Shown here: positions 1-57,581 of the stretch, one piece after another
How the letters are laid out: the number at the start of each line of letters is the position of its first letter
Numbering within the stretch: the first letter of the stretch is position 1
Assembly: GCA_018812625.1 (NCBI GenBank)
Contig: JAHJDH010000031.1
Location: 1-57,581, forward strand
DNA length: 57,581 nucleotides
DNA from: Candidatus Micrarchaeota archaeon
GTDB lineage: Archaea > Micrarchaeota > Micrarchaeia > Anstonellales > Bilamarchaeaceae
Reading direction: 5' to 3'
The notes under the pieces: model-generated
Seen by the model: only the letters and a program-made list of their open reading frames with translations
The model's database searches: none
What the model was told of the DNA's origin: nothing
Position numbers and translations under genes: made by a program

Positions 1-2
1 GC

Positions 3-212
3 GACACTAACAAAATCCCAGAAGATAAGATATCTGAAGTCATTGTCAATAATTTCTCGTTTAAGCCAGCTGACATGATCGAGAAACTTGATTTGCTTCG
101 TCCTATTTATAGAAAAACGGCAGCCTATGGTCACTTTGGCCAGGAAGAGCCTGAGTTTAATTGGGAAAAAACAGATATGGCCAAAAAATTAAGTTCTGAA
201 GCAGGGTTGTGA
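3..212 (+). CDS. metK: S-adenosylmethionine synthetase, bacterial/eukaryotic type, 3' end (partial)
   Basis: Frame from 3 reads ...LDLLRPIYRKTAAYGHFGQEEPEFNWEKTD...EAGL*, the typical MetK C-terminal motif. Confidence 0.9.
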   Translation, partial: DTNKIPEDKISEVIVNNFSFKPADMIEKLDLLRPIYRKTAAYGHFGQEEPEFNWEKTDMAKKLSSEAGL

Positions 213-217
213 TTTTT

Positions 218-721
218 ATGTATAAAACAATTATTTTATTTCTGATATCAGTAGCTTTGATCGGTTGTGTTCAGCAACCAACAGCAGATCAACCAGTAGT
301 AGATAATGGTACTGTTGATGAGCCCAATGTTACAGATGACGTCGAAGAGGATATGGTTGTGCCACCCAATGAGATAAATGATGCCATGGATGAGCCATTA
401 GTTGGCGGAGATTCTGATGAACATGGATGTATTGGCAGTGCAGGCTATTCCTGGTGTGAAGAAAAACAGAAATGCCTTCGATCCTGGGAAGAGCCATGCA
501 GCTCAAAATTAAACGCAAGCGAGGCGCGCGAAATTGCCATGCAAAGCGATTGCGTTTCAGAGGGCAATCTTTCTGATTCTTCAGAATACAACAATGCAAC
601 AAATACGTGGTGGATTGATCTTGAAATTGAAAAACCAGGTTGCAGCCCAGCATGTGTTGTTAGTGAAGAAAAGGAAAGTGCAGAAATTAACTGGAGATGC
701 ACTGGATTACAAATAGGCTGA
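218..721 (+). CDS. Secreted lipoprotein with Cys-rich GGDxDEHGC domain
   Basis: Signal with lipobox-like ALIGC, acidic linker, VGGDSDEHGCIGSAGYSWCEEKQKCLRSWEE and a further Cys-rich module. Confidence 0.75.
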   Translation: MYKTIILFLISVALIGCVQQPTADQPVVDNGTVDEPNVTDDVEEDMVVPPNEINDAMDEPLVGGDSDEHGCIGSAGYSWCEEKQKCLRSWEEPCSSKLNASEAREIAMQSDCVSEGNLSDSSEYNNATNTWWIDLEIEKPGCSPACVVSEEKESAEINWRCTGLQIG

Positions 722-967
722 TTATTTCAGTCTTCCTTCAGAAGCTTCTGTTAGTATAACTGTTGGCAAAAGTTCCATGTTTGCTGCAGTAATCAATTTT
801 TTTAGCTGAGGTTTTTGGATATCTACAGGATCAACTCTAATTGTTTCGCGAAGAGGGTGGGCAAGTATCCCTGCTATTCTGACATTTCTATTAAATTCTA
901 CAATGCTGCTAGGTTTATCAAAAGGCAAGGTGCCCAATTTTAGGACTGATCCGTTTATTTTTTTCAT
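722..967 (-). CDS. Small orphan protein
   Basis: Fills the gap between genes. TTTAAA box about 25 nt upstream of ATG 967 (MKKINGSV...). Confidence 0.45.
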   Translation of the reverse strand: MKKINGSVLKLGTLPFDKPSSIVEFNRNVRIAGILAHPLRETIRVDPVDIQKPQLKKLITAANMELLPTVILTEASEGRLK

Positions 968-1057
968 ATCTTGGTTAGGGGAAGTAATTCCATTTAAATT
1001 ATCGCATTTTTCCACTTTCGTTCATTTTAAAAAATGTATTTTTGTGATATCAATGTT

Positions 1058-2026
1058 ATGCCTAATTGTACTGTTATCCTGCATAGACATTCGCGCATAG
1101 GACCACTAATCTGCGATAAGAGCAGTTTTGTTGCAGATAAGCTAAAACCATTGGTAGAATCCAGAATGGCAGAAAGCAAATCCACTCATGTTGTACATGA
1201 CATTGCCCCAAGTTTCCTGCTCTCAAAATCAATTCAATTATCATTTGAAAGCAAACTAAAAAATCCAAAATTCCACAAACTTTTGGAAAGATTTAATACA
1301 AACTGGCTAACTGATGCCCGGAAGGCTCTGGAAAAGGCAGATAATGGAGAGTCCAGCAAAATATTTGATCCAAAGTTTGGTCCTGAATTTGACATGATTC
1401 TGGAGCTGAATTCAGCAAATCCAGGAACAGTAATAAATCACCTGACACCAGTTCCTCCTGAGGCTTTGATAGAGCTTACCCGATTTAGATTAGAAATGCT
1501 TGAAGGGGGGAAATGGGCTAAAGGAAATATCAAGCGCGCTATTAATCATATTAAAGAATCCCAAGGAGCGCTGTCCTGCTGCAATCTTATTCGGGATGTT
1601 GAGGCTATGGCACAAATTGGGAGACTTGGTTCAGATGCGATTTTATTGCGTGGTCTTGGACATGGATATCTGACACATTTAGGTGATAATGAAATAGCTG
1701 TTGTCCCAGAAGGATATGGCATCGAGGCAGAACCAAGCGCCCGCAGAGTATTCAATTTTGCTGATTTTGTTGAAAGATGCGGCGTAACTATCTTGTCTGA
1801 AACCGAGCCTGTTTTGGTTTCTCCATATGAACAATCACTAAATACTATGTGCGGAGGAAATCTCGAAGAACTTGATATGGATGGCAATGCCCTACTTCAT
1901 ATGATGTTTATTGGAGCTGTTCGTATGAATGCCGATAAGGTATCTAACCAGGAAGAGCTATTTCGGGTAGCATACATTCTTGCAAAACAAGATCTTCCAA
2001 AATTCCAAAGAGAGGTTTTTGGCTAG
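1058..2026 (+). CDS. Hypothetical orphan protein
   Basis: Long ORF (track start 1034). TATA-like TTTTAAAA at about 1026-1033 favours ATG 1058. Confidence 0.7.
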   Translation: MPNCTVILHRHSRIGPLICDKSSFVADKLKPLVESRMAESKSTHVVHDIAPSFLLSKSIQLSFESKLKNPKFHKLLERFNTNWLTDARKALEKADNGESSKIFDPKFGPEFDMILELNSANPGTVINHLTPVPPEALIELTRFRLEMLEGGKWAKGNIKRAINHIKESQGALSCCNLIRDVEAMAQIGRLGSDAILLRGLGHGYLTHLGDNEIAVVPEGYGIEAEPSARRVFNFADFVERCGVTILSETEPVLVSPYEQSLNTMCGGNLEELDMDGNALLHMMFIGAVRMNADKVSNQEELFRVAYILAKQDLPKFQREVFG

Positions 2027-2113
2027 TTGGTAGCTGCTCCAGTTAAAAATGCTAATTCTGCCCAAATTTTAGCTTAAGTTAGTCTTTTTTAAGATTCGCA
2101 GATTAAATTTGTT

Positions 2114-2548
2114 ATGAAGATAATTCGATCCCAATACGCACCGCATAATTTCCTGGTGGTATTCTTCTTCATGGCAATTGCAATTTTTGTTTTGTACAAA
2201 GCATTAATCCTTGACGATCCTATTCGTGGGATTACTGGAATTGCACTTCTTTTACTAGCTTATTATTTCAGTGGATTCCCAACAGAAACTACTCTTGATG
2301 ATAAAGGAATTGAGATAACTCAAAGCATCATAAATAAAAAACTAAAAATGACATATGGATCGATTCGGTTAGTAACAAGCTACAAACAAAAAAGATTGTT
2401 TGGAATTTCAACTTTAGTTAAAATTAAGGGCAGAGGAGTAAAGAAAACTCTAATTTTTTCAACAAATGAAGAGAAACAGGTAGCCAGACTACTCAAGATG
2501 TTAGAAGAAAAGATTGGCAAGGATAAAATAAGAAGAGCCTCTGCCTAA
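2114..2548 (+). CDS. Membrane protein, 2 TM plus PH-like C-terminal domain
   Basis: Two hydrophobic helices followed by a beta-rich basic domain. Confidence 0.65.
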   Translation: MKIIRSQYAPHNFLVVFFFMAIAIFVLYKALILDDPIRGITGIALLLLAYYFSGFPTETTLDDKGIEITQSIINKKLKMTYGSIRLVTSYKQKRLFGISTLVKIKGRGVKKTLIFSTNEEKQVARLLKMLEEKIGKDKIRRASA

Positions 2549-2668
2549 GAATGACGTTATTTGAAAATTTACTAAGCTTTATAATCACTCCTCATTTAAA
2601 TGAAAAGAATAGCAGCGCTCAAATTGAGTGGTGGTTATAGAATAAATTTAATTGATAGGTGTAAAATA

Positions 2669-2863
2669 ATGGTAGAAGGAACAGTAAAATTCTTCAATGA
2701 AATGAAGCATTTCGGTTTTATTGCCGGCGATGATGGAAAAGAATATTTTGTACACGTAAGTGGCCTTAAAGACGGAACAACAATCCGAGAAGGCGATAAA
2801 GTAAGTTTTGAAGTTGTCCAGGGTGACAAAGGAGAAAAAGCAGAACAAGTAGAAAAAATCTAA
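2669..2863 (+). CDS. csp: Cold-shock protein (CSD), copy 1
   Basis: MVEGTVKFFN...FGFI...EYFVH (RNP1/RNP2 motifs). Start chosen by alignment with copy 2. Confidence 0.95.
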   Translation: MVEGTVKFFNEMKHFGFIAGDDGKEYFVHVSGLKDGTTIREGDKVSFEVVQGDKGEKAEQVEKI

Positions 2864-2993
2864 TCTGATTTTTATTTTCATATTTTTCTTTTTCTTATAT
2901 ATAATATCCGCTATCCAACGTAAGAATTTGGGCAAGGTTTAAAATGACTTAGTCCAAATTGATGTAAAAATCTAACTTAAAAGAGGCGAAAAA

Positions 2994-4217
2994 ATGGTTT
3001 TTGAAAACACACAAAAGCAATTAGAAAAAGCTAAGAAGCACGTGGAATTAGTACAGGAAACCGAAGAAACGCTAAAATACCCTACAGAAGCATTTACATT
3101 CTCAATCCCAGTTCGGATGGATGATGGATCTCTGAAAGTTTTTGAAGGACACAGAGTCCGATATAATGATGCCAGAGGCCCCACTAAAGGAGGAATAAGA
3201 TATCATCCAGGAGTAAATCTGGATGAGGTAAAAGCCCTTGCTTTTTGGATGAGCATTAAATGTGCGGTCATAAATATCCCATATGGTGGTGGAAAAGGAG
3301 GTATCACTGTTGATCCGCATAAATTATCAAAGGCCGAGCTTGAGAAATTATCACGAGGCTGGATGAGAAAAGCATATCGAATTGTTGGTCCAGATAGAGA
3401 TATCCCAGCACCAGATGTTTATACTAACGGCCAGATCATGGCTTGGATGATGGATGAATATTCTATCATCAAAGGAGAATACTCTCCAGGAGTTATTACT
3501 GGAAAGCCATTATCCCTAGGGGGATCTCTTGGAAGGTCATATGCAACTGCCCTTGGCGGATATTACTGTGTTAAAGAAGCAGTCAAGAAGATGGAAGTTG
3601 GAAAGACAGTTGTAGTTCAAGGTTTTGGTAATGCGGGCTCTCACATGGCCAGATTGCTTTCTGAGGATGGATTCAAGGTAATTGCAGTATCAGACTCTAA
3701 AGGAGGAGCTCTTCTAGAAGAAGGATTTGACTATGATAAACTAATGGAAGTCAAGACCAAAGAAAGAAGGGTAGATTCATATCCAGGATGCAAGAAAATC
3801 TCAAATGAGGAAATTCTTGAGCTTGAGTGTGATATTCTTGTTCTAGCTGCTCTTGAAAACGTTGTAACTGAGAAAAATGCAGGCAATATCAAAGGAAAGA
3901 TGATTGTTGAGCTTGCAAACGGGCCAGTTAATCCAGAGGCTGATGATATCCTACATAAGAATAGCAAGTTCTTAATTCCAGATATTCTGGCAAACTCCGG
4001 GGGAGTTTGTGTATCTTATTTTGAGTGGGTACAGAACAAACAAGGATATTACTGGAAAGAAGACGAAGTCAATGCAAAACTACTTGAAAAGATGGTCAAA
4101 GAGTTCAATGCAACCTTTGATATTCACAAGGAAAAGAGCATTGATATGAGGACTGCTGCATATGTACTGGCTTTGGGCCGCATAGATGAGGCCACAAAAG
4201 ACAAAGCGATATATTGA
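2994..4217 (+). CDS. gdhA: Glu/Leu/Phe/Val dehydrogenase (glutamate dehydrogenase)
   Basis: GPTKGGIRYHP, GGGKGG, DIPAPDV, QGFGNAG, ELANGP, SYFEWVQN. Confidence 0.95.
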   Translation: MVFENTQKQLEKAKKHVELVQETEETLKYPTEAFTFSIPVRMDDGSLKVFEGHRVRYNDARGPTKGGIRYHPGVNLDEVKALAFWMSIKCAVINIPYGGGKGGITVDPHKLSKAELEKLSRGWMRKAYRIVGPDRDIPAPDVYTNGQIMAWMMDEYSIIKGEYSPGVITGKPLSLGGSLGRSYATALGGYYCVKEAVKKMEVGKTVVVQGFGNAGSHMARLLSEDGFKVIAVSDSKGGALLEEGFDYDKLMEVKTKERRVDSYPGCKKISNEEILELECDILVLAALENVVTEKNAGNIKGKMIVELANGPVNPEADDILHKNSKFLIPDILANSGGVCVSYFEWVQNKQGYYWKEDEVNAKLLEKMVKEFNATFDIHKEKSIDMRTAAYVLALGRIDEATKDKAIY

Positions 4218-4260
4218 TTAATGTTCTAGAACTAATAATACTAACAATAATGGTGAAAAA

Positions 4261-4455
4261 ATGGTAGAAGGAACAGTAAAATTTTATAACGAAATGAAGA
4301 ACTTCGGCTTTATTGCCGGCGATGATGGAAAAGAATATTTTGTACACTCAAGTGGAGTAAAAGACGGAACAACACTCCGAGAGGGCGACAAAGTAAGTTT
4401 TGAAGTTGTCCAGGGCGACAAAGGACCAAAAGCAGAACAAGTAGAAAAAATCTAA
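4261..4455 (+). CDS. csp: Cold-shock protein (CSD), copy 2
   Basis: Differs from copy 1 at 6 of 64 aa. Confidence 0.95.
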   Translation: MVEGTVKFYNEMKNFGFIAGDDGKEYFVHSSGVKDGTTLREGDKVSFEVVQGDKGPKAEQVEKI

Positions 4456-4524
4456 TTTCATTTTTCTCTGTTTTATATTGGTTAATTTTAAATTTTTTTT
4501 TCTTAACTTTTTTTTGTGAGTCAT

Positions 4525-4926
4525 ATGTTTCAACAAAGAATTCGGTCAGCTTCAAAGAGAGGCGTTCAAGAAAAAAGGGATCCAAAGTTAGCTGCTGCTA
4601 TAAAAAAGTATCAACTAATAGCAGAGTTAAGAGGAACCATTGAAGGTGGAGATGTTTCTGCGGTTTGTAAAACCCTATTCCAAAATCCAGATCAGATTAG
4701 ATATGTATTTGGAGCTTTAATTGATCCTTCGAAAGATTTATCTCGCCATGCAGAGTTTGTTATTGCAAGGCTAGCTCAAAGTAATGACCCAGTAGTGCAA
4801 ACTCATCTTCAGATAGGCCTATCTAATTTTCTAAGCTCTCCATGGATTAGTGATAACGCATCTAATCTATCTGCTATTGAACTGAGAATTCGTATGAGTA
4901 TGATCCATTCAAGGCTTTCAGGCTAA
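4525..4926 (+). CDS. Orphan alpha-helical protein with basic N-terminal leader
   Basis: MFQQRIRSASKRGVQEKR leader then HEAT-like helices. Confidence 0.6.
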   Translation: MFQQRIRSASKRGVQEKRDPKLAAAIKKYQLIAELRGTIEGGDVSAVCKTLFQNPDQIRYVFGALIDPSKDLSRHAEFVIARLAQSNDPVVQTHLQIGLSNFLSSPWISDNASNLSAIELRIRMSMIHSRLSG

Positions 4927-5561
4927 AAATTCCTTGTTTGTTTTATTTCTATCAAGCCATGTTTTTCAGCTTCTCTTAGAGTTTGGGGCAAATCATCATG
5001 ATAATCATACACTCCGGAAAACATGCCTTTTTTGATTTTTGAAACTACTAACTTTAACAATCGATCCCAGCACCCTTCTTTTATTTCAAAATAATAATGT
5101 TTTGCCTTACCATTCTTTTCCATAGTAAAGCCGGATGATAAAGTAGTTACAATGATGTTCTGAGCCTTTGCAACTCTTTTTGTTCTCTGAATCCAGTCCT
5201 TGTGAAAATCCCTGCTTAACTGTACTAGTCCAAGGCCTTTCGCCTCATGCAAAACAGCTTCAATCGTTAGATCAGAATTAACTGTATCTGCTAATTTCCC
5301 TTCTTCCAGCTTTGTTGCAATAAAAAGAATGAATCTAAATGATGCTTCTGGCGTTATTTCTGCCTTGTAAAATCCCGGATCATGCCCCTCCTTGCGATAA
5401 AATCCGTGAGTTAATATGCTTTCAATAATTTTTGTCGCAATTCCAAAAAGGCGTATTTTACCATCTTCCTTCAGTACTTTTGCCCTTTGAAATGCTTTTT
5501 TTACATTCGTTCCAACAGCAATTTCTGATCTAGGACTGGGCCTGTCAAATGCTTTACGCAT
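4923..5561 (-). CDS. Orphan protein with two copies of a ~70-aa repeat
   Basis: Repeats end in LHEAKGLGLVQL and LREAEKHGLIEI. TATA about 25 nt upstream. Confidence 0.7.
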   Translation of the reverse strand: MRKAFDRPSPRSEIAVGTNVKKAFQRAKVLKEDGKIRLFGIATKIIESILTHGFYRKEGHDPGFYKAEITPEASFRFILFIATKLEEGKLADTVNSDLTIEAVLHEAKGLGLVQLSRDFHKDWIQRTKRVAKAQNIIVTTLSSGFTMEKNGKAKHYYFEIKEGCWDRLLKLVVSKIKKGMFSGVYDYHDDLPQTLREAEKHGLIEIKQTRNF

Positions 5562-5613
5562 GTTGTTATTTCTGTGAAGATGGTATTAAATACTTTTTCG
5601 GAAAAATGACTAT

Positions 5614-6378
5614 ATGGAATTTGTTTGCCCTAAATGCAAGGTTCCTCTTGGAGGCAAAGATAAATTCGTCTGCTCCAAGTGCGCAAGCGTTTATCCAGTT
5701 AAAGAAAAAATACCTGATTTTCTAGACTCTAAATCCTGGACTACTGCTATACATACTTTCCTTTTTGATACCCTCTCACTGATTTATGAGAACAATCTAT
5801 ATGAGTATAATTTCAAACTTTGGTGTGGCATGAGCGTTCCAAAGCGAGATGTTCTTCGCAAAATGATTCGAAAAGAGATTTCTCAAGACGCCCGGAATAT
5901 AATTGACATAGCAGGAGGCTCTGGAACACTGAGTCGCCATCTTGCCTCTGATGCTTCAGATGTTTATTGCATTGATTATTCTATGGGAATGCTCAGATCT
6001 GGTCAGAAGCATTCTAAGGCTCCAAATATGCATTTTATTCGTTCTATGGCAGAAACTCTTCCTTTTGCAAAACAAAGCTTTGATGGGGCTATTATTGGCT
6101 ATAGTTTCTACTTATTCAAAAAGCCAGAGATTGTTCTGCGCGAAGTATCCAGAGTGCTGAAGCCTGGAGCTCCACTAGCTATAGCCACGTTTTTCAAAGG
6201 CGATGGGGGGTATTTGAAGTATCGGCTTGGGATTTGGCATGCAAAAAGAAAGGGAATCAACGTTTATACGTTGGCTCAAACCCGGGCAATGGTATCAAAA
6301 GCAGGCTTTGACGAAATTGATACTGATATATATGGTTCGTTTGTTCTTCTTAGTGCAAGGAAGAAAAAAGACAAATGA
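5614..6378 (+). CDS. Class I SAM-dependent methyltransferase with N-terminal Trm112-like Zn ribbon
   Basis: CPKC...CSKC...YPV..KIPDF, then IIDIAGGSG, CIDYS, RVLKPGA. Confidence 0.85.
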   Translation: MEFVCPKCKVPLGGKDKFVCSKCASVYPVKEKIPDFLDSKSWTTAIHTFLFDTLSLIYENNLYEYNFKLWCGMSVPKRDVLRKMIRKEISQDARNIIDIAGGSGTLSRHLASDASDVYCIDYSMGMLRSGQKHSKAPNMHFIRSMAETLPFAKQSFDGAIIGYSFYLFKKPEIVLREVSRVLKPGAPLAIATFFKGDGGYLKYRLGIWHAKRKGINVYTLAQTRAMVSKAGFDEIDTDIYGSFVLLSARKKKDK

Positions 6379-6407
6379 TTTTTATATAGAAGCAGCGATG
6401 TCTAGTT

Positions 6408-6719
6408 ATGGCAGGAGATATTGAGTGGAAATTTGTACTTCTTGAAGGATATTGCATGTTCAATGCTTATAGCACAGAGAAAAAAGTCAGGGTAAATGTT
6501 TTTCCTGATGGAGATTTGACTAAAAAACCAGTGTCAAAACTCGAAGATAATGACATGTATCTTCCAAAGAGCAAACTCAAGAGGCCAAAGAATTGTCCTA
6601 GAGAGCCATCTGCTCTTTGCCTTAGCCAGGGCTGCAGATTCTTTGGTTATTCCAGCGGAAAGTTCAATGACATGACTCATGATATGTTCAAGCATTATCG
6701 GAAGCAGGAAAAGAGATAA
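6408..6719 (+). CDS. Small hypothetical protein, Cys cluster
   Basis: 103-aa ORF with CPREPSALCLSQGC. Confidence 0.6.
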   Translation: MAGDIEWKFVLLEGYCMFNAYSTEKKVRVNVFPDGDLTKKPVSKLEDNDMYLPKSKLKRPKNCPREPSALCLSQGCRFFGYSSGKFNDMTHDMFKHYRKQEKR

Positions 6720-6866
6720 TTTCATTCTTTTAAGTGAACCATATTCAAAAACTGTAATCTATACCTACTTCTTCCAGTTTTTGCATAAAATCCAGAGACA
6801 ATTTATTAATACTAGTTATGTTGTAGTATATTGTATAATATGATTTAATAACTTGGAGATGGAAAT

Positions 6867-7379
6867 ATGACCAAACAAAAAAAGAATGATGCTCAAGGAA
6901 AGGGGAATGCCAGAGTTTATTTATCTGTTAGGGAAAGATGGAAGGCCTGGACTCCGCTTGTTGAAAAGTCTCCTTCTCAAGATACTAAAGTAGATGAACT
7001 ACTTCAGAGAATGCGCGTGGATTATGATGCTCACAGCGCTTATGAAGACATTGTTTCTATGGGAGAAGCTGCAGTGCCAAGGTTGATCGAACTTCTCACA
7101 ACTGGCAGTTTTGAAACTCCTGATGAGGCTGGTGTAGTTCTAGGAGGCATTGGAAAAGTAGCAGTACCAAAATTAATTGAAGCTCTTGATACTGATAATC
7201 CAAAGGCAAGGGAAGATCTCATCGATACCCTAGCGTATATCACCTCGGATTTTACAGCTGATGATTGGAAAGAAACGTGCAAGGATCTTGATGCTAATTT
7301 GGTTTTGAGAGCTGCAAATGCAGTTTCAGAAGCAGGTCATCGCGAATTTGCTTCTCGGATCAAGAGTGGAATTGAATGA
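6867..7379 (+). CDS. HEAT/PBS-lyase-like repeat protein with basic N-terminal leader
   Basis: GEAAVPRLIELL and GKVAVPKLIEAL repeats; MTKQKKNDAQGKG leader. Confidence 0.8.
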   Translation: MTKQKKNDAQGKGNARVYLSVRERWKAWTPLVEKSPSQDTKVDELLQRMRVDYDAHSAYEDIVSMGEAAVPRLIELLTTGSFETPDEAGVVLGGIGKVAVPKLIEALDTDNPKAREDLIDTLAYITSDFTADDWKETCKDLDANLVLRAANAVSEAGHREFASRIKSGIE

Positions 7380-7453
7380 TACTATAAACCTGATAATGAA
7401 CATACGCACATTTCAATTCCATTAGAAGATCAGAAGAAAAAATAATTTTTTAT

Positions 7454-8122
7454 CTATTCTATTTTTTGAAGTACTGCAGTTCCAGCATCATGTGAAATTT
7501 TAAATTTGCCAACACGGTCTATCCTCTCAAAACCCATTTTTTCAAGTTTTGGAAATAAGTGGGAATTTACTCCGAATACAAGGCCATCTGGAGGAACTAC
7601 CCTATGTATGTGGCTCAATAGCAGCGACTCATATTCAATTTCCATTTGTTTGCTCTTATTATGCGCCAAAACAATCTCGTCAATTGCTCCAAGAAAGACA
7701 CTCGCACTATTATCTGGCATTTTTGCCACATACTGAAGCATATCATTATTTTCAAGTACTATTCTTGGATCTTCAAAACTCATATTTTTATATGAAAGAT
7801 AAAGATCAACTCCCAAATATAATCTAACGCCACATGCCAGTGCAAAATCTACCATTGGCCTGGGATCACCTGCTCCAAGGTCCAATAAAACTGCATTTTC
7901 CAGTAAGTTCTGAAAAAATCCTGGGAGTTTTTTTATTCCCAAAAAAGTATTTCCATATACGAACATATGTGCCAATGCAGAACATGGGGGAAATGGAAAT
8001 CCAATCCTTTTCCAGGGTTCAGACGTGCAGCCAGTCAGTCTGTCTATTTGTACTTTTTCTAATTCTGGCACTTTCCTGAATCTAACCTTTGAGCTTCCGT
8101 TAACTCTTTTTTGCTTGTGCAT
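7454..8122 (-). CDS. Class I methyltransferase-like protein, paralog A
   Basis: LLDLGAG motif I, YLGVD motif II, HRVVPPDG. Confidence 0.7.
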   Translation of the reverse strand: MHKQKRVNGSSKVRFRKVPELEKVQIDRLTGCTSEPWKRIGFPFPPCSALAHMFVYGNTFLGIKKLPGFFQNLLENAVLLDLGAGDPRPMVDFALACGVRLYLGVDLYLSYKNMSFEDPRIVLENNDMLQYVAKMPDNSASVFLGAIDEIVLAHNKSKQMEIEYESLLLSHIHRVVPPDGLVFGVNSHLFPKLEKMGFERIDRVGKFKISHDAGTAVLQKIE

Positions 8123-8126
8123 GCTA

Positions 8127-8783
8127 TTACCATTCTTTTTTGAATAAACCTTCCGTTATACGAGTGAAACCAAAATCAGGCAGCATGTCAAGTGCAGGTG
8201 CATTGAGTCCAAATGCCACTCCATGCGATGGAACAACTCTCATAAGCTCCTGTGCAATGTCGCTCATGTATATATCAGTTGCAAGTCTGACATTGGATGC
8301 CAGGATCGATCGATCTACTGAATTCATACAAACATTTGCAGATTGATCTGGCTGGAAAAATAGGAATTGGAGCATATCCTCGTTGATTGCCCGGAGTAGG
8401 ATATCCGGAAATTTGGGATTAATCATTTTTTCCATAACCTCTTCTGCATTTGTATAATCGACATATCTATCTACTGCAACATATTCGCTTACTCCAAGTG
8501 TTGCAGCAAGATGTGCCATCGAAAGGAAAGAATTGCTGTTGCCTGCTCCAATGTCAATAAGTCTTCTGCCTTTGAGAGCCTCCCCAAGAACTGGAGATGG
8601 ATTTTCCAGGCTGAAAAACATGCTAGTATCATAGACCACATCTGGAGCAAGTTCGTATGAAGATGGTTTAAAAGATCCCCAATAATCGCTCAGATGTTTT
8701 GCTGTCTCTACAATAGCTCTTGCTTTACCTTCAGGCACTTCTCTTCTTTGCATGGCTGGCTTTGGACCTTTGAATGTTACCAT
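8127..8783 (-). CDS. Class I methyltransferase-like protein, paralog B
   Basis: LIDIGAG, YVAVD, MRVVPSHG; colinear with paralog A. Confidence 0.7.
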   Translation of the reverse strand: MVTFKGPKPAMQRREVPEGKARAIVETAKHLSDYWGSFKPSSYELAPDVVYDTSMFFSLENPSPVLGEALKGRRLIDIGAGNSNSFLSMAHLAATLGVSEYVAVDRYVDYTNAEEVMEKMINPKFPDILLRAINEDMLQFLFFQPDQSANVCMNSVDRSILASNVRLATDIYMSDIAQELMRVVPSHGVAFGLNAPALDMLPDFGFTRITEGLFKKEW

Positions 8784-9036
8784 AAGGTGTAATCTGTGTG
8801 ATTATGAATATAAATATTCCGGTGAATTTGACATCTCATAAAGTTCTTTTTTGAGTTAAAAAATAGAATTTTTTCTGTGACTTTCACCATCCTTTCAACT
8901 AACGCTAATAATACTTTTAACAATACTAAACAAATTTTTCCCTTTTTTGTAGTTTTGACAAAAAAATCAACAAATGGTTATATTATGTGGTTTTGTGTAG
9001 TTATTAATCTGAACAAATGATAATCACGGTGGAACT

Positions 9037-9567
9037 ATGAAACAAAAGACTCAAGAATCAAGATCAAAAAACTCAAACAAAAAACCAAAAGGAAGTTTTG
9101 GAACAGAACAATCGCCAAAAGGCATGCATGAAGGGAAAATTGATCCACTTGTTACATCTGAAGGGAGGCTTCTTCACAATCCAGTTGGAATCGATAATAT
9201 GCATATTTTATGCCAAGACTTCCTGGGAGTAGGATCAGCATCAAAAGGCAAAGTGGCCGAATCGACAGATGTTTTGGAAGATGATAGTCCTAGACATATG
9301 AGATTCGTTGAATGTGTTCTTGAAGGTGGTGTCACTGAAAATCGTGATCTTGCAGTTATGCCTGGAGGTACAAGAAAAGCTTTTCTTTCACATTACAAAG
9401 TGGAATTGACTGAGGGTACTACAAAGGAAGATTTTGCTAGATTTCTAAATGAACTAGGTATTGATGATATGCCTAAGCTTTCTGATCTCACATATGTCAT
9501 GTTACTTCGGGCTCAGGAGGCTGGTCTTGTTGAGCTTAGATATGAGCATGATATACTCCCAATCTAA
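9037..9567 (+). CDS. Chimeric orphan protein
   Basis: Basic leader, a 28-aa segment shared with the C-terminus of 26058..27980, and a domain shared with 4923..5561. Confidence 0.7.
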   Translation: MKQKTQESRSKNSNKKPKGSFGTEQSPKGMHEGKIDPLVTSEGRLLHNPVGIDNMHILCQDFLGVGSASKGKVAESTDVLEDDSPRHMRFVECVLEGGVTENRDLAVMPGGTRKAFLSHYKVELTEGTTKEDFARFLNELGIDDMPKLSDLTYVMLLRAQEAGLVELRYEHDILPI

Positions 9568-9630
9568 GAGGGCTGAGATGGCCATTTTGAGCATTTAAGT
9601 AAGAGATGGTTTTAATGCATAAGCAAAACC

Positions 9631-9744
9631 ATGTCACAGTACTTTTCGATTGTAGGTGGACTTGGTACTGGGGTTATGGGAGTCGTATTGTTTCTCTTTA
9701 CGTTGCTCATTGATGATATTGCCAAGAGAGCGAATCTAAAATAA
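9631..9744 (+). CDS. Possible 37-aa single-TM peptide
   Basis: MSQYFSIVGGLGTGVMGVVLFLFTLLIDDIAKRANLK*; not in the ORF track. Confidence 0.35.
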   Translation: MSQYFSIVGGLGTGVMGVVLFLFTLLIDDIAKRANLK

Positions 9745-9787
9745 ATTTGTGGAACTGTTTTAAATAGTGTCAATTAATATAAATACG

Positions 9788-10051
9788 ATGAAGCTTAGAG
9801 AAGAGCAAAAAAACATGCGGATTCCAAAGAAACCACTCAGAACAATTCTTGCAGCAGCAGTTCTTGTCTCGAATATAATGGGATGTGCGGCTTCTCCAGG
9901 AAGAACTGAGACAATCTGCTCAAGTCAGGGGATGATCATGTATGATCGCAGGATGGATGAGGATCCACAGATGCTTACTCCTGAAGATAGAGAGTTTTTG
10001 CTCAGGAACAACCATGTTCATATGAGATGCGTTACTGTTCCGGCAAGATGA
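9788..10051 (+). CDS. Small lipoprotein-like orphan
   Basis: Basic leader plus ILAAAVLVSNIMGC lipobox-like signal; TTTTAAAT about 25 nt upstream. Confidence 0.6.
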   Translation: MKLREEQKNMRIPKKPLRTILAAAVLVSNIMGCAASPGRTETICSSQGMIMYDRRMDEDPQMLTPEDREFLLRNNHVHMRCVTVPAR

Positions 10052-10160
10052 AGCATCAAAATCTAATTTTTCAGCTAAAAGATTAAGATTAAAAATATTA
10101 TGTTAGTTATTTCTAACATTATGTTATTTAAATCAAACAATAACCCCCGAGGTTTCAAAA

Positions 10161-10583
10161 ATGAAAGCAAAAAACAATAATGATCTAATCCGTCTGATAG
10201 CAATAATCCTGATAAGCATTTCAGTGATTGCAACCGGAGCTCTCCTTTCTATTAATGCATATGCGAAAGGAGATATGGGAGGTGCAATTGGAGGGGGCAT
10301 TATCGCTGCCATTATTCTTGTGTTTGCCATCTTTACTTTCATAAGAGGAAATCGTGATTTAAAAAAAGGATTTCCGCTACAGGATGAGAGGAGCAAAAGA
10401 GTGATGGAAAAGGCAGCTACTAAGGCATTTTATGCATCTCTTTACCTACTACTGATATTGGGATTCCTGTCTGATGAACTTATACAATTTAGGGATGTTA
10501 GCCAGGCAACGAGTGTAGCTGTAGGCGGAATGGCCATCTTATGGGTTGTGTTTTGGGTCTATTACAACAGAAAGGAGATTTGA
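10161..10583 (+). CDS. DUF2178-like membrane protein
   Basis: 4 TM with [12 protein letters not shown] motif; coupled to the downstream XRE HTH gene. Confidence 0.75.
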
Positions 10584-10584
10584 A

Positions 10585-10779
10585 ATGAAAACCCGGATAA
10601 AAGAATTTAGGGCAAGATATGATCTTACTCAGGACGATCTTGCAAGAAAAGTTGGAGTAAGGAGGGAAACCATATTATTTCTCGAGAAGGGCAAATACAA
10701 TCCTTCGCTTCAGCTTGCCCACAATATTGCAAACGTTCTGAAATCAACCATTGAAGAAATATTTCTCTTTGATGACTAA
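10585..10779 (+). CDS. XRE/Cro-type HTH transcriptional regulator
   Basis: MKTRIKEFR...[32 protein letters not shown]. Confidence 0.9.
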
Positions 10780-10797
10780 TTTAAAGAGAAACAGGAT

Positions 10798-11322
10798 ATG
10801 TTTTATAATTTCCCAGATATCTTTCAATGGATGAGATTTGAACTTAAGGGCACACGTCCTTCCATCCTGACAATTATTTTCCTTCTTGTAATGTCAGTCT
10901 ATCTACCATTCTTTGGATCCATATTTCTTCCTCCCCCACTGAGCTGGCTATTTTATCTTGGCGCTCTTCTCGTTGCCTTCTCGTTTTTGTATTATGTATA
11001 TCTATTTGTAAGTGGAAAAAGCGTGAGGGCAGTTGAAACTGAAGAAGAATATTTGGCACTCGAGCTTCATAATGGGGAGAAAAGCAGATATAAGTATCAG
11101 GACATTAGCACGCTTATCTTCATTCCTTCTCCATCAACATTTGGAAGAAGGACGTTTATGCTCTCATTCTTCTACAAGGTCCGCGCAGGTCCGTGGGAAA
11201 CATCGAAATACATATCCTTCAAGGTTCCGGATGAGAAAACTGCAAAGGCAATTGCTGAAGAAATAGAAACTCATTCAGTGAAAATGGATCCTTCAGTAGA
11301 AGCTCTCAGGAAGGCAGTCTAA
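10798..11322 (+). CDS. Membrane protein, 2 TM plus PH-like domain
   Basis: Hydrophobic N-half, beta-rich C-half. Confidence 0.65.
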   Translation: MFYNFPDIFQWMRFELKGTRPSILTIIFLLVMSVYLPFFGSIFLPPPLSWLFYLGALLVAFSFLYYVYLFVSGKSVRAVETEEEYLALELHNGEKSRYKYQDISTLIFIPSPSTFGRRTFMLSFFYKVRAGPWETSKYISFKVPDEKTAKAIAEEIETHSVKMDPSVEALRKAV

Positions 11323-11359
11323 AGTATCAATTTTTATTTTCTGAGGAAGTAACCGAATA

Positions 11360-11740
11360 ATGGTTGAAATCTCAGTATGTCCGAACTGCGGTAAGCTTAT
11401 TGAAGGGCCAGAATATCTCACTTCTTTCAAGAAAATCCCTCAGAATGTCGGCCTGGATTTTGATCCTGTTGCAGGAAGGTTTCTCTGCGATGGCTGCAAT
11501 TACTCCGGGCTTCCAATACAGATTGAAGACACCGAACATGATAAAATTGATTTTCCAAATAAAAAAATAGGTTTGCCACTTGCCCGGGCCAATCCGGAAT
11601 TTTATCAGTTGATTATAATCTCAGGGCTAATTATGATCGTTGGACTTTTTGTTCCAGTTATTGGTCCAGTAATAACCCTGATCGGGCTTTTGCTGCTTGG
11701 TTATACGTTCTTCAGGGTGCCTAAATACAAGCAAACATGA
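11360..11740 (+). CDS. Zn-ribbon membrane protein
   Basis: VCPNCGK...FLCDGCNYSGLP plus C-terminal TM hairpin. Confidence 0.75.
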   Translation: MVEISVCPNCGKLIEGPEYLTSFKKIPQNVGLDFDPVAGRFLCDGCNYSGLPIQIEDTEHDKIDFPNKKIGLPLARANPEFYQLIIISGLIMIVGLFVPVIGPVITLIGLLLLGYTFFRVPKYKQT

Positions 11741-11793
11741 CTTTTTTTGCTAAAGACTACTTATTAATAAAATATTGAGTAGAACTATGGTCA

Positions 11794-12468
11794 ATGGCAA
11801 CATTAGATTTAACGTCAGTCAGTTTCATACTTCTTATAATAAACTATATTTCCCTTGCAGGAATTTTTTTACTGAGATACTTTAATCCAAAAAAATGGTC
11901 TGCATGGCTTGTGAAGGCCTCAGCATCTTATTTCGTTGTCTATACCATTACAATGTTCGTTCTTCTCATTATGTTCTTCGTGATCCTCCTCCTGCCTGCG
12001 ATCGAGCTTATGGATCCTAGTATTTTCATCCTGTTGTTCCTCTTGGGTTTTCTTTTCCTGATATTAGTTGCAGTTAAAAAACAGATTGAAAACCTCGAAG
12101 GTGGTCTACTTTCTCCTTTTCTGCTTTACTTATTCTCAGTCGGACAGGAAGTGTTTTACACAGTAACCTCAAAGGATGGCATGGTCCTGCTTCTCATCCT
12201 GATATTCTGGTATTTCATCGGGGCATTTGTGATTCTGTTACTCGGCAAGATCATTGGATATCTGCTTGATAAATTATTTCCAAAAATTGCCATGGAGCAT
12301 ATGAAAATCATGAAATCTAAGTTTGGAAATAGTGCTCCTTCGATAATTAAATTTGATGATGGCAGTGTAATGACGGGCTTTGGCCCAACTGCTGAATTTG
12401 CAGGAATGGGAATTGGATTTGCACTTTGGATGATAAGCCGCCATTTTGTTTTTGGAATTGTTCTTTAG
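11794..12468 (+). CDS. Polytopic membrane protein
   Basis: About 6 hydrophobic segments. Confidence 0.7.
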   Translation: MATLDLTSVSFILLIINYISLAGIFLLRYFNPKKWSAWLVKASASYFVVYTITMFVLLIMFFVILLLPAIELMDPSIFILLFLLGFLFLILVAVKKQIENLEGGLLSPFLLYLFSVGQEVFYTVTSKDGMVLLLILIFWYFIGAFVILLLGKIIGYLLDKLFPKIAMEHMKIMKSKFGNSAPSIIKFDDGSVMTGFGPTAEFAGMGIGFALWMISRHFVFGIVL

Positions 12469-12529
12469 CAGGTGTTTATGATTTATACTTCCCTTTACAA
12501 GTAAACTAAAAAGAATAATTGAGGTTAAC

Positions 12530-12955
12530 ATGATGATCATTGGAAAGGACTTGGTTTCAGGATTGAGAAAACTGAAAGAGAAAGATGGTATTGAGATAAA
12601 CGGAGAAAAATATGAAGTTATCTCTACTGAGGAACTGTTTGATACAACAGAAATCAAAGCAGAACATGAGACAAGAAGCAAAGGCATGCAGATTGATCTG
12701 AAGAAAGCAGAAACTGACGCGTTTGCAACTCATTATTTGATGTCCTTCATGGATGTTGAGGTGGAATATAAACGGACTGGTGTCTTCGATGGGCCGCCTC
12801 CACTAAATCCAAATCCAGAGATATTGTTTGTTCAGGATATGGAAGCAAACAAAACCTACAAGTACAGCGTAACAAAAAAAGAGAAAAATGAAATAGAACT
12901 TCAGTTCCTCAAAGGCGAAGAGGAAATAGGAATTAAATTATTGAGTATTCTATAG
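12530..12955 (+). CDS. Hypothetical protein
   Basis: 141-aa ORF with GAGGT RBS. Confidence 0.65.
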   Translation: MMIIGKDLVSGLRKLKEKDGIEINGEKYEVISTEELFDTTEIKAEHETRSKGMQIDLKKAETDAFATHYLMSFMDVEVEYKRTGVFDGPPPLNPNPEILFVQDMEANKTYKYSVTKKEKNEIELQFLKGEEEIGIKLLSIL

Positions 12956-13009
12956 AATCTGGAGCCAAAAGAACGTTTAAGTAAAGCTCGGAATAAGAAG
13001 GATTGAAGT

Positions 13010-13732
13010 ATGAAATTCAATCATCTAGTAACTCGGAATTTTTTAATTTTACTGATATCATTTGTGGCAATTTGGGGAATTTCCATATTTTTATTTCCCA
13101 TATTAATCTCTTTAATCGAGTATGGGTCTCATCCAGATACAATAGAATATTCTACACTTGTGCTACCCATATATTCAATCAATCTTTCAGTATCTCTTAT
13201 TGCGATTTATCTTCTATGTAAAAACAGATACAAGAATGGCCAGTCAGGTGATATGAGATTAGATTTCTTATTCGGTTTCCTGCCCATGATGATGATTTGG
13301 ACAATCATATTCATTTCTGCAGTAATGTTGCCTGACGGATGCGGTTGTGCCGGCATGGCATGTTTTTGTGTCTTTTTAATACCGCTTTTCTTTTTAGTTC
13401 CAGTAATTATATACTCTGCTTATATGGGTGGAGCAGTAATTTACTTTAGTCATATATACAAAAATAAAGACATTAAATCTGGTTTGGAAATATGGTTATT
13501 TTTGTCAATCATTTACTTCATATTCCCAATAATCGTAGAATTGATGTTAGTCATTAATTCAACTGCAATGCCGGATTATGGAAGCAATTCATTATTTTCA
13601 GATTTCCAATCTACTGAACTGTATTTATTTGAAGTATTCTTATCCATGATAATTCCAGTGTTATCGTTTTATCTTATTTATAGGGATGTCAATAAGACTA
13701 TTGAAAGTAATCCAAAACTGGTGGAAAAATGA
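13010..13732 (+). CDS. Polytopic membrane protein
   Basis: About 6 TM, CGCAGMAC loop. Confidence 0.7.
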   Translation: MKFNHLVTRNFLILLISFVAIWGISIFLFPILISLIEYGSHPDTIEYSTLVLPIYSINLSVSLIAIYLLCKNRYKNGQSGDMRLDFLFGFLPMMMIWTIIFISAVMLPDGCGCAGMACFCVFLIPLFFLVPVIIYSAYMGGAVIYFSHIYKNKDIKSGLEIWLFLSIIYFIFPIIVELMLVINSTAMPDYGSNSLFSDFQSTELYLFEVFLSMIIPVLSFYLIYRDVNKTIESNPKLVEK

Positions 13733-14193
13733 AATGGAAAGAATTAATACTTGCAATAATTATCTGTGAACTTGCTGGCATTATCGGTTCTGCATTTACA
13801 TTAGAATCTGTCCAGAACTGGTATTCCTATCTTGAAAAGCCCGATTTCAACCCTCCTAATTGGATCTTTGGCCCTGTTTGGACTAGCCTGTATTTTATGA
13901 TGGGAATTTCTGTATTTCTTGTTTTTGTATCTGGAAAAGAAGGATCGATGAGAGCAACATTGCTATTTGCCGGGCAACTTGTGCTGAACACATTATGGTC
14001 CATAGCTTTCTTTGGTATGCAATCTCCTTTCTTTGGTCTGATTGTTATTGCCATGCTGTGGATCATGATAGTAGCAACAATCATCTCATTCTATCCCATC
14101 TCCAAAAAAGCAGCATATCTGCTGATACCCTATATATTTTGGGTTAGTTTTGCAGCTGTGTTGAATTACTCTATCTGGATGCTCAATGGATAA
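13729..14193 (+). CDS. tspO: TspO/MBR family protein
   Basis: WYSYLEKPDFNPPNWIFGPVWT..LY, LNTLWS..FF, PYIFWVSFA..LN. Confidence 0.95.
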   Translation: MKWKELILAIIICELAGIIGSAFTLESVQNWYSYLEKPDFNPPNWIFGPVWTSLYFMMGISVFLVFVSGKEGSMRATLLFAGQLVLNTLWSIAFFGMQSPFFGLIVIAMLWIMIVATIISFYPISKKAAYLLIPYIFWVSFAAVLNYSIWMLNG

Positions 14194-14293
14194 GATGTTC
14201 GGTTATGATTTTTTAGAACTAATACATTTTTATTTTCTGAGCGAGTTAATTTTCTCCTAAATCAAATTAAAAATAGATGAACAGGGTTTTTGT

Positions 14294-14692
14294 ATGGGAA
14301 ACATTGCATATTTTGAGATACCAGCAGATGATATTGAGAGAGCCAAGAAATTCTATATGGCAGTTTTTGGCTGGGATATAAGGAAGTTTGAGATGGCAGG
14401 CGTAGCCCCAAATTATCAGTCTGTCATGACTGGTGAACCAGTTACAGTAAAAGGACCAGGTTATGAGATGAGCCAATTGAATTCTGGCGGGATGAGCCAA
14501 AGAATGTTTCCAAACCAGCCGATAACAAGCTATGTGCAAGTAGATAATGTTGATGAAATGCTTGAAAAAGTAAAGACAAGTGGCGGCAAGCAGCATGGGG
14601 AGAAGATAAATATTCCAAATGTCGGCACCATAGCTTTCATAAATGACAGTGAGGGCAATGTCCTTGGTCTTTGGCAACCTATGAGAATGTGA
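14294..14692 (+). CDS. VOC/glyoxalase family protein
   Basis: YFEIPADDIERAKKFY..VFGW...GG...DSEGNVLGLWQ. Confidence 0.9.
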   Translation: MGNIAYFEIPADDIERAKKFYMAVFGWDIRKFEMAGVAPNYQSVMTGEPVTVKGPGYEMSQLNSGGMSQRMFPNQPITSYVQVDNVDEMLEKVKTSGGKQHGEKINIPNVGTIAFINDSEGNVLGLWQPMRM

Positions 14693-14734
14693 AATTAAAA
14701 ATATTGCTGTTGATCTACTATCTTGGGGATGTAC

Positions 14735-14956
14735 ATGAAATTTGGAATAACAGTTGGAAATACCGACAGGATGATAAGATATGTTGTTGCAGCTATTCTT
14801 GTTGTAGCTGGCATTTTCTTCCTTGGCTCACCACTGGATCTTGTGGCATATGCTGTTGCTTTGATTCTTGTTGTGACTGGCTATACCAAGGTGTGCGCAC
14901 TATATTCTGTGCTTGGGATCAATACTCTTGGGAAGGATAAAAAAGCCAAGAAATAA
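14735..14956 (+). CDS. DUF2892 (YgaP-like) membrane protein
   Basis: VGNTDRMIR...TG..CALYSVLGINT. Confidence 0.85.
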   Translation: MKFGITVGNTDRMIRYVVAAILVVAGIFFLGSPLDLVAYAVALILVVTGYTKVCALYSVLGINTLGKDKKAKK

Positions 14957-14987
14957 TTCTCATATTATCAGTCATTTAGGTATTATA

Positions 14988-15317
14988 ATGAGGATTTGGG
15001 ACATAGAACCATCAAAACTATGCAGAGAGCACTTGCTAGGTGAACACAGAGAACTGCATGCAATATGGTCCATACTTACCAAAGGAAAGAAAGGCTATTC
15101 GCAGCATCCTGAAACAAAAAGATGGAGGGGAAAGCTGCTTGCACTCTACAAACGACATCAGAAACTAGTTGCTGAAATGAAAAAAAGAGGCTATAATCAT
15201 AAGAGTGATCTGGATTATTCCCTTGCCAAAGGCGGAAGAGTTCAAAATGATTATGTAAATTCATACAGTGAGCAGATCGAAATCCTGAGAGGAAAAAAGT
15301 GCGGCTGTAAAGTTTAG
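14988..15317 (+). CDS. Pyrimidine-dimer DNA glycosylase / T4 endonuclease V-like protein
   Basis: MRIWD..P..LCREHLLGEHRELHAIW...HPET..W...EM.KRGYNH. Confidence 0.8.
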   Translation: MRIWDIEPSKLCREHLLGEHRELHAIWSILTKGKKGYSQHPETKRWRGKLLALYKRHQKLVAEMKKRGYNHKSDLDYSLAKGGRVQNDYVNSYSEQIEILRGKKCGCKV

Positions 15318-15396
15318 CTACTATGAAAACTGCAACCGTGAAGCCAAGAGGCAAAATTCCAAAATGAAACTAATTGTTTCATTGATTGCCAACTGA

Positions 15397-16641
15397 CTAG
15401 TGCCTGAAGAAGAGGTATGCGCTAAAGAGCACTATTACTATGAATACTCCTGCTAATGCCACCTCCAGAGAAATCATCTGTTCTTCAGTTTTTTCTACTG
15501 TTTCCGGGCTCTTGGAAATAACAGGATCTGGAACTGTCTCATTTTGAGTATCATTTAAGGTTTCATTCATAACTGGCGGAGGAAGTATGACAGTCTCATT
15601 TGATTCTTCCTTCACGCAAGTGTCGTTTTGGACAAGATAATCTTCAGGACAGCCACACACAGATGCCTTTTCTATTAATTCCCCATCTGCATTGCAATAG
15701 TAGGATAATGAGCAGTTGCCAATCGGTGTTCCGTCAACACATGACTCATAAATACAGCTCAAGGTGATTGGATCATAGTAAGCGTTGTCAGGACAGCCAC
15801 AGATTTTCGCGCTCTTGATTAATTCAGCCTTCTCATTGCAGTAGTATGGCTTGTTTGTAGAGCAGCCTCCCTTTAAAGTTCCATCCGAACAGGTGTTCTG
15901 GGACACTTCTGAGCAGTATGCGCTTGTTGCATTGAAAAGGCACTTTGCCTTGCCGCACTCATTCATAAATATGTGAACCCATGCATTATCTTCGCAGCTC
16001 TTTCTCATCACAGAATTCGTCTCGCTATCGCAGTAGGAAATCTCTCCCTCAGAGCAGCCATTAGCGTAGCTTATCCAGCTCGGAGTTCCGCAGAGGTCTG
16101 GCTCGTACTTGAGAATCAGATTGTCATCCGAGTCATCAATGCACCGATAAGGCCTGGTGTATGAACATTTCCTTTTTCTTGTGCCATCCAGGCAGTATTC
16201 AAAGCTCACATCTTCAATCAAATCGCAGGAAAGCTTGGACCAGTAGCCTGAGGAGGTGAAGGATATATTATGACCTTCGGTGATGATGCTGAAGCTCTCG
16301 CCATCTTCCTTCATATTGAAAACCTCGACAACTTCGAAGTCTCCTGCAGATTCTCTGGTGACTACGAAATTTGCAGTGAATTCTGTTGGCCTCTCATCGA
16401 TACATGATGCTGAGCACAAGTCTGATGAGTCAAATCCAACCAGGTAGATTCTTGTATAATTAAATATTTCAACGTGATCGTATAATGAGATGCTCTCGGT
16501 CTTGACTGGAACGAATACGCTCGGAGAAAGATGCTCATTTACAGATACATCTACATAAACATCAATCACATCTGCTTCGCAGTTTGTTGCGAAAGCTGCA
16601 CTAGCCAATAGTAACATTATGAACAGAATTCCCGCTTTCAT
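15397..16641 (-). CDS. Cys-rich repeat surface protein, signal peptide plus C-terminal TM anchor
   Basis: MKAGILFIMLLLASAAFA signal; repeats CxDGT..G.CS..YYC....L...A..CGCP; NET sequons; C-terminal TM. Confidence 0.8.
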   Translation of the reverse strand: MKAGILFIMLLLASAAFATNCEADVIDVYVDVSVNEHLSPSVFVPVKTESISLYDHVEIFNYTRIYLVGFDSSDLCSASCIDERPTEFTANFVVTRESAGDFEVVEVFNMKEDGESFSIITEGHNISFTSSGYWSKLSCDLIEDVSFEYCLDGTRKRKCSYTRPYRCIDDSDDNLILKYEPDLCGTPSWISYANGCSEGEISYCDSETNSVMRKSCEDNAWVHIFMNECGKAKCLFNATSAYCSEVSQNTCSDGTLKGGCSTNKPYYCNEKAELIKSAKICGCPDNAYYDPITLSCIYESCVDGTPIGNCSLSYYCNADGELIEKASVCGCPEDYLVQNDTCVKEESNETVILPPPVMNETLNDTQNETVPDPVISKSPETVEKTEEQMISLEVALAGVFIVIVLFSAYLFFRH

Positions 16642-16821
16642 AGATGTGTGTTGTCTGCTAATGGTTTTATATGTTTGCGAGAGTTCATTGATCAAGCAAA
16701 GAACATGACTTTCCTTGAAATAAAGCACATATAACTAATTATGTAAAAGTGTCCAGAATGCATTTTACATCTTTTTACTAAAATACACACACATATATAC
16801 AAGGTCTGTCCTAATATATAA

Positions 16822-17337
16822 ATGAAAAAATTCCATCCAACTTATGCAGAAACATCGGGTTATCGCGGATCAACCCAAAATAAGCACCGATTGAGCGGCA
16901 GTGAAGCAGCCACGCTCCGAAATTCAGTGCTTGTAAGGGACCATCACAAATGCTCATATTGCAATTTCCATGGAGAGAAATGGCAGGAAGTAGGATATGT
17001 TGACGGTGATTCAAGTAATAATAAATTAAACAACTTGACCACAGTCTGCCCTATGTGCAATCTCATACTCAATTCTGGTTTAGGATGTCAGATCGAAAGT
17101 ATTGTAGAGCTTTATAAGAGCTCAGAGTACAATCAGAACAAGATAGTCCAGATAACGAGGAAAATGAGAAGTAATGGGAAGAGCGATATTAACATAATCC
17201 GAGTTCTGGGTCTGAAAGACAAAGTACCATTCAAGAGAAACAAGAAGTACCTAAGCGTTCTTTTTGCATTTGTAACTTCGTGGAAAGGCTCATCTGGCGA
17301 TGTGGAAGAAGCTTTGCGCTATGGATACATTGGTTAG
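16822..17337 (+). CDS. HNH-fold Zn-binding protein, degenerate active site (DotN/IcmJ-like)
   Basis: VLVRDHHKCSYC...QEVGYVDGDSSNNKLNNLTTVCPMCN. Confidence 0.75.
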   Translation: MKKFHPTYAETSGYRGSTQNKHRLSGSEAATLRNSVLVRDHHKCSYCNFHGEKWQEVGYVDGDSSNNKLNNLTTVCPMCNLILNSGLGCQIESIVELYKSSEYNQNKIVQITRKMRSNGKSDINIIRVLGLKDKVPFKRNKKYLSVLFAFVTSWKGSSGDVEEALRYGYIG

Positions 17338-17380
17338 TCAAAACTACTAGTTTTATTTATGTTTTTTGTCATATCAAAAC

Positions 17381-17530
17381 ATGGAAGTCTGCCCGAAATA
17401 TGGAAAACCAGTGGAAGCTAAAGATCACATGCCACTAGCTGGCTCCAGGCCAATTAGCCAGATAGAATGCAGCTGCGGGTATTACGGGCTGCCGGTTCAG
17501 CTTGAACCAGAGGATTCAAAAGGAGATTGA
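17381..17530 (+). CDS. Small degenerate Zn-ribbon peptide, possibly a pseudogene; paralog of 11360..11740
   Basis: MEVCPKYGKP...IECSCGYYGLPVQLE; second Cys replaced by Tyr. Confidence 0.5.
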   Translation: MEVCPKYGKPVEAKDHMPLAGSRPISQIECSCGYYGLPVQLEPEDSKGD

Positions 17531-17814
17531 GAAATAGTAAAAGAATATTGGAAATGGAGATTTCATAGTAATAGCTCTTTATTCAGAGGACATCTCAGTA
17601 GTAAGTAGATCAATCAAAGAATTTGACTGTCCTTAGAATATCATTCAGAATGTGGATCTCCACAGTATCCTTCAACCAAATATTAAATAGAACAATTGCA
17701 TTATTTTATGTAATAGAAAACAGGAAAAGATTGTGGTAATATATTGATTTGTGGTATAATTAAATAATGTAAGCGTTATAAATGATTAAGGAATAGGAAT
17801 AATTAGGTGTTCTG

Positions 17815-17988
17815 ATGGCAAAACCAATTCGTGCGACTCCGACCCTTAACGGCGAGGAAGCAATACAATTTGTAAAAAATATTCTTAGGGAGGAAAAAAG
17901 GCCCTCTAAGGCTAGAATTACAACTATAACTACTGCCAGGAGCAGATACTCTCGTTTTAGCAAAATAATGAAATCAGTGCAAGGATAA
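17815..17988 (+). CDS. Putative antitoxin, 57 aa
   Basis: MAKPIRATPTLNGEEAIQFVK...; AGGTG RBS; TAATG overlap with the GNAT gene; not in the ORF track. Confidence 0.65.
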   Translation: MAKPIRATPTLNGEEAIQFVKNILREEKRPSKARITTITTARSRYSRFSKIMKSVQG

Positions 17989-18542
17989 TGGATACTAATA
18001 AGCTCATTTTTGAGAGGTTGGACAAAAAACATTTCGAATTACTCAAATCATTTCAATGCTGTCAAAAGGATCTCGGGGATTTTTTAGTTGATGATGCTAT
18101 TCCAAACCAAAAGAAAGGAATTTCAGTCACATATATGTTTTTTTCCAAAGAAAAAAAGTTTGTTGGTTATGTAAGCATACTCACAGATAATCTAAACCTT
18201 AATGCTGATTTGAAAGGATACTTCAAACAGAAAGAGGACATTCACTACAAATCATTGCCTGCTCTGAAGATAGGTAGGCTAGCTGTCGATGACAGATACG
18301 CACGACAGGGAGTAGGTACCGAGATGGTCTATTTCTCTATATATCTAGCAGAGCAGATATATGGGAATTATTGTGGCTGTAGATTCATTACTCTGGATGC
18401 AAAAAGAGACTCAAAAAATGATACTACACATTTCTACAAGAAACTTGGTTTCAAGGTCTACAAGGAAAGGCAAAAAGGATCTGTTCCTATGTACTTGGAC
18501 CTATGGTTAAGGTCGGATATCAAAAAATCCAAAAAGAACTAA
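17988..18542 (+). CDS. GNAT acetyltransferase, AtaT/TacT-like toxin
   Basis: SFQC...LGDFL..DA, PALKIGRLAVD...RQGVG, GCRFITLDA, FYKKLGF. Confidence 0.85.
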   Translation: MDTNKLIFERLDKKHFELLKSFQCCQKDLGDFLVDDAIPNQKKGISVTYMFFSKEKKFVGYVSILTDNLNLNADLKGYFKQKEDIHYKSLPALKIGRLAVDDRYARQGVGTEMVYFSIYLAEQIYGNYCGCRFITLDAKRDSKNDTTHFYKKLGFKVYKERQKGSVPMYLDLWLRSDIKKSKKN

Positions 18543-18573
18543 GAAATTCTAAAAGAATATTGGAAATGATGAA

Positions 18574-19068
18574 ATGAAGAAATTCCACAACAGTAATCTC
18601 CGTGTGCTTGCCCTAGATCTAATTTTAATGTTGATAATTTCAGTCGTGCTCTTTGATAATTATATCAAATATGAGGATGTCCTCATGCTTGTTTTAGGAG
18701 CCCTCTTCATCGTATTCATTATATCCACCATTAATTCATTTCGGGAAATTGAAATAAATAAATCGACAATTATCTTGAGAAATCAGATATTGAAATCAGA
18801 GACGAAAATCCCCCTATCTTCGATTGAGAAGGTCGAAGCAGAGAGAGTTTTCCTCTCAGCAAGGGCCTTGCTATCGATTACCGGAATTTTCCGTGGAGGA
18901 TCACTAAGTGTCATCTTAAGAACAACCAGGGGAGGGCACATCATTTTCTTCACATCTTCAATCCTGCAAAGCCAGGAAAAAGACGCGCAGGAATTTGTGA
19001 GGGCTTTAATGAAAAAAATTGGGGAGGAGAAGGTGAATATTTTATCAAGGTCGTTCTTTGATAAATGA
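18574..19068 (+). CDS. Membrane protein, 2 TM plus PH-like domain
   Basis: Same architecture as 2114..2548. Confidence 0.65.
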   Translation: MKKFHNSNLRVLALDLILMLIISVVLFDNYIKYEDVLMLVLGALFIVFIISTINSFREIEINKSTIILRNQILKSETKIPLSSIEKVEAERVFLSARALLSITGIFRGGSLSVILRTTRGGHIIFFTSSILQSQEKDAQEFVRALMKKIGEEKVNILSRSFFDK

Positions 19069-19095
19069 TTTTAGAATTTCTAAAAAGGTGTTGAA

Positions 19096-19434
19096 ATGGA
19101 AGTAAAAGAATATATTGAAAAGCAAAAATCCCCTCGAAAGGAGATTCTCAAAAGGCTGAGGAAGATCATCAAGGCCACATTTCCAAAAACAAAAGAAGAA
19201 ATGCGCTGGGGCGTTCCTGTTTTTGAAGATGGGAAGTTCTACGTTGTCGGCCTGAAAGACTCTGTGAACCTGGGCTTTTCAGTCCAAGGTTTAACCAAGA
19301 AGGAAATGGACAACTTCCAGGGAAAAGGGAAAACCATGAGGCATCTCAAGTTCAAGTCCCTTGAAGAAATCGATGAGAAGAAGATAGTCAAGCTCATGAA
19401 GATGGTCCAGAAGAAGGCTAAATGCGAATGTTAA
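19096..19434 (+). CDS. DUF1801 (YdhG-like) protein
   Basis: V.EYI...ILKRLRKII...EEMRWGVPVF...VNLGF...GKGKTMRHLK. Confidence 0.85.
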   Translation: MEVKEYIEKQKSPRKEILKRLRKIIKATFPKTKEEMRWGVPVFEDGKFYVVGLKDSVNLGFSVQGLTKKEMDNFQGKGKTMRHLKFKSLEEIDEKKIVKLMKMVQKKAKCEC

Positions 19435-19495
19435 AATAGTTTTAGAAATACTAAAAGGATATTGGAAATCGGTATTTATGAATAAATTATTTTTT

Positions 19496-20569
19496 TTATT
19501 TTTCAATTAAGTTATTTACCCAATCAACTGCTCCAGAAAAAATGAAATTTTCTTCGGTTAATTTTGGAAAAACTCTTTTGTAGGCAGTTATTAGTTCCTT
19601 TTGTGATGCCCTTTCCTTAGGACTTGTGATTATGAAGATCTCTTTATCCCACAATGTTTCCGTAAATAAGAATTTTGCAGTTGCATCAGTTAATGGCATG
19701 GAATAACCTACAAAAGTTATCTTTGAAGAATCTTGAAGTGTCTTGCGAGCCAATGACCAAATGAGATTAATTATTTGTTTTTCTGAAATCTCTGCTTTAC
19801 CTAAAGTAGGAGGAATAATCATAGGCTTTTCATCCAAATGATAATCTATTGAGCTATATGGTATGACTTGGCCAGTATATGGAGAAACATTTTCTTTACA
19901 CCAGTTCTCCTTATGCACTAGAGCGTCTATGGGAAGACTCCGCCTATCATATCCTTTTTTGACATACCAATTAACCGATCCGTGTAATTTTAATAATTTC
20001 ATAGCAGTGGTGTCCTGTTCAACTAATGAATCCATTACCATTGAAGTCGATGGCCTACAAAAAAATCCATAACCACCATCAGGATGCCAATATGGTTTTT
20101 TCGCTCCATCTGAACCCAAATCCATAACTGGATTGAGTTTATGTAATTCTTCATCAAAAAGATCATCGTAATTAAATGTAACACAATCCACACTGTTTTT
20201 AAAACAATAATCTGCCAACTCCTTAAAAAGAACTGAGTTACTCGATTCTCTTTTAATGTTATTTATTTTATTAATTAGAAAATCCTCAATTGAATCCAAT
20301 AACACTCCAAGTTCATTTCTTTCGCTTGGTTTATCATAAGGCATTTTAGATACTAATCTCGTCATTAAATTTTCTATATTTATCTTTCCATCTTCCGACA
20401 ATCTTTTCTCTGATTCATATATGGAATGTGAATATTTTGATACCTTCAAAAGCGGACCAATCTTATTTTCTAATTCATCAGTATCCATCCTAAGTAATGG
20501 TGCATCTGGGAAAAATGCTTTTGTTAAGCCTGCACCGAAGATAAATGTTTCTTTGTCGGATTTGCTCAT
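19496..20569 (-). CDS. SIR2-like (SIR2_2) domain protein, putative defence NADase
   Basis: FIFGAG, VTFNYD, LLKLHGSVNW, IIPP, FVGYSM. Confidence 0.85.
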   Translation of the reverse strand: MSKSDKETFIFGAGLTKAFFPDAPLLRMDTDELENKIGPLLKVSKYSHSIYESEKRLSEDGKINIENLMTRLVSKMPYDKPSERNELGVLLDSIEDFLINKINNIKRESSNSVLFKELADYCFKNSVDCVTFNYDDLFDEELHKLNPVMDLGSDGAKKPYWHPDGGYGFFCRPSTSMVMDSLVEQDTTAMKLLKLHGSVNWYVKKGYDRRSLPIDALVHKENWCKENVSPYTGQVIPYSSIDYHLDEKPMIIPPTLGKAEISEKQIINLIWSLARKTLQDSSKITFVGYSMPLTDATAKFLFTETLWDKEIFIITSPKERASQKELITAYKRVFPKLTEENFIFSGAVDWVNNLIEK

Positions 20570-20894
20570 GGCTATAATTGGCTCTAGAGTTAATTAAAAA
20601 CCAATACAATACAATTTCATGATTGGATTTGTCCTTTTAATTGGCATAAAAAAACATACCATCTAAGTAAACCAAAATAATTCACACACCGATACGGTAA
20701 ACTGAAAACACACTAAAAACACCCAAATCCATTCTTTTGGGCAGTTTACCCCGCGTAAGCCTACTTGCGCGATCAGGCTTTGCAACTCCATATTGTATAA
20801 GTAAACCATGACCCAAAAAATGTGTTTTTGCTAAATTGTTGGGTTTACTTATATGGTTATTAAACGGTTAAATTGGTTTACTGTATGGATATTA

Positions 20895-21221
20895 TTATTG
20901 ATTTTTAGTTCCCCAGTGCTCGATCCTGTAGAGAGCTTCTGTACAAAGCAACTTGGATCTTCGCTCAGTAACTGATATTGGAAGGATGTTGTCGCCAAGA
21001 TTATTGCCCATACCACCCATCTCAACATGATTAAATCCTTCACACTCTGCTTTAAATCTGGCAAACTCTGCTCTTTGAGAAGGAACTATTAATCTCTGTG
21101 GTGGTGGATAACCGCTAAGAAAAGCAACCCCCCATAATGCTGTAACAACTGCCGCAGTTTTTGCTGCAAAAAATAAGTGTTTACGATTTGTTTCTTTTTT
21201 ATCAGTTTTTGTTTTCTGCAT
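20895..21221 (-). CDS. Orphan with basic leader and signal/TM segment
   Basis: MQKTKTDKKETNRKHLFFAAKTAAVVTALWGVAFL; TATA about 25 nt upstream. Confidence 0.6.
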   Translation of the reverse strand: MQKTKTDKKETNRKHLFFAAKTAAVVTALWGVAFLSGYPPPQRLIVPSQRAEFARFKAECEGFNHVEMGGMGNNLGDNILPISVTERRSKLLCTEALYRIEHWGTKNQ

Positions 21222-21363
21222 TATATATTTACTCATCCAATATTTATAAAACTAACTTTTTGTCCCATTATTTATCACAATCAACTAATACTCCATTTCA
21301 CCCAAATAGGTTAGCCCCCAGAGCCAAAACAGGCCAAAAGAATGGATTCATCGTCGAATGATT

Positions 21364-21627
21364 TTAGTTTTTCCTTGTGCGATCACTTTTGGCAGCTTCA
21401 ATTCTTCCAATTTCATCCATTATTTTCCGATCCAGATCTTCCGGAGGATCTGGTGTCATTTTCTTTAATGTTTCTTTGACTAAACCTTCCAACTCCCGAA
21501 ACTCCTGAATTTTCTTTTCTGTTAACGGACGCAATTTACCATCAAAGCGCTTGTAAGATCTTGTTGAATCTGGATGAGTGCATTTCTTTTTACTGAGCCT
21601 GGCAGTTATATTATCTTTTTGATTCAT
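21364..21627 (-). CDS. Small orphan protein
   Basis: Upstream region related to that of 20895..21221. Confidence 0.55.
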   Translation of the reverse strand: MNQKDNITARLSKKKCTHPDSTRSYKRFDGKLRPLTEKKIQEFRELEGLVKETLKKMTPDPPEDLDRKIMDEIGRIEAAKSDRTRKN

Positions 21628-21868
21628 AAATAGTTTATTCAATTAATATATTTAATACATTCCTTTTTTATCCATATATAATAACTTATTAAATATGACT
21701 CTTTGAAACCAATTAGTAGGCCTCCAGACCCAATAAAGGCCAAAAGAATGGAATAGCAAAATTTTATCGACGTAGAGAATTTTTCTGAAATTGAAAAAAA
21801 TTACTAACAGTGTGTTTGTGTGATAAAAGAGACAAAAACACATAAACTTTGGCTTAGCAAAAACAAAA

Positions 21869-22345
21869 ATGGAAATTAGAAAAGCGAAAAAATCTGATTT
21901 GGAAGAAATTTTCGCGCTTGGTTTTAAATTGCTAAAATATCACATGCAATACAATGATTATTACAAACCAGTAAAATCAAAAAAAGAATTCAAATCTGGC
22001 CAGAAAAAATATTTTACTGAACAGCTGCAAAAAAGAAATTCACTTTTCTTGGTTTTGGATGATGATGGGAAATTGGCTGGTTATTCAATTGCCAAAGTTA
22101 CTGCTAATCCTCCAGTTCTTAGGGAAAAGAAACGCGGTGAATTTGCCGAGATCTTTATAGATGAGAAATATCGCGGTAAAGGATGGGGCAGCAAGATGCT
22201 TGAATATAGTTTAGCATGGCTTAGCAAGAAAAAAATCAGGCAGATTGTCGTCAAGTATGATGCAAAAAATCAATGGGCAGAAAACCTATACAAGGATGCG
22301 GGGTTCAGTCCATTTCAGAATGAATATGAGTTAATTCTTAAATAG
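21869..22345 (+). CDS. GNAT acetyltransferase
   Basis: MEIRKAKKSDL...FIDEKYRGKGWG..ML...N..A.NLYKDAGF. Confidence 0.9.
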   Translation: MEIRKAKKSDLEEIFALGFKLLKYHMQYNDYYKPVKSKKEFKSGQKKYFTEQLQKRNSLFLVLDDDGKLAGYSIAKVTANPPVLREKKRGEFAEIFIDEKYRGKGWGSKMLEYSLAWLSKKKIRQIVVKYDAKNQWAENLYKDAGFSPFQNEYELILK

Positions 22346-22363
22346 ATGGTGACTACAAAAATA

Positions 22364-22380
22364 AAAATGTAGTCACTACA
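22364..22380. repeat. Left 17-bp inverted repeat flanking the Fic gene
   Basis: AAAATGTAGTCACTACA, exact reverse complement of 23323..23339. Confidence 0.85.
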
Positions 22381-22383
22381 TCA

Positions 22384-23313
22384 TTACCTCGTTTTTAATC
22401 TCTTATATTCTCTTAAAATCAATTTCAGCATTGGTTTAATGTTTTGATTTTTTTGGTATGACTGAAGTGCAGCATAATATGATTTTCGATTCTTTAATTC
22501 AATATTAACTGGTGGAAAGTTATGTTTAAGTAGGATATTTATTAGCAGCAATCTCCCCACTCTGCCATTTCCATCTTCAAATGGATGAATATTTTCAAAT
22601 TGATTATGGACAATTGCAGCTAATACAAGTGGATGATAATTCCCTTTATTTTCATCATACCATTTCACCAATTCCTTGAGAAGAGAAGTTACCTGGGCTG
22701 ATGGCGCTCCTCTATGGACAACTCCACCATAACGATCTAGTACTGCAACTTCTTTTCCTTTACCCCTAAAATTACCTGCGAAGGATTTGGAATTTTGAAA
22801 CACGATTTTGTGCAATTTTTTAATTAATTTTAAGGAAAGATGCTCATTTGCCTTCCTTACATATGAAACAGCACCAGCAACCCCATATGTTTCGGAAATT
22901 TCCCATTTTTCTTTATCTGGCCATTGATTTTTCTCTAGAATTCCTTTGACCTCATTCTCAGATACTGTGGAGCCTTCAATTGCATTAGTATCATAGGTAA
23001 ATGCTTCTGTAAACTTTAGCCAATTATCTTCACTTAAATGATGGATATTAATCTTTCCGTTTACTATGAGTGTGTTTAATTCTTCCTTTTCATCATTTGA
23101 AAGAACAGTCTTGTATGGATCAGAAATTGATCCGATATCTCTGAGCATTATCTCTAATCTGGATTCTGCTGCATTTCTCTTTGATTCTATTTCTTTTATG
23201 GATAAATTAGAGCCCAGGTAAATTCTGATTTTTTTAATCTTCTTTCCTTCTCTGTAAGATTGAGCAAGGTAGTATAATGTTGCATTCCCTCTTTTTCTTT
23301 TCTCAATATACAT
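22384..23313 (-). CDS. Fic-domain protein with internal inhibitory helix (class II-like)
   Basis: HPFEDGNGRVGR active motif; TNAIEG matches (S/T)xxxE(G/N). Confidence 0.92.
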   Translation of the reverse strand: MYIEKRKRGNATLYYLAQSYREGKKIKKIRIYLGSNLSIKEIESKRNAAESRLEIMLRDIGSISDPYKTVLSNDEKEELNTLIVNGKINIHHLSEDNWLKFTEAFTYDTNAIEGSTVSENEVKGILEKNQWPDKEKWEISETYGVAGAVSYVRKANEHLSLKLIKKLHKIVFQNSKSFAGNFRGKGKEVAVLDRYGGVVHRGAPSAQVTSLLKELVKWYDENKGNYHPLVLAAIVHNQFENIHPFEDGNGRVGRLLLINILLKHNFPPVNIELKNRKSYYAALQSYQKNQNIKPMLKLILREYKRLKTR

Positions 23314-23322
23314 TGAATGAAT

Positions 23323-23339
23323 TGTAGTGACTACATTTT
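23323..23339. repeat. Right 17-bp inverted repeat flanking the Fic gene
   Basis: TGTAGTGACTACATTTT. Confidence 0.85.
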
Positions 23340-23410
23340 ATAAATATTCCTTTAAATGTGACTACATATGCCAAGTCATCTCTTCATCAAAGTAACTTAC
23401 GAACAAAAAA

Positions 23411-23443
23411 TTCAAGAGTGAATATGAACTAATTCTAAAATAG
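23411..23443 (+). pseudogene. Duplicated 3' end of the GNAT gene 21869..22345
   Basis: Reads FKSEYELILK* versus FQNEYELILK* at 22313..22345. Confidence 0.7.
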
Positions 23444-23454
23444 AATTAGAATTA

Positions 23455-23946
23455 CTAAGAACCATTTAGATTATTACAAATATAAACTTCAACATATCTC
23501 GTATCTCTCAGTGATACTTCCAGTCCAATTCGTGCAACTGTTTGTCCTGCACCGCATCTTCCCAGTGGCTTGACCTTCACATCCTTGCTGCCATCTTTTT
23601 TATGAAAAACAAAATATGCAGCTCTGTATCGATCATCATTGACTTTTACGACGAGATTCTGTCCAATTCTTGCTGTATTGTATAAATAACAAAATCCATC
23701 TTGAGCTTCCATGGAAAAACCTTCTTTGTGCTCAGCAACTGTGAGTGATAGCTTCTTGACAAGAGTTGGACTGAGAGCAACAATACGAACTCCAAACTCA
23801 GAAGATTCCTGCGGAATGTTTTTTCCAAGTATCTTTGAAAATTCTCTTGGATCTGTTTTCAAAAGTCCCATTCTAAACGCAGCTCTTCGAAGAGCAGAGC
23901 AATCTGGTGCGCTCTGAGCATATGTTTTTGCAATTGATTGTGCCAT
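23455..23946 (-). CDS. Orphan protein
   Basis: 163-aa ORF with TATA about 25 nt upstream. Confidence 0.65.
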   Translation of the reverse strand: MAQSIAKTYAQSAPDCSALRRAAFRMGLLKTDPREFSKILGKNIPQESSEFGVRIVALSPTLVKKLSLTVAEHKEGFSMEAQDGFCYLYNTARIGQNLVVKVNDDRYRAAYFVFHKKDGSKDVKVKPLGRCGAGQTVARIGLEVSLRDTRYVEVYICNNLNGS

Positions 23947-24036
23947 TTTAATCTTATAACTATCACTTAAATAATATATAAAAGTGTGTGTCCTCCTGGG
24001 AGGATGCAGGTACCAACAAATCTAGATTCTAAAAAA

Positions 24037-24351
24037 TTATTCTTTTACATGATTATTGATCACAACATTTGCAGCAATCATTATCATTTCATACTTTGTT
24101 GTAAATGCAAGTTTGATGAGCGCATCTAGTGTTTCCCCATCAACAACAAATCTGGTTGTTGAACTATGTGCTTCGGGGGTTTCCCGAAGTGAATCTATAG
24201 CGCGGAGTATATCCACTAATTCTTCTGAATCTAATCTCTCTCTTCCAATAGCTGATTGAAAAATAGTTCTTGGGCTTGTTCCATCAAGTTTTGGTTCTGG
24301 GATTTTGAATTTATTCTTTATCCCTGGCAGTAATCTCTTTAAGCGCTTCAT
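24037..24351 (-). CDS. Orphan protein with basic leader
   Basis: MKRLKRLLPGIKNKFKIPEP; TTTATAAA about 25 nt upstream. Confidence 0.6.
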   Translation of the reverse strand: MKRLKRLLPGIKNKFKIPEPKLDGTSPRTIFQSAIGRERLDSEELVDILRAIDSLRETPEAHSSTTRFVVDGETLDALIKLAFTTKYEMIMIAANVVINNHVKE

Positions 24352-24391
24352 AAGTTAATATGGTAAAGAGGGGTTTATAAAGATATAAAAA

Positions 24392-25390
24392 TTATGCTCT
24401 TCTTCTTGGTGGGGGAAGCCTTCTTTCCTCTTGTGGTGCGATCACAGTAGGATCAATCATGCTTCTTTTTGGGTTTCGAATTCTTGGCTGATATTGCCTT
24501 CTAATATCTATCTTATGGTCGCTAAGCAACCTGTAGAGATGTTCATCATTAAGGATAGTTGCCATTGGCAATGTCTCGCTATGTCTGCTTCCATCTCTCT
24601 CAATATATCTCACTTCAACAGAATCATCAACTGCCCTAAATGCATGGCTATAATCAGCATATGTTTCTTCATGAGAAACATAGTTTACTGATTGTACTCT
24701 TGGATGATATATGCAAACAGTTCTTCGAGCTACGGTCTCACGATGATAAATAATATCTTTTTTATGTCCTGCTCTAAGTACGTCAGAAACTCCTGGGATA
24801 TTGGGATTTTCCGGGTTGTCTCTTCTCATTCGCTCATGTTCGGCTTCGATTTGCTCTTGTATCATCTTGTTCTGTTCTTCAGTAAACTGCGGGGACATCA
24901 TCCATTTTCCTTCATAAGCTCCATATTCTCTATGATTCCATCTTGCGCTGACTCTTTTTTGAGTCTCAGGATCTATGACTCTTTTGGCAATATCTGGAGC
25001 AGCATTGAAATCCATATGTCCAGTACTGCCAAGTCCTGCCTGCTCATCCACAATATCAACTATTCTGGAAGTTGGAAGAACCCAGCCAAAATGATCAGCA
25101 AGTCTTCTTGCTAGCAGAGGAGACATTGGAACTCTAACATAATCACCATCACTGCCAATTGCAAAATAATCAGGAGCAACGCGAACCCTCATCTCAACTT
25201 GAGCTCCATCTATTACTCCTGAAACTGCTATTTCATAAAAATTCTCAGGCCTCATAAAACTTGGCATATTTCCTCTGATTGCTTGCTGAAATATACGCTC
25301 TTCAATCTGTGGCTGGGAAAGATTTCTGACACTTGCTATGAACTGTCTTCCAGTCATGTCGTCTTTTACTCGAGGCGGTGGTGGAGGCAT
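24392..25390 (-). CDS. Uncharacterised protein of a mainly bacterial family (PDY.AIGSD / AGHKKD / YADYSH motifs)
   Basis: APDYFAIGSDGDYVRVPM, LPT.RIVD, LRAGHKKD, H..TYADYSH. Confidence 0.75.
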   Translation of the reverse strand: MPPPPPRVKDDMTGRQFIASVRNLSQPQIEERIFQQAIRGNMPSFMRPENFYEIAVSGVIDGAQVEMRVRVAPDYFAIGSDGDYVRVPMSPLLARRLADHFGWVLPTSRIVDIVDEQAGLGSTGHMDFNAAPDIAKRVIDPETQKRVSARWNHREYGAYEGKWMMSPQFTEEQNKMIQEQIEAEHERMRRDNPENPNIPGVSDVLRAGHKKDIIYHRETVARRTVCIYHPRVQSVNYVSHEETYADYSHAFRAVDDSVEVRYIERDGSRHSETLPMATILNDEHLYRLLSDHKIDIRRQYQPRIRNPKRSMIDPTVIAPQEERRLPPPRRRA

Positions 25391-25476
25391 AAAAATAACT
25401 ACTTGCTAGAAGTTTATAAAATTAACCAAAATAGAAATAGAGGAAAAACTAAAAAGATTTAAGAAATTCTAAAAGT

Positions 25477-25965
25477 TTATCTTTTTCTTTTAGACTTCTT
25501 TTTCACTGTTTTCTTAGCTGCTTTTTTCTTAACAACCTTCTTCTTAGTTGTTTTTTTCTTCGTAGTAACTTTCTTCTTGACTGGTTTCTTAGCTGCTTTT
25601 TTCTTTACAGCCTTCTTCTTAGGTGCTTTTTTAGCTACTTTCTTCTTCGGAGCCTTCTTTTTAACAGTCTTTTTCACTGTTTTCTTAGCTGCTTTCTTTT
25701 TAGCAACTTTCTTCAGAGTTTTTTTCACTGCCATTTTTTTAGCTTGTTTTTTCTTGTGATCCTTTTTGACAACAGAAACCCTACTTTCTATTATTCCCCG
25801 ATGGAATTTTGTATCTAGTTGTGTAACTACCTCTTCATATTGATCAGAACTAACATCCATGGTCTTGGAACTACCACAACGAGAACAAAGAAATTGACCA
25901 TTGATGTAATCGATGGGACGAGGCAATTTCCCACAACCGGCACAAATTTCGATTGTGTCTTCCAT
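25477..25965 (-). CDS. Zn ribbon fused to a histone-H1-like Lys/Ala-rich tail
   Basis: CAGCGK...FLCSRC then about 90 aa of KKAAKK/KKTVKK repeats. Confidence 0.8.
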   Translation of the reverse strand: MEDTIEICAGCGKLPRPIDYINGQFLCSRCGSSKTMDVSSDQYEEVVTQLDTKFHRGIIESRVSVVKKDHKKKQAKKMAVKKTLKKVAKKKAAKKTVKKTVKKKAPKKKVAKKAPKKKAVKKKAAKKPVKKKVTTKKKTTKKKVVKKKAAKKTVKKKSKRKR

Positions 25966-26057
25966 GATTTTGTATCAACTGCATAATATAAAAACATAAC
26001 GAATAGTCTTTTCATGTAAAAAAAGAAGAATCTAAAAGATATTAAGAAATTCTAAAA

Positions 26058-27980
26058 CTATCTTACACCAAGGAATTCCAGGCCCAAAATAAGCCTATTG
26101 TCAATTCCAACTGCATTATGAAGAAGCCTTCCTTCAGATGTAACATATGTTCCAGCATATCCATGTTCATCAAATAGTTGGGACTGGAATGTTGGAGCTC
26201 TTCTGTTTCTGCCATAGAACCTCATGGTTTGATCAAGTGCATCACCAGGGCCCCGATAAAGATTACCATAATCCAGAAGATCTGTTTCTCCATCAGGCAT
26301 TCCGATTGCAACAACATGTGGTCCATTTGGCGTATTTATTGAAGCAACAATTGTTGGAACTCCATTTGCCCTCATAAATTCAGCCATGAGATGGTGTATT
26401 CCAGCACATACAGCAACTCCATTTCTAAGATCTTCTGGAAGTGGAGTTCCGCTGGAATGTGTTGAATAAAATTCAGTGTATCTTTGCAGATATCCAAACA
26501 TATGAGACATTGTTGCATTTGAAATCCTCTCAACATCCGGATTCAGGAAATCTGTATTGTTTAATGCATCCTGAACTCCATTGGCATAAGCAACCTGTTG
26601 CATGAACGCACCCATGAATCTGGCAGTTGTTATTACTTCGTTTACAGGTGCCCCATCATAGAGTGTGGAAAACTCTTGGATTGAACCTGCTGATCTAATT
26701 CTGCTTTTAGCAAGATTTACTTGTGCGTCTATTTCCGGATTTCCAGATCTTCCAAAGCCATAAACTCCTGGATTTTCTGCTGTTGGGAAATCTGTTTCAG
26801 CAAATTCAATATCTCCTGCTTGTAGATGTTCATATGTAAAAGTATTTGTTGAATTAAATGATTCTCCACCAAAGACAATATTGAGTCCAACCATAACCAT
26901 AGGGTCCCATCTGCCTCCTAGGAACTCTGACCAGTGTGTTGCTCCACCACCAACATAAACATCTCCTTCAACAGTATCGCTGAAGTTTATTGTCCTAGTT
27001 ATTCTTGCCCCAACTCTTTGATTGATTCTTCCGTATTCTCCAAATAACCTGGCAGTATACTGATCTTCTAAGAAACGATATTGTGCGCCAAATTCAATAC
27101 TCTGGAATTCTGGTCTGTAGTGGCCAAAATATGCAGTTTTTATTGGATCTGGTGCTGCAAAATAAAAGTTTGGCATACCATAGATCATGAAGTTGTGAAT
27201 TTCAAGAGAAAGTCCAGTTGCCAGATTAAGGTAAATATCATCCCATTTTGGATATGATAATGCCCCTCCGATTACTGCTCCAAGCCTAAGCCTGGCATTT
27301 TCTCCAAGTGGCTGAGAATAACCGAATCCAACTGAATGAGAAGTATACAAAACAGATGGCATATTTCCAAGTGCTGCAACGCTTCCATAATAAGCTAATT
27401 TGAATCTCCAGAAATTAACTGAAGGCCTGATCATCAATCTTGCAAATGGAGCTGCTTGTGGACCAAACCAGATATTCCCCCCATCAAACCTTATATCAAG
27501 AGGCCTTGGAGTACTTCCGCTTCCGCGAAGACTGTACATTACAGTACCAAAAACCGCAGAGCCTGCTTCATTTGCATAAACGTTTCCTCCGAGATCCCAG
27601 GCATTATCCAAACTAATGGACCTTCTGCGTCCGGAAATGTTCACTTCAGTTGAAAACGGAGAAAGTTCTCTGTCACTATAATCAATTTCTGCTTCGGCTT
27701 CAGCAGCATCAATATGTGGCCGAAGCTGCAAATGTAAATCTCTTGGAGGCTCAACATCAGTCCTTTCCTGAGGCTCTTCCTCAGTAGGTTCTTCAGCTCT
27801 AGGAGCTGGTTCTGCTGGCCTTGGTTCGGTTTGTTCAACAGGATCAGGAACAGTAGCATCTTGAGCATGAGCAATATTTTCTTTTAATGGAGAAAATGCA
27901 ACAACAGTAGCAGCAATTGCAGCAACTGCAAGTTTCTTAATTTTTGACGGTTTCCTCTGATTTCTGTTAAGCTTCTTCAT
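26058..27980 (-). CDS. Secreted protein: predicted beta-barrel-like domain plus transglutaminase-like domain
   Basis: Signal ending AHA-Q; amphipathic aromatic beta-strands; GVAVCAGIHH...GPHVVA...LLDYG Cys-His-Asp. Confidence 0.7.
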   Translation of the reverse strand: MKKLNRNQRKPSKIKKLAVAAIAATVVAFSPLKENIAHAQDATVPDPVEQTEPRPAEPAPRAEEPTEEEPQERTDVEPPRDLHLQLRPHIDAAEAEAEIDYSDRELSPFSTEVNISGRRRSISLDNAWDLGGNVYANEAGSAVFGTVMYSLRGSGSTPRPLDIRFDGGNIWFGPQAAPFARLMIRPSVNFWRFKLAYYGSVAALGNMPSVLYTSHSVGFGYSQPLGENARLRLGAVIGGALSYPKWDDIYLNLATGLSLEIHNFMIYGMPNFYFAAPDPIKTAYFGHYRPEFQSIEFGAQYRFLEDQYTARLFGEYGRINQRVGARITRTINFSDTVEGDVYVGGGATHWSEFLGGRWDPMVMVGLNIVFGGESFNSTNTFTYEHLQAGDIEFAETDFPTAENPGVYGFGRSGNPEIDAQVNLAKSRIRSAGSIQEFSTLYDGAPVNEVITTARFMGAFMQQVAYANGVQDALNNTDFLNPDVERISNATMSHMFGYLQRYTEFYSTHSSGTPLPEDLRNGVAVCAGIHHLMAEFMRANGVPTIVASINTPNGPHVVAIGMPDGETDLLDYGNLYRGPGDALDQTMRFYGRNRRAPTFQSQLFDEHGYAGTYVTSEGRLLHNAVGIDNRLILGLEFLGVR

Positions 27981-28045
27981 AAAATACCACGTTATATAAT
28001 TAAATAATAGGGTATTTAAAGTTACAGATAATCAATCAGAATGGA

Positions 28046-28681
28046 TTAATTTTTCTTTGCCTTAAGTTTTTTGTTTATTTTGGATGCAAATTCAAGATAA
28101 TCCTCGAGAAAATCATTCATGCTATCTAGCTTAATTTCTTTTGACGGTGGTTTTTCATCCTTAAAGCGGATATTGACAATCATCTTCAAAATGCCATGAG
28201 TATTGCATAATCGAATGAGAACATATTCTTTGTTGAATTTGGAAATTTCTCCTTTTATAGAATTTAGAAACTGTTTGTCTCCAGAAACAGAATACTCATT
28301 TAGCCATCCCGAGCCTACATTAAGAATCTCAAATTTCTTTGTATTGTCGTTGCGTACACAAAGTTCATAATCTACAGAAAATGACTTTTCTACCTTTCCA
28401 AGTAAAAATGATTTATAGTAAAACTCTTCTCCATCATACTCAAAAATCAGCCTTCCAAAAGAAAAGAAATCCGATTCCCAAGAGGTTATTTTTTTGATTT
28501 TTGAAATGGATTTTTCAAAATCCTTGATCTTTCCAATATTTCTCACGAAGATAAGTGCAAATATAAGAACTGAGAATATAGCTACTTGAGTGTATCCATA
28601 AAAGATTGATATTGCAGGAACTAGCAGAAGCAGGAAACTGAATAATAAAAATTCAAAAACAAAGTATGGATAATGTTTCAT
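28046..28681 (-). CDS. Membrane protein, 2 TM plus soluble domain
   Basis: Likely start MKHYPYF at 28681. Confidence 0.65.
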   Translation of the reverse strand: MKHYPYFVFEFLLFSFLLLLVPAISIFYGYTQVAIFSVLIFALIFVRNIGKIKDFEKSISKIKKITSWESDFFSFGRLIFEYDGEEFYYKSFLLGKVEKSFSVDYELCVRNDNTKKFEILNVGSGWLNEYSVSGDKQFLNSIKGEISKFNKEYVLIRLCNTHGILKMIVNIRFKDEKPPSKEIKLDSMNDFLEDYLEFASKINKKLKAKKN

Positions 28682-28712
28682 TGAAAATAGAACAAAATCA
28701 ATTTTTATTAAT

Positions 28713-28877
28713 CTATTCTTTTGCAGTTCCTGCATCAACCATGTGTTTAAACATCTGATATGGGACTACAACACACACATTGCACTTGCAATCTTGACAG
28801 ATAAAATCATCATTTGAATTGCGCCTTATTTTTCCGCAGTTTGCACAAATTTCAACTACATTCTTCAGTTTGTTCAC
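28713..28877 (-). CDS. Small Zn-ribbon protein, 54 aa, GTG start
   Basis: VEICANCGKIRRNSNDDFICQDC; abuts the DHS-like stop; not in the ORF track. Confidence 0.65.
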   Translation of the reverse strand: MNKLKNVVEICANCGKIRRNSNDDFICQDCKCNVCVVVPYQMFKHMVDAGTAKE

Positions 28878-29897
28878 CTATTCAAACATTTTTGAAAATT
28901 CAAATTTCTTCCTGTTTTTCCAGCTTCCCTTGTGATATGCATAGCTTGCAATTAAGGGCACAACTGTAGTTGCCTCAGCATAAACCATTTGTTCATAGGT
29001 CGTATCCACCTTTCCCCAAGAGCTTGCTTCTTTGAGAGTTGAGCTTGAACATGCACCATCACGAACATCTGCAACAGTAATCTGAATTGCATATTTATGC
29101 ATTGGAACTTCTTTTCCTAGAATCTCAGCACAGACAACCGTATCCTGTGCAAAGTTTTTTGGAACTCCGCCGCCGACCATGAAAAGTCCGGAAGTTGGAG
29201 CCTGCATTTTGATTTTGGTCAGCTCATAAAAGTCCTTCACAGAATCGACGGAGACATGTTTTTCTGGATTGTTATGCTGATGTAGCACAAGTCCAAAACC
29301 TGCACTGCAGTCTGAAAATGCAGGGCAGAATATTGGTACATTATTTTCATAAGCTGCCTGGACAAGAGAATTCTTCTTCTTTGCATTGCCATCTGCTAGA
29401 TATTTTCCCATTGCTTTGATGATTTCTCGCGAAGAGTGAGGCCTTGGCTCAAGGGAATCTGCAATTTCTGCAATTGTTTTATCACAAACTTGAAGCTCTT
29501 CCTCATCAATGAATGTATCATAAATCCTGTCGATGTAAATTCTTCGAAGCTCATTATCATCAACAAACTGATCTCCGCGATAATGCTTGAAACCTAGTGC
29601 TTCAAAAAAGTCCATATCAACGATACTTGCGCCAGTTGAAACAATGGCATCAACCATGTTGTTCTTAACCAGGTCAGTGTAGACATCCATGCAACCGCCT
29701 GCACTGGTGCTTCCTGCAAGAGTAAGAATAATTGCACACTCTGGTTCAGCAAGCATCATCTCATAGATTTCTGCGGATCTTGCAGTATCCCTTGATGTAA
29801 ATGACATCTTTCCCATAGCTTCAATGATAGAAGTACAATCCAATTTTTTGATATCAACATGTTCAATTGGAGTCTTTAGAAGTTCTTTTTTATTCAT
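28878..29897 (-). CDS. Deoxyhypusine synthase-like protein, SpeY-type
   Basis: IDRIYD, CPAFSD, GGGVPKNFAQDTVV, ADVRDGACSSSTLKEASSWGK. Confidence 0.88.
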   Translation of the reverse strand: MNKKELLKTPIEHVDIKKLDCTSIIEAMGKMSFTSRDTARSAEIYEMMLAEPECAIILTLAGSTSAGGCMDVYTDLVKNNMVDAIVSTGASIVDMDFFEALGFKHYRGDQFVDDNELRRIYIDRIYDTFIDEEELQVCDKTIAEIADSLEPRPHSSREIIKAMGKYLADGNAKKKNSLVQAAYENNVPIFCPAFSDCSAGFGLVLHQHNNPEKHVSVDSVKDFYELTKIKMQAPTSGLFMVGGGVPKNFAQDTVVCAEILGKEVPMHKYAIQITVADVRDGACSSSTLKEASSWGKVDTTYEQMVYAEATTVVPLIASYAYHKGSWKNRKKFEFSKMFE

Positions 29898-30294
29898 ATT
29901 TATTCACCATTTTTTTGATCTTTTCTGCAACCTCATTAAGTTCTTCAGGAGTTGCACTTTTTGCTCTTGCCATATTCAACTCCCCACCATGATGCAATGG
30001 AATTAGATGAATATGCACATGCGGAATTAGGAATCCTTCAACAATGATACCTATCCTCTTTGAATTCATTGCAGATTGAATTTTCGGAGCAAGAAATTTT
30101 GCTGTTTTTAATATTCTTGAATATTCATTATCATCCAAATCAAATAAATAATCTGCATGCTTTTTTGGAACTACAAGAGTATGTCCTGGATTGATCGGAT
30201 TGATATCTAAAAATGCAATAAACTCCTCATTTTCAAAAACCTTGTTGCTTGGTATCTCTCCACGAGTAATTCTACAAAACAAGCAATTTTCCAT
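29890..30294 (-). CDS. HIT family hydrolase
   Basis: CLFC..., AFLDINP..GHTLVVPK, HVHIH triad. Confidence 0.95.
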   Translation of the reverse strand: MENCLFCRITRGEIPSNKVFENEEFIAFLDINPINPGHTLVVPKKHADYLFDLDDNEYSRILKTAKFLAPKIQSAMNSKRIGIIVEGFLIPHVHIHLIPLHHGGELNMARAKSATPEELNEVAEKIKKMVNKYE

Positions 30295-30319
30295 GTCTCT
30301 TATTGCAAAAGTAGAATTC

Positions 30320-30733
30320 TTAAATGTATTTTACCAGCTGACGTTTGGCCTTTGGAATCTGATTGATTAAAATTCCAGATTTGAGCATACCGCAACCTAA
30401 AAAGTTTCCAGAATATTCAACAATAACATATCCCTCATTTTCACTAGGTATTCGAAGATCTTCTCCTTTGGCATAAGAGACTGCCTGTTCTTTGGATAAA
30501 GAAATTATGTTCTTTGTTGCATGCTTTCCAAAGAGCTGAAGAAAATTTGTTGTTGGTTTTACTGCAGATTCAGCACGGGCAATCAAAAGCCCTGGAGAGA
30601 CAATATCAGGCTTGTCCGGAAGTTTTTTAGGCCCAAGATATACTCTGCCCTTTGGACCTGCATATATTCCAAATTCATCAAATAGTGATTCCGGAATACC
30701 GAATCTTTCTGCAAAATATTTTAGGACATTCAT
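30320..30733 (-). CDS. RsmF C-terminal / NIP7-PUA-like partner of the m5C methyltransferase
   Basis: KPTTNFLQLFG...YAKGEDL...GYVIV...LGCG...NQIPK; coupled to the upstream MTase. Confidence 0.7.
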   Translation of the reverse strand: MNVLKYFAERFGIPESLFDEFGIYAGPKGRVYLGPKKLPDKPDIVSPGLLIARAESAVKPTTNFLQLFGKHATKNIISLSKEQAVSYAKGEDLRIPSENEGYVIVEYSGNFLGCGMLKSGILINQIPKAKRQLVKYI

Positions 30734-31632
30734 TTTCTCACCTTTGCTAAAAAGAATCCTCCAGTATCATTATGGTGTGGCCATACTCTGGATACCAGCT
30801 CAATCTGAGGGTCGTATTCCCTACCATGCCATTGTAAGAGCCCAGGACTTAATTTGAAATTAGGAAGTTCAATTTTCTCTAACTTTGCTTCTCTTTTTTG
30901 AAGCAGATGATCAACAACTGCCTCGTTTTCTTCAGGTGCAAATGTACATGTCGAATATACCATAACACCCCCGGGTTTCAACAGATCAAATGCCTTTACT
31001 ATCAGTTGTTTTTGCAGATTGGAGTGTCCGTGAATCTGCTTTTCATTCCAGATATTGAATAATTTTGAGTTCTTACGGACAGTCCCTTCAGAAGAACATG
31101 GGGCATCTAAAAGAATACTATCAAATAACGAACTTGGAAAAAACCTCAAATCCTGATTGGTAATCAATGTATTTAGAGCACCTACCTTTTCAAGATTGAA
31201 TTTCAATGCCTTTATCCTTGAATATGAGATATCATTTGCAATCAGTGTGCCTTTGTTTTCCATCATAGCAGCGAGCTCTGTTGTTTTTGATCCTGGAGCT
31301 GCACACGCATCAAGAACATAATCTCCAAGCTCATTTTTTATGACTAATGGAGGCAGCATTGAAACAAGCTCCTGAAGATAAATTTTGCCAAGAAAATGCT
31401 CAAAAACACTTCCAACATTTGGCTCATCAGAAACAAATGCATCGGAGTACCATGGCATTTGTTTGATATTTATTCCATAGCCTTCAAAATTTTCTTTAAC
31501 CTCATTGCTGCTGGATTTGATAGTGTTTACTCTGAATGATTTTGGAACTAGCTTTTCTATACATTCAAAGAAAAGATCCGGATCATCTACAATATCTTTA
31601 TATCTTTCTCTGAAGGGTTTTGGAATTGGCAT
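30730..31632 (-). CDS. RsmB/NOP2/NSUN family RNA m5C methyltransferase
   Basis: LDACAAPGSKT, LLDAPCS, VYSTCT, PEENE, GFF. Confidence 0.95.
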   Translation of the reverse strand: MPIPKPFRERYKDIVDDPDLFFECIEKLVPKSFRVNTIKSSSNEVKENFEGYGINIKQMPWYSDAFVSDEPNVGSVFEHFLGKIYLQELVSMLPPLVIKNELGDYVLDACAAPGSKTTELAAMMENKGTLIANDISYSRIKALKFNLEKVGALNTLITNQDLRFFPSSLFDSILLDAPCSSEGTVRKNSKLFNIWNEKQIHGHSNLQKQLIVKAFDLLKPGGVMVYSTCTFAPEENEAVVDHLLQKREAKLEKIELPNFKLSPGLLQWHGREYDPQIELVSRVWPHHNDTGGFFLAKVRK

Positions 31633-31657
31633 GTATGAAAAGTCTATTGAGAAACAC

Positions 31658-32197
31658 TTATAGCTTATTTGATTTGGTGCCAATTGAAAAATTCTGGTGA
31701 ATGATAAGGCTGTTTCTCATATGATCAAAGATCTCACCAATCTTTTCCTGATCTTTTTCCTTTGCGCTCCAGGTTATGGAGAATACTAACGGTTTGGCAT
31801 AGAACATTGATCCGCCGCCAAAGAAATCACTGCCTCTAGATTCATATTTGAACTTCCTTGAGTATGCTGGCATTCCTCTGAATTTAGCCTTAGAAATAGA
31901 TGCAATTATGCCGGCTGAGGGGCTTTCAAGCTCCATATGAGCATATTTGTCAAAATCAAAATTTTCTCCAAGGTTTGCATCAACTGCAATTGTAAAATCG
32001 ATATCTTTTGAATCAAATGAGATTGTATATCTTCCATCAACAACAGCTACATCAGAATCAAACTTCCAATGTTTTGGAACTTGTATTTCAAAATTGCCAA
32101 GCGGATCGCAAAATACTTCATACTCAAGCTTTTTTTTAGAAAAAAATCCAAACAACTTATCTCTCAGCAATCCAAACAACCTCCGAACACTCTCCAT
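31658..32197 (-). CDS. Hypothetical PsbP/Mog1-like fold protein
   Basis: F.DP.GNFEIQVPKHW N-terminal pattern; start uncertain. Confidence 0.55.
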   Translation of the reverse strand: MESVRRLFGLLRDKLFGFFSKKKLEYEVFCDPLGNFEIQVPKHWKFDSDVAVVDGRYTISFDSKDIDFTIAVDANLGENFDFDKYAHMELESPSAGIIASISKAKFRGMPAYSRKFKYESRGSDFFGGGSMFYAKPLVFSITWSAKEKDQEKIGEIFDHMRNSLIIHQNFSIGTKSNKL

Positions 32198-32891
32198 CAA
32201 AAGGAAGATAATCAAATCCACAATAGTCTCGGATATTCTTATATCCTGCTTTTATTAGAAGTTCATTCATTTCTTTTTGTTTGATGAGGTAAAGCTGCAT
32301 TGAAAACTCAGATTCTTCTCCTTCAACAGACATTTTTATCTTATAATTTCCAATACGATTTTGCTTCTCATATTTCAAAAACCAATCAAGAACATAACGT
32401 TTTCCATTATCAATAAAATCTTCCTGCTCAAAATGATGATATTCATCAACCATGCTTAGATCTTCATCAGAAGGATTGTAAATATGCAAAATAAGCCTGC
32501 CGCCTTCATTAAGATGTGATTTGAAATTTTCAAGAGTGGCTTTTCTATCTGATTCAGATAGCATATGAAGAAAACTCCGATATGGAACAATGATCAGATT
32601 GAACTTTTGATCTAATTTGAAGTCAACCATGCTCGCCAGCATAATCTTTGGCACAAGATTTTGAGCTTTTGCATTTGTTTTAAGAACTTCAAGCATATCT
32701 CTTGAGAAGTCTATTCCCTGAATATCAATACCATTTGAGAGAAGAGCTAGAAGAATTCTTCCGGTTCCGCAAGCAACTTCTAGAACAGGACCTCTTGCAT
32801 TTTTTGCCTCTTGTAAGTAGAAATCAATATCAGAATTATCTCCATAGATTACATCGTAATGTTCAGCCATTTTTTGATAAACGTCCATCAT
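32157..32891 (-). CDS. Class I SAM-dependent methyltransferase
   Basis: VLEVACGTGR, GIDFS..ML, HLNEGG. Confidence 0.9.
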   Translation of the reverse strand: MMDVYQKMAEHYDVIYGDNSDIDFYLQEAKNARGPVLEVACGTGRILLALLSNGIDIQGIDFSRDMLEVLKTNAKAQNLVPKIMLASMVDFKLDQKFNLIIVPYRSFLHMLSESDRKATLENFKSHLNEGGRLILHIYNPSDEDLSMVDEYHHFEQEDFIDNGKRYVLDWFLKYEKQNRIGNYKIKMSVEGEESEFSMQLYLIKQKEMNELLIKAGYKNIRDYCGFDYLPFDGECSEVVWIAER

Positions 32892-32940
32892 ATACCATGT
32901 AAAACGAAAGTAAATAAACATTACCGGGAGTAAAATAACT

Positions 32941-33987
32941 GTGTATTTGCATATTGATATGGACTATTTTTTTGCTCAAATAGAAGAAAAAAGAAGGCCC
33001 ATGCTCAAAGACAAGATAATTGCTGTTTGTGTGTTTAGCGGAAGAACTGAAGATTCTGGAGTAATCAGCACAGTTAATTACCCAGGACGTGCCCTTGGCA
33101 TAAAATCTGGAATGCCAATAGCAACTGCAAAGAAAAAGGCTCCGCCTGCAGACAGCATCTTTCTCCCTGTTGATCGGGAGGCATATACCCAGGCTTCAAT
33201 GTTTATTGATGGGATTATCAGAAAAGGATGCGATAAAGTTGTTCAGGCTAGTATTGATGAATGGCATGTAGAGGATTCTGATGCAATTCAAAAAGCCCCA
33301 AAAATCAAAGAAGAGATCGAAAAGAAGAGTGGACTGACATGCAGCATAGGTGTTGCTCCTTCGCTTCTAGGAGCTAAAATGGGAGCTTCTAAATGCAAAC
33401 CAGATGGGCTATTGATTTTAGATAAAGAGAGCGAAGAAAAACTGATTAGCGGATCTGATGTTGAAAAGGTTCCTGGAATTGGAAAGAAAACTGGGGAAGC
33501 ACTGAGAGCTCTTGGGGCTTTGAAAATTCAGGATATCTCAAAAATTGATCCAGGAAACCTTGTTGAAACATTTGGCAGAAAAACAGGTTCCTGGCTTCAT
33601 GAATTATCTCTTGGAGAGTACAAGAGCGAGCTTGGAGAGGAAAAAGAACAGGAGGAAGTAAGTAGGATAGGAACATTGAAAATGAAAACAAGAGACAGCT
33701 ATATCCTTCTAGAAAAACTTTCTGATCTTGAGCCTGAGGCAAAAGAATGGCTTATGGAAAAGAAAAAATCCTATAAAACACTGACAATCATATTTATCAC
33801 AGAGGATCTTCGCACACATACAAAATCCACAACCTTTAGTCATCCTTTGCCATGGAATTCTAGTACTGAAGCTGAAAAGAAAAAGCTAATTGAAGAATTT
33901 CTTTCTGAGAATCCCATGATGATTAGAAGAATTGGAATAAGATTTGGCAATTTCCTTGATCTTGGGGGCCAGACAACTTTATTTTAG
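32941..33987 (+). CDS. dinB: Y-family DNA polymerase IV (DinB/Dpo4)
   Basis: HIDMDYFFAQIE, NY..R..GI.SGM, SIDE, KPDG, VPGIG. Confidence 0.93.
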   Translation: MYLHIDMDYFFAQIEEKRRPMLKDKIIAVCVFSGRTEDSGVISTVNYPGRALGIKSGMPIATAKKKAPPADSIFLPVDREAYTQASMFIDGIIRKGCDKVVQASIDEWHVEDSDAIQKAPKIKEEIEKKSGLTCSIGVAPSLLGAKMGASKCKPDGLLILDKESEEKLISGSDVEKVPGIGKKTGEALRALGALKIQDISKIDPGNLVETFGRKTGSWLHELSLGEYKSELGEEKEQEEVSRIGTLKMKTRDSYILLEKLSDLEPEAKEWLMEKKKSYKTLTIIFITEDLRTHTKSTTFSHPLPWNSSTEAEKKKLIEEFLSENPMMIRRIGIRFGNFLDLGGQTTLF

Positions 33988-34039
33988 CATAACTAATAAG
34001 AAAAAAGAAAAAATGAATATAAAAATTTCCAAAGAAAAA

Positions 34040-34159
34040 TTATTTGCGTCTCACGGTTTTTTTCTTTGAGACTTTCTTAACTTTCCTTTTTTTCTTTGCC
34101 TTACATGAACAAGATCCACCTACGATCTTGGTGATAAGACAACAAATTGATGAAATCAT
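34040..34159 (-). CDS. 39-aa Cys/Lys-rich basic peptide
   Basis: MISSICCLITKIVGGSCSCKAKKKRKVKKVSKKKTVRRK*; TTTAATA about 25 nt upstream; not in the ORF track. Confidence 0.5.
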   Translation of the reverse strand: MISSICCLITKIVGGSCSCKAKKKRKVKKVSKKKTVRRK

Positions 34160-34214
34160 GTTATTATTGGTGGTTAAAAGGGTATTAAAACATATCGTTT
34201 TGTGTTGTTTTTTG

Positions 34215-34922
34215 TCATTCTAGTGTTTTAAGGAATTCATCCTCGAGAATATGTAATTTTGCTGGAATAATGATTGCAAATGGAGGTTTTCCAAGGTCTT
34301 TTTCACTTAGTTCAGATATTTTGCCATAGGTTATTTTCTCGTCAATAGCACCGAGCTTTGATATAACTACAGCAGAATCAAATTCAGAAAGCATCTCTAA
34401 GGCAGTTTTTGCTTCCATAGGCTCAGGCTCAGTATCCAGTAAAACTAAACTATGCATATTCAATTCCAGATTTTTACGAATAATATCCAGGGAAGAAGTT
34501 GGTGCATAATTTTCCCTTGGATTGACTAATGATGCTGTTTTTCCAAATCTATATATCTGAAGCCCAGCTCTTGCTGGAGCAGTACTGTATATCGAAGAGT
34601 TTGGAATTATTTTTACTTCAACATTTTTGGTTTTGGCGTCCAAAACCAATGTAATGTGAGTTGTTGCTGTGAGCGGATCTCCAGATGAGATAAGACACAC
34701 TCTTTGATTTTGAGCACGATCAATGAGGTATGAGCTTTCAACATCCCGCCTTGGCAATCTTTTGATTTTTTTCCCTATTTTCTCTTCAAGAATAGAAATT
34801 TCTTCATCATCAATTGGGTTGGTGTAAGTTTCAATATAAACGAGATCTGCAGAGGCAAGTGCATCAATTGCAGATAGTGTCAGATCAAATGATATTCCAG
34901 ATCCGATTAACGTAAGTGTCAT
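34215..34922 (-). CDS. dph5: Diphthine synthase
   Basis: LIGSGI, ETYT, GDPLTATTH, GLQIYRFGKT, HSLVLLD. Confidence 0.93.
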   Translation of the reverse strand: MTLTLIGSGISFDLTLSAIDALASADLVYIETYTNPIDDEEISILEEKIGKKIKRLPRRDVESSYLIDRAQNQRVCLISSGDPLTATTHITLVLDAKTKNVEVKIIPNSSIYSTAPARAGLQIYRFGKTASLVNPRENYAPTSSLDIIRKNLELNMHSLVLLDTEPEPMEAKTALEMLSEFDSAVVISKLGAIDEKITYGKISELSEKDLGKPPFAIIIPAKLHILEDEFLKTLE

Positions 34923-34999
34923 GTAACTAGAATAATTACATAACATTTAAAAAAAGAAAGTCGCAATATTTAACATAGTATAACAATCCTTTCTTTACC

Positions 35000-35048
35000 G
35001 GGAGGATACGCTAGGGGCGTTACCATCCCCCTGCCCCTATGCGTCCCA
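35000..35048. ncRNA. Candidate GC-rich structured RNA (hairpin or pseudoknot)
   Basis: TAGGGGC/GCCCCTA plus ACGC/GCGT stem; GC island in an AT-rich spacer. Confidence 0.4.
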
Positions 35049-35058
35049 TTTTATGTAT

Positions 35059-35520
35059 TTAATTATAAGGTAAAACTAGTTTTGAACTGTCTCTTTTGAT
35101 ACTGTGCTTTTTTGAAAACCCTTTATTTACTTCAAGCACATACTTTGCAGGTCTTAGTGATTCGTAAGACGTACAATTGAATATGTTTAGTCCGCAGGGC
35201 TCCATTTCATCCACATCCACAACAGTGCCATTTGACGAAATAAATATCGCATCCAACGGAATGCTTGTATTGAACATCCAAAATGAGAGGTAACTTGATT
35301 TGTTAAAAACAAATAGCATTCCATCGTACTCTCCAAGGGTTTTTCTTCCCATAAGCCCTTTAGCATGTGTTGAGGCATTATCTGCAATCTCAACATGAAC
35401 GTCTATTGATTCTCCTTTGGAATTAATCAGCGTAACTGACTTTTTGTCTCCTTTAACAGTTACAAAATAGATTATCAGAAGTAGAATAAAAATAAATAAA
35501 ATAATAATAAAATAATTCAT
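35059..35520 (-). CDS. DUF192 protein with N-terminal TM
   Basis: VEIAD...GLMGR...GMLFVF...FWMFNT..PLD...YVLEVN.G. Confidence 0.9.
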   Translation of the reverse strand: MNYFIIILFIFILLLIIYFVTVKGDKKSVTLINSKGESIDVHVEIADNASTHAKGLMGRKTLGEYDGMLFVFNKSSYLSFWMFNTSIPLDAIFISSNGTVVDVDEMEPCGLNIFNCTSYESLRPAKYVLEVNKGFSKKHSIKRDSSKLVLPYN

Positions 35521-36623
35521 AAGTCAGTAAACCTGCCTTCAAGTTTTTTCAAAACAGCGGGTAGTGTTGTATACTCCATATCTTCTGAAGGCAATCTGTG
35601 TGGTTCAAATGGACCATGTCTTCTCATATATTCGGCAATTTCTGAGGACTTTTCTCTTGTCTTGTCAAATGCCACATCCTTGAAGAAATCAAGTGGCTGG
35701 CCAAGCATACCATTTGCTACCTGGAATCCAAGAGCAACAACTCGTGGAGGACCATCAAACCTTGATGGCACGGCATCTTCCATGCTGCATGGCATAATAG
35801 GACCATTGTGAGAACCTCTCATCCACCCAGAAACCAAATGTGGGAATGCCCAAGGCTCTAGTGCTTCTCCAACTGCAGGAAGGCCAGATTGACAGCGAAC
35901 TACGGCAACAGGATCATCCTTGCCAACATATTTCCCAGCAATCTTAGAGAGCTTATCTGTGCTTACACACGCAACAGCCTCTTCTTTTGGGACTTTGCCA
36001 GATCTTGCATGAATTTTTTTGATGACATACCTGCTTTTTCCACCAATCAATGCTAGAAGATCATATGTTTCTTCTGGCGTATTTAGAGTGACTGTTTTGT
36101 TTGCCATCACATCATAAACTTCAAATTCAAAACCAGCATGCATAGACTCATCAATTACAAGACCAGCTGTACTAAATGGATCACCAAACATTCTGAAAAT
36201 AGGAAGATTGAATGCTCCAGGCTCTGTCTTGTCCATAAGAAAACAGATGATCGGTTCGCTTGCCCGCTCTTCAAATTCAATTTCAGCGGAACCTGGACCC
36301 ATACCTTTAATGTTACCTGAGAAAGTATCTGATAAGAGATCCTGTCCAGCTCCATAGAGCTTCAATTTCTTTGCTTCTTCAGTACATGCAAGGAATGTAT
36401 CCCATGCAAGTTTGTGAACCTCTTCATTATCAGGTCCCTTGTCATGAGTCATAATAAGATCTATGTCATCTCCACATCTTGCAACGAAATAATCCTTGAT
36501 TTTGCCATTTTTCTTTGCAGCTTCAAGCTCTTCGCCTGCTTTTTTCAATAAAGCTGGATGAACAGATGAGTGTCCAGGAAATCCACCAACGTCGGCCTTA
36601 ATTATACTAAGTGTTGTTTTCAT
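35517..36623 (-). CDS. fbp: Fructose-1,6-bisphosphate aldolase/phosphatase (FBPase class V)
   Basis: IKADVGG.PGH, GDD, YGAGQDLL, DKTEPGA, YVGKDDP, GWMRGSH, RHGPFEP. Confidence 0.96.
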   Translation of the reverse strand: MKTTLSIIKADVGGFPGHSSVHPALLKKAGEELEAAKKNGKIKDYFVARCGDDIDLIMTHDKGPDNEEVHKLAWDTFLACTEEAKKLKLYGAGQDLLSDTFSGNIKGMGPGSAEIEFEERASEPIICFLMDKTEPGAFNLPIFRMFGDPFSTAGLVIDESMHAGFEFEVYDVMANKTVTLNTPEETYDLLALIGGKSRYVIKKIHARSGKVPKEEAVACVSTDKLSKIAGKYVGKDDPVAVVRCQSGLPAVGEALEPWAFPHLVSGWMRGSHNGPIMPCSMEDAVPSRFDGPPRVVALGFQVANGMLGQPLDFFKDVAFDKTREKSSEIAEYMRRHGPFEPHRLPSEDMEYTTLPAVLKKLEGRFTDL

Positions 36624-36695
36624 AAGAAAAAACCTCTCTGAGAATGATAACTCATATATCATATAAAAACATTACGAAAAAATTGCAGATCCAAA

Positions 36696-38798
36696 TCAGG
36701 ATTTGCCCTGATTGATCATAACAATCTTATCTTCTTCAACTCCTTTGGTCTTCACTTTTTGCCCAATATGCAAAACTTGTTCATTTCTGGAGCTGTCTCT
36801 GTATATTGTAACGCCCTTGCAACCTGTTTTCCAGGCAAGAAGATAAACATTTTCAACATCCTCAACGCTTGAGTTTGCAGGCATGTTGATCGTCTTACTC
36901 ACAGCAAGCTCAACATTCTTCTGGAAAGCTGCCTGCATCAGAACATGAGACTCTGGTGAAAGATCATGAGAGATTCTAAATACTGCTTTGATATCTTCTG
37001 GAATCTCATCCATAGTTTGGATAGTTCCTTCTTCCATGACCTTTTTGATCAACTCTTCACTGTAAAGACCGCGAACCTTGAGAACATGCTCAAATATAGG
37101 ATCAAGGTAATAGTATTGCCCTGCTCGAACTGTTTTTAGAAATGAGAGTGCGAATACTGGCTCGATTCCACTTGTTGAATCTGCTATCATTGAAATTGAT
37201 CCAGTTGGAGCAATTGAGGTGCAGGTAGCATTTCTCATAGCATCAAACTGCTGTGAAAGCGGGCTTTCCTTGAATGACGGGAATGATCCTCTTGCTCTTC
37301 CAAGCTCATGACTCATTTTTCGAGCCTCGTCATTTATGAACTTCATGACTTGCTCTCCAACTTCATACCCAAGCTCAGAATCATAAGCAACTCCCATCTT
37401 AAAGAGCATCCTGGCAAAGCCCATAACACCAAGGCCAATACGCCTGTTTTTCTGGCTTTGAACCTTGATTTGCTCTATTGGATACTTGTTCAGATCAATT
37501 ACGTTGTCAAGGAACTGGAATGCCAATCTGGTGACATATCTAAGTCGATCCCAGTTTACTTTTTTCTTCCAGTCAGTTTTGCTCCAGTCAAGTTCAACAA
37601 ACTTGGCCAGATTAATACTTCCAAGATTACATGACTCGTAATCTGGCATTGGAACTTCCCCACAGGGATTTGTTGCGTGGATAGGATCATTTGGAGTTGG
37701 ATTGGTTTTGTTGATAGTATCAATGAAAAGCATTCCAGGTTCAGCAGATTTCCATGCACTATATGAAATTAAATTGAACATGGTCTTTGCACTGACTTTT
37801 CGAAGTACCTCATTATTTCTTGGATTTTTAAGCTCGTATTCGCCATTGGATTCGACTGCGGACATGAACTCATCATCTACCATTACAGAAACATTGAAGT
37901 TTTCCATAACTCCAGGAGTTTGTTTCATGGTAATGAATTCTTCAATATCAGGATGCCACACATGCAAGGTTGCCATATTGGCTCCTCGCCTTTTGCCTCC
38001 TTGTTTAATGACATTTGTTGCATTATCAAAAGCACTCATAAATGAAATCGGTCCAGATGCAATACCAGCCGTACTTGCAACAAAGTCTCCTTTTGGCCTT
38101 AGAAATGAGAAACAGAATCCAGTTCCGCCACCAGTCTTATGGATGATTGCCTGGTGCTTTACTGACTCAAATATTTCCTCAATGCCATCCTTTACTGGAA
38201 GGACAAAACAAGCTGCAAGCTGGCCTAGTTTAGTGCCTGCGTTCATGAGTGTAGGTGAATTTGGCATGAATTCAAAGTTAGTCATAATCTGAAAGAATGC
38301 CTCTGAATAATGATTTACTGATTGTTCATCTGCCCCATAATTCTCCTCATTTGAAGCTAGATAATTTGCTACTCTTCTAAAGAGCATGCTTGGCGATTCA
38401 ATTACTTTCCCCTGATCATTTTTCAAAAGATATCTTCTCTCTAAGATTTGTACTGAGGTAAGAGGCAGTTTCAGATCATCCTCAACACCAAGGATTTGTT
38501 TCATTTCACGTTCAACGTTTTTTCTATGACGATAAATGATGTATGATTTGGCAGTGGCTGCATGTCCGGTTTCAATTAATGCCTTTTCAACAACATCCTG
38601 TACCTCTTCGACGGTTGGAATATATTCTTCTTTGAACTTAGAATTGATAGCTTCGATTACTTTAACAGCTACATTTTCTGCTTCTTCCCTATCAGTTCCA
38701 CCAACTGATTGAGCTGCTTTAAAAATAGCATTTATGATTTTTTCTTTGTCAAATTCAGCGACGTTGCCGTCTCGTTTTTTTATTTGTAATATAGACAT
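36696..38798 (-). CDS. nrdJ: Class II (B12-dependent) ribonucleotide reductase with ATP cone
   Basis: IKKRDG ATP cone, PNSPTLMNAG, ACFV, TNPCGE, CNLGS, RN...SIAPTG, KGVTIYR; no intein-sized insert. Confidence 0.93.
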   Translation of the reverse strand: MSILQIKKRDGNVAEFDKEKIINAIFKAAQSVGGTDREEAENVAVKVIEAINSKFKEEYIPTVEEVQDVVEKALIETGHAATAKSYIIYRHRKNVEREMKQILGVEDDLKLPLTSVQILERRYLLKNDQGKVIESPSMLFRRVANYLASNEENYGADEQSVNHYSEAFFQIMTNFEFMPNSPTLMNAGTKLGQLAACFVLPVKDGIEEIFESVKHQAIIHKTGGGTGFCFSFLRPKGDFVASTAGIASGPISFMSAFDNATNVIKQGGKRRGANMATLHVWHPDIEEFITMKQTPGVMENFNVSVMVDDEFMSAVESNGEYELKNPRNNEVLRKVSAKTMFNLISYSAWKSAEPGMLFIDTINKTNPTPNDPIHATNPCGEVPMPDYESCNLGSINLAKFVELDWSKTDWKKKVNWDRLRYVTRLAFQFLDNVIDLNKYPIEQIKVQSQKNRRIGLGVMGFARMLFKMGVAYDSELGYEVGEQVMKFINDEARKMSHELGRARGSFPSFKESPLSQQFDAMRNATCTSIAPTGSISMIADSTSGIEPVFALSFLKTVRAGQYYYLDPIFEHVLKVRGLYSEELIKKVMEEGTIQTMDEIPEDIKAVFRISHDLSPESHVLMQAAFQKNVELAVSKTINMPANSSVEDVENVYLLAWKTGCKGVTIYRDSSRNEQVLHIGQKVKTKGVEEDKIVMINQGKS

Positions 38799-38953
38799 GA
38801 GCCCACCTATAAACTCTCAATTAGAGCCTCTCAACTCTTTGAACATACCAAATACAGGAAATGCATTTGGCTAGAGACTTTCAGTATTATACTTTAAATT
38901 ATATTCAGTCTCCGACGTAACACAACTTCCATTATTTTATCGAAATACCACTA

Positions 38954-39466
38954 TCACTTCGATGCGATTAAACCGCCAACTCCACCAACTACAAAGTTAA
39001 TTAGAGTTCCAACAAGGATTAAACCAAAGCCACAAAGAGCAGCTGCTCCAACTCCAGGAAGTCCAACCATTCCTCCAAATACCTGAGATGAAACAACTCC
39101 GCCAGCAGATCCAAAACCAGCTCCACCAGGAATTAGTCCGGAAATTACAAGTAGATTTAGAAGAAAATCAAAACCAAGATGAACAATTGAGGTGACTAAG
39201 TAGGCAAATGCAGCAAGAGCTCCTGCTCCAACCGGATCAAGACCATTTGTCTTTACTGCCCGCATTCCAGCTAGAACATACATCACCAGGAAAACAGGTA
39301 CCATAAGAAGAGAGTATCCAAGTGCAATCAATTGGAAAATTTCAGCATTGGCATCAGTTATTATCAAAGTTAATAATTGCAAAATCATTGAGATAATTAC
39401 AAAAATAAATCCAACGCCTATGAAGATAAGTGAACCCTTAATTACCCTTCTTATGTCAAGTTTCAT
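38954..39466 (-). CDS. Gly-rich polytopic membrane protein
   Basis: About 4 TM. Confidence 0.7.
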   Translation of the reverse strand: MKLDIRRVIKGSLIFIGVGFIFVIISMILQLLTLIITDANAEIFQLIALGYSLLMVPVFLVMYVLAGMRAVKTNGLDPVGAGALAAFAYLVTSIVHLGFDFLLNLLVISGLIPGGAGFGSAGGVVSSQVFGGMVGLPGVGAAALCGFGLILVGTLINFVVGGVGGLIASK

Positions 39467-39536
39467 CGTCTCTTCATCACAGAAAAACTTTATAAATCAA
39501 CCTTGGTGAAAAAGTTTGTTGATAGGATTATTCACA

Positions 39537-41213
39537 TCAACAAGAAAAAATAAACGTAAGCGGATCTTTTTTATCTAATCTGCAAAATCCAAACCTCTCA
39601 AATTGAATAATTGAATCTGGCGCAAGGTTTTCCACGGATTTCTCGCAAAATCCTTTAACAACTTCAAGACTATCTGGATTAAATTCGCCATCTTTAAGCA
39701 GATCTTTTGGAATCAAAACTTCGCACTCAAGATGATCATCTGGCACCCATTGAAGCTTCTTTGGAACCATTCCATCTTCAGAAAGTTCGCAGGAATATGT
39801 TTCTCCTTTTGAAATAAGTTTGACATTGCACAAATCCTTGAGCCGGAAAACTTCACCGGTTTCAAGCTTTTCTGCATCTGCTTTTGGAATATAAACGGTA
39901 CTTCCTGCATTGAGTCTTCTCATTCCAAGATCTTTTTTTGGATGCATAGAAAGCTCAATTTCTTTGTTCTCAAGGCCGGAAATTTCAATTTTTACTGGGT
40001 CTGGAACAAAGAAATAATGTGGAGCTTCTTTGTCAAGAAGTTTTCTGTTGAATGCAAGAAGAACCTCCCAATCTGGTTCGCTCTCGGTTCGAGAAAGCCC
40101 GAAATAAAGAACAAATTGCTTGATTGCTTCGGCGAGTAGGCCTCTCCTCTTTAATCCTGAAACTGTAGGTAGCCTAGGATCATCCCAGCCCATCACCTTT
40201 CCATTAGTAACTAGCGGAGTAATCAGCCTTTTGCTGATTGGTGCATTTTTTATTGCGAGTCTGGAAAATGGAACCATTGTCGGAGTTTCCCACCCAAGAA
40301 GTTCAAAGAGTTTAGCATAAAGCTCATCACGAAGCTCATATTCCTTTGATCGCATTGGATGAGTAAGTCCTTCAAGATGATCCATAACAACAACAGAAAG
40401 ATCATAGGAAGGCCAAACAATGTATTTTGTCCCTTGACGGTAGTGTTCTTTTTCAATAATTCTAGCAAGAGCAGGATCTCTCATAACAGTATTTTTTGAC
40501 TCGAGATTGCCCTTAAATAAAAGTAATGCTTCCCCTTGTTTATATTCTCCAGATAGCATTTTCTTCCACCTATCGAGATTTTCTTCTGGAGATAAGTTTC
40601 TCTCAGGCAGTGGTTTGGAATTGGTTCTGGAATCAGATAATTTTTCTTTTGGGGAAGTGCTCACATAAGCATTTCCACCAGCAATTAATTTTTCTGCTGC
40701 CTTGTACAGTTCATCCATATTATCAGATGTATAGCTTTCACTGGCCCATTTTATTCCAAGCCAAGTAAGGCCACTTTTTATAGCATCAACATATTCAGCA
40801 GATTCCTTTTCAGGATTAGTATCATCAAAGCGAAGAAGCATCTTTCCATCATAATTTGCAGCAGCTTCATAGTCAAGCCAGGCTGCCTTTGCATGACCTA
40901 TATGTGGATATCCAGAGGGCTCTGGAGGAAATCTGGTTACTACGGCTCCAGCTTCTGCATTTTGAAGAGTTATTGTTTTTTCTTTTTCTTCTTTGACAAG
41001 ATATTCAAATTCAGACATTTCTTGCTCAAGTTCTTCCTTGCTTAGTTTTGAGGCCCTCCCAATTTCAGCAGAAATTTTTCCCATCGTACCTTTGACATCT
41101 GTTTTGCAGTCTGGATACTCTCCGATAACCTTTCCAATAATAGAGCCCGGATTTGCCTTTCCATAATCAGCAATATTCTTGAGAACATGTTTGCGAATGA
41201 TAGAATTTAACAT
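39537..41213 (-). CDS. gltX: Glutamyl-tRNA synthetase, archaeal type
   Basis: TRFPPEPSGYPHIGH, LRFDDTNP, ISKR, WDDPRLPT, QFERFGF. Confidence 0.96.
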   Translation of the reverse strand: MLNSIIRKHVLKNIADYGKANPGSIIGKVIGEYPDCKTDVKGTMGKISAEIGRASKLSKEELEQEMSEFEYLVKEEKEKTITLQNAEAGAVVTRFPPEPSGYPHIGHAKAAWLDYEAAANYDGKMLLRFDDTNPEKESAEYVDAIKSGLTWLGIKWASESYTSDNMDELYKAAEKLIAGGNAYVSTSPKEKLSDSRTNSKPLPERNLSPEENLDRWKKMLSGEYKQGEALLLFKGNLESKNTVMRDPALARIIEKEHYRQGTKYIVWPSYDLSVVVMDHLEGLTHPMRSKEYELRDELYAKLFELLGWETPTMVPFSRLAIKNAPISKRLITPLVTNGKVMGWDDPRLPTVSGLKRRGLLAEAIKQFVLYFGLSRTESEPDWEVLLAFNRKLLDKEAPHYFFVPDPVKIEISGLENKEIELSMHPKKDLGMRRLNAGSTVYIPKADAEKLETGEVFRLKDLCNVKLISKGETYSCELSEDGMVPKKLQWVPDDHLECEVLIPKDLLKDGEFNPDSLEVVKGFCEKSVENLAPDSIIQFERFGFCRLDKKDPLTFIFSC

Positions 41214-41241
41214 AAAAGATAGTTCAAAGACAGTATTTTTA

Positions 41242-41715
41242 TTATGGGGTGATCTTCCCAAAATTCGATTGTCTAAACCTGATAATCATGCCCTTTTCTT
41301 TAGGGATTGTTTCTTTTCTGCCAAGTTTCCATGATAAGTTTTCGTAGATATCATGCATGCAAATTCGATCGTCATCTGTTCTGATAAGGTCTTTAAGTTC
41401 AGGGTGTTTTGAAAGGATTTCTGCTATATTGTCCATGAAAAGTGCAGTAATAACAAAATCATAGATTTGGTTTGCCTGCTCATCGTTCAAAGCAGAAAGA
41501 GCATTTGAAAATGCAGTATAATTTAGATTATAACTCTTGCGAAGCCCAATCCATAATCTTCGAAGAGCAGGGGTAACATTTACTTTATCTGATTTTTTTG
41601 GAGCAGGAAGAGCAGTTTTTTTCACTGGTTTTTCGACTGTTTTTTTTGCAGCTATTACTGCTGGTTTTGATGTTTTCTTCTTTGTTTTTTTTGTAGTAGT
41701 TTTTTTCTTGGCCAA
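41242..41715 (-). CDS. Hypothetical protein with Lys-rich N-terminus
   Basis: Probable TTG start with GGTG RBS; AKKKTTTKKTKKK. Confidence 0.65.
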   Translation of the reverse strand: MAKKKTTTKKTKKKTSKPAVIAAKKTVEKPVKKTALPAPKKSDKVNVTPALRRLWIGLRKSYNLNYTAFSNALSALNDEQANQIYDFVITALFMDNIAEILSKHPELKDLIRTDDDRICMHDIYENLSWKLGRKETIPKEKGMIIRFRQSNFGKITP

Positions 41716-41825
41716 GATAACACCAATTGAAAACATACAATTGAATTATTTAAATACTTGCAAGTAAAGAGGTCATAGAATCCCATTATAGATAACTTTA
41801 TTAATATATCCTGAGAAAGAAAAGT

Positions 41826-42059
41826 ATGAAACAACAAATAGGGCAGAGGCAAACTTGCAAAGGACGAACAACAAAAAGCAGATTCAAAGATAGAGATATT
41901 GCAAGTGTAATGCAAGAAGAGATTAATAGGGGAATTGTAAGAGACGATCATGAATGGGTTTCCCCAGCTACTGACGATGGAGCAAAAAACAGTAGAGAAA
42001 TTTCAGCTTCTGATGTTAATTTTAGGATTTTTGATACAAAGCTTAATAAAGAAGAATAG
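41826..42059 (+). CDS. Small orphan with basic leader
   Basis: MKQQIGQRQTCKGRTTKSR; TATA about 25 nt upstream. Confidence 0.5.
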   Translation: MKQQIGQRQTCKGRTTKSRFKDRDIASVMQEEINRGIVRDDHEWVSPATDDGAKNSREISASDVNFRIFDTKLNKEE

Positions 42060-42099
42060 GTCCTAATAGGAGTAACTATCCAAAAGGAGGTGTAGAACC

Positions 42100-42204
42100 A
42101 TGAAAAACGAAAACATGAAATCTGTAAGCAGGAAGCATGTATCTAATTGTATGCACTTGATCTACACCTTTATCATCTGGGAACAGGTGGAATGCAGGAA
42201 ATAA
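42100..42204 (+). CDS. Possible 34-aa leader peptide
   Basis: Strong AGGAGGTG RBS; MKNENMKSVSRKHVSNCMHLIYTFIIWEQVECRK*. Confidence 0.45.
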   Translation: MKNENMKSVSRKHVSNCMHLIYTFIIWEQVECRK

Positions 42205-42266
42205 GGGGATCTGAAAGGATCGTGGCGCCCGGAAAATCCTGCGGCGGAACTTTTTAGCTAGATGAT
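42172..42266 (+). ncRNA. Candidate nested stem-loop RNA element
   Basis: ATCATCTGG/CTAGATGAT, GCAGGA/TCCTGC, GGG/CCC, GATCT-GAAA-GGATC. Confidence 0.4.
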
Positions 42267-42346
42267 TTCACGCCAAATTATTGGCATTTCATAACGGTTT
42301 GAGGGGTACTAATACCCCTATTTTCAAAAAAAATCGGTGATAGTAA

Positions 42347-42601
42347 ATGAATAACTCAAATGCGGTGGATGAAGGGCCTATGGTTCCTTTTGCCCCGCCA
42401 GGACCAGAGGATTATCAGGAATATTCCTCTTCGAGACGTGGCAGACCACGAAAAGCGCAAAATTCGGCAAGGGTTGAACAAGTGCTTCAGCTGTACTTTG
42501 TCGAGAGACTGTCCATGAGAAAAGTAGCTGAAGTTGTCGGCATGTCTCACATGAGTGTATATAGAATGCTAAGCGATCCGAATTTAGAGCTGCTCTTGTA
42601 G
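42347..42601 (+). CDS. Small HTH DNA-binding protein with AT-hook-like RGRP
   Basis: RRGRPRK...LSMRKVAEVVGMSHMSVYRML; GGTGA RBS. Confidence 0.8.
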   Translation: MNNSNAVDEGPMVPFAPPGPEDYQEYSSSRRGRPRKAQNSARVEQVLQLYFVERLSMRKVAEVVGMSHMSVYRMLSDPNLELLL

Positions 42602-42619
42602 CGTTCTGTAAATTTTTTT

Positions 42620-43768
42620 TTATTTTTTTGGATTCTCATGATCTTTTAATTTTTTTAGGGCCTTTAACCTTACAGATTGCGGAATTAAAATAGAGAATGA
42701 AATAAACTGCAAAACTTCAATTTCGCCCATTAATGCTAATTTTTCGATTATTTTATCCATATGAGTAACTAGAGCCTGAAAAGCTTTGGAATTTAGTTCA
42801 GTAACTGTATAGTCTGGAGAATGGGAAATACTCTCAACAATATCATCATAGTCCTTGAGATATTCAACTACAGCACCTATGACTACCTCTTCATCTTGAG
42901 AGGACAAGTTCTCAAATAAAAGTTCTGGCTCAATTGATGCAATTCCATCATTTGCTCTTTTGGATTTTGGAGCTTCAGCTGCAATTATTGGGACATGCTC
43001 AAGCTCACCCATTCTGATTAATGCTTCTTTGGCAAGTGCGTGCGTCTCAGTAGACAGAAGCTCAAACTCAGAAGCAAAATGCAATTCAGGAATTAAGTTC
43101 ATCTCTTCAAGAACGCCGATTACTTCCTCTTGATTGTGCTCAATAACATCTACTGCAGCAGAAGTTAGTTCTGTTACAGTTAGTTCAGGAACAACTGATA
43201 CTTCTAGCACTAGGCCATGATAATTGCTTATGAACTCAACTGCCCCAATTACTTGATCTTCTGCCAATTCTGAGTTTAAGTGTCCCACAAGTTCATTGAG
43301 CTCCTCGCCAGTTACAGGTGCCGAGCGAAGAAGGGTTTGCTCTGGAATTGAATCTGCAAGATCTGGATTTATATCTCGCAGAGCTTCAAGAGCATGATTA
43401 TTGAATTCAGATGATAAAAAACTGCACTGGGCAATAAATTTTAGTTCGTGGGCTGCCCCATCCTCTGCAATTTCACTGATCAGAGTTTCTTTGTTTTCAT
43501 TGGCAGTCTCAAGCATTACCTTGACAAAATATCTATCAGGAACCTCAGTACATTCAAGGGCGCCTTGGATTACATCATTTGGCCGGTTTAAAAATTCGCG
43601 AAGTCCTTTAAGTTGCTCTTCCTGCTTTTCACTTTGAAGAAGAGATATTAATTGTAAAATCTGCTCACCAGAATATGGATTCCCAACTACTAGTGGAGAA
43701 TTATTTTCCTCGCGCTGTTTAACTGGTATCTTTGCATGAATCAAACTACGCGTCTGGTTTTTTTTCAT
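42620..43768 (-). CDS. Acidic alpha-helical protein with three ~95-aa repeats and a basic leader
   Basis: L...L.S...E.Q..G..E(F/Y)...L.F....L.......A...L repeated three times. Confidence 0.75.
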   Translation of the reverse strand: MKKNQTRSLIHAKIPVKQREENNSPLVVGNPYSGEQILQLISLLQSEKQEEQLKGLREFLNRPNDVIQGALECTEVPDRYFVKVMLETANENKETLISEIAEDGAAHELKFIAQCSFLSSEFNNHALEALRDINPDLADSIPEQTLLRSAPVTGEELNELVGHLNSELAEDQVIGAVEFISNYHGLVLEVSVVPELTVTELTSAAVDVIEHNQEEVIGVLEEMNLIPELHFASEFELLSTETHALAKEALIRMGELEHVPIIAAEAPKSKRANDGIASIEPELLFENLSSQDEEVVIGAVVEYLKDYDDIVESISHSPDYTVTELNSKAFQALVTHMDKIIEKLALMGEIEVLQFISFSILIPQSVRLKALKKLKDHENPKK

Positions 43769-43808
43769 TATGAGATTATACTGTTTGGATTAATATCCAT
43801 TTGCATGA

Positions 43809-44189
43809 CTAATCTCTTTTCGTGATACTAACAGACAGCCCAACTCCTGCTGGAAATGGATGAATTAGGGTGATCTTTATCGTCGCATCAGTCATTGGAT
43901 CCCTAAATGTTTTTGATTCATCATAGTAAAGGTTTTCAGTTGCAATAATTTCTCCACCCCTAAGTATATCCACAACAGAACACAGCCCGTTTTTTTCTTT
44001 AAATGAAAATCTAAAACCTCCGATTGAAAAGGCTGAGCCTCCAAGAAGAACACCAAAAATTGCTTTCTCAGACGGAGTAGACCCCTCATCAGGCACCAAC
44101 TTTAAATGAGATGCAGAAAATGCTTTGACACCATCATCTTTTAGTGATGAGTCTGGCCTTCTAAGTTTTTTCGAATTCATGATTATCAC
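43809..44189 (-). CDS. Orphan beta-rich protein with basic leader
   Basis: MNSKKLRRPDSS leader. Confidence 0.6.
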   Translation of the reverse strand: MIIMNSKKLRRPDSSLKDDGVKAFSASHLKLVPDEGSTPSEKAIFGVLLGGSAFSIGGFRFSFKEKNGLCSVVDILRGGEIIATENLYYDESKTFRDPMTDATIKITLIHPFPAGVGLSVSITKRD

Positions 44190-44947
44190 TCTGAGACTGG
44201 AATTGAAATATTGAACTTTGTGCCTTTTCCATACATGGTTTCAACATCAACTAATCCGCCAAGTAATGAAACTGAATGAAGGACAACAAAAAGTCCAAGT
44301 CCTGTTCCTGTTTCTTTTGTTGTAACTCCAACATCAAATGCCAAATCAAGATCATCTCTTGACATTCCACAGCCATTATCCATAACAGATATCTCGGCAA
44401 ACTGAGCCATATCGATAGTAACATTTGAAGATAAAACGCTTATCCTGCCTTCTGGCCCAAGCGCCTCATGAGCATTCTTAAGGATATTGAATAATGCCCG
44501 ATAAAGCACAAGCGGATTACCACGAACATTTCCTTCTGCTTGAAGATTCTCAGAAATCTTGCAGGTTCCAGCAGCATTAGTTATTGATAAAATTGCGCGA
44601 TGTATTTCATCTTCTGGATCAAATGGCATATCAATTAGGACATTATGTTGGATTTCAACCATTAGGCCGGCAATTTTGGAAACTTGCTCAAGGGCTGTTT
44701 TTGAACTTTTATGAAAAGCAACTATTTTTGGATGGATTCTTGCTGCAGCTGTTGCTCCTATATTGGAAAAGAAATCATTCATTGATATTACCGGAGATAG
44801 AAGCCCATTGATGTCATGTCTTAGGGATCTTAGATACATGGATTTCATTACAGCTAACGGTTCATTCAAGGGAGTTCCTACAAATGTTTTTTTAGCTCGA
44901 AGATCAAAATGCTTCCTTGAAATTCTAGTAATAGTCATATAATCCAC
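44186..44947 (-). CDS. Sensor-less histidine kinase (HisKA plus HATPase_c)
   Basis: LRHDINGLL H box, NILKNA, DNGCGM, AF...TTK, GTGLGL, GTKF. Confidence 0.88.
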   Translation of the reverse strand: MDYMTITRISRKHFDLRAKKTFVGTPLNEPLAVMKSMYLRSLRHDINGLLSPVISMNDFFSNIGATAAARIHPKIVAFHKSSKTALEQVSKIAGLMVEIQHNVLIDMPFDPEDEIHRAILSITNAAGTCKISENLQAEGNVRGNPLVLYRALFNILKNAHEALGPEGRISVLSSNVTIDMAQFAEISVMDNGCGMSRDDLDLAFDVGVTTKETGTGLGLFVVLHSVSLLGGLVDVETMYGKGTKFNISIPVSE

Positions 44948-45045
44948 TTAATGTTTGTATAATAGTAAATTTGTGGTATTTAATTTATATATCTATTGCT
45001 AATTAGCATTAATAATAACAGTACAAAAATAGGAAAATGCCCAAA

Positions 45046-45588
45046 TTATTTGATCAAAAGGAAGTCTTTAAATTCAATTTTCTTAACGTTGAGCCATGCT
45101 TCACATTCTGCAAAAAAAGCATTGTCAGTTTCTCTTAACTTGTCTATTAAAGATCTGCCTTTTTCAGTGAGTTGATATGAGCATTTGACTAGATGGGATT
45201 TGTGAATAGATCGTTCAGGACCTCCGCCAGGAATTTGTGTTGGCTTGATCAGATCAGCTGCCCTCATAGTCGATAAAGAGTAAGATACAGTGGTTCTGGT
45301 TAGATCATACAATTTTGCAATAGCATAACCATGATTGACCTGGGTATCAACAGCACATAAACATGCGACTTGCGTTGTCGTAACAGAAATGGCTTCTTCA
45401 CCAACTCCAAGTGTTAATTTTTTTGTTCGGCGCCTTATTTTGCCAGATTGTGAATACAATTCTGTAAATAATGGATTAGTAAGGCCATGATTTCCATGTC
45501 TTGGCTCTACAATCAAATCTAAACGAATACTAAATCTAGTATGGGGTTGTTTTGCATTAGTATCTTTTTTTGATTTAGACTGGTGCAT
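45046..45588 (-). CDS. Winged-HTH protein with basic leader
   Basis: HGYAIAK...TRTTVSYSL..M....LI...YQLTEKGR (PadR/MarR-like). Confidence 0.7.
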   Translation of the reverse strand: MHQSKSKKDTNAKQPHTRFSIRLDLIVEPRHGNHGLTNPLFTELYSQSGKIRRRTKKLTLGVGEEAISVTTTQVACLCAVDTQVNHGYAIAKLYDLTRTTVSYSLSTMRAADLIKPTQIPGGGPERSIHKSHLVKCSYQLTEKGRSLIDKLRETDNAFFAECEAWLNVKKIEFKDFLLIK

Positions 45589-45716
45589 GTTAGGGATATC
45601 AATCCAATTCGTATTATTAATGCATATCCTGAGGCATTATGAATACAAAAAAATTCAATTTTTATTTAAGACTTTTTCTTTATTTACGACGTTAGTTTTA
45701 ATAAAAATAGGAAAAA

Positions 45717-45748
45717 GACTCACGCTTCAATTAGAGTATCTGGTAAGA
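45717..45748 (-). other. 3' strand of the pre-16S processing stem (BHB)
   Basis: GACTCACGCTTCAA is complementary to 47422..47435; BHB geometry with the 5' strand. Confidence 0.85.
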
Positions 45749-45807
45749 AAATATTCGTTTCTATGCACACGCATTCCATTATCTTGATGATGTGATTATC
45801 AAAATTT

Positions 45808-47342
<1,535 letters not shown>

Positions 47343-47402
47343 TGATCCTCTGAAAATTACGAATCGAATACATTTACAATTTCCTTAATTTTGGAATTGA
47401 CA

Positions 47403-47435
47403 TCTTACACAGATTATACTCTTGAAGCGTGAGTC
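47403..47435 (-). other. 5' strand of the pre-16S processing stem (BHB)
   Basis: Transcript GACUCACGCUUCAA GAGU AUA AUCUG pairs with CAGAU ACUC UAA UUGAAGCGUGAGUC. Confidence 0.85.
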
Positions 47436-47532
47436 AAATCTATAAGTAATAGATTTCAACCAACAATATTGATTCTCAGTATAGTGAAACTGAATACCAA
47501 AAAATCGGTGAAGCATATATACGATAATCGTA

Positions 47533-47546
47533 TTTATAAAACTTTC
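47533..47546 (-). promoter_or_regulatory. BRE-TATA promoter of the 16S gene
   Basis: Minus strand reads GAAAGT TTTATAAA, upstream of the processing stem. Confidence 0.65.
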
Positions 47547-47597
47547 GGGGGTTTTGGTTTACCCGATATTTACATATATTTAAAAGCAGGTTTTAAC

Positions 47598-48584
47598 ATG
47601 AATAATAACATGAAAAAGGTTAACCTTCACAATAAGCCAGGAGATTGGGATGGCATAAGAGATAGAGTCTCCAGGCTTAATAAGGTTGCCTCAAGAAGAA
47701 TTGCAAGAAGCCTGAGATCTTATGCTCCATTTGAAGAGCGATTTTGCATTGCTGCAGTTGGAAGCGATGGAAGACTTGAAAAGGGAGAAGTCTCTTCTCT
47801 CGAAGTTGTTTTTTATCATAAGGATATGACTTGTTCTGTTGGAACAGAACTTACAAGACAAGCAAAGGGACTTTGGAGGGAAATTTACTGTCCGCTCCTA
47901 GGGGATAGTGGATATGAAGCCAAAGCAATTGAATCTGACACAATGAGCATTGCATTTGGGAATATGCATGCAGTTTATCCTTCAAGAGTATTGGATTCTG
48001 TACTGATTCATGGAAACCCAGAGGTTCTTGATAAGGCAAAGACAAGAATGGTTGCTGAATGGAATGGAAAGTTTGGTCAAAAGGTCAGAAAAATCCTCAA
48101 AGAACGCAAAAGACAGTCAAAACGGGTAATGGAAACCGGAACGCAAGAATGGAAATCAACTAGCATAGCACATTATAATGCAAATTACGGAAAGGCATTT
48201 TACAATGATCTTGACATTGAAGGTGAATTAGTTCAGGTCAGATCAGCAAAACCAGGGCCACTTAGATTTGTTCAGGGAACAATCGAATTTGCAGTTGTTG
48301 GGATTGCAAGAAAACTGAAACGTGAAGATGCAGAGAAATTAGTAATTGAACTTCCAACTCCCACTATTGAAAAAATAGCTTATCTTGGAAACCTTGGAAT
48401 GCTCAGCCTAACAAACGAGCAGGTTGAGAAAGTTGTTGACTGTTATCTATCGTTCCTAAGATTATATCATGCAAGTGAATCTGGATATGTTGAAGCAGAA
48501 ACAGTAGTAAAATTCGATCCAAAAGAAGCCAGAGAAAGAATTGAAGCACTGTCCAGAATACTTGAAGGCAATATAGTTCGCTAA
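47598..48584 (+). CDS. GlnD/GlnE-like nucleotidyltransferase-fold protein, degenerate DxD
   Basis: IAAVGSDGRLE...SSLEVVF; helical C-terminal part (KPGPLRFVQ, YLSFLRLYH). Confidence 0.65.
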   Translation: MNNNMKKVNLHNKPGDWDGIRDRVSRLNKVASRRIARSLRSYAPFEERFCIAAVGSDGRLEKGEVSSLEVVFYHKDMTCSVGTELTRQAKGLWREIYCPLLGDSGYEAKAIESDTMSIAFGNMHAVYPSRVLDSVLIHGNPEVLDKAKTRMVAEWNGKFGQKVRKILKERKRQSKRVMETGTQEWKSTSIAHYNANYGKAFYNDLDIEGELVQVRSAKPGPLRFVQGTIEFAVVGIARKLKREDAEKLVIELPTPTIEKIAYLGNLGMLSLTNEQVEKVVDCYLSFLRLYHASESGYVEAETVVKFDPKEARERIEALSRILEGNIVR

Positions 48585-48645
48585 TTTCGCTAATGGCCGA
48601 AGGAATTGCATAATCATCTATTTCATTAGCCCAGCTACGCATAAT

Positions 48646-48732
48646 ATGGACGACGACAAGATTGTCCTTGATCGCAAAGGCTTCAAGGCACTTGCTGTTG
48701 AGTCCAGTGTCAAGGAAACTGGGATTTTTTAA
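48646..48732 (+). pseudogene. Truncated 5' copy of the ArsR-type gene 49309..49938
   Basis: MDDDKIVLDRKGFKALAVESSVK versus MDDDKIVLDRKSFEALAVDTRVK; 62 of 69 nt identical. Confidence 0.8.
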
Positions 48733-48789
48733 ACCAACGAAAAACCACTTTTAATAACATATTTAAACCCTTTCACACATAATACTGTT

Positions 48790-49260
48790 ATGAACAAATC
48801 CCAAATAACAACAGTTGGTAAAAGGTCAGTCCCAAAACCACCCTTAAGAGGAGTAGTTAAGGATAGCAAGCCTGAGCCAGACACTATTTTTAATTCTGCA
48901 AAAGGTTCTGTCCCTCCGGAAAGACCATTATTCTCATCAGCAAACCCTGGAGAGCGCATGGTTGAAGTTGTAGAGGAAATGTTTGAACTTGAGAAGGGAA
49001 TTGAGGATCTTGTAGCCGAAGGTATCCAAAGGCCAGTAGTTGCGAAAAAGAAATCACCCCAAGGAATGAGAGGTTCGGTTCCGCCAGAGCAATCGGTCTT
49101 TAATGCAAACGATCCAAGGCAGGCTCTTATTGATAGTATTGAACCAACAGAGCTCTCTTCAGATATTGAAGATCTTGTAGCCGAAGGAACAAGCACATCA
49201 ATAGAAGATTGGAAAAGGATCCCAAAGGCACCAAAACTTCCAATGGAATTTCGATCCTGA
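48790..49260 (+). CDS. Disordered orphan with two internal repeats
   Basis: GSVPPE...IEDLVAEG twice; basic Pro-rich leader. Confidence 0.7.
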   Translation: MNKSQITTVGKRSVPKPPLRGVVKDSKPEPDTIFNSAKGSVPPERPLFSSANPGERMVEVVEEMFELEKGIEDLVAEGIQRPVVAKKKSPQGMRGSVPPEQSVFNANDPRQALIDSIEPTELSSDIEDLVAEGTSTSIEDWKRIPKAPKLPMEFRS

Positions 49261-49308
49261 CCGAAACATTAACTAATTCTTTTATATTCAATTATTCTAG
49301 TTTTACTT

Positions 49309-49938
49309 ATGGACGATGACAAGATTGTCCTTGATCGCAAAAGCTTCGAGGCACTTGCTGTTGACACTAGAGTCAAGATACTCAAATCACTAAAAGAAAG
49401 AAGAAAAACGCTCACAGAGATCTCGAAAGAACAAAATATGTCTGTTTCTGGAATCAAAGAACATTTGGAGACTCTTGAGAAAGTAGGACTAATTGAAAAG
49501 ATTGATGATGGGCACAAATGGAAATATTACGAGCTTACAAAAAAAGGAAAGGAAATTGTTAGCCCAAGAGAAGTCAAAGTCTTTATTATGCTCTCAATTT
49601 CACTGATTGCACTTATTGCTTCGGCATTTTTCATGTTTCCTCCGATGTCTCAAATGGAAGCAACTCAAACAGGAGGAGCGCGCGTTACTTCTTCTGAAGC
49701 TCCAATGGCTGCTCCTATGGCAGAAGAAAATGCCGCATATGATGTATTATATGATGACGAAGAATACGGAGATGCATCTGCAAAAAGTCTTGGTGGAGAA
49801 TCTCAAGTGCCAGAAGAAATTGAATTGGAGGATTTGGAAGAATCCAAAGATAACAGATTAGTAATTTTAATTGCAGTAATCAGCCTTGCTACGATACTCT
49901 CATGCCTTGGGATCCTCTTTCGAAACAGGATGCACTAA
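49309..49938 (+). CDS. ArsR-family wHTH regulator with two TM segments
   Basis: ALAVDTRVKILK...TLTEIS...KEHL..LEKVGLI...YYELTKKG plus TMs. Confidence 0.85.
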   Translation: MDDDKIVLDRKSFEALAVDTRVKILKSLKERRKTLTEISKEQNMSVSGIKEHLETLEKVGLIEKIDDGHKWKYYELTKKGKEIVSPREVKVFIMLSISLIALIASAFFMFPPMSQMEATQTGGARVTSSEAPMAAPMAEENAAYDVLYDDEEYGDASAKSLGGESQVPEEIELEDLEESKDNRLVILIAVISLATILSCLGILFRNRMH

Positions 49939-50199
49939 TTATTTTCCCTTGAATGCAATTCCAGTCACACTCAGGAAAATCAGGACAAGCAGTCCAGGAA
50001 TTCCTCCAACTAGCAAAATAATTATACTCCAGATGTTTATTGCAATCTTTATTCCAAGCCATCCGATAATCTTGAGCGCAACCAACGCCACAACTGTATT
50101 GATAAGAAGGGGTATCGGGCCCCATGCATTCCAAATAATTGCGAATAAAACAAATGCAAAAAACAGCAGAATCAAATTAAGAACGCTTTTGGAAACCAT
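49939..50199 (-). CDS. BofA-like small membrane protein
   Basis: LLINTVVALVAL...IAINIWS....GGIPG. Confidence 0.7.
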   Translation of the reverse strand: MVSKSVLNLILLFFAFVLFAIIWNAWGPIPLLINTVVALVALKIIGWLGIKIAINIWSIIILLVGGIPGLLVLIFLSVTGIAFKGK

Positions 50200-50248
50200 G
50201 AGCAAAAAAGCACAATAATATTTATATCATTAATGTGAATCTAGTCTT

Positions 50249-51133
50249 ATGTTCGGTGTAAAGGTCATCTCGCCAGAAATTCTTGGTATAAAGCAGTGGA
50301 TAAATTCCAAACCACTTAAGATTAAAGATCTAAAAGACAAGGTAGTACTCATTGAATTCTGGTCATACAACTGCATGAATTGCAGAAGAACTATTCCTTA
50401 CATGAAAAAATGGCATTCTAAATATTCCAAAAAGGGACTGGTTATCATAGGAGTTCATTCCCCGGAGTTTGAATTTGAAAAAGATCCTAAGAATGTCAAA
50501 AATGCAGTAAAGGATCTTGGAATAAAATACCCAGTTGCAGTAGATAGCAAACTAGAAACATGGAATAACTTTGAAAACAGGGTTTATCCTGCAAAATTTC
50601 TGATTGAAGAGGGATATGTAACCTATGTTCTCTTTGGTGAGGGGGATTATGAGAAAACAGAAAGGATAATCCAAGAAGCTCTTGGTGTAAAGGGTAAAGT
50701 AGAAAAGGAACAATATCTCAGTTATATGTTTGATCAAAGCCCGATAACTTATACGGGATTTGCAAAAAATACTGGACTTGGCTCTGGTCTTACAGTAAAG
50801 GAAAAAACAAGTTACTATGTTGATCCTGGAGAACATATACTAAATACGGTTTATCCTGATGGGCAGTGGGAACAGAAAAGCGACTGTCTTGAATTAAAGA
50901 AAGGGCCTGGAAAATTATCATATAAGTTTATTGCAAATGAGGTAAACCTTATTGTCGAGCCTCTTGGAAAATCAGTCACTGCAGATGTTTATGTTGATTA
51001 TAAAAAGAAAAAATCAATTACTATAGGCTCTGCTGGGATCTGCTCGTTTTTCAAAGACAAACATTTCAAAGAAAGAGAAATTTCAATTATTTTCAAGGGC
51101 AAGATAAAGGTTTTTGCATTTACCTTTGGCTAA
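50249..51133 (+). CDS. DipZ-like thioredoxin-fold protein
   Basis: WINSKPL, FWSYNCMNC, IGVHSPEFEFEK, AFTFG C-terminus. Confidence 0.9.
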   Translation: MFGVKVISPEILGIKQWINSKPLKIKDLKDKVVLIEFWSYNCMNCRRTIPYMKKWHSKYSKKGLVIIGVHSPEFEFEKDPKNVKNAVKDLGIKYPVAVDSKLETWNNFENRVYPAKFLIEEGYVTYVLFGEGDYEKTERIIQEALGVKGKVEKEQYLSYMFDQSPITYTGFAKNTGLGSGLTVKEKTSYYVDPGEHILNTVYPDGQWEQKSDCLELKKGPGKLSYKFIANEVNLIVEPLGKSVTADVYVDYKKKKSITIGSAGICSFFKDKHFKEREISIIFKGKIKVFAFTFG

Positions 51134-51731
51134 TTTGTAAAAGTCTTTGGAAAATTGTGACTGCTGACAAAACAGATGCAATTATCAAAGAATAAACAAA
51201 GAAATCCATAGAGAATACAATACCTGCAAAAAGCCCTAGAATTAGTATAAGCAGCCTCTCGCTCCTCTCGCAAAGTCCTCCAAGTGCTAGTGCTTTGGAC
51301 TTTTCAATAACCTCTTTATGGTCAGCATACGCACGAACAAATGAAGGCATGCACGTTCCAAGAAATATTACAGAAGCAAGCCAAATTTTTGCATCAATAA
51401 ATATTTCAGGAAGTGTGTAGAACATGAAGGAAAACAAAAATATTGCTTCGACGAACCTATCTGCAACTCCATCAATAAAACCACCAAGTTTGCTCACCTG
51501 ATTTCTTGCTCTTGCAACAGCTCCATCTACCAGATCAAGCAATCCAGCTAGTGCAAATAAGAAAAGTCCAAGGAACAATTCTCCAAAAGAAATCATTATT
51601 CCTGCTGCGAGTGCAACCAAAAGTGAAAGGATAGTCCAGTGATTAGGACTAAGTGGAATAATAGCAAAAGTTTTGCCAATAGAGCTTTGGATATTTCTAA
51701 GTGAGCTTTCCTGTTTGAGCATAATGATCAT
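51120..51731 (-). CDS. CDP-alcohol phosphatidyltransferase (archaetidylinositol-phosphate synthase-like)
   Basis: SPN..T, DLVDGAVAR...S..GGFIDGVADR, ERSER. Confidence 0.9.
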   Translation of the reverse strand: MIIMLKQESSLRNIQSSIGKTFAIIPLSPNHWTILSLLVALAAGIMISFGELFLGLFLFALAGLLDLVDGAVARARNQVSKLGGFIDGVADRFVEAIFLFSFMFYTLPEIFIDAKIWLASVIFLGTCMPSFVRAYADHKEVIEKSKALALGGLCERSERLLILILGLFAGIVFSMDFFVYSLIIASVLSAVTIFQRLLQISQR

Positions 51732-51744
51732 ATGAAGATAAACT

Positions 51745-52377
51745 TCATAAATTAATCTTCTTGAACTCTAAATAAGAAATGACGACTGTAATTAGCGCTG
51801 CCAAAATAATTGGAACAAGAATCAGGATAAGAAGAAAGTCCGGAAAAATTGATGCGAAGATGGCTAGGATCCCAGCAATAAAAAATAATTTTGATGCAAT
51901 AGCATGCGTTTTTTCCCAAACAACATCACTAGACAGTGTCCATGGAGTCCGAATTCCGATAAACCAGTTTCTTTTTGTTTTTGGAAGCAAATAACCAATG
52001 TAAAAGAAAAGCATTCCGATAGCTATTGGGATGGTAAGATTAGGGCTGATTTGAATTCCAATATTCCAAAGAAGGACTTGCAGATGAATCAGAAAAAAGA
52101 ATGCCAGGATAATTACAACAAAAATCTCATAATCTCTCTTGAATTTTAGTATATTTTTTGATGGGTCTATAGATGGCAGATAATACATGAGAACAGCAAC
52201 GATAACCATAATCAAAGGAAGCAGGATAGCTCCCCAAAACTTTGGCAAGTAGCCATTAACCTGACCGTTTTCACCCCAATGACTTGCCAGATCCTCTGGC
52301 AAACTAGGATAGATGATTATGCTAGAAAAAACAGAAAGAAGAATCAAAAATAGTTGCAATTTTTGCATAGAGACCAT
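51745..52377 (-). CDS. SdpI/DUF1648 family membrane protein
   Basis: LP..LASHW...GQVNG, RNWFIGIRTPWTL...VWEKTH. Confidence 0.88.
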   Translation of the reverse strand: MVSMQKLQLFLILLSVFSSIIIYPSLPEDLASHWGENGQVNGYLPKFWGAILLPLIMVIVAVLMYYLPSIDPSKNILKFKRDYEIFVVIILAFFFLIHLQVLLWNIGIQISPNLTIPIAIGMLFFYIGYLLPKTKRNWFIGIRTPWTLSSDVVWEKTHAIASKLFFIAGILAIFASIFPDFLLILILVPIILAALITVVISYLEFKKINL

Positions 52378-52610
52378 TATTCAAGCTTAAGAAGTTCCTT
52401 TAATTTTGGAACATTGAATCCAACGACTATTTCTCCATCAATATCTGTTACTGGGATTCCACCCTGCTTACTTTTATCCATACTTTCTTTTGCATAGTCT
52501 GAATTTTCAACATCCCTCTCCTCATACTCGACATTATTTTCTTTTAAAAAATCCTTTACTTTGGTGCAGAAATGACACCACTCAGCACTATATACAATTA
52601 CTTTTGCCAT
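52377..52610 (-). CDS. Glutaredoxin/NrdH-like redoxin
   Basis: WCHFC, GIPV..IDG..VVGF. Confidence 0.9.
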   Translation of the reverse strand: MAKVIVYSAEWCHFCTKVKDFLKENNVEYEERDVENSDYAKESMDKSKQGGIPVTDIDGEIVVGFNVPKLKELLKLE

Positions 52611-52688
52611 ACCAACAAATGCTATAATGAAATATATAAATTTTCAGTTGGGCGTGGGATTTAAAAAGTTGAAGGCGAATTCCCACAT

Positions 52689-53990
52689 ATGGCGATAGAG
52701 GCTGAGGGGATAGAGTTCCTCATCATAGGCATCACAATTGTAATGGGATTTTTGGCAAATCGAATATTTGACAAAACACAAGTGTCCCAGGTTATTTTAC
52801 TCATGCTATTTGGTTTTCTTTTAGGGCAAGTATTTGGACTGCTTGATGTTTCCTCTGAATCAGTCATTGTATCTATTTTGCCATTTATTGCATCTATTGC
52901 CCTTATTTTCCTTTTGTTTGATGGTGGTATTGAGTTTGATATTTTCAACCTTGCAAAAACCATTCCAAAAAGCATGCTATTTACGCTGCTTGTTTTTGCC
53001 CTTGGTATGATTTTCATAGGAGGCTTTACAGTTATCGCACTTGGATGGGAGATTCTGCATGGCCTTTTGCTTGGTGCAGTAGTTGGCGGTTCAAGCGGTG
53101 CAGTGGTTATTGCCCTTGTTGAGCGAAGCCATATCAAAAAAGAAACCAAATCCCTGCTTACTGTTGAATCAACATTGACAGATGCACTGGTAATTATCAC
53201 AGCAGTTGTCTTGATTGGTCTTATTACAGCAGGTACAGTACCTTCTGTTGGTTCACTTGTTGGATTATTTTTATCTTCATTTACAATTGCAATAACTCTT
53301 GGAATAATTGCCGCTTTCATTTGGATATTCTTGATGAACAGATTCGAAATGCATCTTTATTCGTACATGCTTATGCTTGCTCTTCTCTTTGGATTGTTTT
53401 CACTTACAGAAATGGTCCATGCAAGCGGAGGAATTGCTGTATTTGTCTTTGGTGTTATTCTTGGAAATGCAAAAAAACTTGGAAAGATAGCAAAAATTGA
53501 GTGGGTGAATCCAGTAAGCAGAACCTCGAGGCTTTTCCAGGAAGAAGTAACTTTCTTCGTTAGAACCTTCTTCTTTGTGTATGTGGGGCTTTTGCTCTCA
53601 TTAAACTATTTCAGCCCAATTGTTTTAGGAGTTTCAATTGCAATTGTCGCCCTTGTTGTCCTTGGAAGATTTTTAATCCAGAAATTAATCTTGCCTGATA
53701 TTCCACGCAAGGACCAGGGAATTGTAGTTACCATGATGCCAAGAGGACTTGCTGCTGCAGTTGTTGCAACTCTTCCTCTTACTGCAGGGATTATGATACC
53801 GCTCTTCCAGGAGTTTGTTTTCACAACAATACTGCTTACCAACATAGCAGCCACAGTTGGTGTATTTACATTTGGCAGAAAGGATGATAATGGGGAGAAG
53901 GAAGAGCCAAAAAAGGAAAATGGCAAAAAAGACAATGGCCAGGCTAAGAATAATAAAGAAAATCATAAGAAGAAAAAGGCCAGTGCATAA
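52689..53990 (+). CDS. Cation/H+ antiporter, CPA1 (NhaP-like)
   Basis: LFDGG, VESTLTD, FFVRTFFF, MPRGLAAAV; about 12 TM. Confidence 0.88.
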   Translation: MAIEAEGIEFLIIGITIVMGFLANRIFDKTQVSQVILLMLFGFLLGQVFGLLDVSSESVIVSILPFIASIALIFLLFDGGIEFDIFNLAKTIPKSMLFTLLVFALGMIFIGGFTVIALGWEILHGLLLGAVVGGSSGAVVIALVERSHIKKETKSLLTVESTLTDALVIITAVVLIGLITAGTVPSVGSLVGLFLSSFTIAITLGIIAAFIWIFLMNRFEMHLYSYMLMLALLFGLFSLTEMVHASGGIAVFVFGVILGNAKKLGKIAKIEWVNPVSRTSRLFQEEVTFFVRTFFFVYVGLLLSLNYFSPIVLGVSIAIVALVVLGRFLIQKLILPDIPRKDQGIVVTMMPRGLAAAVVATLPLTAGIMIPLFQEFVFTTILLTNIAATVGVFTFGRKDDNGEKEEPKKENGKKDNGQAKNNKENHKKKKASA

Positions 53991-54100
53991 TTTTTTTACC
54001 CCATAATTTTATTTTTCATATCAAGAGGCTAATTATTGTTTTTATCCCAACAAAGAGCATATTTAAATACATGATTGTTCATATATTATAACCGATAGTT

Positions 54101-54928
54101 ATGTATGATTATGAATCACAGCCAGAATGGGCACGAAAGCTTCAAACAGAATATAGATTTACAGGATCTAATTTGGAAGCTGGAGAGCAGATGATCCGGG
54201 AACGCATGGAAGAAGCCGTTCAAAAGCCCATGGAAGAGGCTACAGAAGAAATTCGTCATATATTGAATATGGCAGTACTCAGTGATCCTGCAATTATTAT
54301 TGCTATGGAAATTGCAGCTCAAAAGAACATTTACGAAGTTGATGCTGCTCTTGGTGATATTTATCCATCTGAGAAAGTTCTGGCAAAGGGTATTGAACTT
54401 CTGGGACAACATGGAATGTTGTTTGCCATAATACATCATGCTCATGAGCACATAGTTGAAAAAGAACCTGGAAAAGAACCAAGGTCGATGAGAAAGATCA
54501 AAAGATTCCCATCAGGATTTGACAATAATGATAGAGGAATAGTTGCAGAACAGGCAGAAAAATCAATTCTTGAAGCAGTTGACACCCTCTCAGGCGGAAA
54601 ACCAATGCCCGGTGGCATTACCTTAGTAGATTCGCCACAGATTAGTGAGTTTCTTTTTGTGAGTAAGAGCTTCCTAAGTGACAGGTTAAAAATCGAGATA
54701 ATTGAAGTGCTTGCCAAAAATGAATGTTTTGACCCTATTGCCGGTATTGAAGCAAATGTTTGGGAAAGTAAAACAGCAAGAGAAGTAGCAAGAAAAACGC
54801 TAATGGCACTACAAGTCCCAACTGACACATTAGATAGCATGCAGGCATTTAGAAGACTAAAGGTTGTAGATGAAAAAACTCTGACAAGACCCAAAGGACC
54901 TTTGAAAAAACCAAAACTAGTTAACTAA
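54101..54928 (+). CDS. Orphan helical protein with basic Pro-rich C-terminal tail
   Basis: Ends ...FRRLKVVDEKTLTRPKGPLKKPKLVN. Confidence 0.7.
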   Translation: MYDYESQPEWARKLQTEYRFTGSNLEAGEQMIRERMEEAVQKPMEEATEEIRHILNMAVLSDPAIIIAMEIAAQKNIYEVDAALGDIYPSEKVLAKGIELLGQHGMLFAIIHHAHEHIVEKEPGKEPRSMRKIKRFPSGFDNNDRGIVAEQAEKSILEAVDTLSGGKPMPGGITLVDSPQISEFLFVSKSFLSDRLKIEIIEVLAKNECFDPIAGIEANVWESKTAREVARKTLMALQVPTDTLDSMQAFRRLKVVDEKTLTRPKGPLKKPKLVN

Positions 54929-54985
54929 AAAAGAAGAGCAACTTCTAAAACTGTTTAAATATTTCTACTTCTATTTATCATTCAT

Positions 54986-56713
54986 ATGCCAACTAGAGTA
55001 GCAGTCATTGATAGGGATTTATGCATCGAAAAAAGGTGCGGATACGCATGCGCAAAGGTGTGCCCACCAAACAGAATGGGAGAAGAATGCATAGTTGTTG
55101 AAGATGATGGAGTATTTCCAGTAATATCAGAAAACCTTTGTATAGGATGTGGATTATGCGTCAAAAAATGCCCAGTAAAATGCATTGCGATCATTAACCT
55201 TGCTAGAGAACTTGAAAATCCAATTTTCCAATATGGAATTAATACCTTCAGAGTTTATGGCCTTCCGCTTCCAGAAAATGGAGCAGTATCCTTAGTTGGA
55301 AAAAACGGAATTGGAAAAACTACTTCAATTAAACTCCTAAGCAGGGCCATTTTGCCAAATTTTGCCATATTAGACAGAAAACTGACAGATGATGAGATAC
55401 TGGAAAAGCTTCCAATTGATACCAGAAGATACTTCAAGTCCAATAATGAAATCAAGGTAAGTTCCAAACCACAAAATATTGATAAGATCAGAAAAGTATT
55501 TGATGGAACAGTTGAAGAGCTTCTTGGAAAAATTAGTTCTGAAGGTGTTGGAAAAATCTCTGAATTATTTAAGATTGAAAAAATCATGAAAAGAAAAATC
55601 TCCCAATTATCTGGTGGAGAGCTGCAAAAAGTTGCAATTGCCACTTCTTACATGAAAGAGGCAGACATCTATTACTTTGACGAAGTTACAAACTACTTGG
55701 ACATTGAAGAAAGACTTAGGGTCGGAGTTATACTTAAAGAACTGTCTGAAAAAAAGAAAGTTTTGATGGCAGAGCATGACTTGACTCTGCTCGATTATGT
55801 CAGTGATTATGTATACCTTTACTATGGAGAAGAAAACGTGTATGGGGTTGTTTCTGGAATAAAAAATACAAGAGCAGGAATTAATGAATACATTGCAGGT
55901 TATCTGAAAGATGAAAATGTGCGTTTCAGAACATACGAAATCACATTCAGCAAGCACAGTGAAGGAGAGCTGAAAACTAAACCTATTTTGAGCTATGAGG
56001 CAATGAAAAAAGACTTTGGAGGGTTTGTATTCACAAGTGAAGCTGGAGATATAAGAAAGGGAGAAATCCTTGGGATTGTTGGTAAAAATGCACTTGGAAA
56101 ATCAACTTTTGTAAAGATACTTGCGGGTGAAGAAAGTGCAGATCAAGGAGATAAAATCCCGCTAAAGATATCATATAAGCCACAATATATCAGTGCAGAT
56201 GATAAATCTGTCTTTGAGACTTTATCTCATTGCAAAGGTATTGTATTTGAAGAATGCAAACGAAAACTTAACCTAAGCTCACTTCTGGAAAAGAAATTAA
56301 ACGAACTTTCTGGAGGTCAGTTGCAGAGAGTTGCACTTACAGCGGCGCTGTGCCAGAATGCAGATATCTACCTCTTTGATGAGCCTAGTGCTTTTCTGGA
56401 TATTGAGCAGAGATTTGAATTTGCATCCCTACTTCGAAAAGTAATTAGTGAAAGCGGGAAAAGTGCTTTTGTAGTAGACCATGATATTGTATTTATTGAT
56501 GCAATTGCAAATAGGTTGCTTGTTTTTGATGGAGAGAGTTCTGTTAATGGACATTCATCTGTCCCTCTAGATAAAAAGGCAGGAATGAACAGCTTCCTGA
56601 AAGTCGCTGGAATAACCATGAGAAGAGATAAAGACAGTGCCAGACCAAGAATCAATAAGCCAGGCAGCCAGCTCGACACATTGCAAAGAGAATCCGGAGA
56701 ATATTATGGATGA
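54986..56713 (+). CDS. rli: Ribosome recycling ATPase ABCE1/Rli1
   Basis: Two 4Fe-4S motifs (CP.NR, CIGCGLCVKKCP), two ABC domains, RPRINK.GS..D..Q. Confidence 0.96.
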   Translation: MPTRVAVIDRDLCIEKRCGYACAKVCPPNRMGEECIVVEDDGVFPVISENLCIGCGLCVKKCPVKCIAIINLARELENPIFQYGINTFRVYGLPLPENGAVSLVGKNGIGKTTSIKLLSRAILPNFAILDRKLTDDEILEKLPIDTRRYFKSNNEIKVSSKPQNIDKIRKVFDGTVEELLGKISSEGVGKISELFKIEKIMKRKISQLSGGELQKVAIATSYMKEADIYYFDEVTNYLDIEERLRVGVILKELSEKKKVLMAEHDLTLLDYVSDYVYLYYGEENVYGVVSGIKNTRAGINEYIAGYLKDENVRFRTYEITFSKHSEGELKTKPILSYEAMKKDFGGFVFTSEAGDIRKGEILGIVGKNALGKSTFVKILAGEESADQGDKIPLKISYKPQYISADDKSVFETLSHCKGIVFEECKRKLNLSSLLEKKLNELSGGQLQRVALTAALCQNADIYLFDEPSAFLDIEQRFEFASLLRKVISESGKSAFVVDHDIVFIDAIANRLLVFDGESSVNGHSSVPLDKKAGMNSFLKVAGITMRRDKDSARPRINKPGSQLDTLQRESGEYYG

Positions 56714-56753
56714 GCTCACAAACATTAAAAAAAGATAAGAGCTTACCTTGAGC

Positions 56754-57581
56754 ATGGCAAAAACATTAAAAAAAATCTGGATGGATGGCAAGTTTGTTGA
56801 TTGGAAGAATGCCAATATCCATATTATGACTCATGCTCTTCATTATGGAACTGCTATTTTTGAGGGTATGAGATGTTATGAAACTGCTAATGGCCCTGCT
56901 GTTTTTCGAATGGGAGACCACTACGAAAGACTGCACCATGGAATGAAAACATATGAATTCAAAATCAAATACAGTGTAGACCAACTTCGCAAGATAACAA
57001 AAGAACTGATTATAAAAAACAAGGTCAAAAGCTGCTACATAAGACCAATATCCTATATTGGGCATACTAATATTGGAATTGGGCTTGTTAATGCTTCTTA
57101 CAACCTTGCGATTGTACCAATACCCTTTGGAAAGTATTTTGGAAACAAATTCGAAAATGGAATAACATGCAAGATTTCAAGCTGGAAACGAATCAGTGCA
57201 GACATCATGTCCCCGCATGTAAAGGCCAGCGCAAATTACCTCAATTCAGTTCTTGCAAAAAAAGAAGCAATGAGCTCTGGCTTTGATGAGGCTATTATGC
57301 TCACTGAAAATGGAAGAGTTTCAGATGGATCTGGCGAAAATATATTCATTGTTGATAATGGAGAGCTGATCACGCCTCCACTTCATGATGGAGTTCTAAA
57401 AGGAATAACAAGGCAGAGCATTATTGAAATTGCAGAAGAAATGAGCATTCCAGTAAAGGAAAGATCAATTCTGAGGGATGAAGTTTATACTGCAGATGAG
57501 GTGTTTTTGACTGGAACAGCAGCAGAAGTAACTCCAGTAATAAACATCGACAGAAGACAAGTAGGCAAAGGCCCAGGTCCA
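56754..57581 (+). CDS. ilvE: Branched-chain amino acid aminotransferase, partial (runs off the window end)
   Basis: IWMDG...THALHYGTAIFEGMR, KASANY, SGENIF, L.GITR, ADEVFLTGTAAEVTP. Confidence 0.95.
   Translation, partial: MAKTLKKIWMDGKFVDWKNANIHIMTHALHYGTAIFEGMRCYETANGPAVFRMGDHYERLHHGMKTYEFKIKYSVDQLRKITKELIIKNKVKSCYIRPISYIGHTNIGIGLVNASYNLAIVPIPFGKYFGNKFENGITCKISSWKRISADIMSPHVKASANYLNSVLAKKEAMSSGFDEAIMLTENGRVSDGSGENIFIVDNGELITPPLHDGVLKGITRQSIIEIAEEMSIPVKERSILRDEVYTADEVFLTGTAAEVTPVINIDRRQVGKGPGP

Follow-up and report, generated by a model that had tools for sequence, protein, structure and literature searches.

The window analysed here, a 57,581-nucleotide stretch of a small, 85%-complete Micrarchaeota (DPANN) genome, is anchored to the archaeon by its archaeal 16S rRNA gene. 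Gene calls and starts, including those of 72 window genes, come from a home-made, crude hexamer caller with the longest ORF taken. An initial annotation had described orphan genes with basic N-terminal leaders in this window, and had suggested that the leaders could be a translocation signal for host delivery. The features concerned are as follows.

4525..4926, + strand: orphan of ~133 aa from ATG 4525; basic tail (net +5, KRQPS 13); no Pfam, NCBIfam or PHROGs match
4923..5561, − strand: orphan of 212 aa; basic tail (net +5); TATA-like box at −30
6867..7379, + strand: HEAT-like protein of 170 aa; basic tail (net +6); HEAT_2 E = 1.1e-5, below cut-off
7454..8122, − strand: class I SAM-methyltransferase-like protein of 222 aa, second of a tandem pair; basic tail (net +6)
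8127..8783, − strand: paralog of 7454..8122 (32% identity), 218 aa; weaker tail (net +3); TATA-like box at −31
9037..9567, + strand: orphan of 176 aa whose tail is the most extreme (KRQPS 16 of 25, FoldIndex −0.62)
9767..10051, + strand: small lipobox protein; long basic n-region, then hydrophobic core (from residue 26) and Cys
20895..21236, − strand: ~108-aa protein (ATG 21221); basic tail, then membrane-anchor segment
21364..21642, − strand: orphan of 92 aa with basic N-terminus, within a variable island
24037..24351, − strand: orphan of 104 aa; basic tail (net +6); TATA-like boxes at −30 and −38; counterpart in the nearest relative 76% identical
24392..25390, − strand: bacterial-type protein of 332 aa, C-type-lectin-like fold
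26058..27980, − strand: exported protein of 640 aa, predicted Sec signal peptide; 16-residue n-region of +8, hydrophobic from residue 16
41242..41736, − strand: protein of 164 aa; first ~50 residues form a Lys-rich extension
41826..42059, + strand: orphan of 77 aa; basic tail (net +6) by N-terminal composition
42620..43768, − strand: protein of 382 aa; basic disordered tail (residues 1–29), then three all-alpha ARM/HEAT-like repeat domains (alignment A1)
43809..44189, − strand: orphan of ~123 aa (ATG 44180), moderately basic N-terminus
44186..44947, − strand: minimal histidine-kinase-like protein (DHp + HATPase_c, the latter at E = 4e-18; NCBIfam sensor-kinase matches), no true leader
45046..45588, − strand: orphan of 180 aa; basic tail (net +4); no Pfam, NCBIfam or PHROGs match
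45807..47342, − strand: archaeal 16S rRNA gene (Rfam RF01959, 1363.7 bits)
47598..48584, + strand: candidate NTP_transf_2/DUF294-like (GlnD-like) nucleotidyltransferase of 328 aa (ESM Atlas 0.93); mildly basic (net +3)
48790..49260, + strand: orphan of 156 aa; basic Pro-rich tail (net +5); TATA-like box at −29

All 15 N-termini quoted in the initial annotation were located where it had placed them (MNSKKLRRP begins at 44180, minus strand). A leader was defined by a net charge (K+R minus D+E) of at least +4 and at least 10 K, R, Q, P or S residues within residues 2–26, a criterion set after those examples had been read and thus tuned on them; it is passed by 12 of the 15, with 8783, 44180 and 47598 falling short at net +3. 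Leaders were found on 17/72 window genes compared with 10.9% of genes outside the window (binomial P = 0.0016), and 3.2% of internal 25-residue windows (413/12877) meet the same definition. Housekeeping enzymes had been described as leaderless at the protein level, and indeed none of the 16 conserved window genes (those matched in another family's genome) has a leader, compared with 17/56 non-conserved ones (P = 0.016). Orphan status also stands for most: 22 of 24 window candidates lack an NCBIfam or PHROGs match and most lack a Pfam match, but two of the 17 leader genes carry Pfam domains (DUF1801 in 19096..19434 and a thioredoxin-like domain in 50249..51133).

Unrelated cargo does follow the tails, as exemplified by the HEAT-like, methyltransferase-like and GlnD-like proteins, whereas the histidine kinase and the wHTH protein (49309..49938, net charge 0) have no real leader, and no window protein could be matched to the description "beta-barrel-like." The methyltransferase-like protein 7454..8122 scored 0.95 to methyltransferase clusters in the ESM Atlas, has a DLGAG motif (alignment A3) and yielded 673 profile matches. 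In relative G002, 4923..5561 has an ortholog (body dN/dS 0.23) and the start and upstream region of 4525..4926 are kept, while 6867..7379 is missing from the collinear region (alignment gap 6717–7463). A 501-aa HEAT protein encoded on contig C4 has an N-terminus similar to the first 34 residues of 9037..9567. Orphan 43809..44189 overlaps the end of the kinase gene, and hence looks operonic with it.

Three of the examples are Sec or membrane-anchor signals: 26058..27980 (98.6% identical in the nearest relative), 9767..10051 (97.7% identical in G002) and 20895..21236 (with a C-terminal paralog on contig C14). Across the genome, a hydrophobic signal core, as follows a Sec or lipobox n-region, is present in 20/100 leaders and absent from 80/100. 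The former resemble Sec/lipoprotein signals with extended n-regions, comprising a basic stretch, a hydrophobic core and a cleavage or lipobox-like site in a genome that encodes SecY; the extended signal peptide region of autotransporters is an example of such a charged n-region. The n-regions here span 15–28 residues, whereas most lipobox signals of this genome are short. Overall, the initial observation is partly confirmed.

Genome-wide, leaders occur on 100/606 non-conserved versus 42/614 conserved genes (P = 1.6e-7), or 81/504 versus 38/491 when counted by family, and the enrichment is robust over four thresholds and two start rules (OR 2.2–3.1). The excess is confined to the N-terminus (16.9%, compared with 3.9% at residues 26–50 and 3.3% internally). 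Leaders are enriched in Pro (2.1-fold), Arg (2.3-fold) and Lys (1.6-fold), and both their basicity and their propensity for disorder exceed those of other N-termini and of internal segments (FoldIndex <0 for 48.9% of non-conserved vs 33.3% of conserved N-termini). Proteins of at least 250 aa are the sole size class with a significant genome-wide contrast (50/273 vs 16/356, P = 3e-8); the contrast lacks significance at 50–120 aa (19/112 vs 6/48) or 120–250 aa (31/219 vs 20/210). Most window examples are shorter than 250 aa, a size range without significant genome-wide contrast. Leaders concentrate on the genes most restricted in lineage (86/461 without a match in congener G023 vs 14/145 with one), and the orphans have almost no relatives. 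The trait is itself restricted to some lineages: congener G020 (48% GC) shows the excess (49/385 vs 30/408), while G023 (15/355 vs 29/367) and G032, from another family (24/384 vs 49/596), do not, G020 and G023 each being only ~60% sampled.

That the excess reflects gene calling, the choice of starts or base composition is suggested by the home-made longest-ORF caller and the tuned criterion, yet this is highly improbable and already largely refuted. As the same pipeline finds the excess in one congener and not in G023 or G032, neither gene calling nor AT bias alone accounts for it; moreover, the effect is stronger under the first-ATG start rule (OR 3.1), and orphans are under purifying selection. 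Nor do the true starts lie downstream of the leaders, since leader ATGs are kept in G002 (~90% identical), where leader indels are in-frame multiples of three (e.g., 18 nt in 41242..41736), and promoter-like boxes lie upstream. A TATA-like box stands at −24 to −40 in 9 of the 15 quoted genes (by regular expression), and no SD-like motif was found within 15 nt of the starts of the quoted genes. The leaders are thus real, translated, disorder-prone N-terminal tails of roughly 15–40 residues, rich in K, R, P, Q and S.

Such tails might be a functionless by-product, whereby young or acquired genes gained upstream starts or new 5′ ends, hydrophobic or acidic additions were purged and only polar, basic stretches were tolerated, possibly aiding leaderless-mRNA translation. 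We consider this rather unlikely, although several observations fit it. The evolutionary rate of leaders is roughly threefold that of their cargo (dN/dS 0.46 vs 0.16), leaders are gained or lost between G000 and G020 orthologs (9 shared, 15 confined to G000 and 13 to G020), and the extension of 41242..41736 is absent from the G023 ortholog, where the alignment starts at query residue 54 and subject residue 10. Genes that have a TATA-like box at −40 to −19 also carry leaders more often (43/178 vs 54/399, P = 0.002), and in both gene classes the first 30 codons show reduced synonymous divergence. The TATA-box association may reflect a cause at the mRNA level linked to leaderless initiation, and the low synonymous divergence hints at nucleotide-level constraint at 5′ ends. 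However, leader dN/dS is still far under 1, synonymous A-preference at N-termini is negligible, and G023 and G032 lack the excess though the same process should act there. Charge, moreover, is kept in family members of 23–38% identity and at 48% GC in G020. In the ARM-like family of 42620..43768, found in 10/41 relatives, a basic segment precedes the first conserved block in 8/8 members, down to 23% identity. Leader state is likewise associated between G000 and G020 orthologs (OR 6.2, P = 7e-4; net-charge r = 0.52), many of whose alignments begin only after the leader. Constraint acts on composition and charge, not on sequence.

The initial annotation's own interpretation, a lineage-specific targeting signal that takes accessory proteins into or onto a partner cell via an unrecognised machine, appears improbable. 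DPANN archaea are mostly episymbionts, and the tails are N-terminal, disordered, composition-constrained and carried by unrelated cargo (100 leaders in 87 families) of the most lineage-restricted kind; their patchiness within the genus is as expected of a newly evolved system. Nonetheless, a search of the 85%-complete genome for the translocation ATPases VirB4 and VirD4 and for TatC was negative; it returned only SecY, two T2SSE-type ATPases and four DUF87 ATPases. Motif discovery found no element common to leaders beyond a few pairs, and the leaders do not form a single class of signal. T3SS N-terminal and T4SS C-terminal signals are similar as disordered terminal segments with no strict motif and diverse cargo, but the former are Ser/Thr/Pro-rich rather than polybasic and the latter lie at the opposite terminus from the Arg- and Lys-enriched tails here. 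The nearest match in position and charge is provided by mitochondrial/plastid presequences and cationic cell-penetrating peptides (N-terminal, 15–50 residues, net positive, few acidic residues, variable sequence). Presequences form amphipathic helices, whereas no such helix was detected in the leaders (maximal helical hydrophobic moment 0.471 vs 0.465 in shuffled leaders), in which Pro is doubled.

The initial description of some cargo as bacteria-like is partly borne out. The protein encoded by 24392..25390 (model pTM 0.81; VIA-align top Z 8.4) is related outside Micrarchaeota to bacteria only (74/76 related loci have bacterial titles), and its bacterial relatives carry a signal peptide and a Por_Secre_tail (T9SS-secreted). 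It has neither of these signals and no basic leader, and its kinship fits gene transfer as well as a bacterial host. Receiver domains, kinases and methyltransferase-like cargo are typical of own-cell regulation, and a fifth of leaders already use Sec. The idea withstands two of the refuting checks proposed in the initial annotation, those on N-terminal basicity and disorder and on downstream starts, but no positive result supports host delivery.

A more economical reading than host delivery, which we hold tentatively, is that these are charge-selected disordered tails on accessory proteins, quite possibly acting inside the archaeon as electrostatic tethers. Both the function and the site of action are inferred, here from composition. 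The tails sit on lineage-restricted accessory proteins, and about a fifth of them are the basic n-regions, longer than usual, of normal Sec, lipoprotein or membrane-anchor signals. The remainder, conserved in charge and variable in sequence, are fused to soluble, mostly regulatory-type domains and would serve as generic arms that keep proteins attached to nucleic acids, to the anionic face of the membrane or to partner proteins. A single sub-lineage within the genus appears to have retained these arms on genes that it had newly acquired, many of them with a TATA-like promoter of their own. Most of the soluble cargo is of intracellular type: ARM/HEAT, methyltransferase-like and nucleotidyltransferase-like domains and, outside the window, Ser/Thr kinase, GGDEF and receiver domains. 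A lineage-specific targeting system, too, would yield a trait confined to some lineages.

Basic tails of nucleic-acid-binding proteins (ribosomal, histone/H1-like and N-terminal arms) are similarly K/R/P/S/A-rich, disordered and conserved in charge over sequence, and the extension of 41242..41736 is H1-like by eye, but none of the window orphans has a demonstrated nucleic-acid-binding domain or activity. Importin-alpha, an ARM-repeat receptor whose own N-terminal (IBB) segment is basic, binds K/R-rich NLS peptides, and 42620..43768 likewise pairs a basic disordered N-terminus (AF2 pLDDT <35 for residues 1–30) with ARM/HEAT-like repeats. Its best Foldseek matches are (KR)n-bound designed armadillo proteins and importin-alpha (E = 7e-5), but with TM-scores of only 0.15–0.2, no Pfam ARM/HEAT match and an archaeon without a nucleus. 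Among conserved genes, leaders cluster on contig C15 (9/42), where the SecY gene is also located, in a stretch that we take to be a ribosomal-protein region.

Genes were called in the source genome (G000; 1.27 Mb in 43 contigs, of which the window is C13; ~39% GC, estimated completeness 85%; genomes of congeners and of other members of the order range from 0.8 to 1.6 Mb) with a home-made and crude caller (hexamer log-odds, longest open reading frame), which gave 1,220 genes, 72 of them in the window. All 15 N-termini quoted in the initial annotation, which had described orphan genes opening with basic leaders, were present at the start coordinates given, and its assignment of the source to the DPANN archaea is correct. 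A leader was defined, after inspection of these examples, by residues 2–26 having a net charge of at least +4 and at least 10 K, R, Q, P, or S residues; 12 of the 15 pass, and the remaining three have a net charge of +3. Leaders are carried by 142 of the 1,220 genes, with a greater share in the window (17/72) than in the rest of the genome (10.9%, P = 0.0016). Internal 25-residue windows pass in 3.2% of cases.

Genes were treated as conserved if tblastn (E ≤1e-5) matched them to the whole genome of a member of another family of the same order (G032). Leaders were found on 100 of 606 non-conserved genes versus 42 of 614 conserved genes (P = 1.6e-7). Corresponding counts were 83/550 versus 42/598 with the window removed, 17/56 versus 0/16 in the window alone, and 81/504 versus 38/491 per paralog family (P = 5e-5; the 100 non-conserved leaders represent 87 families), and the excess persisted at four thresholds and when genes were started at their first ATG (odds ratios 2.2–3.1). 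The excess is positional and N-terminal: among non-conserved proteins the criterion was passed by 16.9% of N-termini, 3.9% of segments at residues 26–50, 3.3% of internal segments, and 9.2% of C-termini (6.4%, 4.5%, 2.9%, and 8.7%, respectively, for conserved proteins). N-termini of non-conserved genes were also more often disorder-prone according to FoldIndex (48.9% versus 33.3%, hydrophobic-core N-termini excluded), and the AF2 model of one leader protein (42620-43768) has pLDDT <50 at residues 1–29. By length, significance was confined to proteins of at least 250 aa (50/273 versus 16/356); the contrast was non-significant at 50–120 aa (19/112 versus 6/48) and 120–250 aa (31/219 versus 20/210), and most window examples are short. 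Genes with no match in a sample of the congener G023, the most restricted class, carried leaders more often (86/461) than genes with a match there (14/145), as did genes behind TATA-like boxes (43/178 versus 54/399). Leader genes showed mild clustering in the genome (25 adjacent pairs where 16.8 were expected, P about 0.02).

Window features were as follows (no tRNA genes were found in the window):

6867-7379: HEAT-like protein, weak Pfam match
7454-8122 and 8127-8783: class I methyltransferase-like proteins
42620-43768: ARM/HEAT-like three-repeat protein
44186-44947: minimal histidine kinase
45807-47342, minus strand: archaeal 16S rRNA gene
47598-48584: candidate GlnD-like nucleotidyltransferase
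Housekeeping genes: glutamate dehydrogenase, deoxyhypusine synthase, RsmB, DinB, class V FBPase, ribonucleotide reductase, GluRS, and ABCE1

Two cold-shock-domain genes (2600-2863 and 4261-4455, both plus strand; 90.6% identical over 64 residues) lie on either side of the glutamate dehydrogenase gene. The orphan status assigned to the candidates stood for the most part, as most had no Pfam match and 22 of 24 had none in NCBIfam or PHROGs. A viral or defense origin of the window orphans was rejected, with no PHROGs match for 23 of 24 proteins (the exception being the kinase) and PADLOC detecting only SIR2 and SoFic, both non-leader genes. These two are encoded in a variable island (16746-23415) relative to G002, a ~90% identical relative. 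The island contains the SIR2-like defense protein (19496-20569), the SoFic-type Fic protein (22384-23313), whose flanks adjoin directly in G002, and a small open reading frame beside a GNAT acetyltransferase (17815-18542) that resembles a toxin-antitoxin pair.

Window positions 5-45023 are collinear in G002 except for several islands, and the ATG start was kept there in 15 of 16 compared genes (20895-21236 had no match). Leader indels between the two genomes were multiples of three (3, 3+3, 18, and 2+1 nt), and AT-rich boxes ~30 nt upstream of the starts were conserved. Across all G000 starts, a TATA-like motif peaked at −31 to −28, most strongly for leader genes; among the 15 starts in the initial annotation, nine had a TATA-like match at −24 to −40, and none had a Shine-Dalgarno-like motif within 15 nt. 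Relative to G002, dN/dS in 10 leader genes was 0.16 in the body, indicating that these are real genes, and 0.46 in the first 30 codons, compared with 0.10 in the body and 0.15 at the N-terminus of 10 comparison genes. A less probable explanation, which we rank second, is that leaders are tolerated by-products of new 5′ ends on putatively leaderless genes. In the same 20 genes, synonymous sites diverged less within the first 30 codons than within the body, both in leader genes (0.21 versus 0.30) and in the others (0.12 versus 0.22), which suggests nucleotide-level constraint on the starts of coding regions.

To compare lineages, three relatives were put through the same pipeline: G032 as a whole genome, and two congeners as samples (G023, 720 kb; G020, 775 kb, 48% GC). 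There was no excess of leaders on non-conserved genes in G032 (24/384 versus 49/596) or the G023 sample (15/355 versus 29/367), whereas an excess was present in the G020 sample (49/385 versus 30/408, P = 0.013), where it was N-terminal only (13.3% versus 3.0% for residues 26–50). Nucleotide-level A-bias was rejected as a cause because synonymous codon choice was nearly equal at N-termini and interiors (AAA/(AAA+AAG) 0.71 versus 0.69; AGA share of arginine codons 0.50 versus 0.53) and because the excess occurs in G020 at 48% GC. Together with the lack of excess in G032 and G023, these results show that it is neither a gene-caller artifact nor plain AT-richness, and the excess is a property of certain lineages within the genus. 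Among reciprocal-best non-conserved pairs between G000 and G020, both members had a leader in 9 pairs, only one in 15 and 13, and neither in 134 (odds ratio 6.2). Net charges of orthologs were correlated (r = 0.52), with many alignments beginning downstream of the leader. The ARM-like family of 42620-43768 was found in G000 and G020 and not in G023 or G032, so that it is shared by the two excess-bearing genomes, although with trait state scored in four genomes this is only a hint. A four-gene block (G000 C23:84427-90063, locus L224) in which leader proteins (403 and 656 aa) alternate with membrane-anchored proteins (312 and 465 aa) is also kept in G020 (contig C7), and has no Pfam matches.

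The leaders are a mixture, part of which are ordinary Sec signals. Twenty of the 100 non-conserved leaders (in the window 3 of 17: 26058-27980, 9767-10051, and 20895-21236) run into an uncharged hydrophobic core of at least 11 residues within the first 60, and thus correspond to Sec, lipobox, or anchor signals whose basic n-region is long; in ordinary lipobox signals of G000 it is short. The other 80 have no such core and in this differ from Sec and lipoprotein signals, in which a basic n-region is followed by a hydrophobic core. Compared with other N-termini, leaders are enriched in R (2.3×), P (2.1×), Q (1.7×), K (1.6×), and S (1.3×), and poor in D, E, Y, and hydrophobic residues. Type III secretion signals occupy the N-terminal ~20–30 residues and are polar and Ser/Thr-rich without strong net charge. 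Leaders do not match this pattern, given their R/P/Q/K enrichment, T at 1.0×, and a net charge that is at least +4 by construction of the criterion. Type IV effectors carry their signal at the C-terminus, in contrast to the N-terminal enrichment here (16.9% versus 9.2% at the two ends of non-conserved proteins). An amphipathic presequence was likewise rejected: mitochondrial-type presequences form positively charged amphipathic helices, whereas the maximum hydrophobic moment of the leaders was at the level of their own shuffles (0.471 versus 0.465; Wilcoxon P = 0.99, n = 80).

A common motif did not emerge from an all-against-all comparison of the first 45 residues, which yielded only a few cross-family pairs. 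The best of these, 9037-9567 and a 501-aa HEAT protein on contig C4, has a second matching segment (E = 0.001) and may reflect distant whole-protein kinship, and is therefore not clean evidence for a shuffled leader module. A 27-residue segment is 78% identical between 9037-9567 (residues 39–65) and the C-terminal end of the exported 640-aa protein 26058-27980 (residues 613–639), and could be left over from recombination. One lineage-specific family of 13 members (C20:7515-12808, C4, C12, C16, C37, and C43; locus L225), five of them in tandem on C20, shares a conserved basic N-terminus and has only weak Pfam matches, below cut-off, to SNaCT1, Phage_int_SAM_4, and PP2C.

The initial annotation interpreted the leader as a possible signal for translocation of cargo (the domain body behind it) into a partner cell. 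Of the secretion ATPases it proposed to look for, VirB4 (PF03135) and VirD4 (PF02534) had no matches in G000 (85% complete), nor did TatC (PF00902). The same genome yielded matches to a single SecY, to two ATPases of T2SSE type, and to four DUF87/HerA-like ATPases, the latter encoded on contigs C26, C23, C11, and C22 of the 1.27-Mb genome (about 500–536 aa). No motif, machine, or cargo property links the leaders without a hydrophobic core to export. A host-delivery signal appears unlikely, and no result favors it. Our best explanation, held tentatively, is that these leaders would be putative generic electrostatic arms acting inside the archaeon. A long shot is that a sub-lineage of this micrarchaeal genus evolved its own polybasic N-terminal address tag, read by charge rather than sequence, that sends dozens of unrelated accessory proteins, including bacterial-type signaling enzymes, to a cell-cell contact site or into a partner cell; its reader could be the co-distributed ARM/HEAT-like proteins (as importin-alpha with nuclear localization signals) or electrophoretic pull across an energized membrane. 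If true, this would be a protein-delivery code undescribed in archaea.

Among the papers listed by full-text literature searches, none was on basic leaders at the N-termini of DPANN or micrarchaeal proteins. To our knowledge, interactions between DPANN and their partners are largely unknown, and most lineage-specific DPANN genes lack any annotation. The feature itself is genuine and shows greater specificity than expected: accessory proteins in certain lineages carry a disordered N-terminal tail selected for its charge. It is reproducible, marks about one-sixth of the lineage-specific genes of a single sub-lineage, and is lacking in close relatives, and so supplies a defined gene list and a clear comparison between lineages for localization, N-terminomics, and binding work. 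Should the tails be generic disordered arms only, basic orphan N-termini alone would be no evidence of effectors.

In the ARM-like family, a K/R-rich stretch, itself barely alignable, precedes the first conserved block in all eight aligned members, down to 23% identity. Its window member, 42620-43768, has three internal all-helical repeats of ~110 aa each and no Pfam match; Foldseek matched designed armadillo proteins (E = 7e-5), but with TM scores of 0.15–0.2. A word-indexed homology search found only near relatives of this protein (three) and of 7454-8122 (two), while a profile search of 1.84 billion proteins recovered 673 relatives of the methyltransferase-like pair. This pair has a conserved DLGAG/DIGAG sequence (alignment A3), a candidate for the glycine-rich motif I of class I methyltransferases, an ESM Atlas score of 0.95 to methyltransferase clusters, and a single Pfam match (Spermine_synth, E = 1.4e-3, below its cut-off). 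Among the 146 matches listed that start with M, seven pass the leader criterion, all within the 28 best-scoring, and remote relatives, whose alignments begin only at the Rossmann core, have N-termini that are neutral or acidic. Judged from these alignments, the basic N-terminus is a sub-family trait and not a recent tag. In 41242-41736, the first ~50 residues are Lys-rich and have no counterpart in the G023 ortholog.

Leaders elsewhere in G000 occur on a Ser/Thr kinase, a GGDEF protein, and the 501-aa HEAT protein. The window histidine kinase (44186-44947) matched HATPase_c (PF02518, 66.3 bits versus a cut-off of 26.4), with no HisKA match and no sensor domain; receiver-domain-like proteins were recognized elsewhere in G000 by eye. 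No protein corresponding to the annotated beta-barrel-like cargo was found. The GGDEF protein lies at C3:18210-19439 (locus L228:1213-2439, minus strand; domain match E = 1e-31). GGDEF matches were obtained for 28 of 41 related genomes but for none of four archaeal control genomes, and EAL and PilZ were not found in G000. A 2026 publication describes GGDEF proteins in archaeal MAGs, including DPANN (PMC13725321).

The description of the cargo as bacteria-like was borne out in part by the clearest bacterial-type gene of the window (24392-25390, minus strand, 332 aa; loci L151, L152, and L172), although this gene has no basic leader by our criterion. Of the 76 loci related to it, 74 come under bacterial MAG titles (including Bacteroidota, Ignavibacteriota, and Verrucomicrobiota; 25%–34% identity), and beyond Micrarchaeota its relatives are bacterial only. 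Its model (pTM 0.81) had no Foldseek match at E ≤0.001; VIA-align matched the Bd2740 C-terminal domain (Z 8.4), TvpA (7.6), Mtd (7.5), and invasin/intimin (6.5), Z near 8 being common for this tool, and the predicted fold looks C-type-lectin-like. Bacterial relatives carry a T9SS sorting domain at the C-terminus as well as a Sec signal peptide; the archaeal copy has lost both. The gene probably encodes an extracellular binding domain that passed from a bacterium to the archaeon.

Follow-up and report, generated by a model that had tools for sequence, protein, structure and literature searches.

A predicted porin-like beta-barrel joined to a cysteine-protease-like domain in a secreted protein family of Micrarchaeota-type archaea

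Results

The gene described here lies on the reverse strand at positions 26058..27980 of the window, the whole 57,581-nt stretch of Micrarchaeota DNA that was analyzed, and encodes, from an ATG start to a stop codon, a protein of 640 amino acids. From its N-terminus it consists of a signal peptide and a Pro/Glu spacer, then some 258 residues of amphipathic strands and finally a C-terminal domain with a Cys-His-Asp pattern. The contig is assigned to an archaeon because it carries an archaeal SSU rRNA gene (45807-47342) and, near it, window ORFs for deoxyhypusine synthase and a class V FBPase. This window copy is the founding member of a family restricted to Micrarchaeota-type archaea: its 61 relatives, with identities of 40-99%, come only from Micrarchaeota-type metagenome-assembled genomes (MAGs), and all 20 genome loci with a homologue recovered by a pattern-based scan belong to archaeal MAGs, the pattern having included the P-G-x-Y-G-F-G-R-S-G motif described below, so that divergent copies can escape it. 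Since it is kept vertically and in synteny across MAGs, the gene is no contaminant. A recent transfer was likewise rejected on compositional grounds, as the excess in GC content of the gene (0.412 vs 0.378 for the window) comes mostly from the Pro/Glu linker (0.483). The family is sometimes present as two copies and is the sole barrel family found in the DNA examined; its alignment comprises 45 sequences, while C-termini were counted over 62 family members. More distant relatives are P0098, P0100, P0103, P0109, P0117 and P0133; single-linkage clustering of distant matches merged nearly all of them into one group and carried no information.

Upstream of the gene lies a reverse-strand ORF (28046..28738) for a 230-aa protein with a hydrophobic N-terminal part, which is syntenic in one clade only and a BLAST match to which adjoins the homologue in 8 of the 20 loci. 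Downstream, after a gap of 92 bp and in the same orientation, follows a gene for a zinc-ribbon protein with a Lys-rich tail (25477..25965, reverse strand), found immediately downstream of the homologue in 15 of the 20 loci. In one clade these genes sit in a housekeeping backbone that runs from deoxyhypusine synthase through the 230-aa protein, the target and the zinc-ribbon protein to a 332-aa protein; in another, the target is flanked by a DEAD-box helicase on one side and by an ABC-2 transporter and an amino-acid permease on the other. Searches of Pfam, NCBIfam and the PDB assigned no family to the 332-aa, zinc-ribbon or 230-aa proteins. An operon-based function was thus rejected, because the gene context offers no partner and no functional clue. 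The first-pass annotation of this DNA had proposed a search for BamA/Omp85; no gene of this type was found among the 60 ORFs of the window (57.6 kb, part of the genome) or among 34 ORFs of five related loci (likewise part of a genome only), and the same DNA yielded no further outer-membrane protein (OMP) families.

The leader (residues 1-39; 27864..27980, reverse strand) has the basic n-region and the hydrophobic signal ending in AHA-Q that had been described for it: residues 1-16 contain eight Lys or Arg and no Asp or Glu, the hydrophobic core runs from residue 17 onward and AHA|Q occupies positions 37-40, with a helix modelled at 13-29. A loose regular expression for basic n-region, hydrophobic core and small-x-small motif, the last mostly A-x-A-Q/E, matched all 45 aligned homologues, and we infer from this a Sec-type signal peptide with a predicted cleavage site. 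No second helix-like hydrophobic segment is present, the maximum 19-aa Kyte-Doolittle mean outside the leader being 1.52. The acidic spacer that follows (residues 40-100; 27681..27863, reverse strand) is predicted to be disordered (pLDDT 38-51). It is the Pro/Glu linker of the earlier description, with 13 Glu and 11 Pro among the 60 residues from 41 to 100, and in the alignment its length differs among family members, some of which contain an additional insert of about 100 aa. Between spacer and barrel lies a conserved and confidently modelled segment (residues 101-127; 27600..27680, reverse strand) that forms isolated beta-bridges only, and which may belong to the lumen or the rim, or else supply a 16th strand.

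Residues 128-385 (26826..27599, reverse strand) are predicted to form an OMP-like beta-barrel. The full-length AlphaFold2 model, computed from the 45-sequence alignment without templates, has a mean pLDDT of 86.6 and a pTM of 0.81, the five models ranging from 84.1 to 86.6, and places within this region 15 antiparallel amphipathic DSSP strands of 10-16 residues each, joined by short loops on both sides, with pLDDT mostly between 94 and 98. The seven strand strings singled out by the first-pass annotation all fall within modelled strands (211-224, 229-243, 249-261, 289-303, 308-317, 337-350 and 358-371), and its estimate of some 250 residues of Gly/aromatic alternating strands agrees well with a strand region of 258 aa in which Phe, Trp and Tyr make up 16.7%, Gly 12.8% and Lys 1.2% of the residues. 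The period-2 hydrophobic moment of the region is elevated with respect to 1000 shuffled sequences (z=3.0, reached by 1 of the 1000), against z=-0.3 for the C-terminal domain. A single-sequence beta-moment screen of the window ORFs was discarded as not discriminating; it ranked the target first (0.394), but ordinary proteins scored 0.379-0.388.

The two faces of the 15 strands differ markedly across the 45 homologues, in which the strand positions are kept down to 40% identity. Hydrophobic residues make up 70% of one face and 31% of the other, and the hydrophobic face is the more variable (1.74 bits vs 1.08 on the polar/small face; Mann-Whitney p=2.6e-8), with 10 columns conserved at 90% or more against 32 on the polar/small face. 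A variable hydrophobic face combined with a conserved polar/small face is the pattern of a lipid-facing barrel and not that of a soluble one. As to the aromatic girdles that bacterial OMP barrels have at the membrane interfaces, only 7 of the 16 columns of the hydrophobic face with an aromatic majority coincide with the very end of a strand, and 13 of the 16 fall in its outer half.

Fold comparison and language-model neighbours point in the same direction. A Foldseek search of the PDB with the predicted model gave 17 matches at E<=1e-3, and those listed (LptD, VDAC, BamA, TamA, OccD2, PorV, KdgM, BtuB, FimD, LamB and TOM, at probabilities of 0.9-1.0) are all transmembrane beta-barrels or complexes containing one; the TM-scores, 0.15-0.25 normalized by query and at most 0.55 by target, are low, and the resemblance therefore holds at the level of fold class only. 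In the Atlas, residues 100-395 have language-model neighbours at 0.89-0.91 that are OMP clusters of bacteria, the nearest named ones being Porin_4, OMP_b-brl, IAT_beta, DUF6666 and NfrA_C, which we treat as lead-level evidence. The modelling and fold search that had been put forward as a check on the strand region have thus come out on the side of a barrel. At the level of sequence families, none of the 45 members matches an OMP family in Pfam at E<=1, and no OMP family was matched in NCBIfam or in PDB sequence and profile searches. Nor was a C-terminal aromatic beta-signal found: the protein ends in GVR, the family ends in Arg in 51 of 62 members and in Phe, Trp or Tyr in 4 of 62, and the barrel is not the C-terminal domain. 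From the model, the fold search, the strand statistics and the language-model neighbours we predict that residues 128-385 form a porin-like, lipid-facing barrel of 15 or 16 strands.

The barrel is followed by a junction (residues 386-413; 26742..26825, reverse strand) with the nearly invariant motif P-G-x-Y-G-F-G-R-S-G, in which G405, Y407, G410 and G413 are invariant, and then by a helical subdomain and a transglutaminase-like core (residues 414-612; 26145..26741, reverse strand). The assignment of this core comes from triad conservation, sub-threshold Transglut_core matches, Foldseek and hhalign. The Cys-His-Asp pattern reported earlier for the C-terminus holds up as a candidate catalytic triad on the reverse strand: C525 (nt 26406-26408) and H555 (nt 26316-26318) are invariant in all 45 sequences; D570 (nt 26271-26273) is conserved in at least 90%, with Asn or Ser in the exceptions shown. 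Transglut_core (PF01841) scores 16.7 bits on the query, below the 23-bit Pfam cut-off, and gives similarly sub-threshold matches in 20 of the 45 members (best E 6.7e-4); beyond these, Pfam, NCBIfam and profile searches of the PDB identified no sequence family on the target. The isolated domain was modelled with a pLDDT of 84, and its best Foldseek matches were to LapG (E 0.018-0.026, probability 0.92-0.93), the other top matches, within an overall range of E 0.018-0.25, being TGase, putative cysteine proteases, CPR-C4, vasohibin and arylamine N-acyltransferases. No match reached E<=1e-3 and unrelated folds were interspersed at low probability, so that the predicted domain resembles LapG-type transglutaminase-like cysteine proteases only weakly.

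The protein closes with a conserved tail of two helices (residues 613-640; 26061..26144, reverse strand). Its pLDDT is 96 in the full model and 43-65 in the model of the isolated domain, a difference to be read with the depth of the two alignments in mind (45 vs 20 rows) and only suggestive of a tail that probably packs against the barrel. Elsewhere in the window the tail motif recurs as a copy of 27 aa (9151..9231, forward strand; hmmsearch E=7.5e-8), with 21 of 27 residues identical by BLASTP and a nucleotide identity of about 85%, inside an ORF of 176 aa (9037-9567) devoid of signal peptide.

Discussion

Transmembrane beta-barrels count as a hallmark of the outer membranes of bacteria and of bacterium-derived organelles. 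The arrangement proposed by the first-pass annotation, in which an archaeal protein has an outer-membrane-type barrel ahead of a transglutaminase-like Cys-His-Asp domain, is backed here by the structural model, the fold search, the strand statistics and the language-model neighbours, and the combination of a predicted porin-like barrel and a cysteine-protease-like end in one secreted archaeal protein, kept across a lineage, is an unexpected one for archaea. The portions of the literature on Micrarchaeota, DPANN and archaeal beta-barrels or porins available to us hold no description of this family or of any Micrarchaeota beta-barrel.

The closest structural analogy is with bacterial OMP barrels of 14-18 strands (PorV/FadL-like, OccD, BamA/TamA), with which the protein shares a signal peptide, an antiparallel amphipathic meander and a richness in Gly and aromatic residues. 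Bacterial OMP barrels form a closed antiparallel meander, normally with an even number of strands. The protein differs from them in its archaeal origin, the lack of an OMP sequence-family match and of an aromatic C-terminal beta-signal, the short loops on both sides, the lack of an Omp85 gene in the DNA scanned and the TM-scores of 0.15-0.25 by query. In the order of its parts (signal peptide, barrel, C-terminal functional domain) it resembles the inverse autotransporters (type Ve, intimin/invasin), and an IAT_beta cluster, of the PF11924 family, appears with a score of 0.89 among the Atlas clusters near the barrel. Inverse autotransporters have a barrel of 12 strands and rely on the bacterial assembly machine, whereas our protein has 15 modelled strands, lacks an IAT_beta (PF11924) match in Pfam and carries at its C-terminal end an enzyme-like alpha/beta domain in place of Ig-like or lectin repeats. 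With LapG and the Transglut_core superfamily (PF01841) it shares the order and spacing of the Cys-His-Asp residues (C525, +30 H555, +15 D570); it departs from them in an extra helical subdomain and C-terminal tail, in the fusion to a barrel and in a score below the Pfam cut-off.

The reading that we favor, with a probability of roughly 0.55 for the proposal as a whole, is that of an exported two-module envelope protein of Micrarchaeota-type DPANN archaea, in which a barrel anchors a surface enzyme. The Sec signal peptide would carry the protein across the cytoplasmic membrane and the acidic Pro/Glu spacer, of variable length, might act as a stalk. Residues 128-385 are predicted to fold into a porin-like barrel of 15 or 16 strands, the variable hydrophobic face of which would be embedded in lipid while the conserved polar/small face lines the lumen, an orientation suggested by the family statistics. 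The lumen is probably plugged by conserved segments of the same protein, and the barrel would therefore be a membrane anchor and not an open channel. Held in this way at the membrane surface, the Cys525-His555-Asp570 transglutaminase-like enzyme would most likely be a LapG-like cysteine peptidase or a transamidase that cuts or cross-links surface proteins. As the protein lacks a bacterial beta-signal and no Omp85 gene was seen, insertion would have to be self-driven or assisted by some novel factor.

Which membrane might receive such a barrel is a separate question. The first-pass annotation had offered two destinations, an outer membrane of the archaeon itself or that of a bacterial host, and neither could be established. 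In the portions of the two reports consulted, the cultured strains A_DKE and ARM-1 of Micrarchaeota have one membrane and an S-layer, with no second membrane, and this, together with the lack of Omp85 in the ORFs scanned, weakens the first option; the hosts named in the same portions are archaea (Thermoplasmatales and Metallosphaera), and nothing points to a bacterial host as the second option would have it (10.1101/2021.04.28.441871; PMC11329633). Two targets outside that pair, the cell membrane of an archaeal host and the symbiont's own membrane entered from outside, are equally open. Given a lipid-embedded barrel, it seems reasonable to postulate, at somewhat less than even odds, that its target is the membrane of the host at the symbiont-host contact, beyond the archaeon's own cytoplasmic membrane; the outer envelope layer of the archaeon itself is a possible but doubtful target, and entry into its own cytoplasmic membrane from outside is slightly more doubtful. 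In its most far-reaching form, the idea that this is the first conserved family of lipid-embedded porin-like barrels in Archaea, independent of Omp85 machinery and beta-signal and planting a cysteine enzyme in the host's membrane at the contact site or in an outer membrane of its own, is put forward as tentative.

Several other explanations must be weighed against the anchored surface enzyme. The protein might be a soluble barrel, secreted or associated with the S-layer, that carries lipid or serves as a scaffold and is joined to an extracellular cysteine peptidase. We know of no machinery for transmembrane beta-barrels in archaea, DPANN archaea must obtain lipids from their hosts, which makes a lipid-holding barrel conceivable, and the outward placement of the hydrophobic face derives from family statistics instead of model coordinates. 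That face, however, is the variable one and the polar/small face the conserved one, the opposite of what a conserved hydrophobic core would give; moreover, its roughly 97 positions on 15 strands would enclose a cavity far bigger than a packed core, and the fold and language-model neighbours are membrane barrels throughout, all of which makes a soluble barrel rather unlikely. A clade that is truly diderm, with the barrel as an OMP of the archaeon and the enzyme domain on one side of its own outer membrane, would fit all the barrel evidence (model, Foldseek, face statistics and language-model neighbours), and the Pro/Glu spacer would suit a stalk spanning a periplasm. Early cryo-EM work (Comolli 2009; Baker 2010; both cited in the portion consulted of 10.1101/2021.04.28.441871) did read the ARMAN/Micrarchaeota envelope as an inner and an outer membrane, while both cultured Micrarchaeota studied by electron microscopy are described in the accessible text as S-layered (10.1101/2021.04.28.441871; PMC11329633). 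No locus from a named cultured species was among the pattern-scan results and the S-layer data need not, therefore, apply to this clade, but a single barrel family, with no Omp85 and no other OMP family in the DNA examined, is little for an outer membrane, and we consider a diderm clade unlikely.

Far less credible is a protein made for a diderm bacterium, be it host or prey, into whose outer membrane it would insert. The barrel is of bacterial style by Foldseek and language-model neighbours, and the nearest relatives of the enzyme module outside Micrarchaeota occur in fusions with barrels whose C-terminal Phe/Tyr signal is of bacterial type; yet the protein itself is devoid of the beta-signal read by the bacterial assembly machine, a search of 1.84 billion representatives gave the barrel part no bacterial relative, the sole relative labelled "bacterium" bears the locus-tag prefix of a core family member, and the named hosts of cultured Micrarchaeota are, in the available portions of the reports, archaeal (10.1101/2021.04.28.441871; PMC11329633). 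A similarly low probability is given to a prediction artefact, that is, to an amphipathic beta-rich region forced into a barrel by AlphaFold2. The fold comes from a single method, 45 sequences and no templates, and 15 is an unusual, odd number of strands; against this, in the best model pLDDT lies at 94-98 over almost all of the region, the five models are alike (84.1-86.6), sequence statistics obtained independently of the fold (moment and face asymmetry) are in accord with it and the strand positions are conserved down to 40% identity.

If the barrel-anchored enzyme is confirmed, the family would provide a test case for how a barrel inserts when neither BamA nor a classical beta-signal is involved, a marker protein for the old question of whether ARMAN/Micrarchaeota have a second membrane or an S-layer only, and a candidate molecule at the physical interface between DPANN symbiont and host.

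The association of enzyme module and barrel also appears outside this family. An unnamed metagenomic family of about 29 clusters (P0117/P0133) has a signal peptide, a homologous enzyme module and a strand-rich, barrel-like region, and hhalign aligns the module of our protein (residues 417-631) with that of P0117 at 97.8% probability (E 1.3e-12) over 187 columns, the helical part included. The modules stand in the opposite order there, the strand-rich part coming after the enzyme, and 24 of the 29 end in Phe or Tyr after an alternating pattern, as classical bacterial OMPs do, whereas our protein ends in GVR; hhalign found no alignment between the strand-rich parts of the P0117 family and the barrel described here. 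The fusion of this enzyme module to barrels in two orders and in two lineages suggests a recurrent functional pairing that would be worth an assay. A further lead is the Atlas cluster nearest to the whole protein (0.81), a Spirochaetota "transglutaminase-like domain-containing protein" with DUF2715 (PF10895). According to the portion of the report consulted, DUF2715 proteins are predicted surface-exposed beta-barrel OMPs of Treponema with 4 loops (PMC13749626), much smaller than our barrel. The Spirochaetota cluster would thus be another enzyme and barrel fusion, its likeness to the Micrarchaeota protein being drawn from the Atlas score.

A small archaeal protein family

The open reading frame (ORF) at 26058..27980 (reverse strand) is real and encodes 640 amino acids, and the DNA in which it lies is archaeal. 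A complete archaeal SSU rRNA gene lies at 45807-47342 (reverse strand), a deoxyhypusine synthase gene is found just upstream, and genes for a class V fructose-1,6-bisphosphatase, a ribonucleotide reductase and a class I Glu/Gln tRNA synthetase lie farther along. The SSU rRNA gene is isolated, with no LSU or 5S match within the 57.6-kb window, over the whole of which ARAGORN found no tRNA genes.

By word-indexed search the target has 61 relatives, which share 40-99% identity with it, are mostly full-length and carry no Pfam domain; the ten rows with organism names comprise eight Micrarchaeota, Micrarchaeia or Bilamarchaeum (a member of the class Micrarchaeia), one 'ainarchaeum' and one 'bacterium'. 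An exhaustive profile search, run against 1.84 billion representatives, recovered only 113 proteins at E<=1e-3 (45 at E<=1e-30), and the family is therefore small and lineage-restricted. Scanning a genome collection with two peptide patterns, which divergent copies can escape, yielded 20 loci, all from archaeal MAGs and titled Micrarchaeota, Micrarchaeia or Bilamarchaeum in 18 cases, 'archaeon' in one and 'ainarchaeum' in one. Locus L001 lies on a 215-kb contig in a Micrarchaeota MAG, and its gene matches the target at 99% identity. Two copies occur in some MAGs, as in the isolate that gave both L012 and L013, and the divergent paralogue P0111 has the same locus-tag prefix, GY852, as the core member P0046. 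The MAG with this prefix, labelled only 'bacterium', carries a protein 52% identical to the target (P0046) and a divergent barrel-plus-enzyme paralogue; it is probably a Micrarchaeota bin that was left unclassified or assigned wrongly.

Export signal and predicted barrel

The first-pass annotation, made from the sequence alone, had described a basic leader, a hydrophobic signal ending in AHA-Q and a Pro/Glu linker, and each of these was recovered. Residues 1-16 include eight K/R and no acidic residue, the hydrophobic core begins at residue 17 and AHA|Q occupies 37-40; this three-part pattern (basic, hydrophobic core, AHA|Q-type site) is common to 45/45 aligned homologues, and the target has no second helix-like hydrophobic segment outside the signal peptide. 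The linker, with 13 Glu and 11 Pro among the 60 residues at 41-100, is modelled as disordered by AlphaFold2. Some homologues (P0009, P0014, P0018 and P0032) have an extra insert of ~100 aa within the spacer that separates signal peptide and barrel (columns ~130-260 of the family alignment A1), which is mutually conserved among its carriers and resembles a small folded domain.

The AlphaFold2 model of the target (45-sequence alignment; mean pLDDT 86.6, pTM 0.81) has 15 antiparallel strands of 10-16 residues each between 128 and 385, joined by loops of 2-13 residues and with pLDDT mostly 94-98, followed by an alpha/beta domain from ~400 to 640. All seven strings quoted earlier as alternating strands fall inside predicted strands. 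A Foldseek search of the PDB, a check that the first-pass annotation had suggested together with AlphaFold, gave 17 matches at E<=1e-3, and those listed are all transmembrane barrels or complexes containing one (LptD, VDAC, BamA, TamA, OccD2, PorV, KdgM, BtuB, FimD, LamB and TOM). With low TM-scores, of 0.15-0.25 when normalised by the query and no more than 0.55 when normalised by the target, the matches amount to a likeness of fold class and do not speak for kinship. In residues 128-385 the hydrophobic moment at period 2 is larger than in 999/1000 shuffles (z=3.0); the C-terminal domain shows no such signal (z=-0.3). By language model, the closest named Atlas clusters to residues 100-395 are all bacterial outer-membrane barrel families (0.89-0.91; Porin_4, OMP_b-brl, IAT_beta, DUF6666 and NfrA_C), and the whole protein comes nearest (0.81) to a cluster from Spirochaetota that is annotated 'transglutaminase-like' and bears DUF2715; such neighbours are leads, not tests. 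PMC13749626 lists the DUF2715 proteins of Treponema as predicted barrel OMPs that are exposed on the surface.

Orientation was approached indirectly, by dividing alternate residues of every strand into two faces that were compared family-wide. One face is 70% hydrophobic versus 31% for the other, where Gly/Ser/Thr and polar residues abound; the hydrophobic face is also the more variable (1.74 versus 1.08 bits; Mann-Whitney p=2.6e-8) and has 10 columns conserved at >=90%, versus 32 on the other. A soluble barrel around a packed hydrophobic core should have a conserved hydrophobic face, but the family displays the reverse; such a barrel is therefore disfavoured, and the face statistics, with the composition of the region (16.7% aromatic, 12.8% Gly, 1.2% Lys), fit a lipid-facing exterior enclosing a conserved lumen. 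Of the 16 aromatic-majority columns on the hydrophobic face, 7 are located at a strand end, which is compatible with girdles without proving them. Because the lumen face is strongly conserved and both residues 101-127 and the C-terminal tail (613-640) are confidently modelled, we infer a plugged barrel that would serve as an anchor, not an open pore; pLDDT of the tail is 96 in the full model versus 43-65 in the isolated domain model, the alignments differing in depth.

The predicted enzyme module and its two arrangements

The Cys-His-Asp triad noticed at first reading is borne out by the family: C525 and H555 do not vary among the 45 sequences, in at least 90% of which D570 is kept as well. 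The only Pfam match of the target, to Transglut_core, scores 16.7 bits, below the cut-off of 23, and 20/45 members match at sub-threshold level. Residues 395-640, modelled on their own from 20 sequences (pLDDT 84), matched best in Foldseek to LapG, a bacterial transglutaminase-like cysteine proteinase (E 0.018-0.026, probability 0.92-0.93), followed by a TGase, putative cysteine proteases, CPR-C4 protease, vasohibins and arylamine N-acyltransferases; all of these fall short of E<=1e-3, and low-probability matches to unrelated folds are mixed in. Taken with the invariant triad, these matches lead us to assign the module to the Cys-His-Asp transglutaminase/papain-like fold as one of its divergent members, and a peptidase or transamidase activity seems the likeliest. 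Four small metagenomic proteins (P0102, P0108, P0145 and P0159; 153-326 aa, no signal peptides) hold only the post-His part of the module (D-Y-G-N region to tail), fused to unrelated sequence, and fragment paralogues of the module thus recur in other genomes.

Distant profile matches include a family (P0117, P0133 and ~27 further clusters) whose proteins consist of a signal peptide, the enzyme module and a strand-rich C-terminal region. In profile-profile comparison the enzyme modules align, helical part included (417-631 of the target versus 99-286; probability 97.8%, E 1.3e-12), and the strand-rich regions do not. The enzyme precedes the barrel-like region in the P0117 family, whereas it follows the predicted barrel in the target family; the same enzyme is thus joined to barrel-like regions in two orders. 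The classical bacterial OMP beta-signal, in which an alternating pattern leads up to a terminal F or Y, is present in 24/29 P0117-family members; in the target family only 4/62 have an end of this type and 51/62 end in R.

Which membrane

We favour an exported, barrel-anchored surface enzyme, with a probability of roughly 0.55. Micrarchaeota were formerly interpreted as two-membraned; Ca. Micrarchaeum harzensis A_DKE, however, possesses a PF05123 S-layer protein and shows an S-layer in freeze-etch images (10.1101/2021.04.28.441871). Microcaldus variisymbioticus ARM-1 has an S-layer too; its cells sit 11-16 nm away from that of the host, to which host-derived nanotubes connect them (PMC11329633). 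By our own reckoning, the Pro/Glu spacer, of at least 60 residues, could roughly span distances of this kind. Both species are absent among the 20 loci of the two-pattern scan, which divergent copies can escape, and no Omp85-type or other OMP family was found in 60 window ORFs and 34 ORFs of five related loci, a small part of a genome. If the barrel is lipid-embedded, the host's membrane at the contact site is a plausible location, at somewhat below even odds; the cell's own outer layer is unlikely, and its cytoplasmic membrane, entered from outside, is less likely still. The first-pass annotation had offered either an archaeal outer membrane or a bacterial host's outer membrane; the former ranks below the host's membrane here, and the bacterial host is the least supported target.

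No publication on the family was found in literature searches. Porin-like barrels and transglutaminase-like enzymes are known kinds, and a bacterial-looking family also joins both; the new element is an archaeal family, conserved and inherited vertically, in which the bacterial sorting signal is missing. A predicted transmembrane barrel is unexpected in archaea, and the family makes the question of the Micrarchaeota envelope directly testable.

Gene neighbourhood and strain variation

In two clades the genes around the target make up a conserved backbone of housekeeping genes, whose order points to no partner. Directly downstream in 15/20 loci is a zinc-ribbon protein with two C-x-x-C pairs (25477-25965, reverse strand), whose version in the window, L001 and L002 is extended by a long tail rich in Lys and Ala; most other loci have a ribbon ORF of ~100 aa and then a separate Lys/Ala/Glu-rich ORF. 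A 332-aa protein without family match or signal peptide (24392-25390, reverse strand), also downstream and conserved in the main clade, is doubled in L006 (13914-15814), L010 (13394-15532) and L013 (2859-5484), the copies adjoining in the first two. Strain-level variation is seen between ~19400-23400 of the window and 14544-17538 of L001, with the target 99% identical: a Fic/DOC-domain gene (22384-23313) and a 357-aa ORF (19496-20569) lack counterparts at this place in L001, where 116 bp separate the genes flanking the Fic position. Three Micrarchaeota loci encode ~297-aa proteins that weakly match the Pfam entries for regions 2 and 4 of sigma-70 (E 1e-5 to 2e-9; L015 14560-15450, L016 7051-7944 and L018 11979-12875, all reverse strand); such matches are odd for archaea, and the proteins may just be of the helix-turn-helix kind. 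Finally, a 176-aa ORF (9037-9567, forward strand), without signal peptide or Pfam match, contains a 27-aa copy of the target's tail at 9151-9231 (forward strand), with 21/27 residues identical and nucleotide identity of ~85%, third codon positions included, as if the 3' end of the target gene had recently been copied within the genome.
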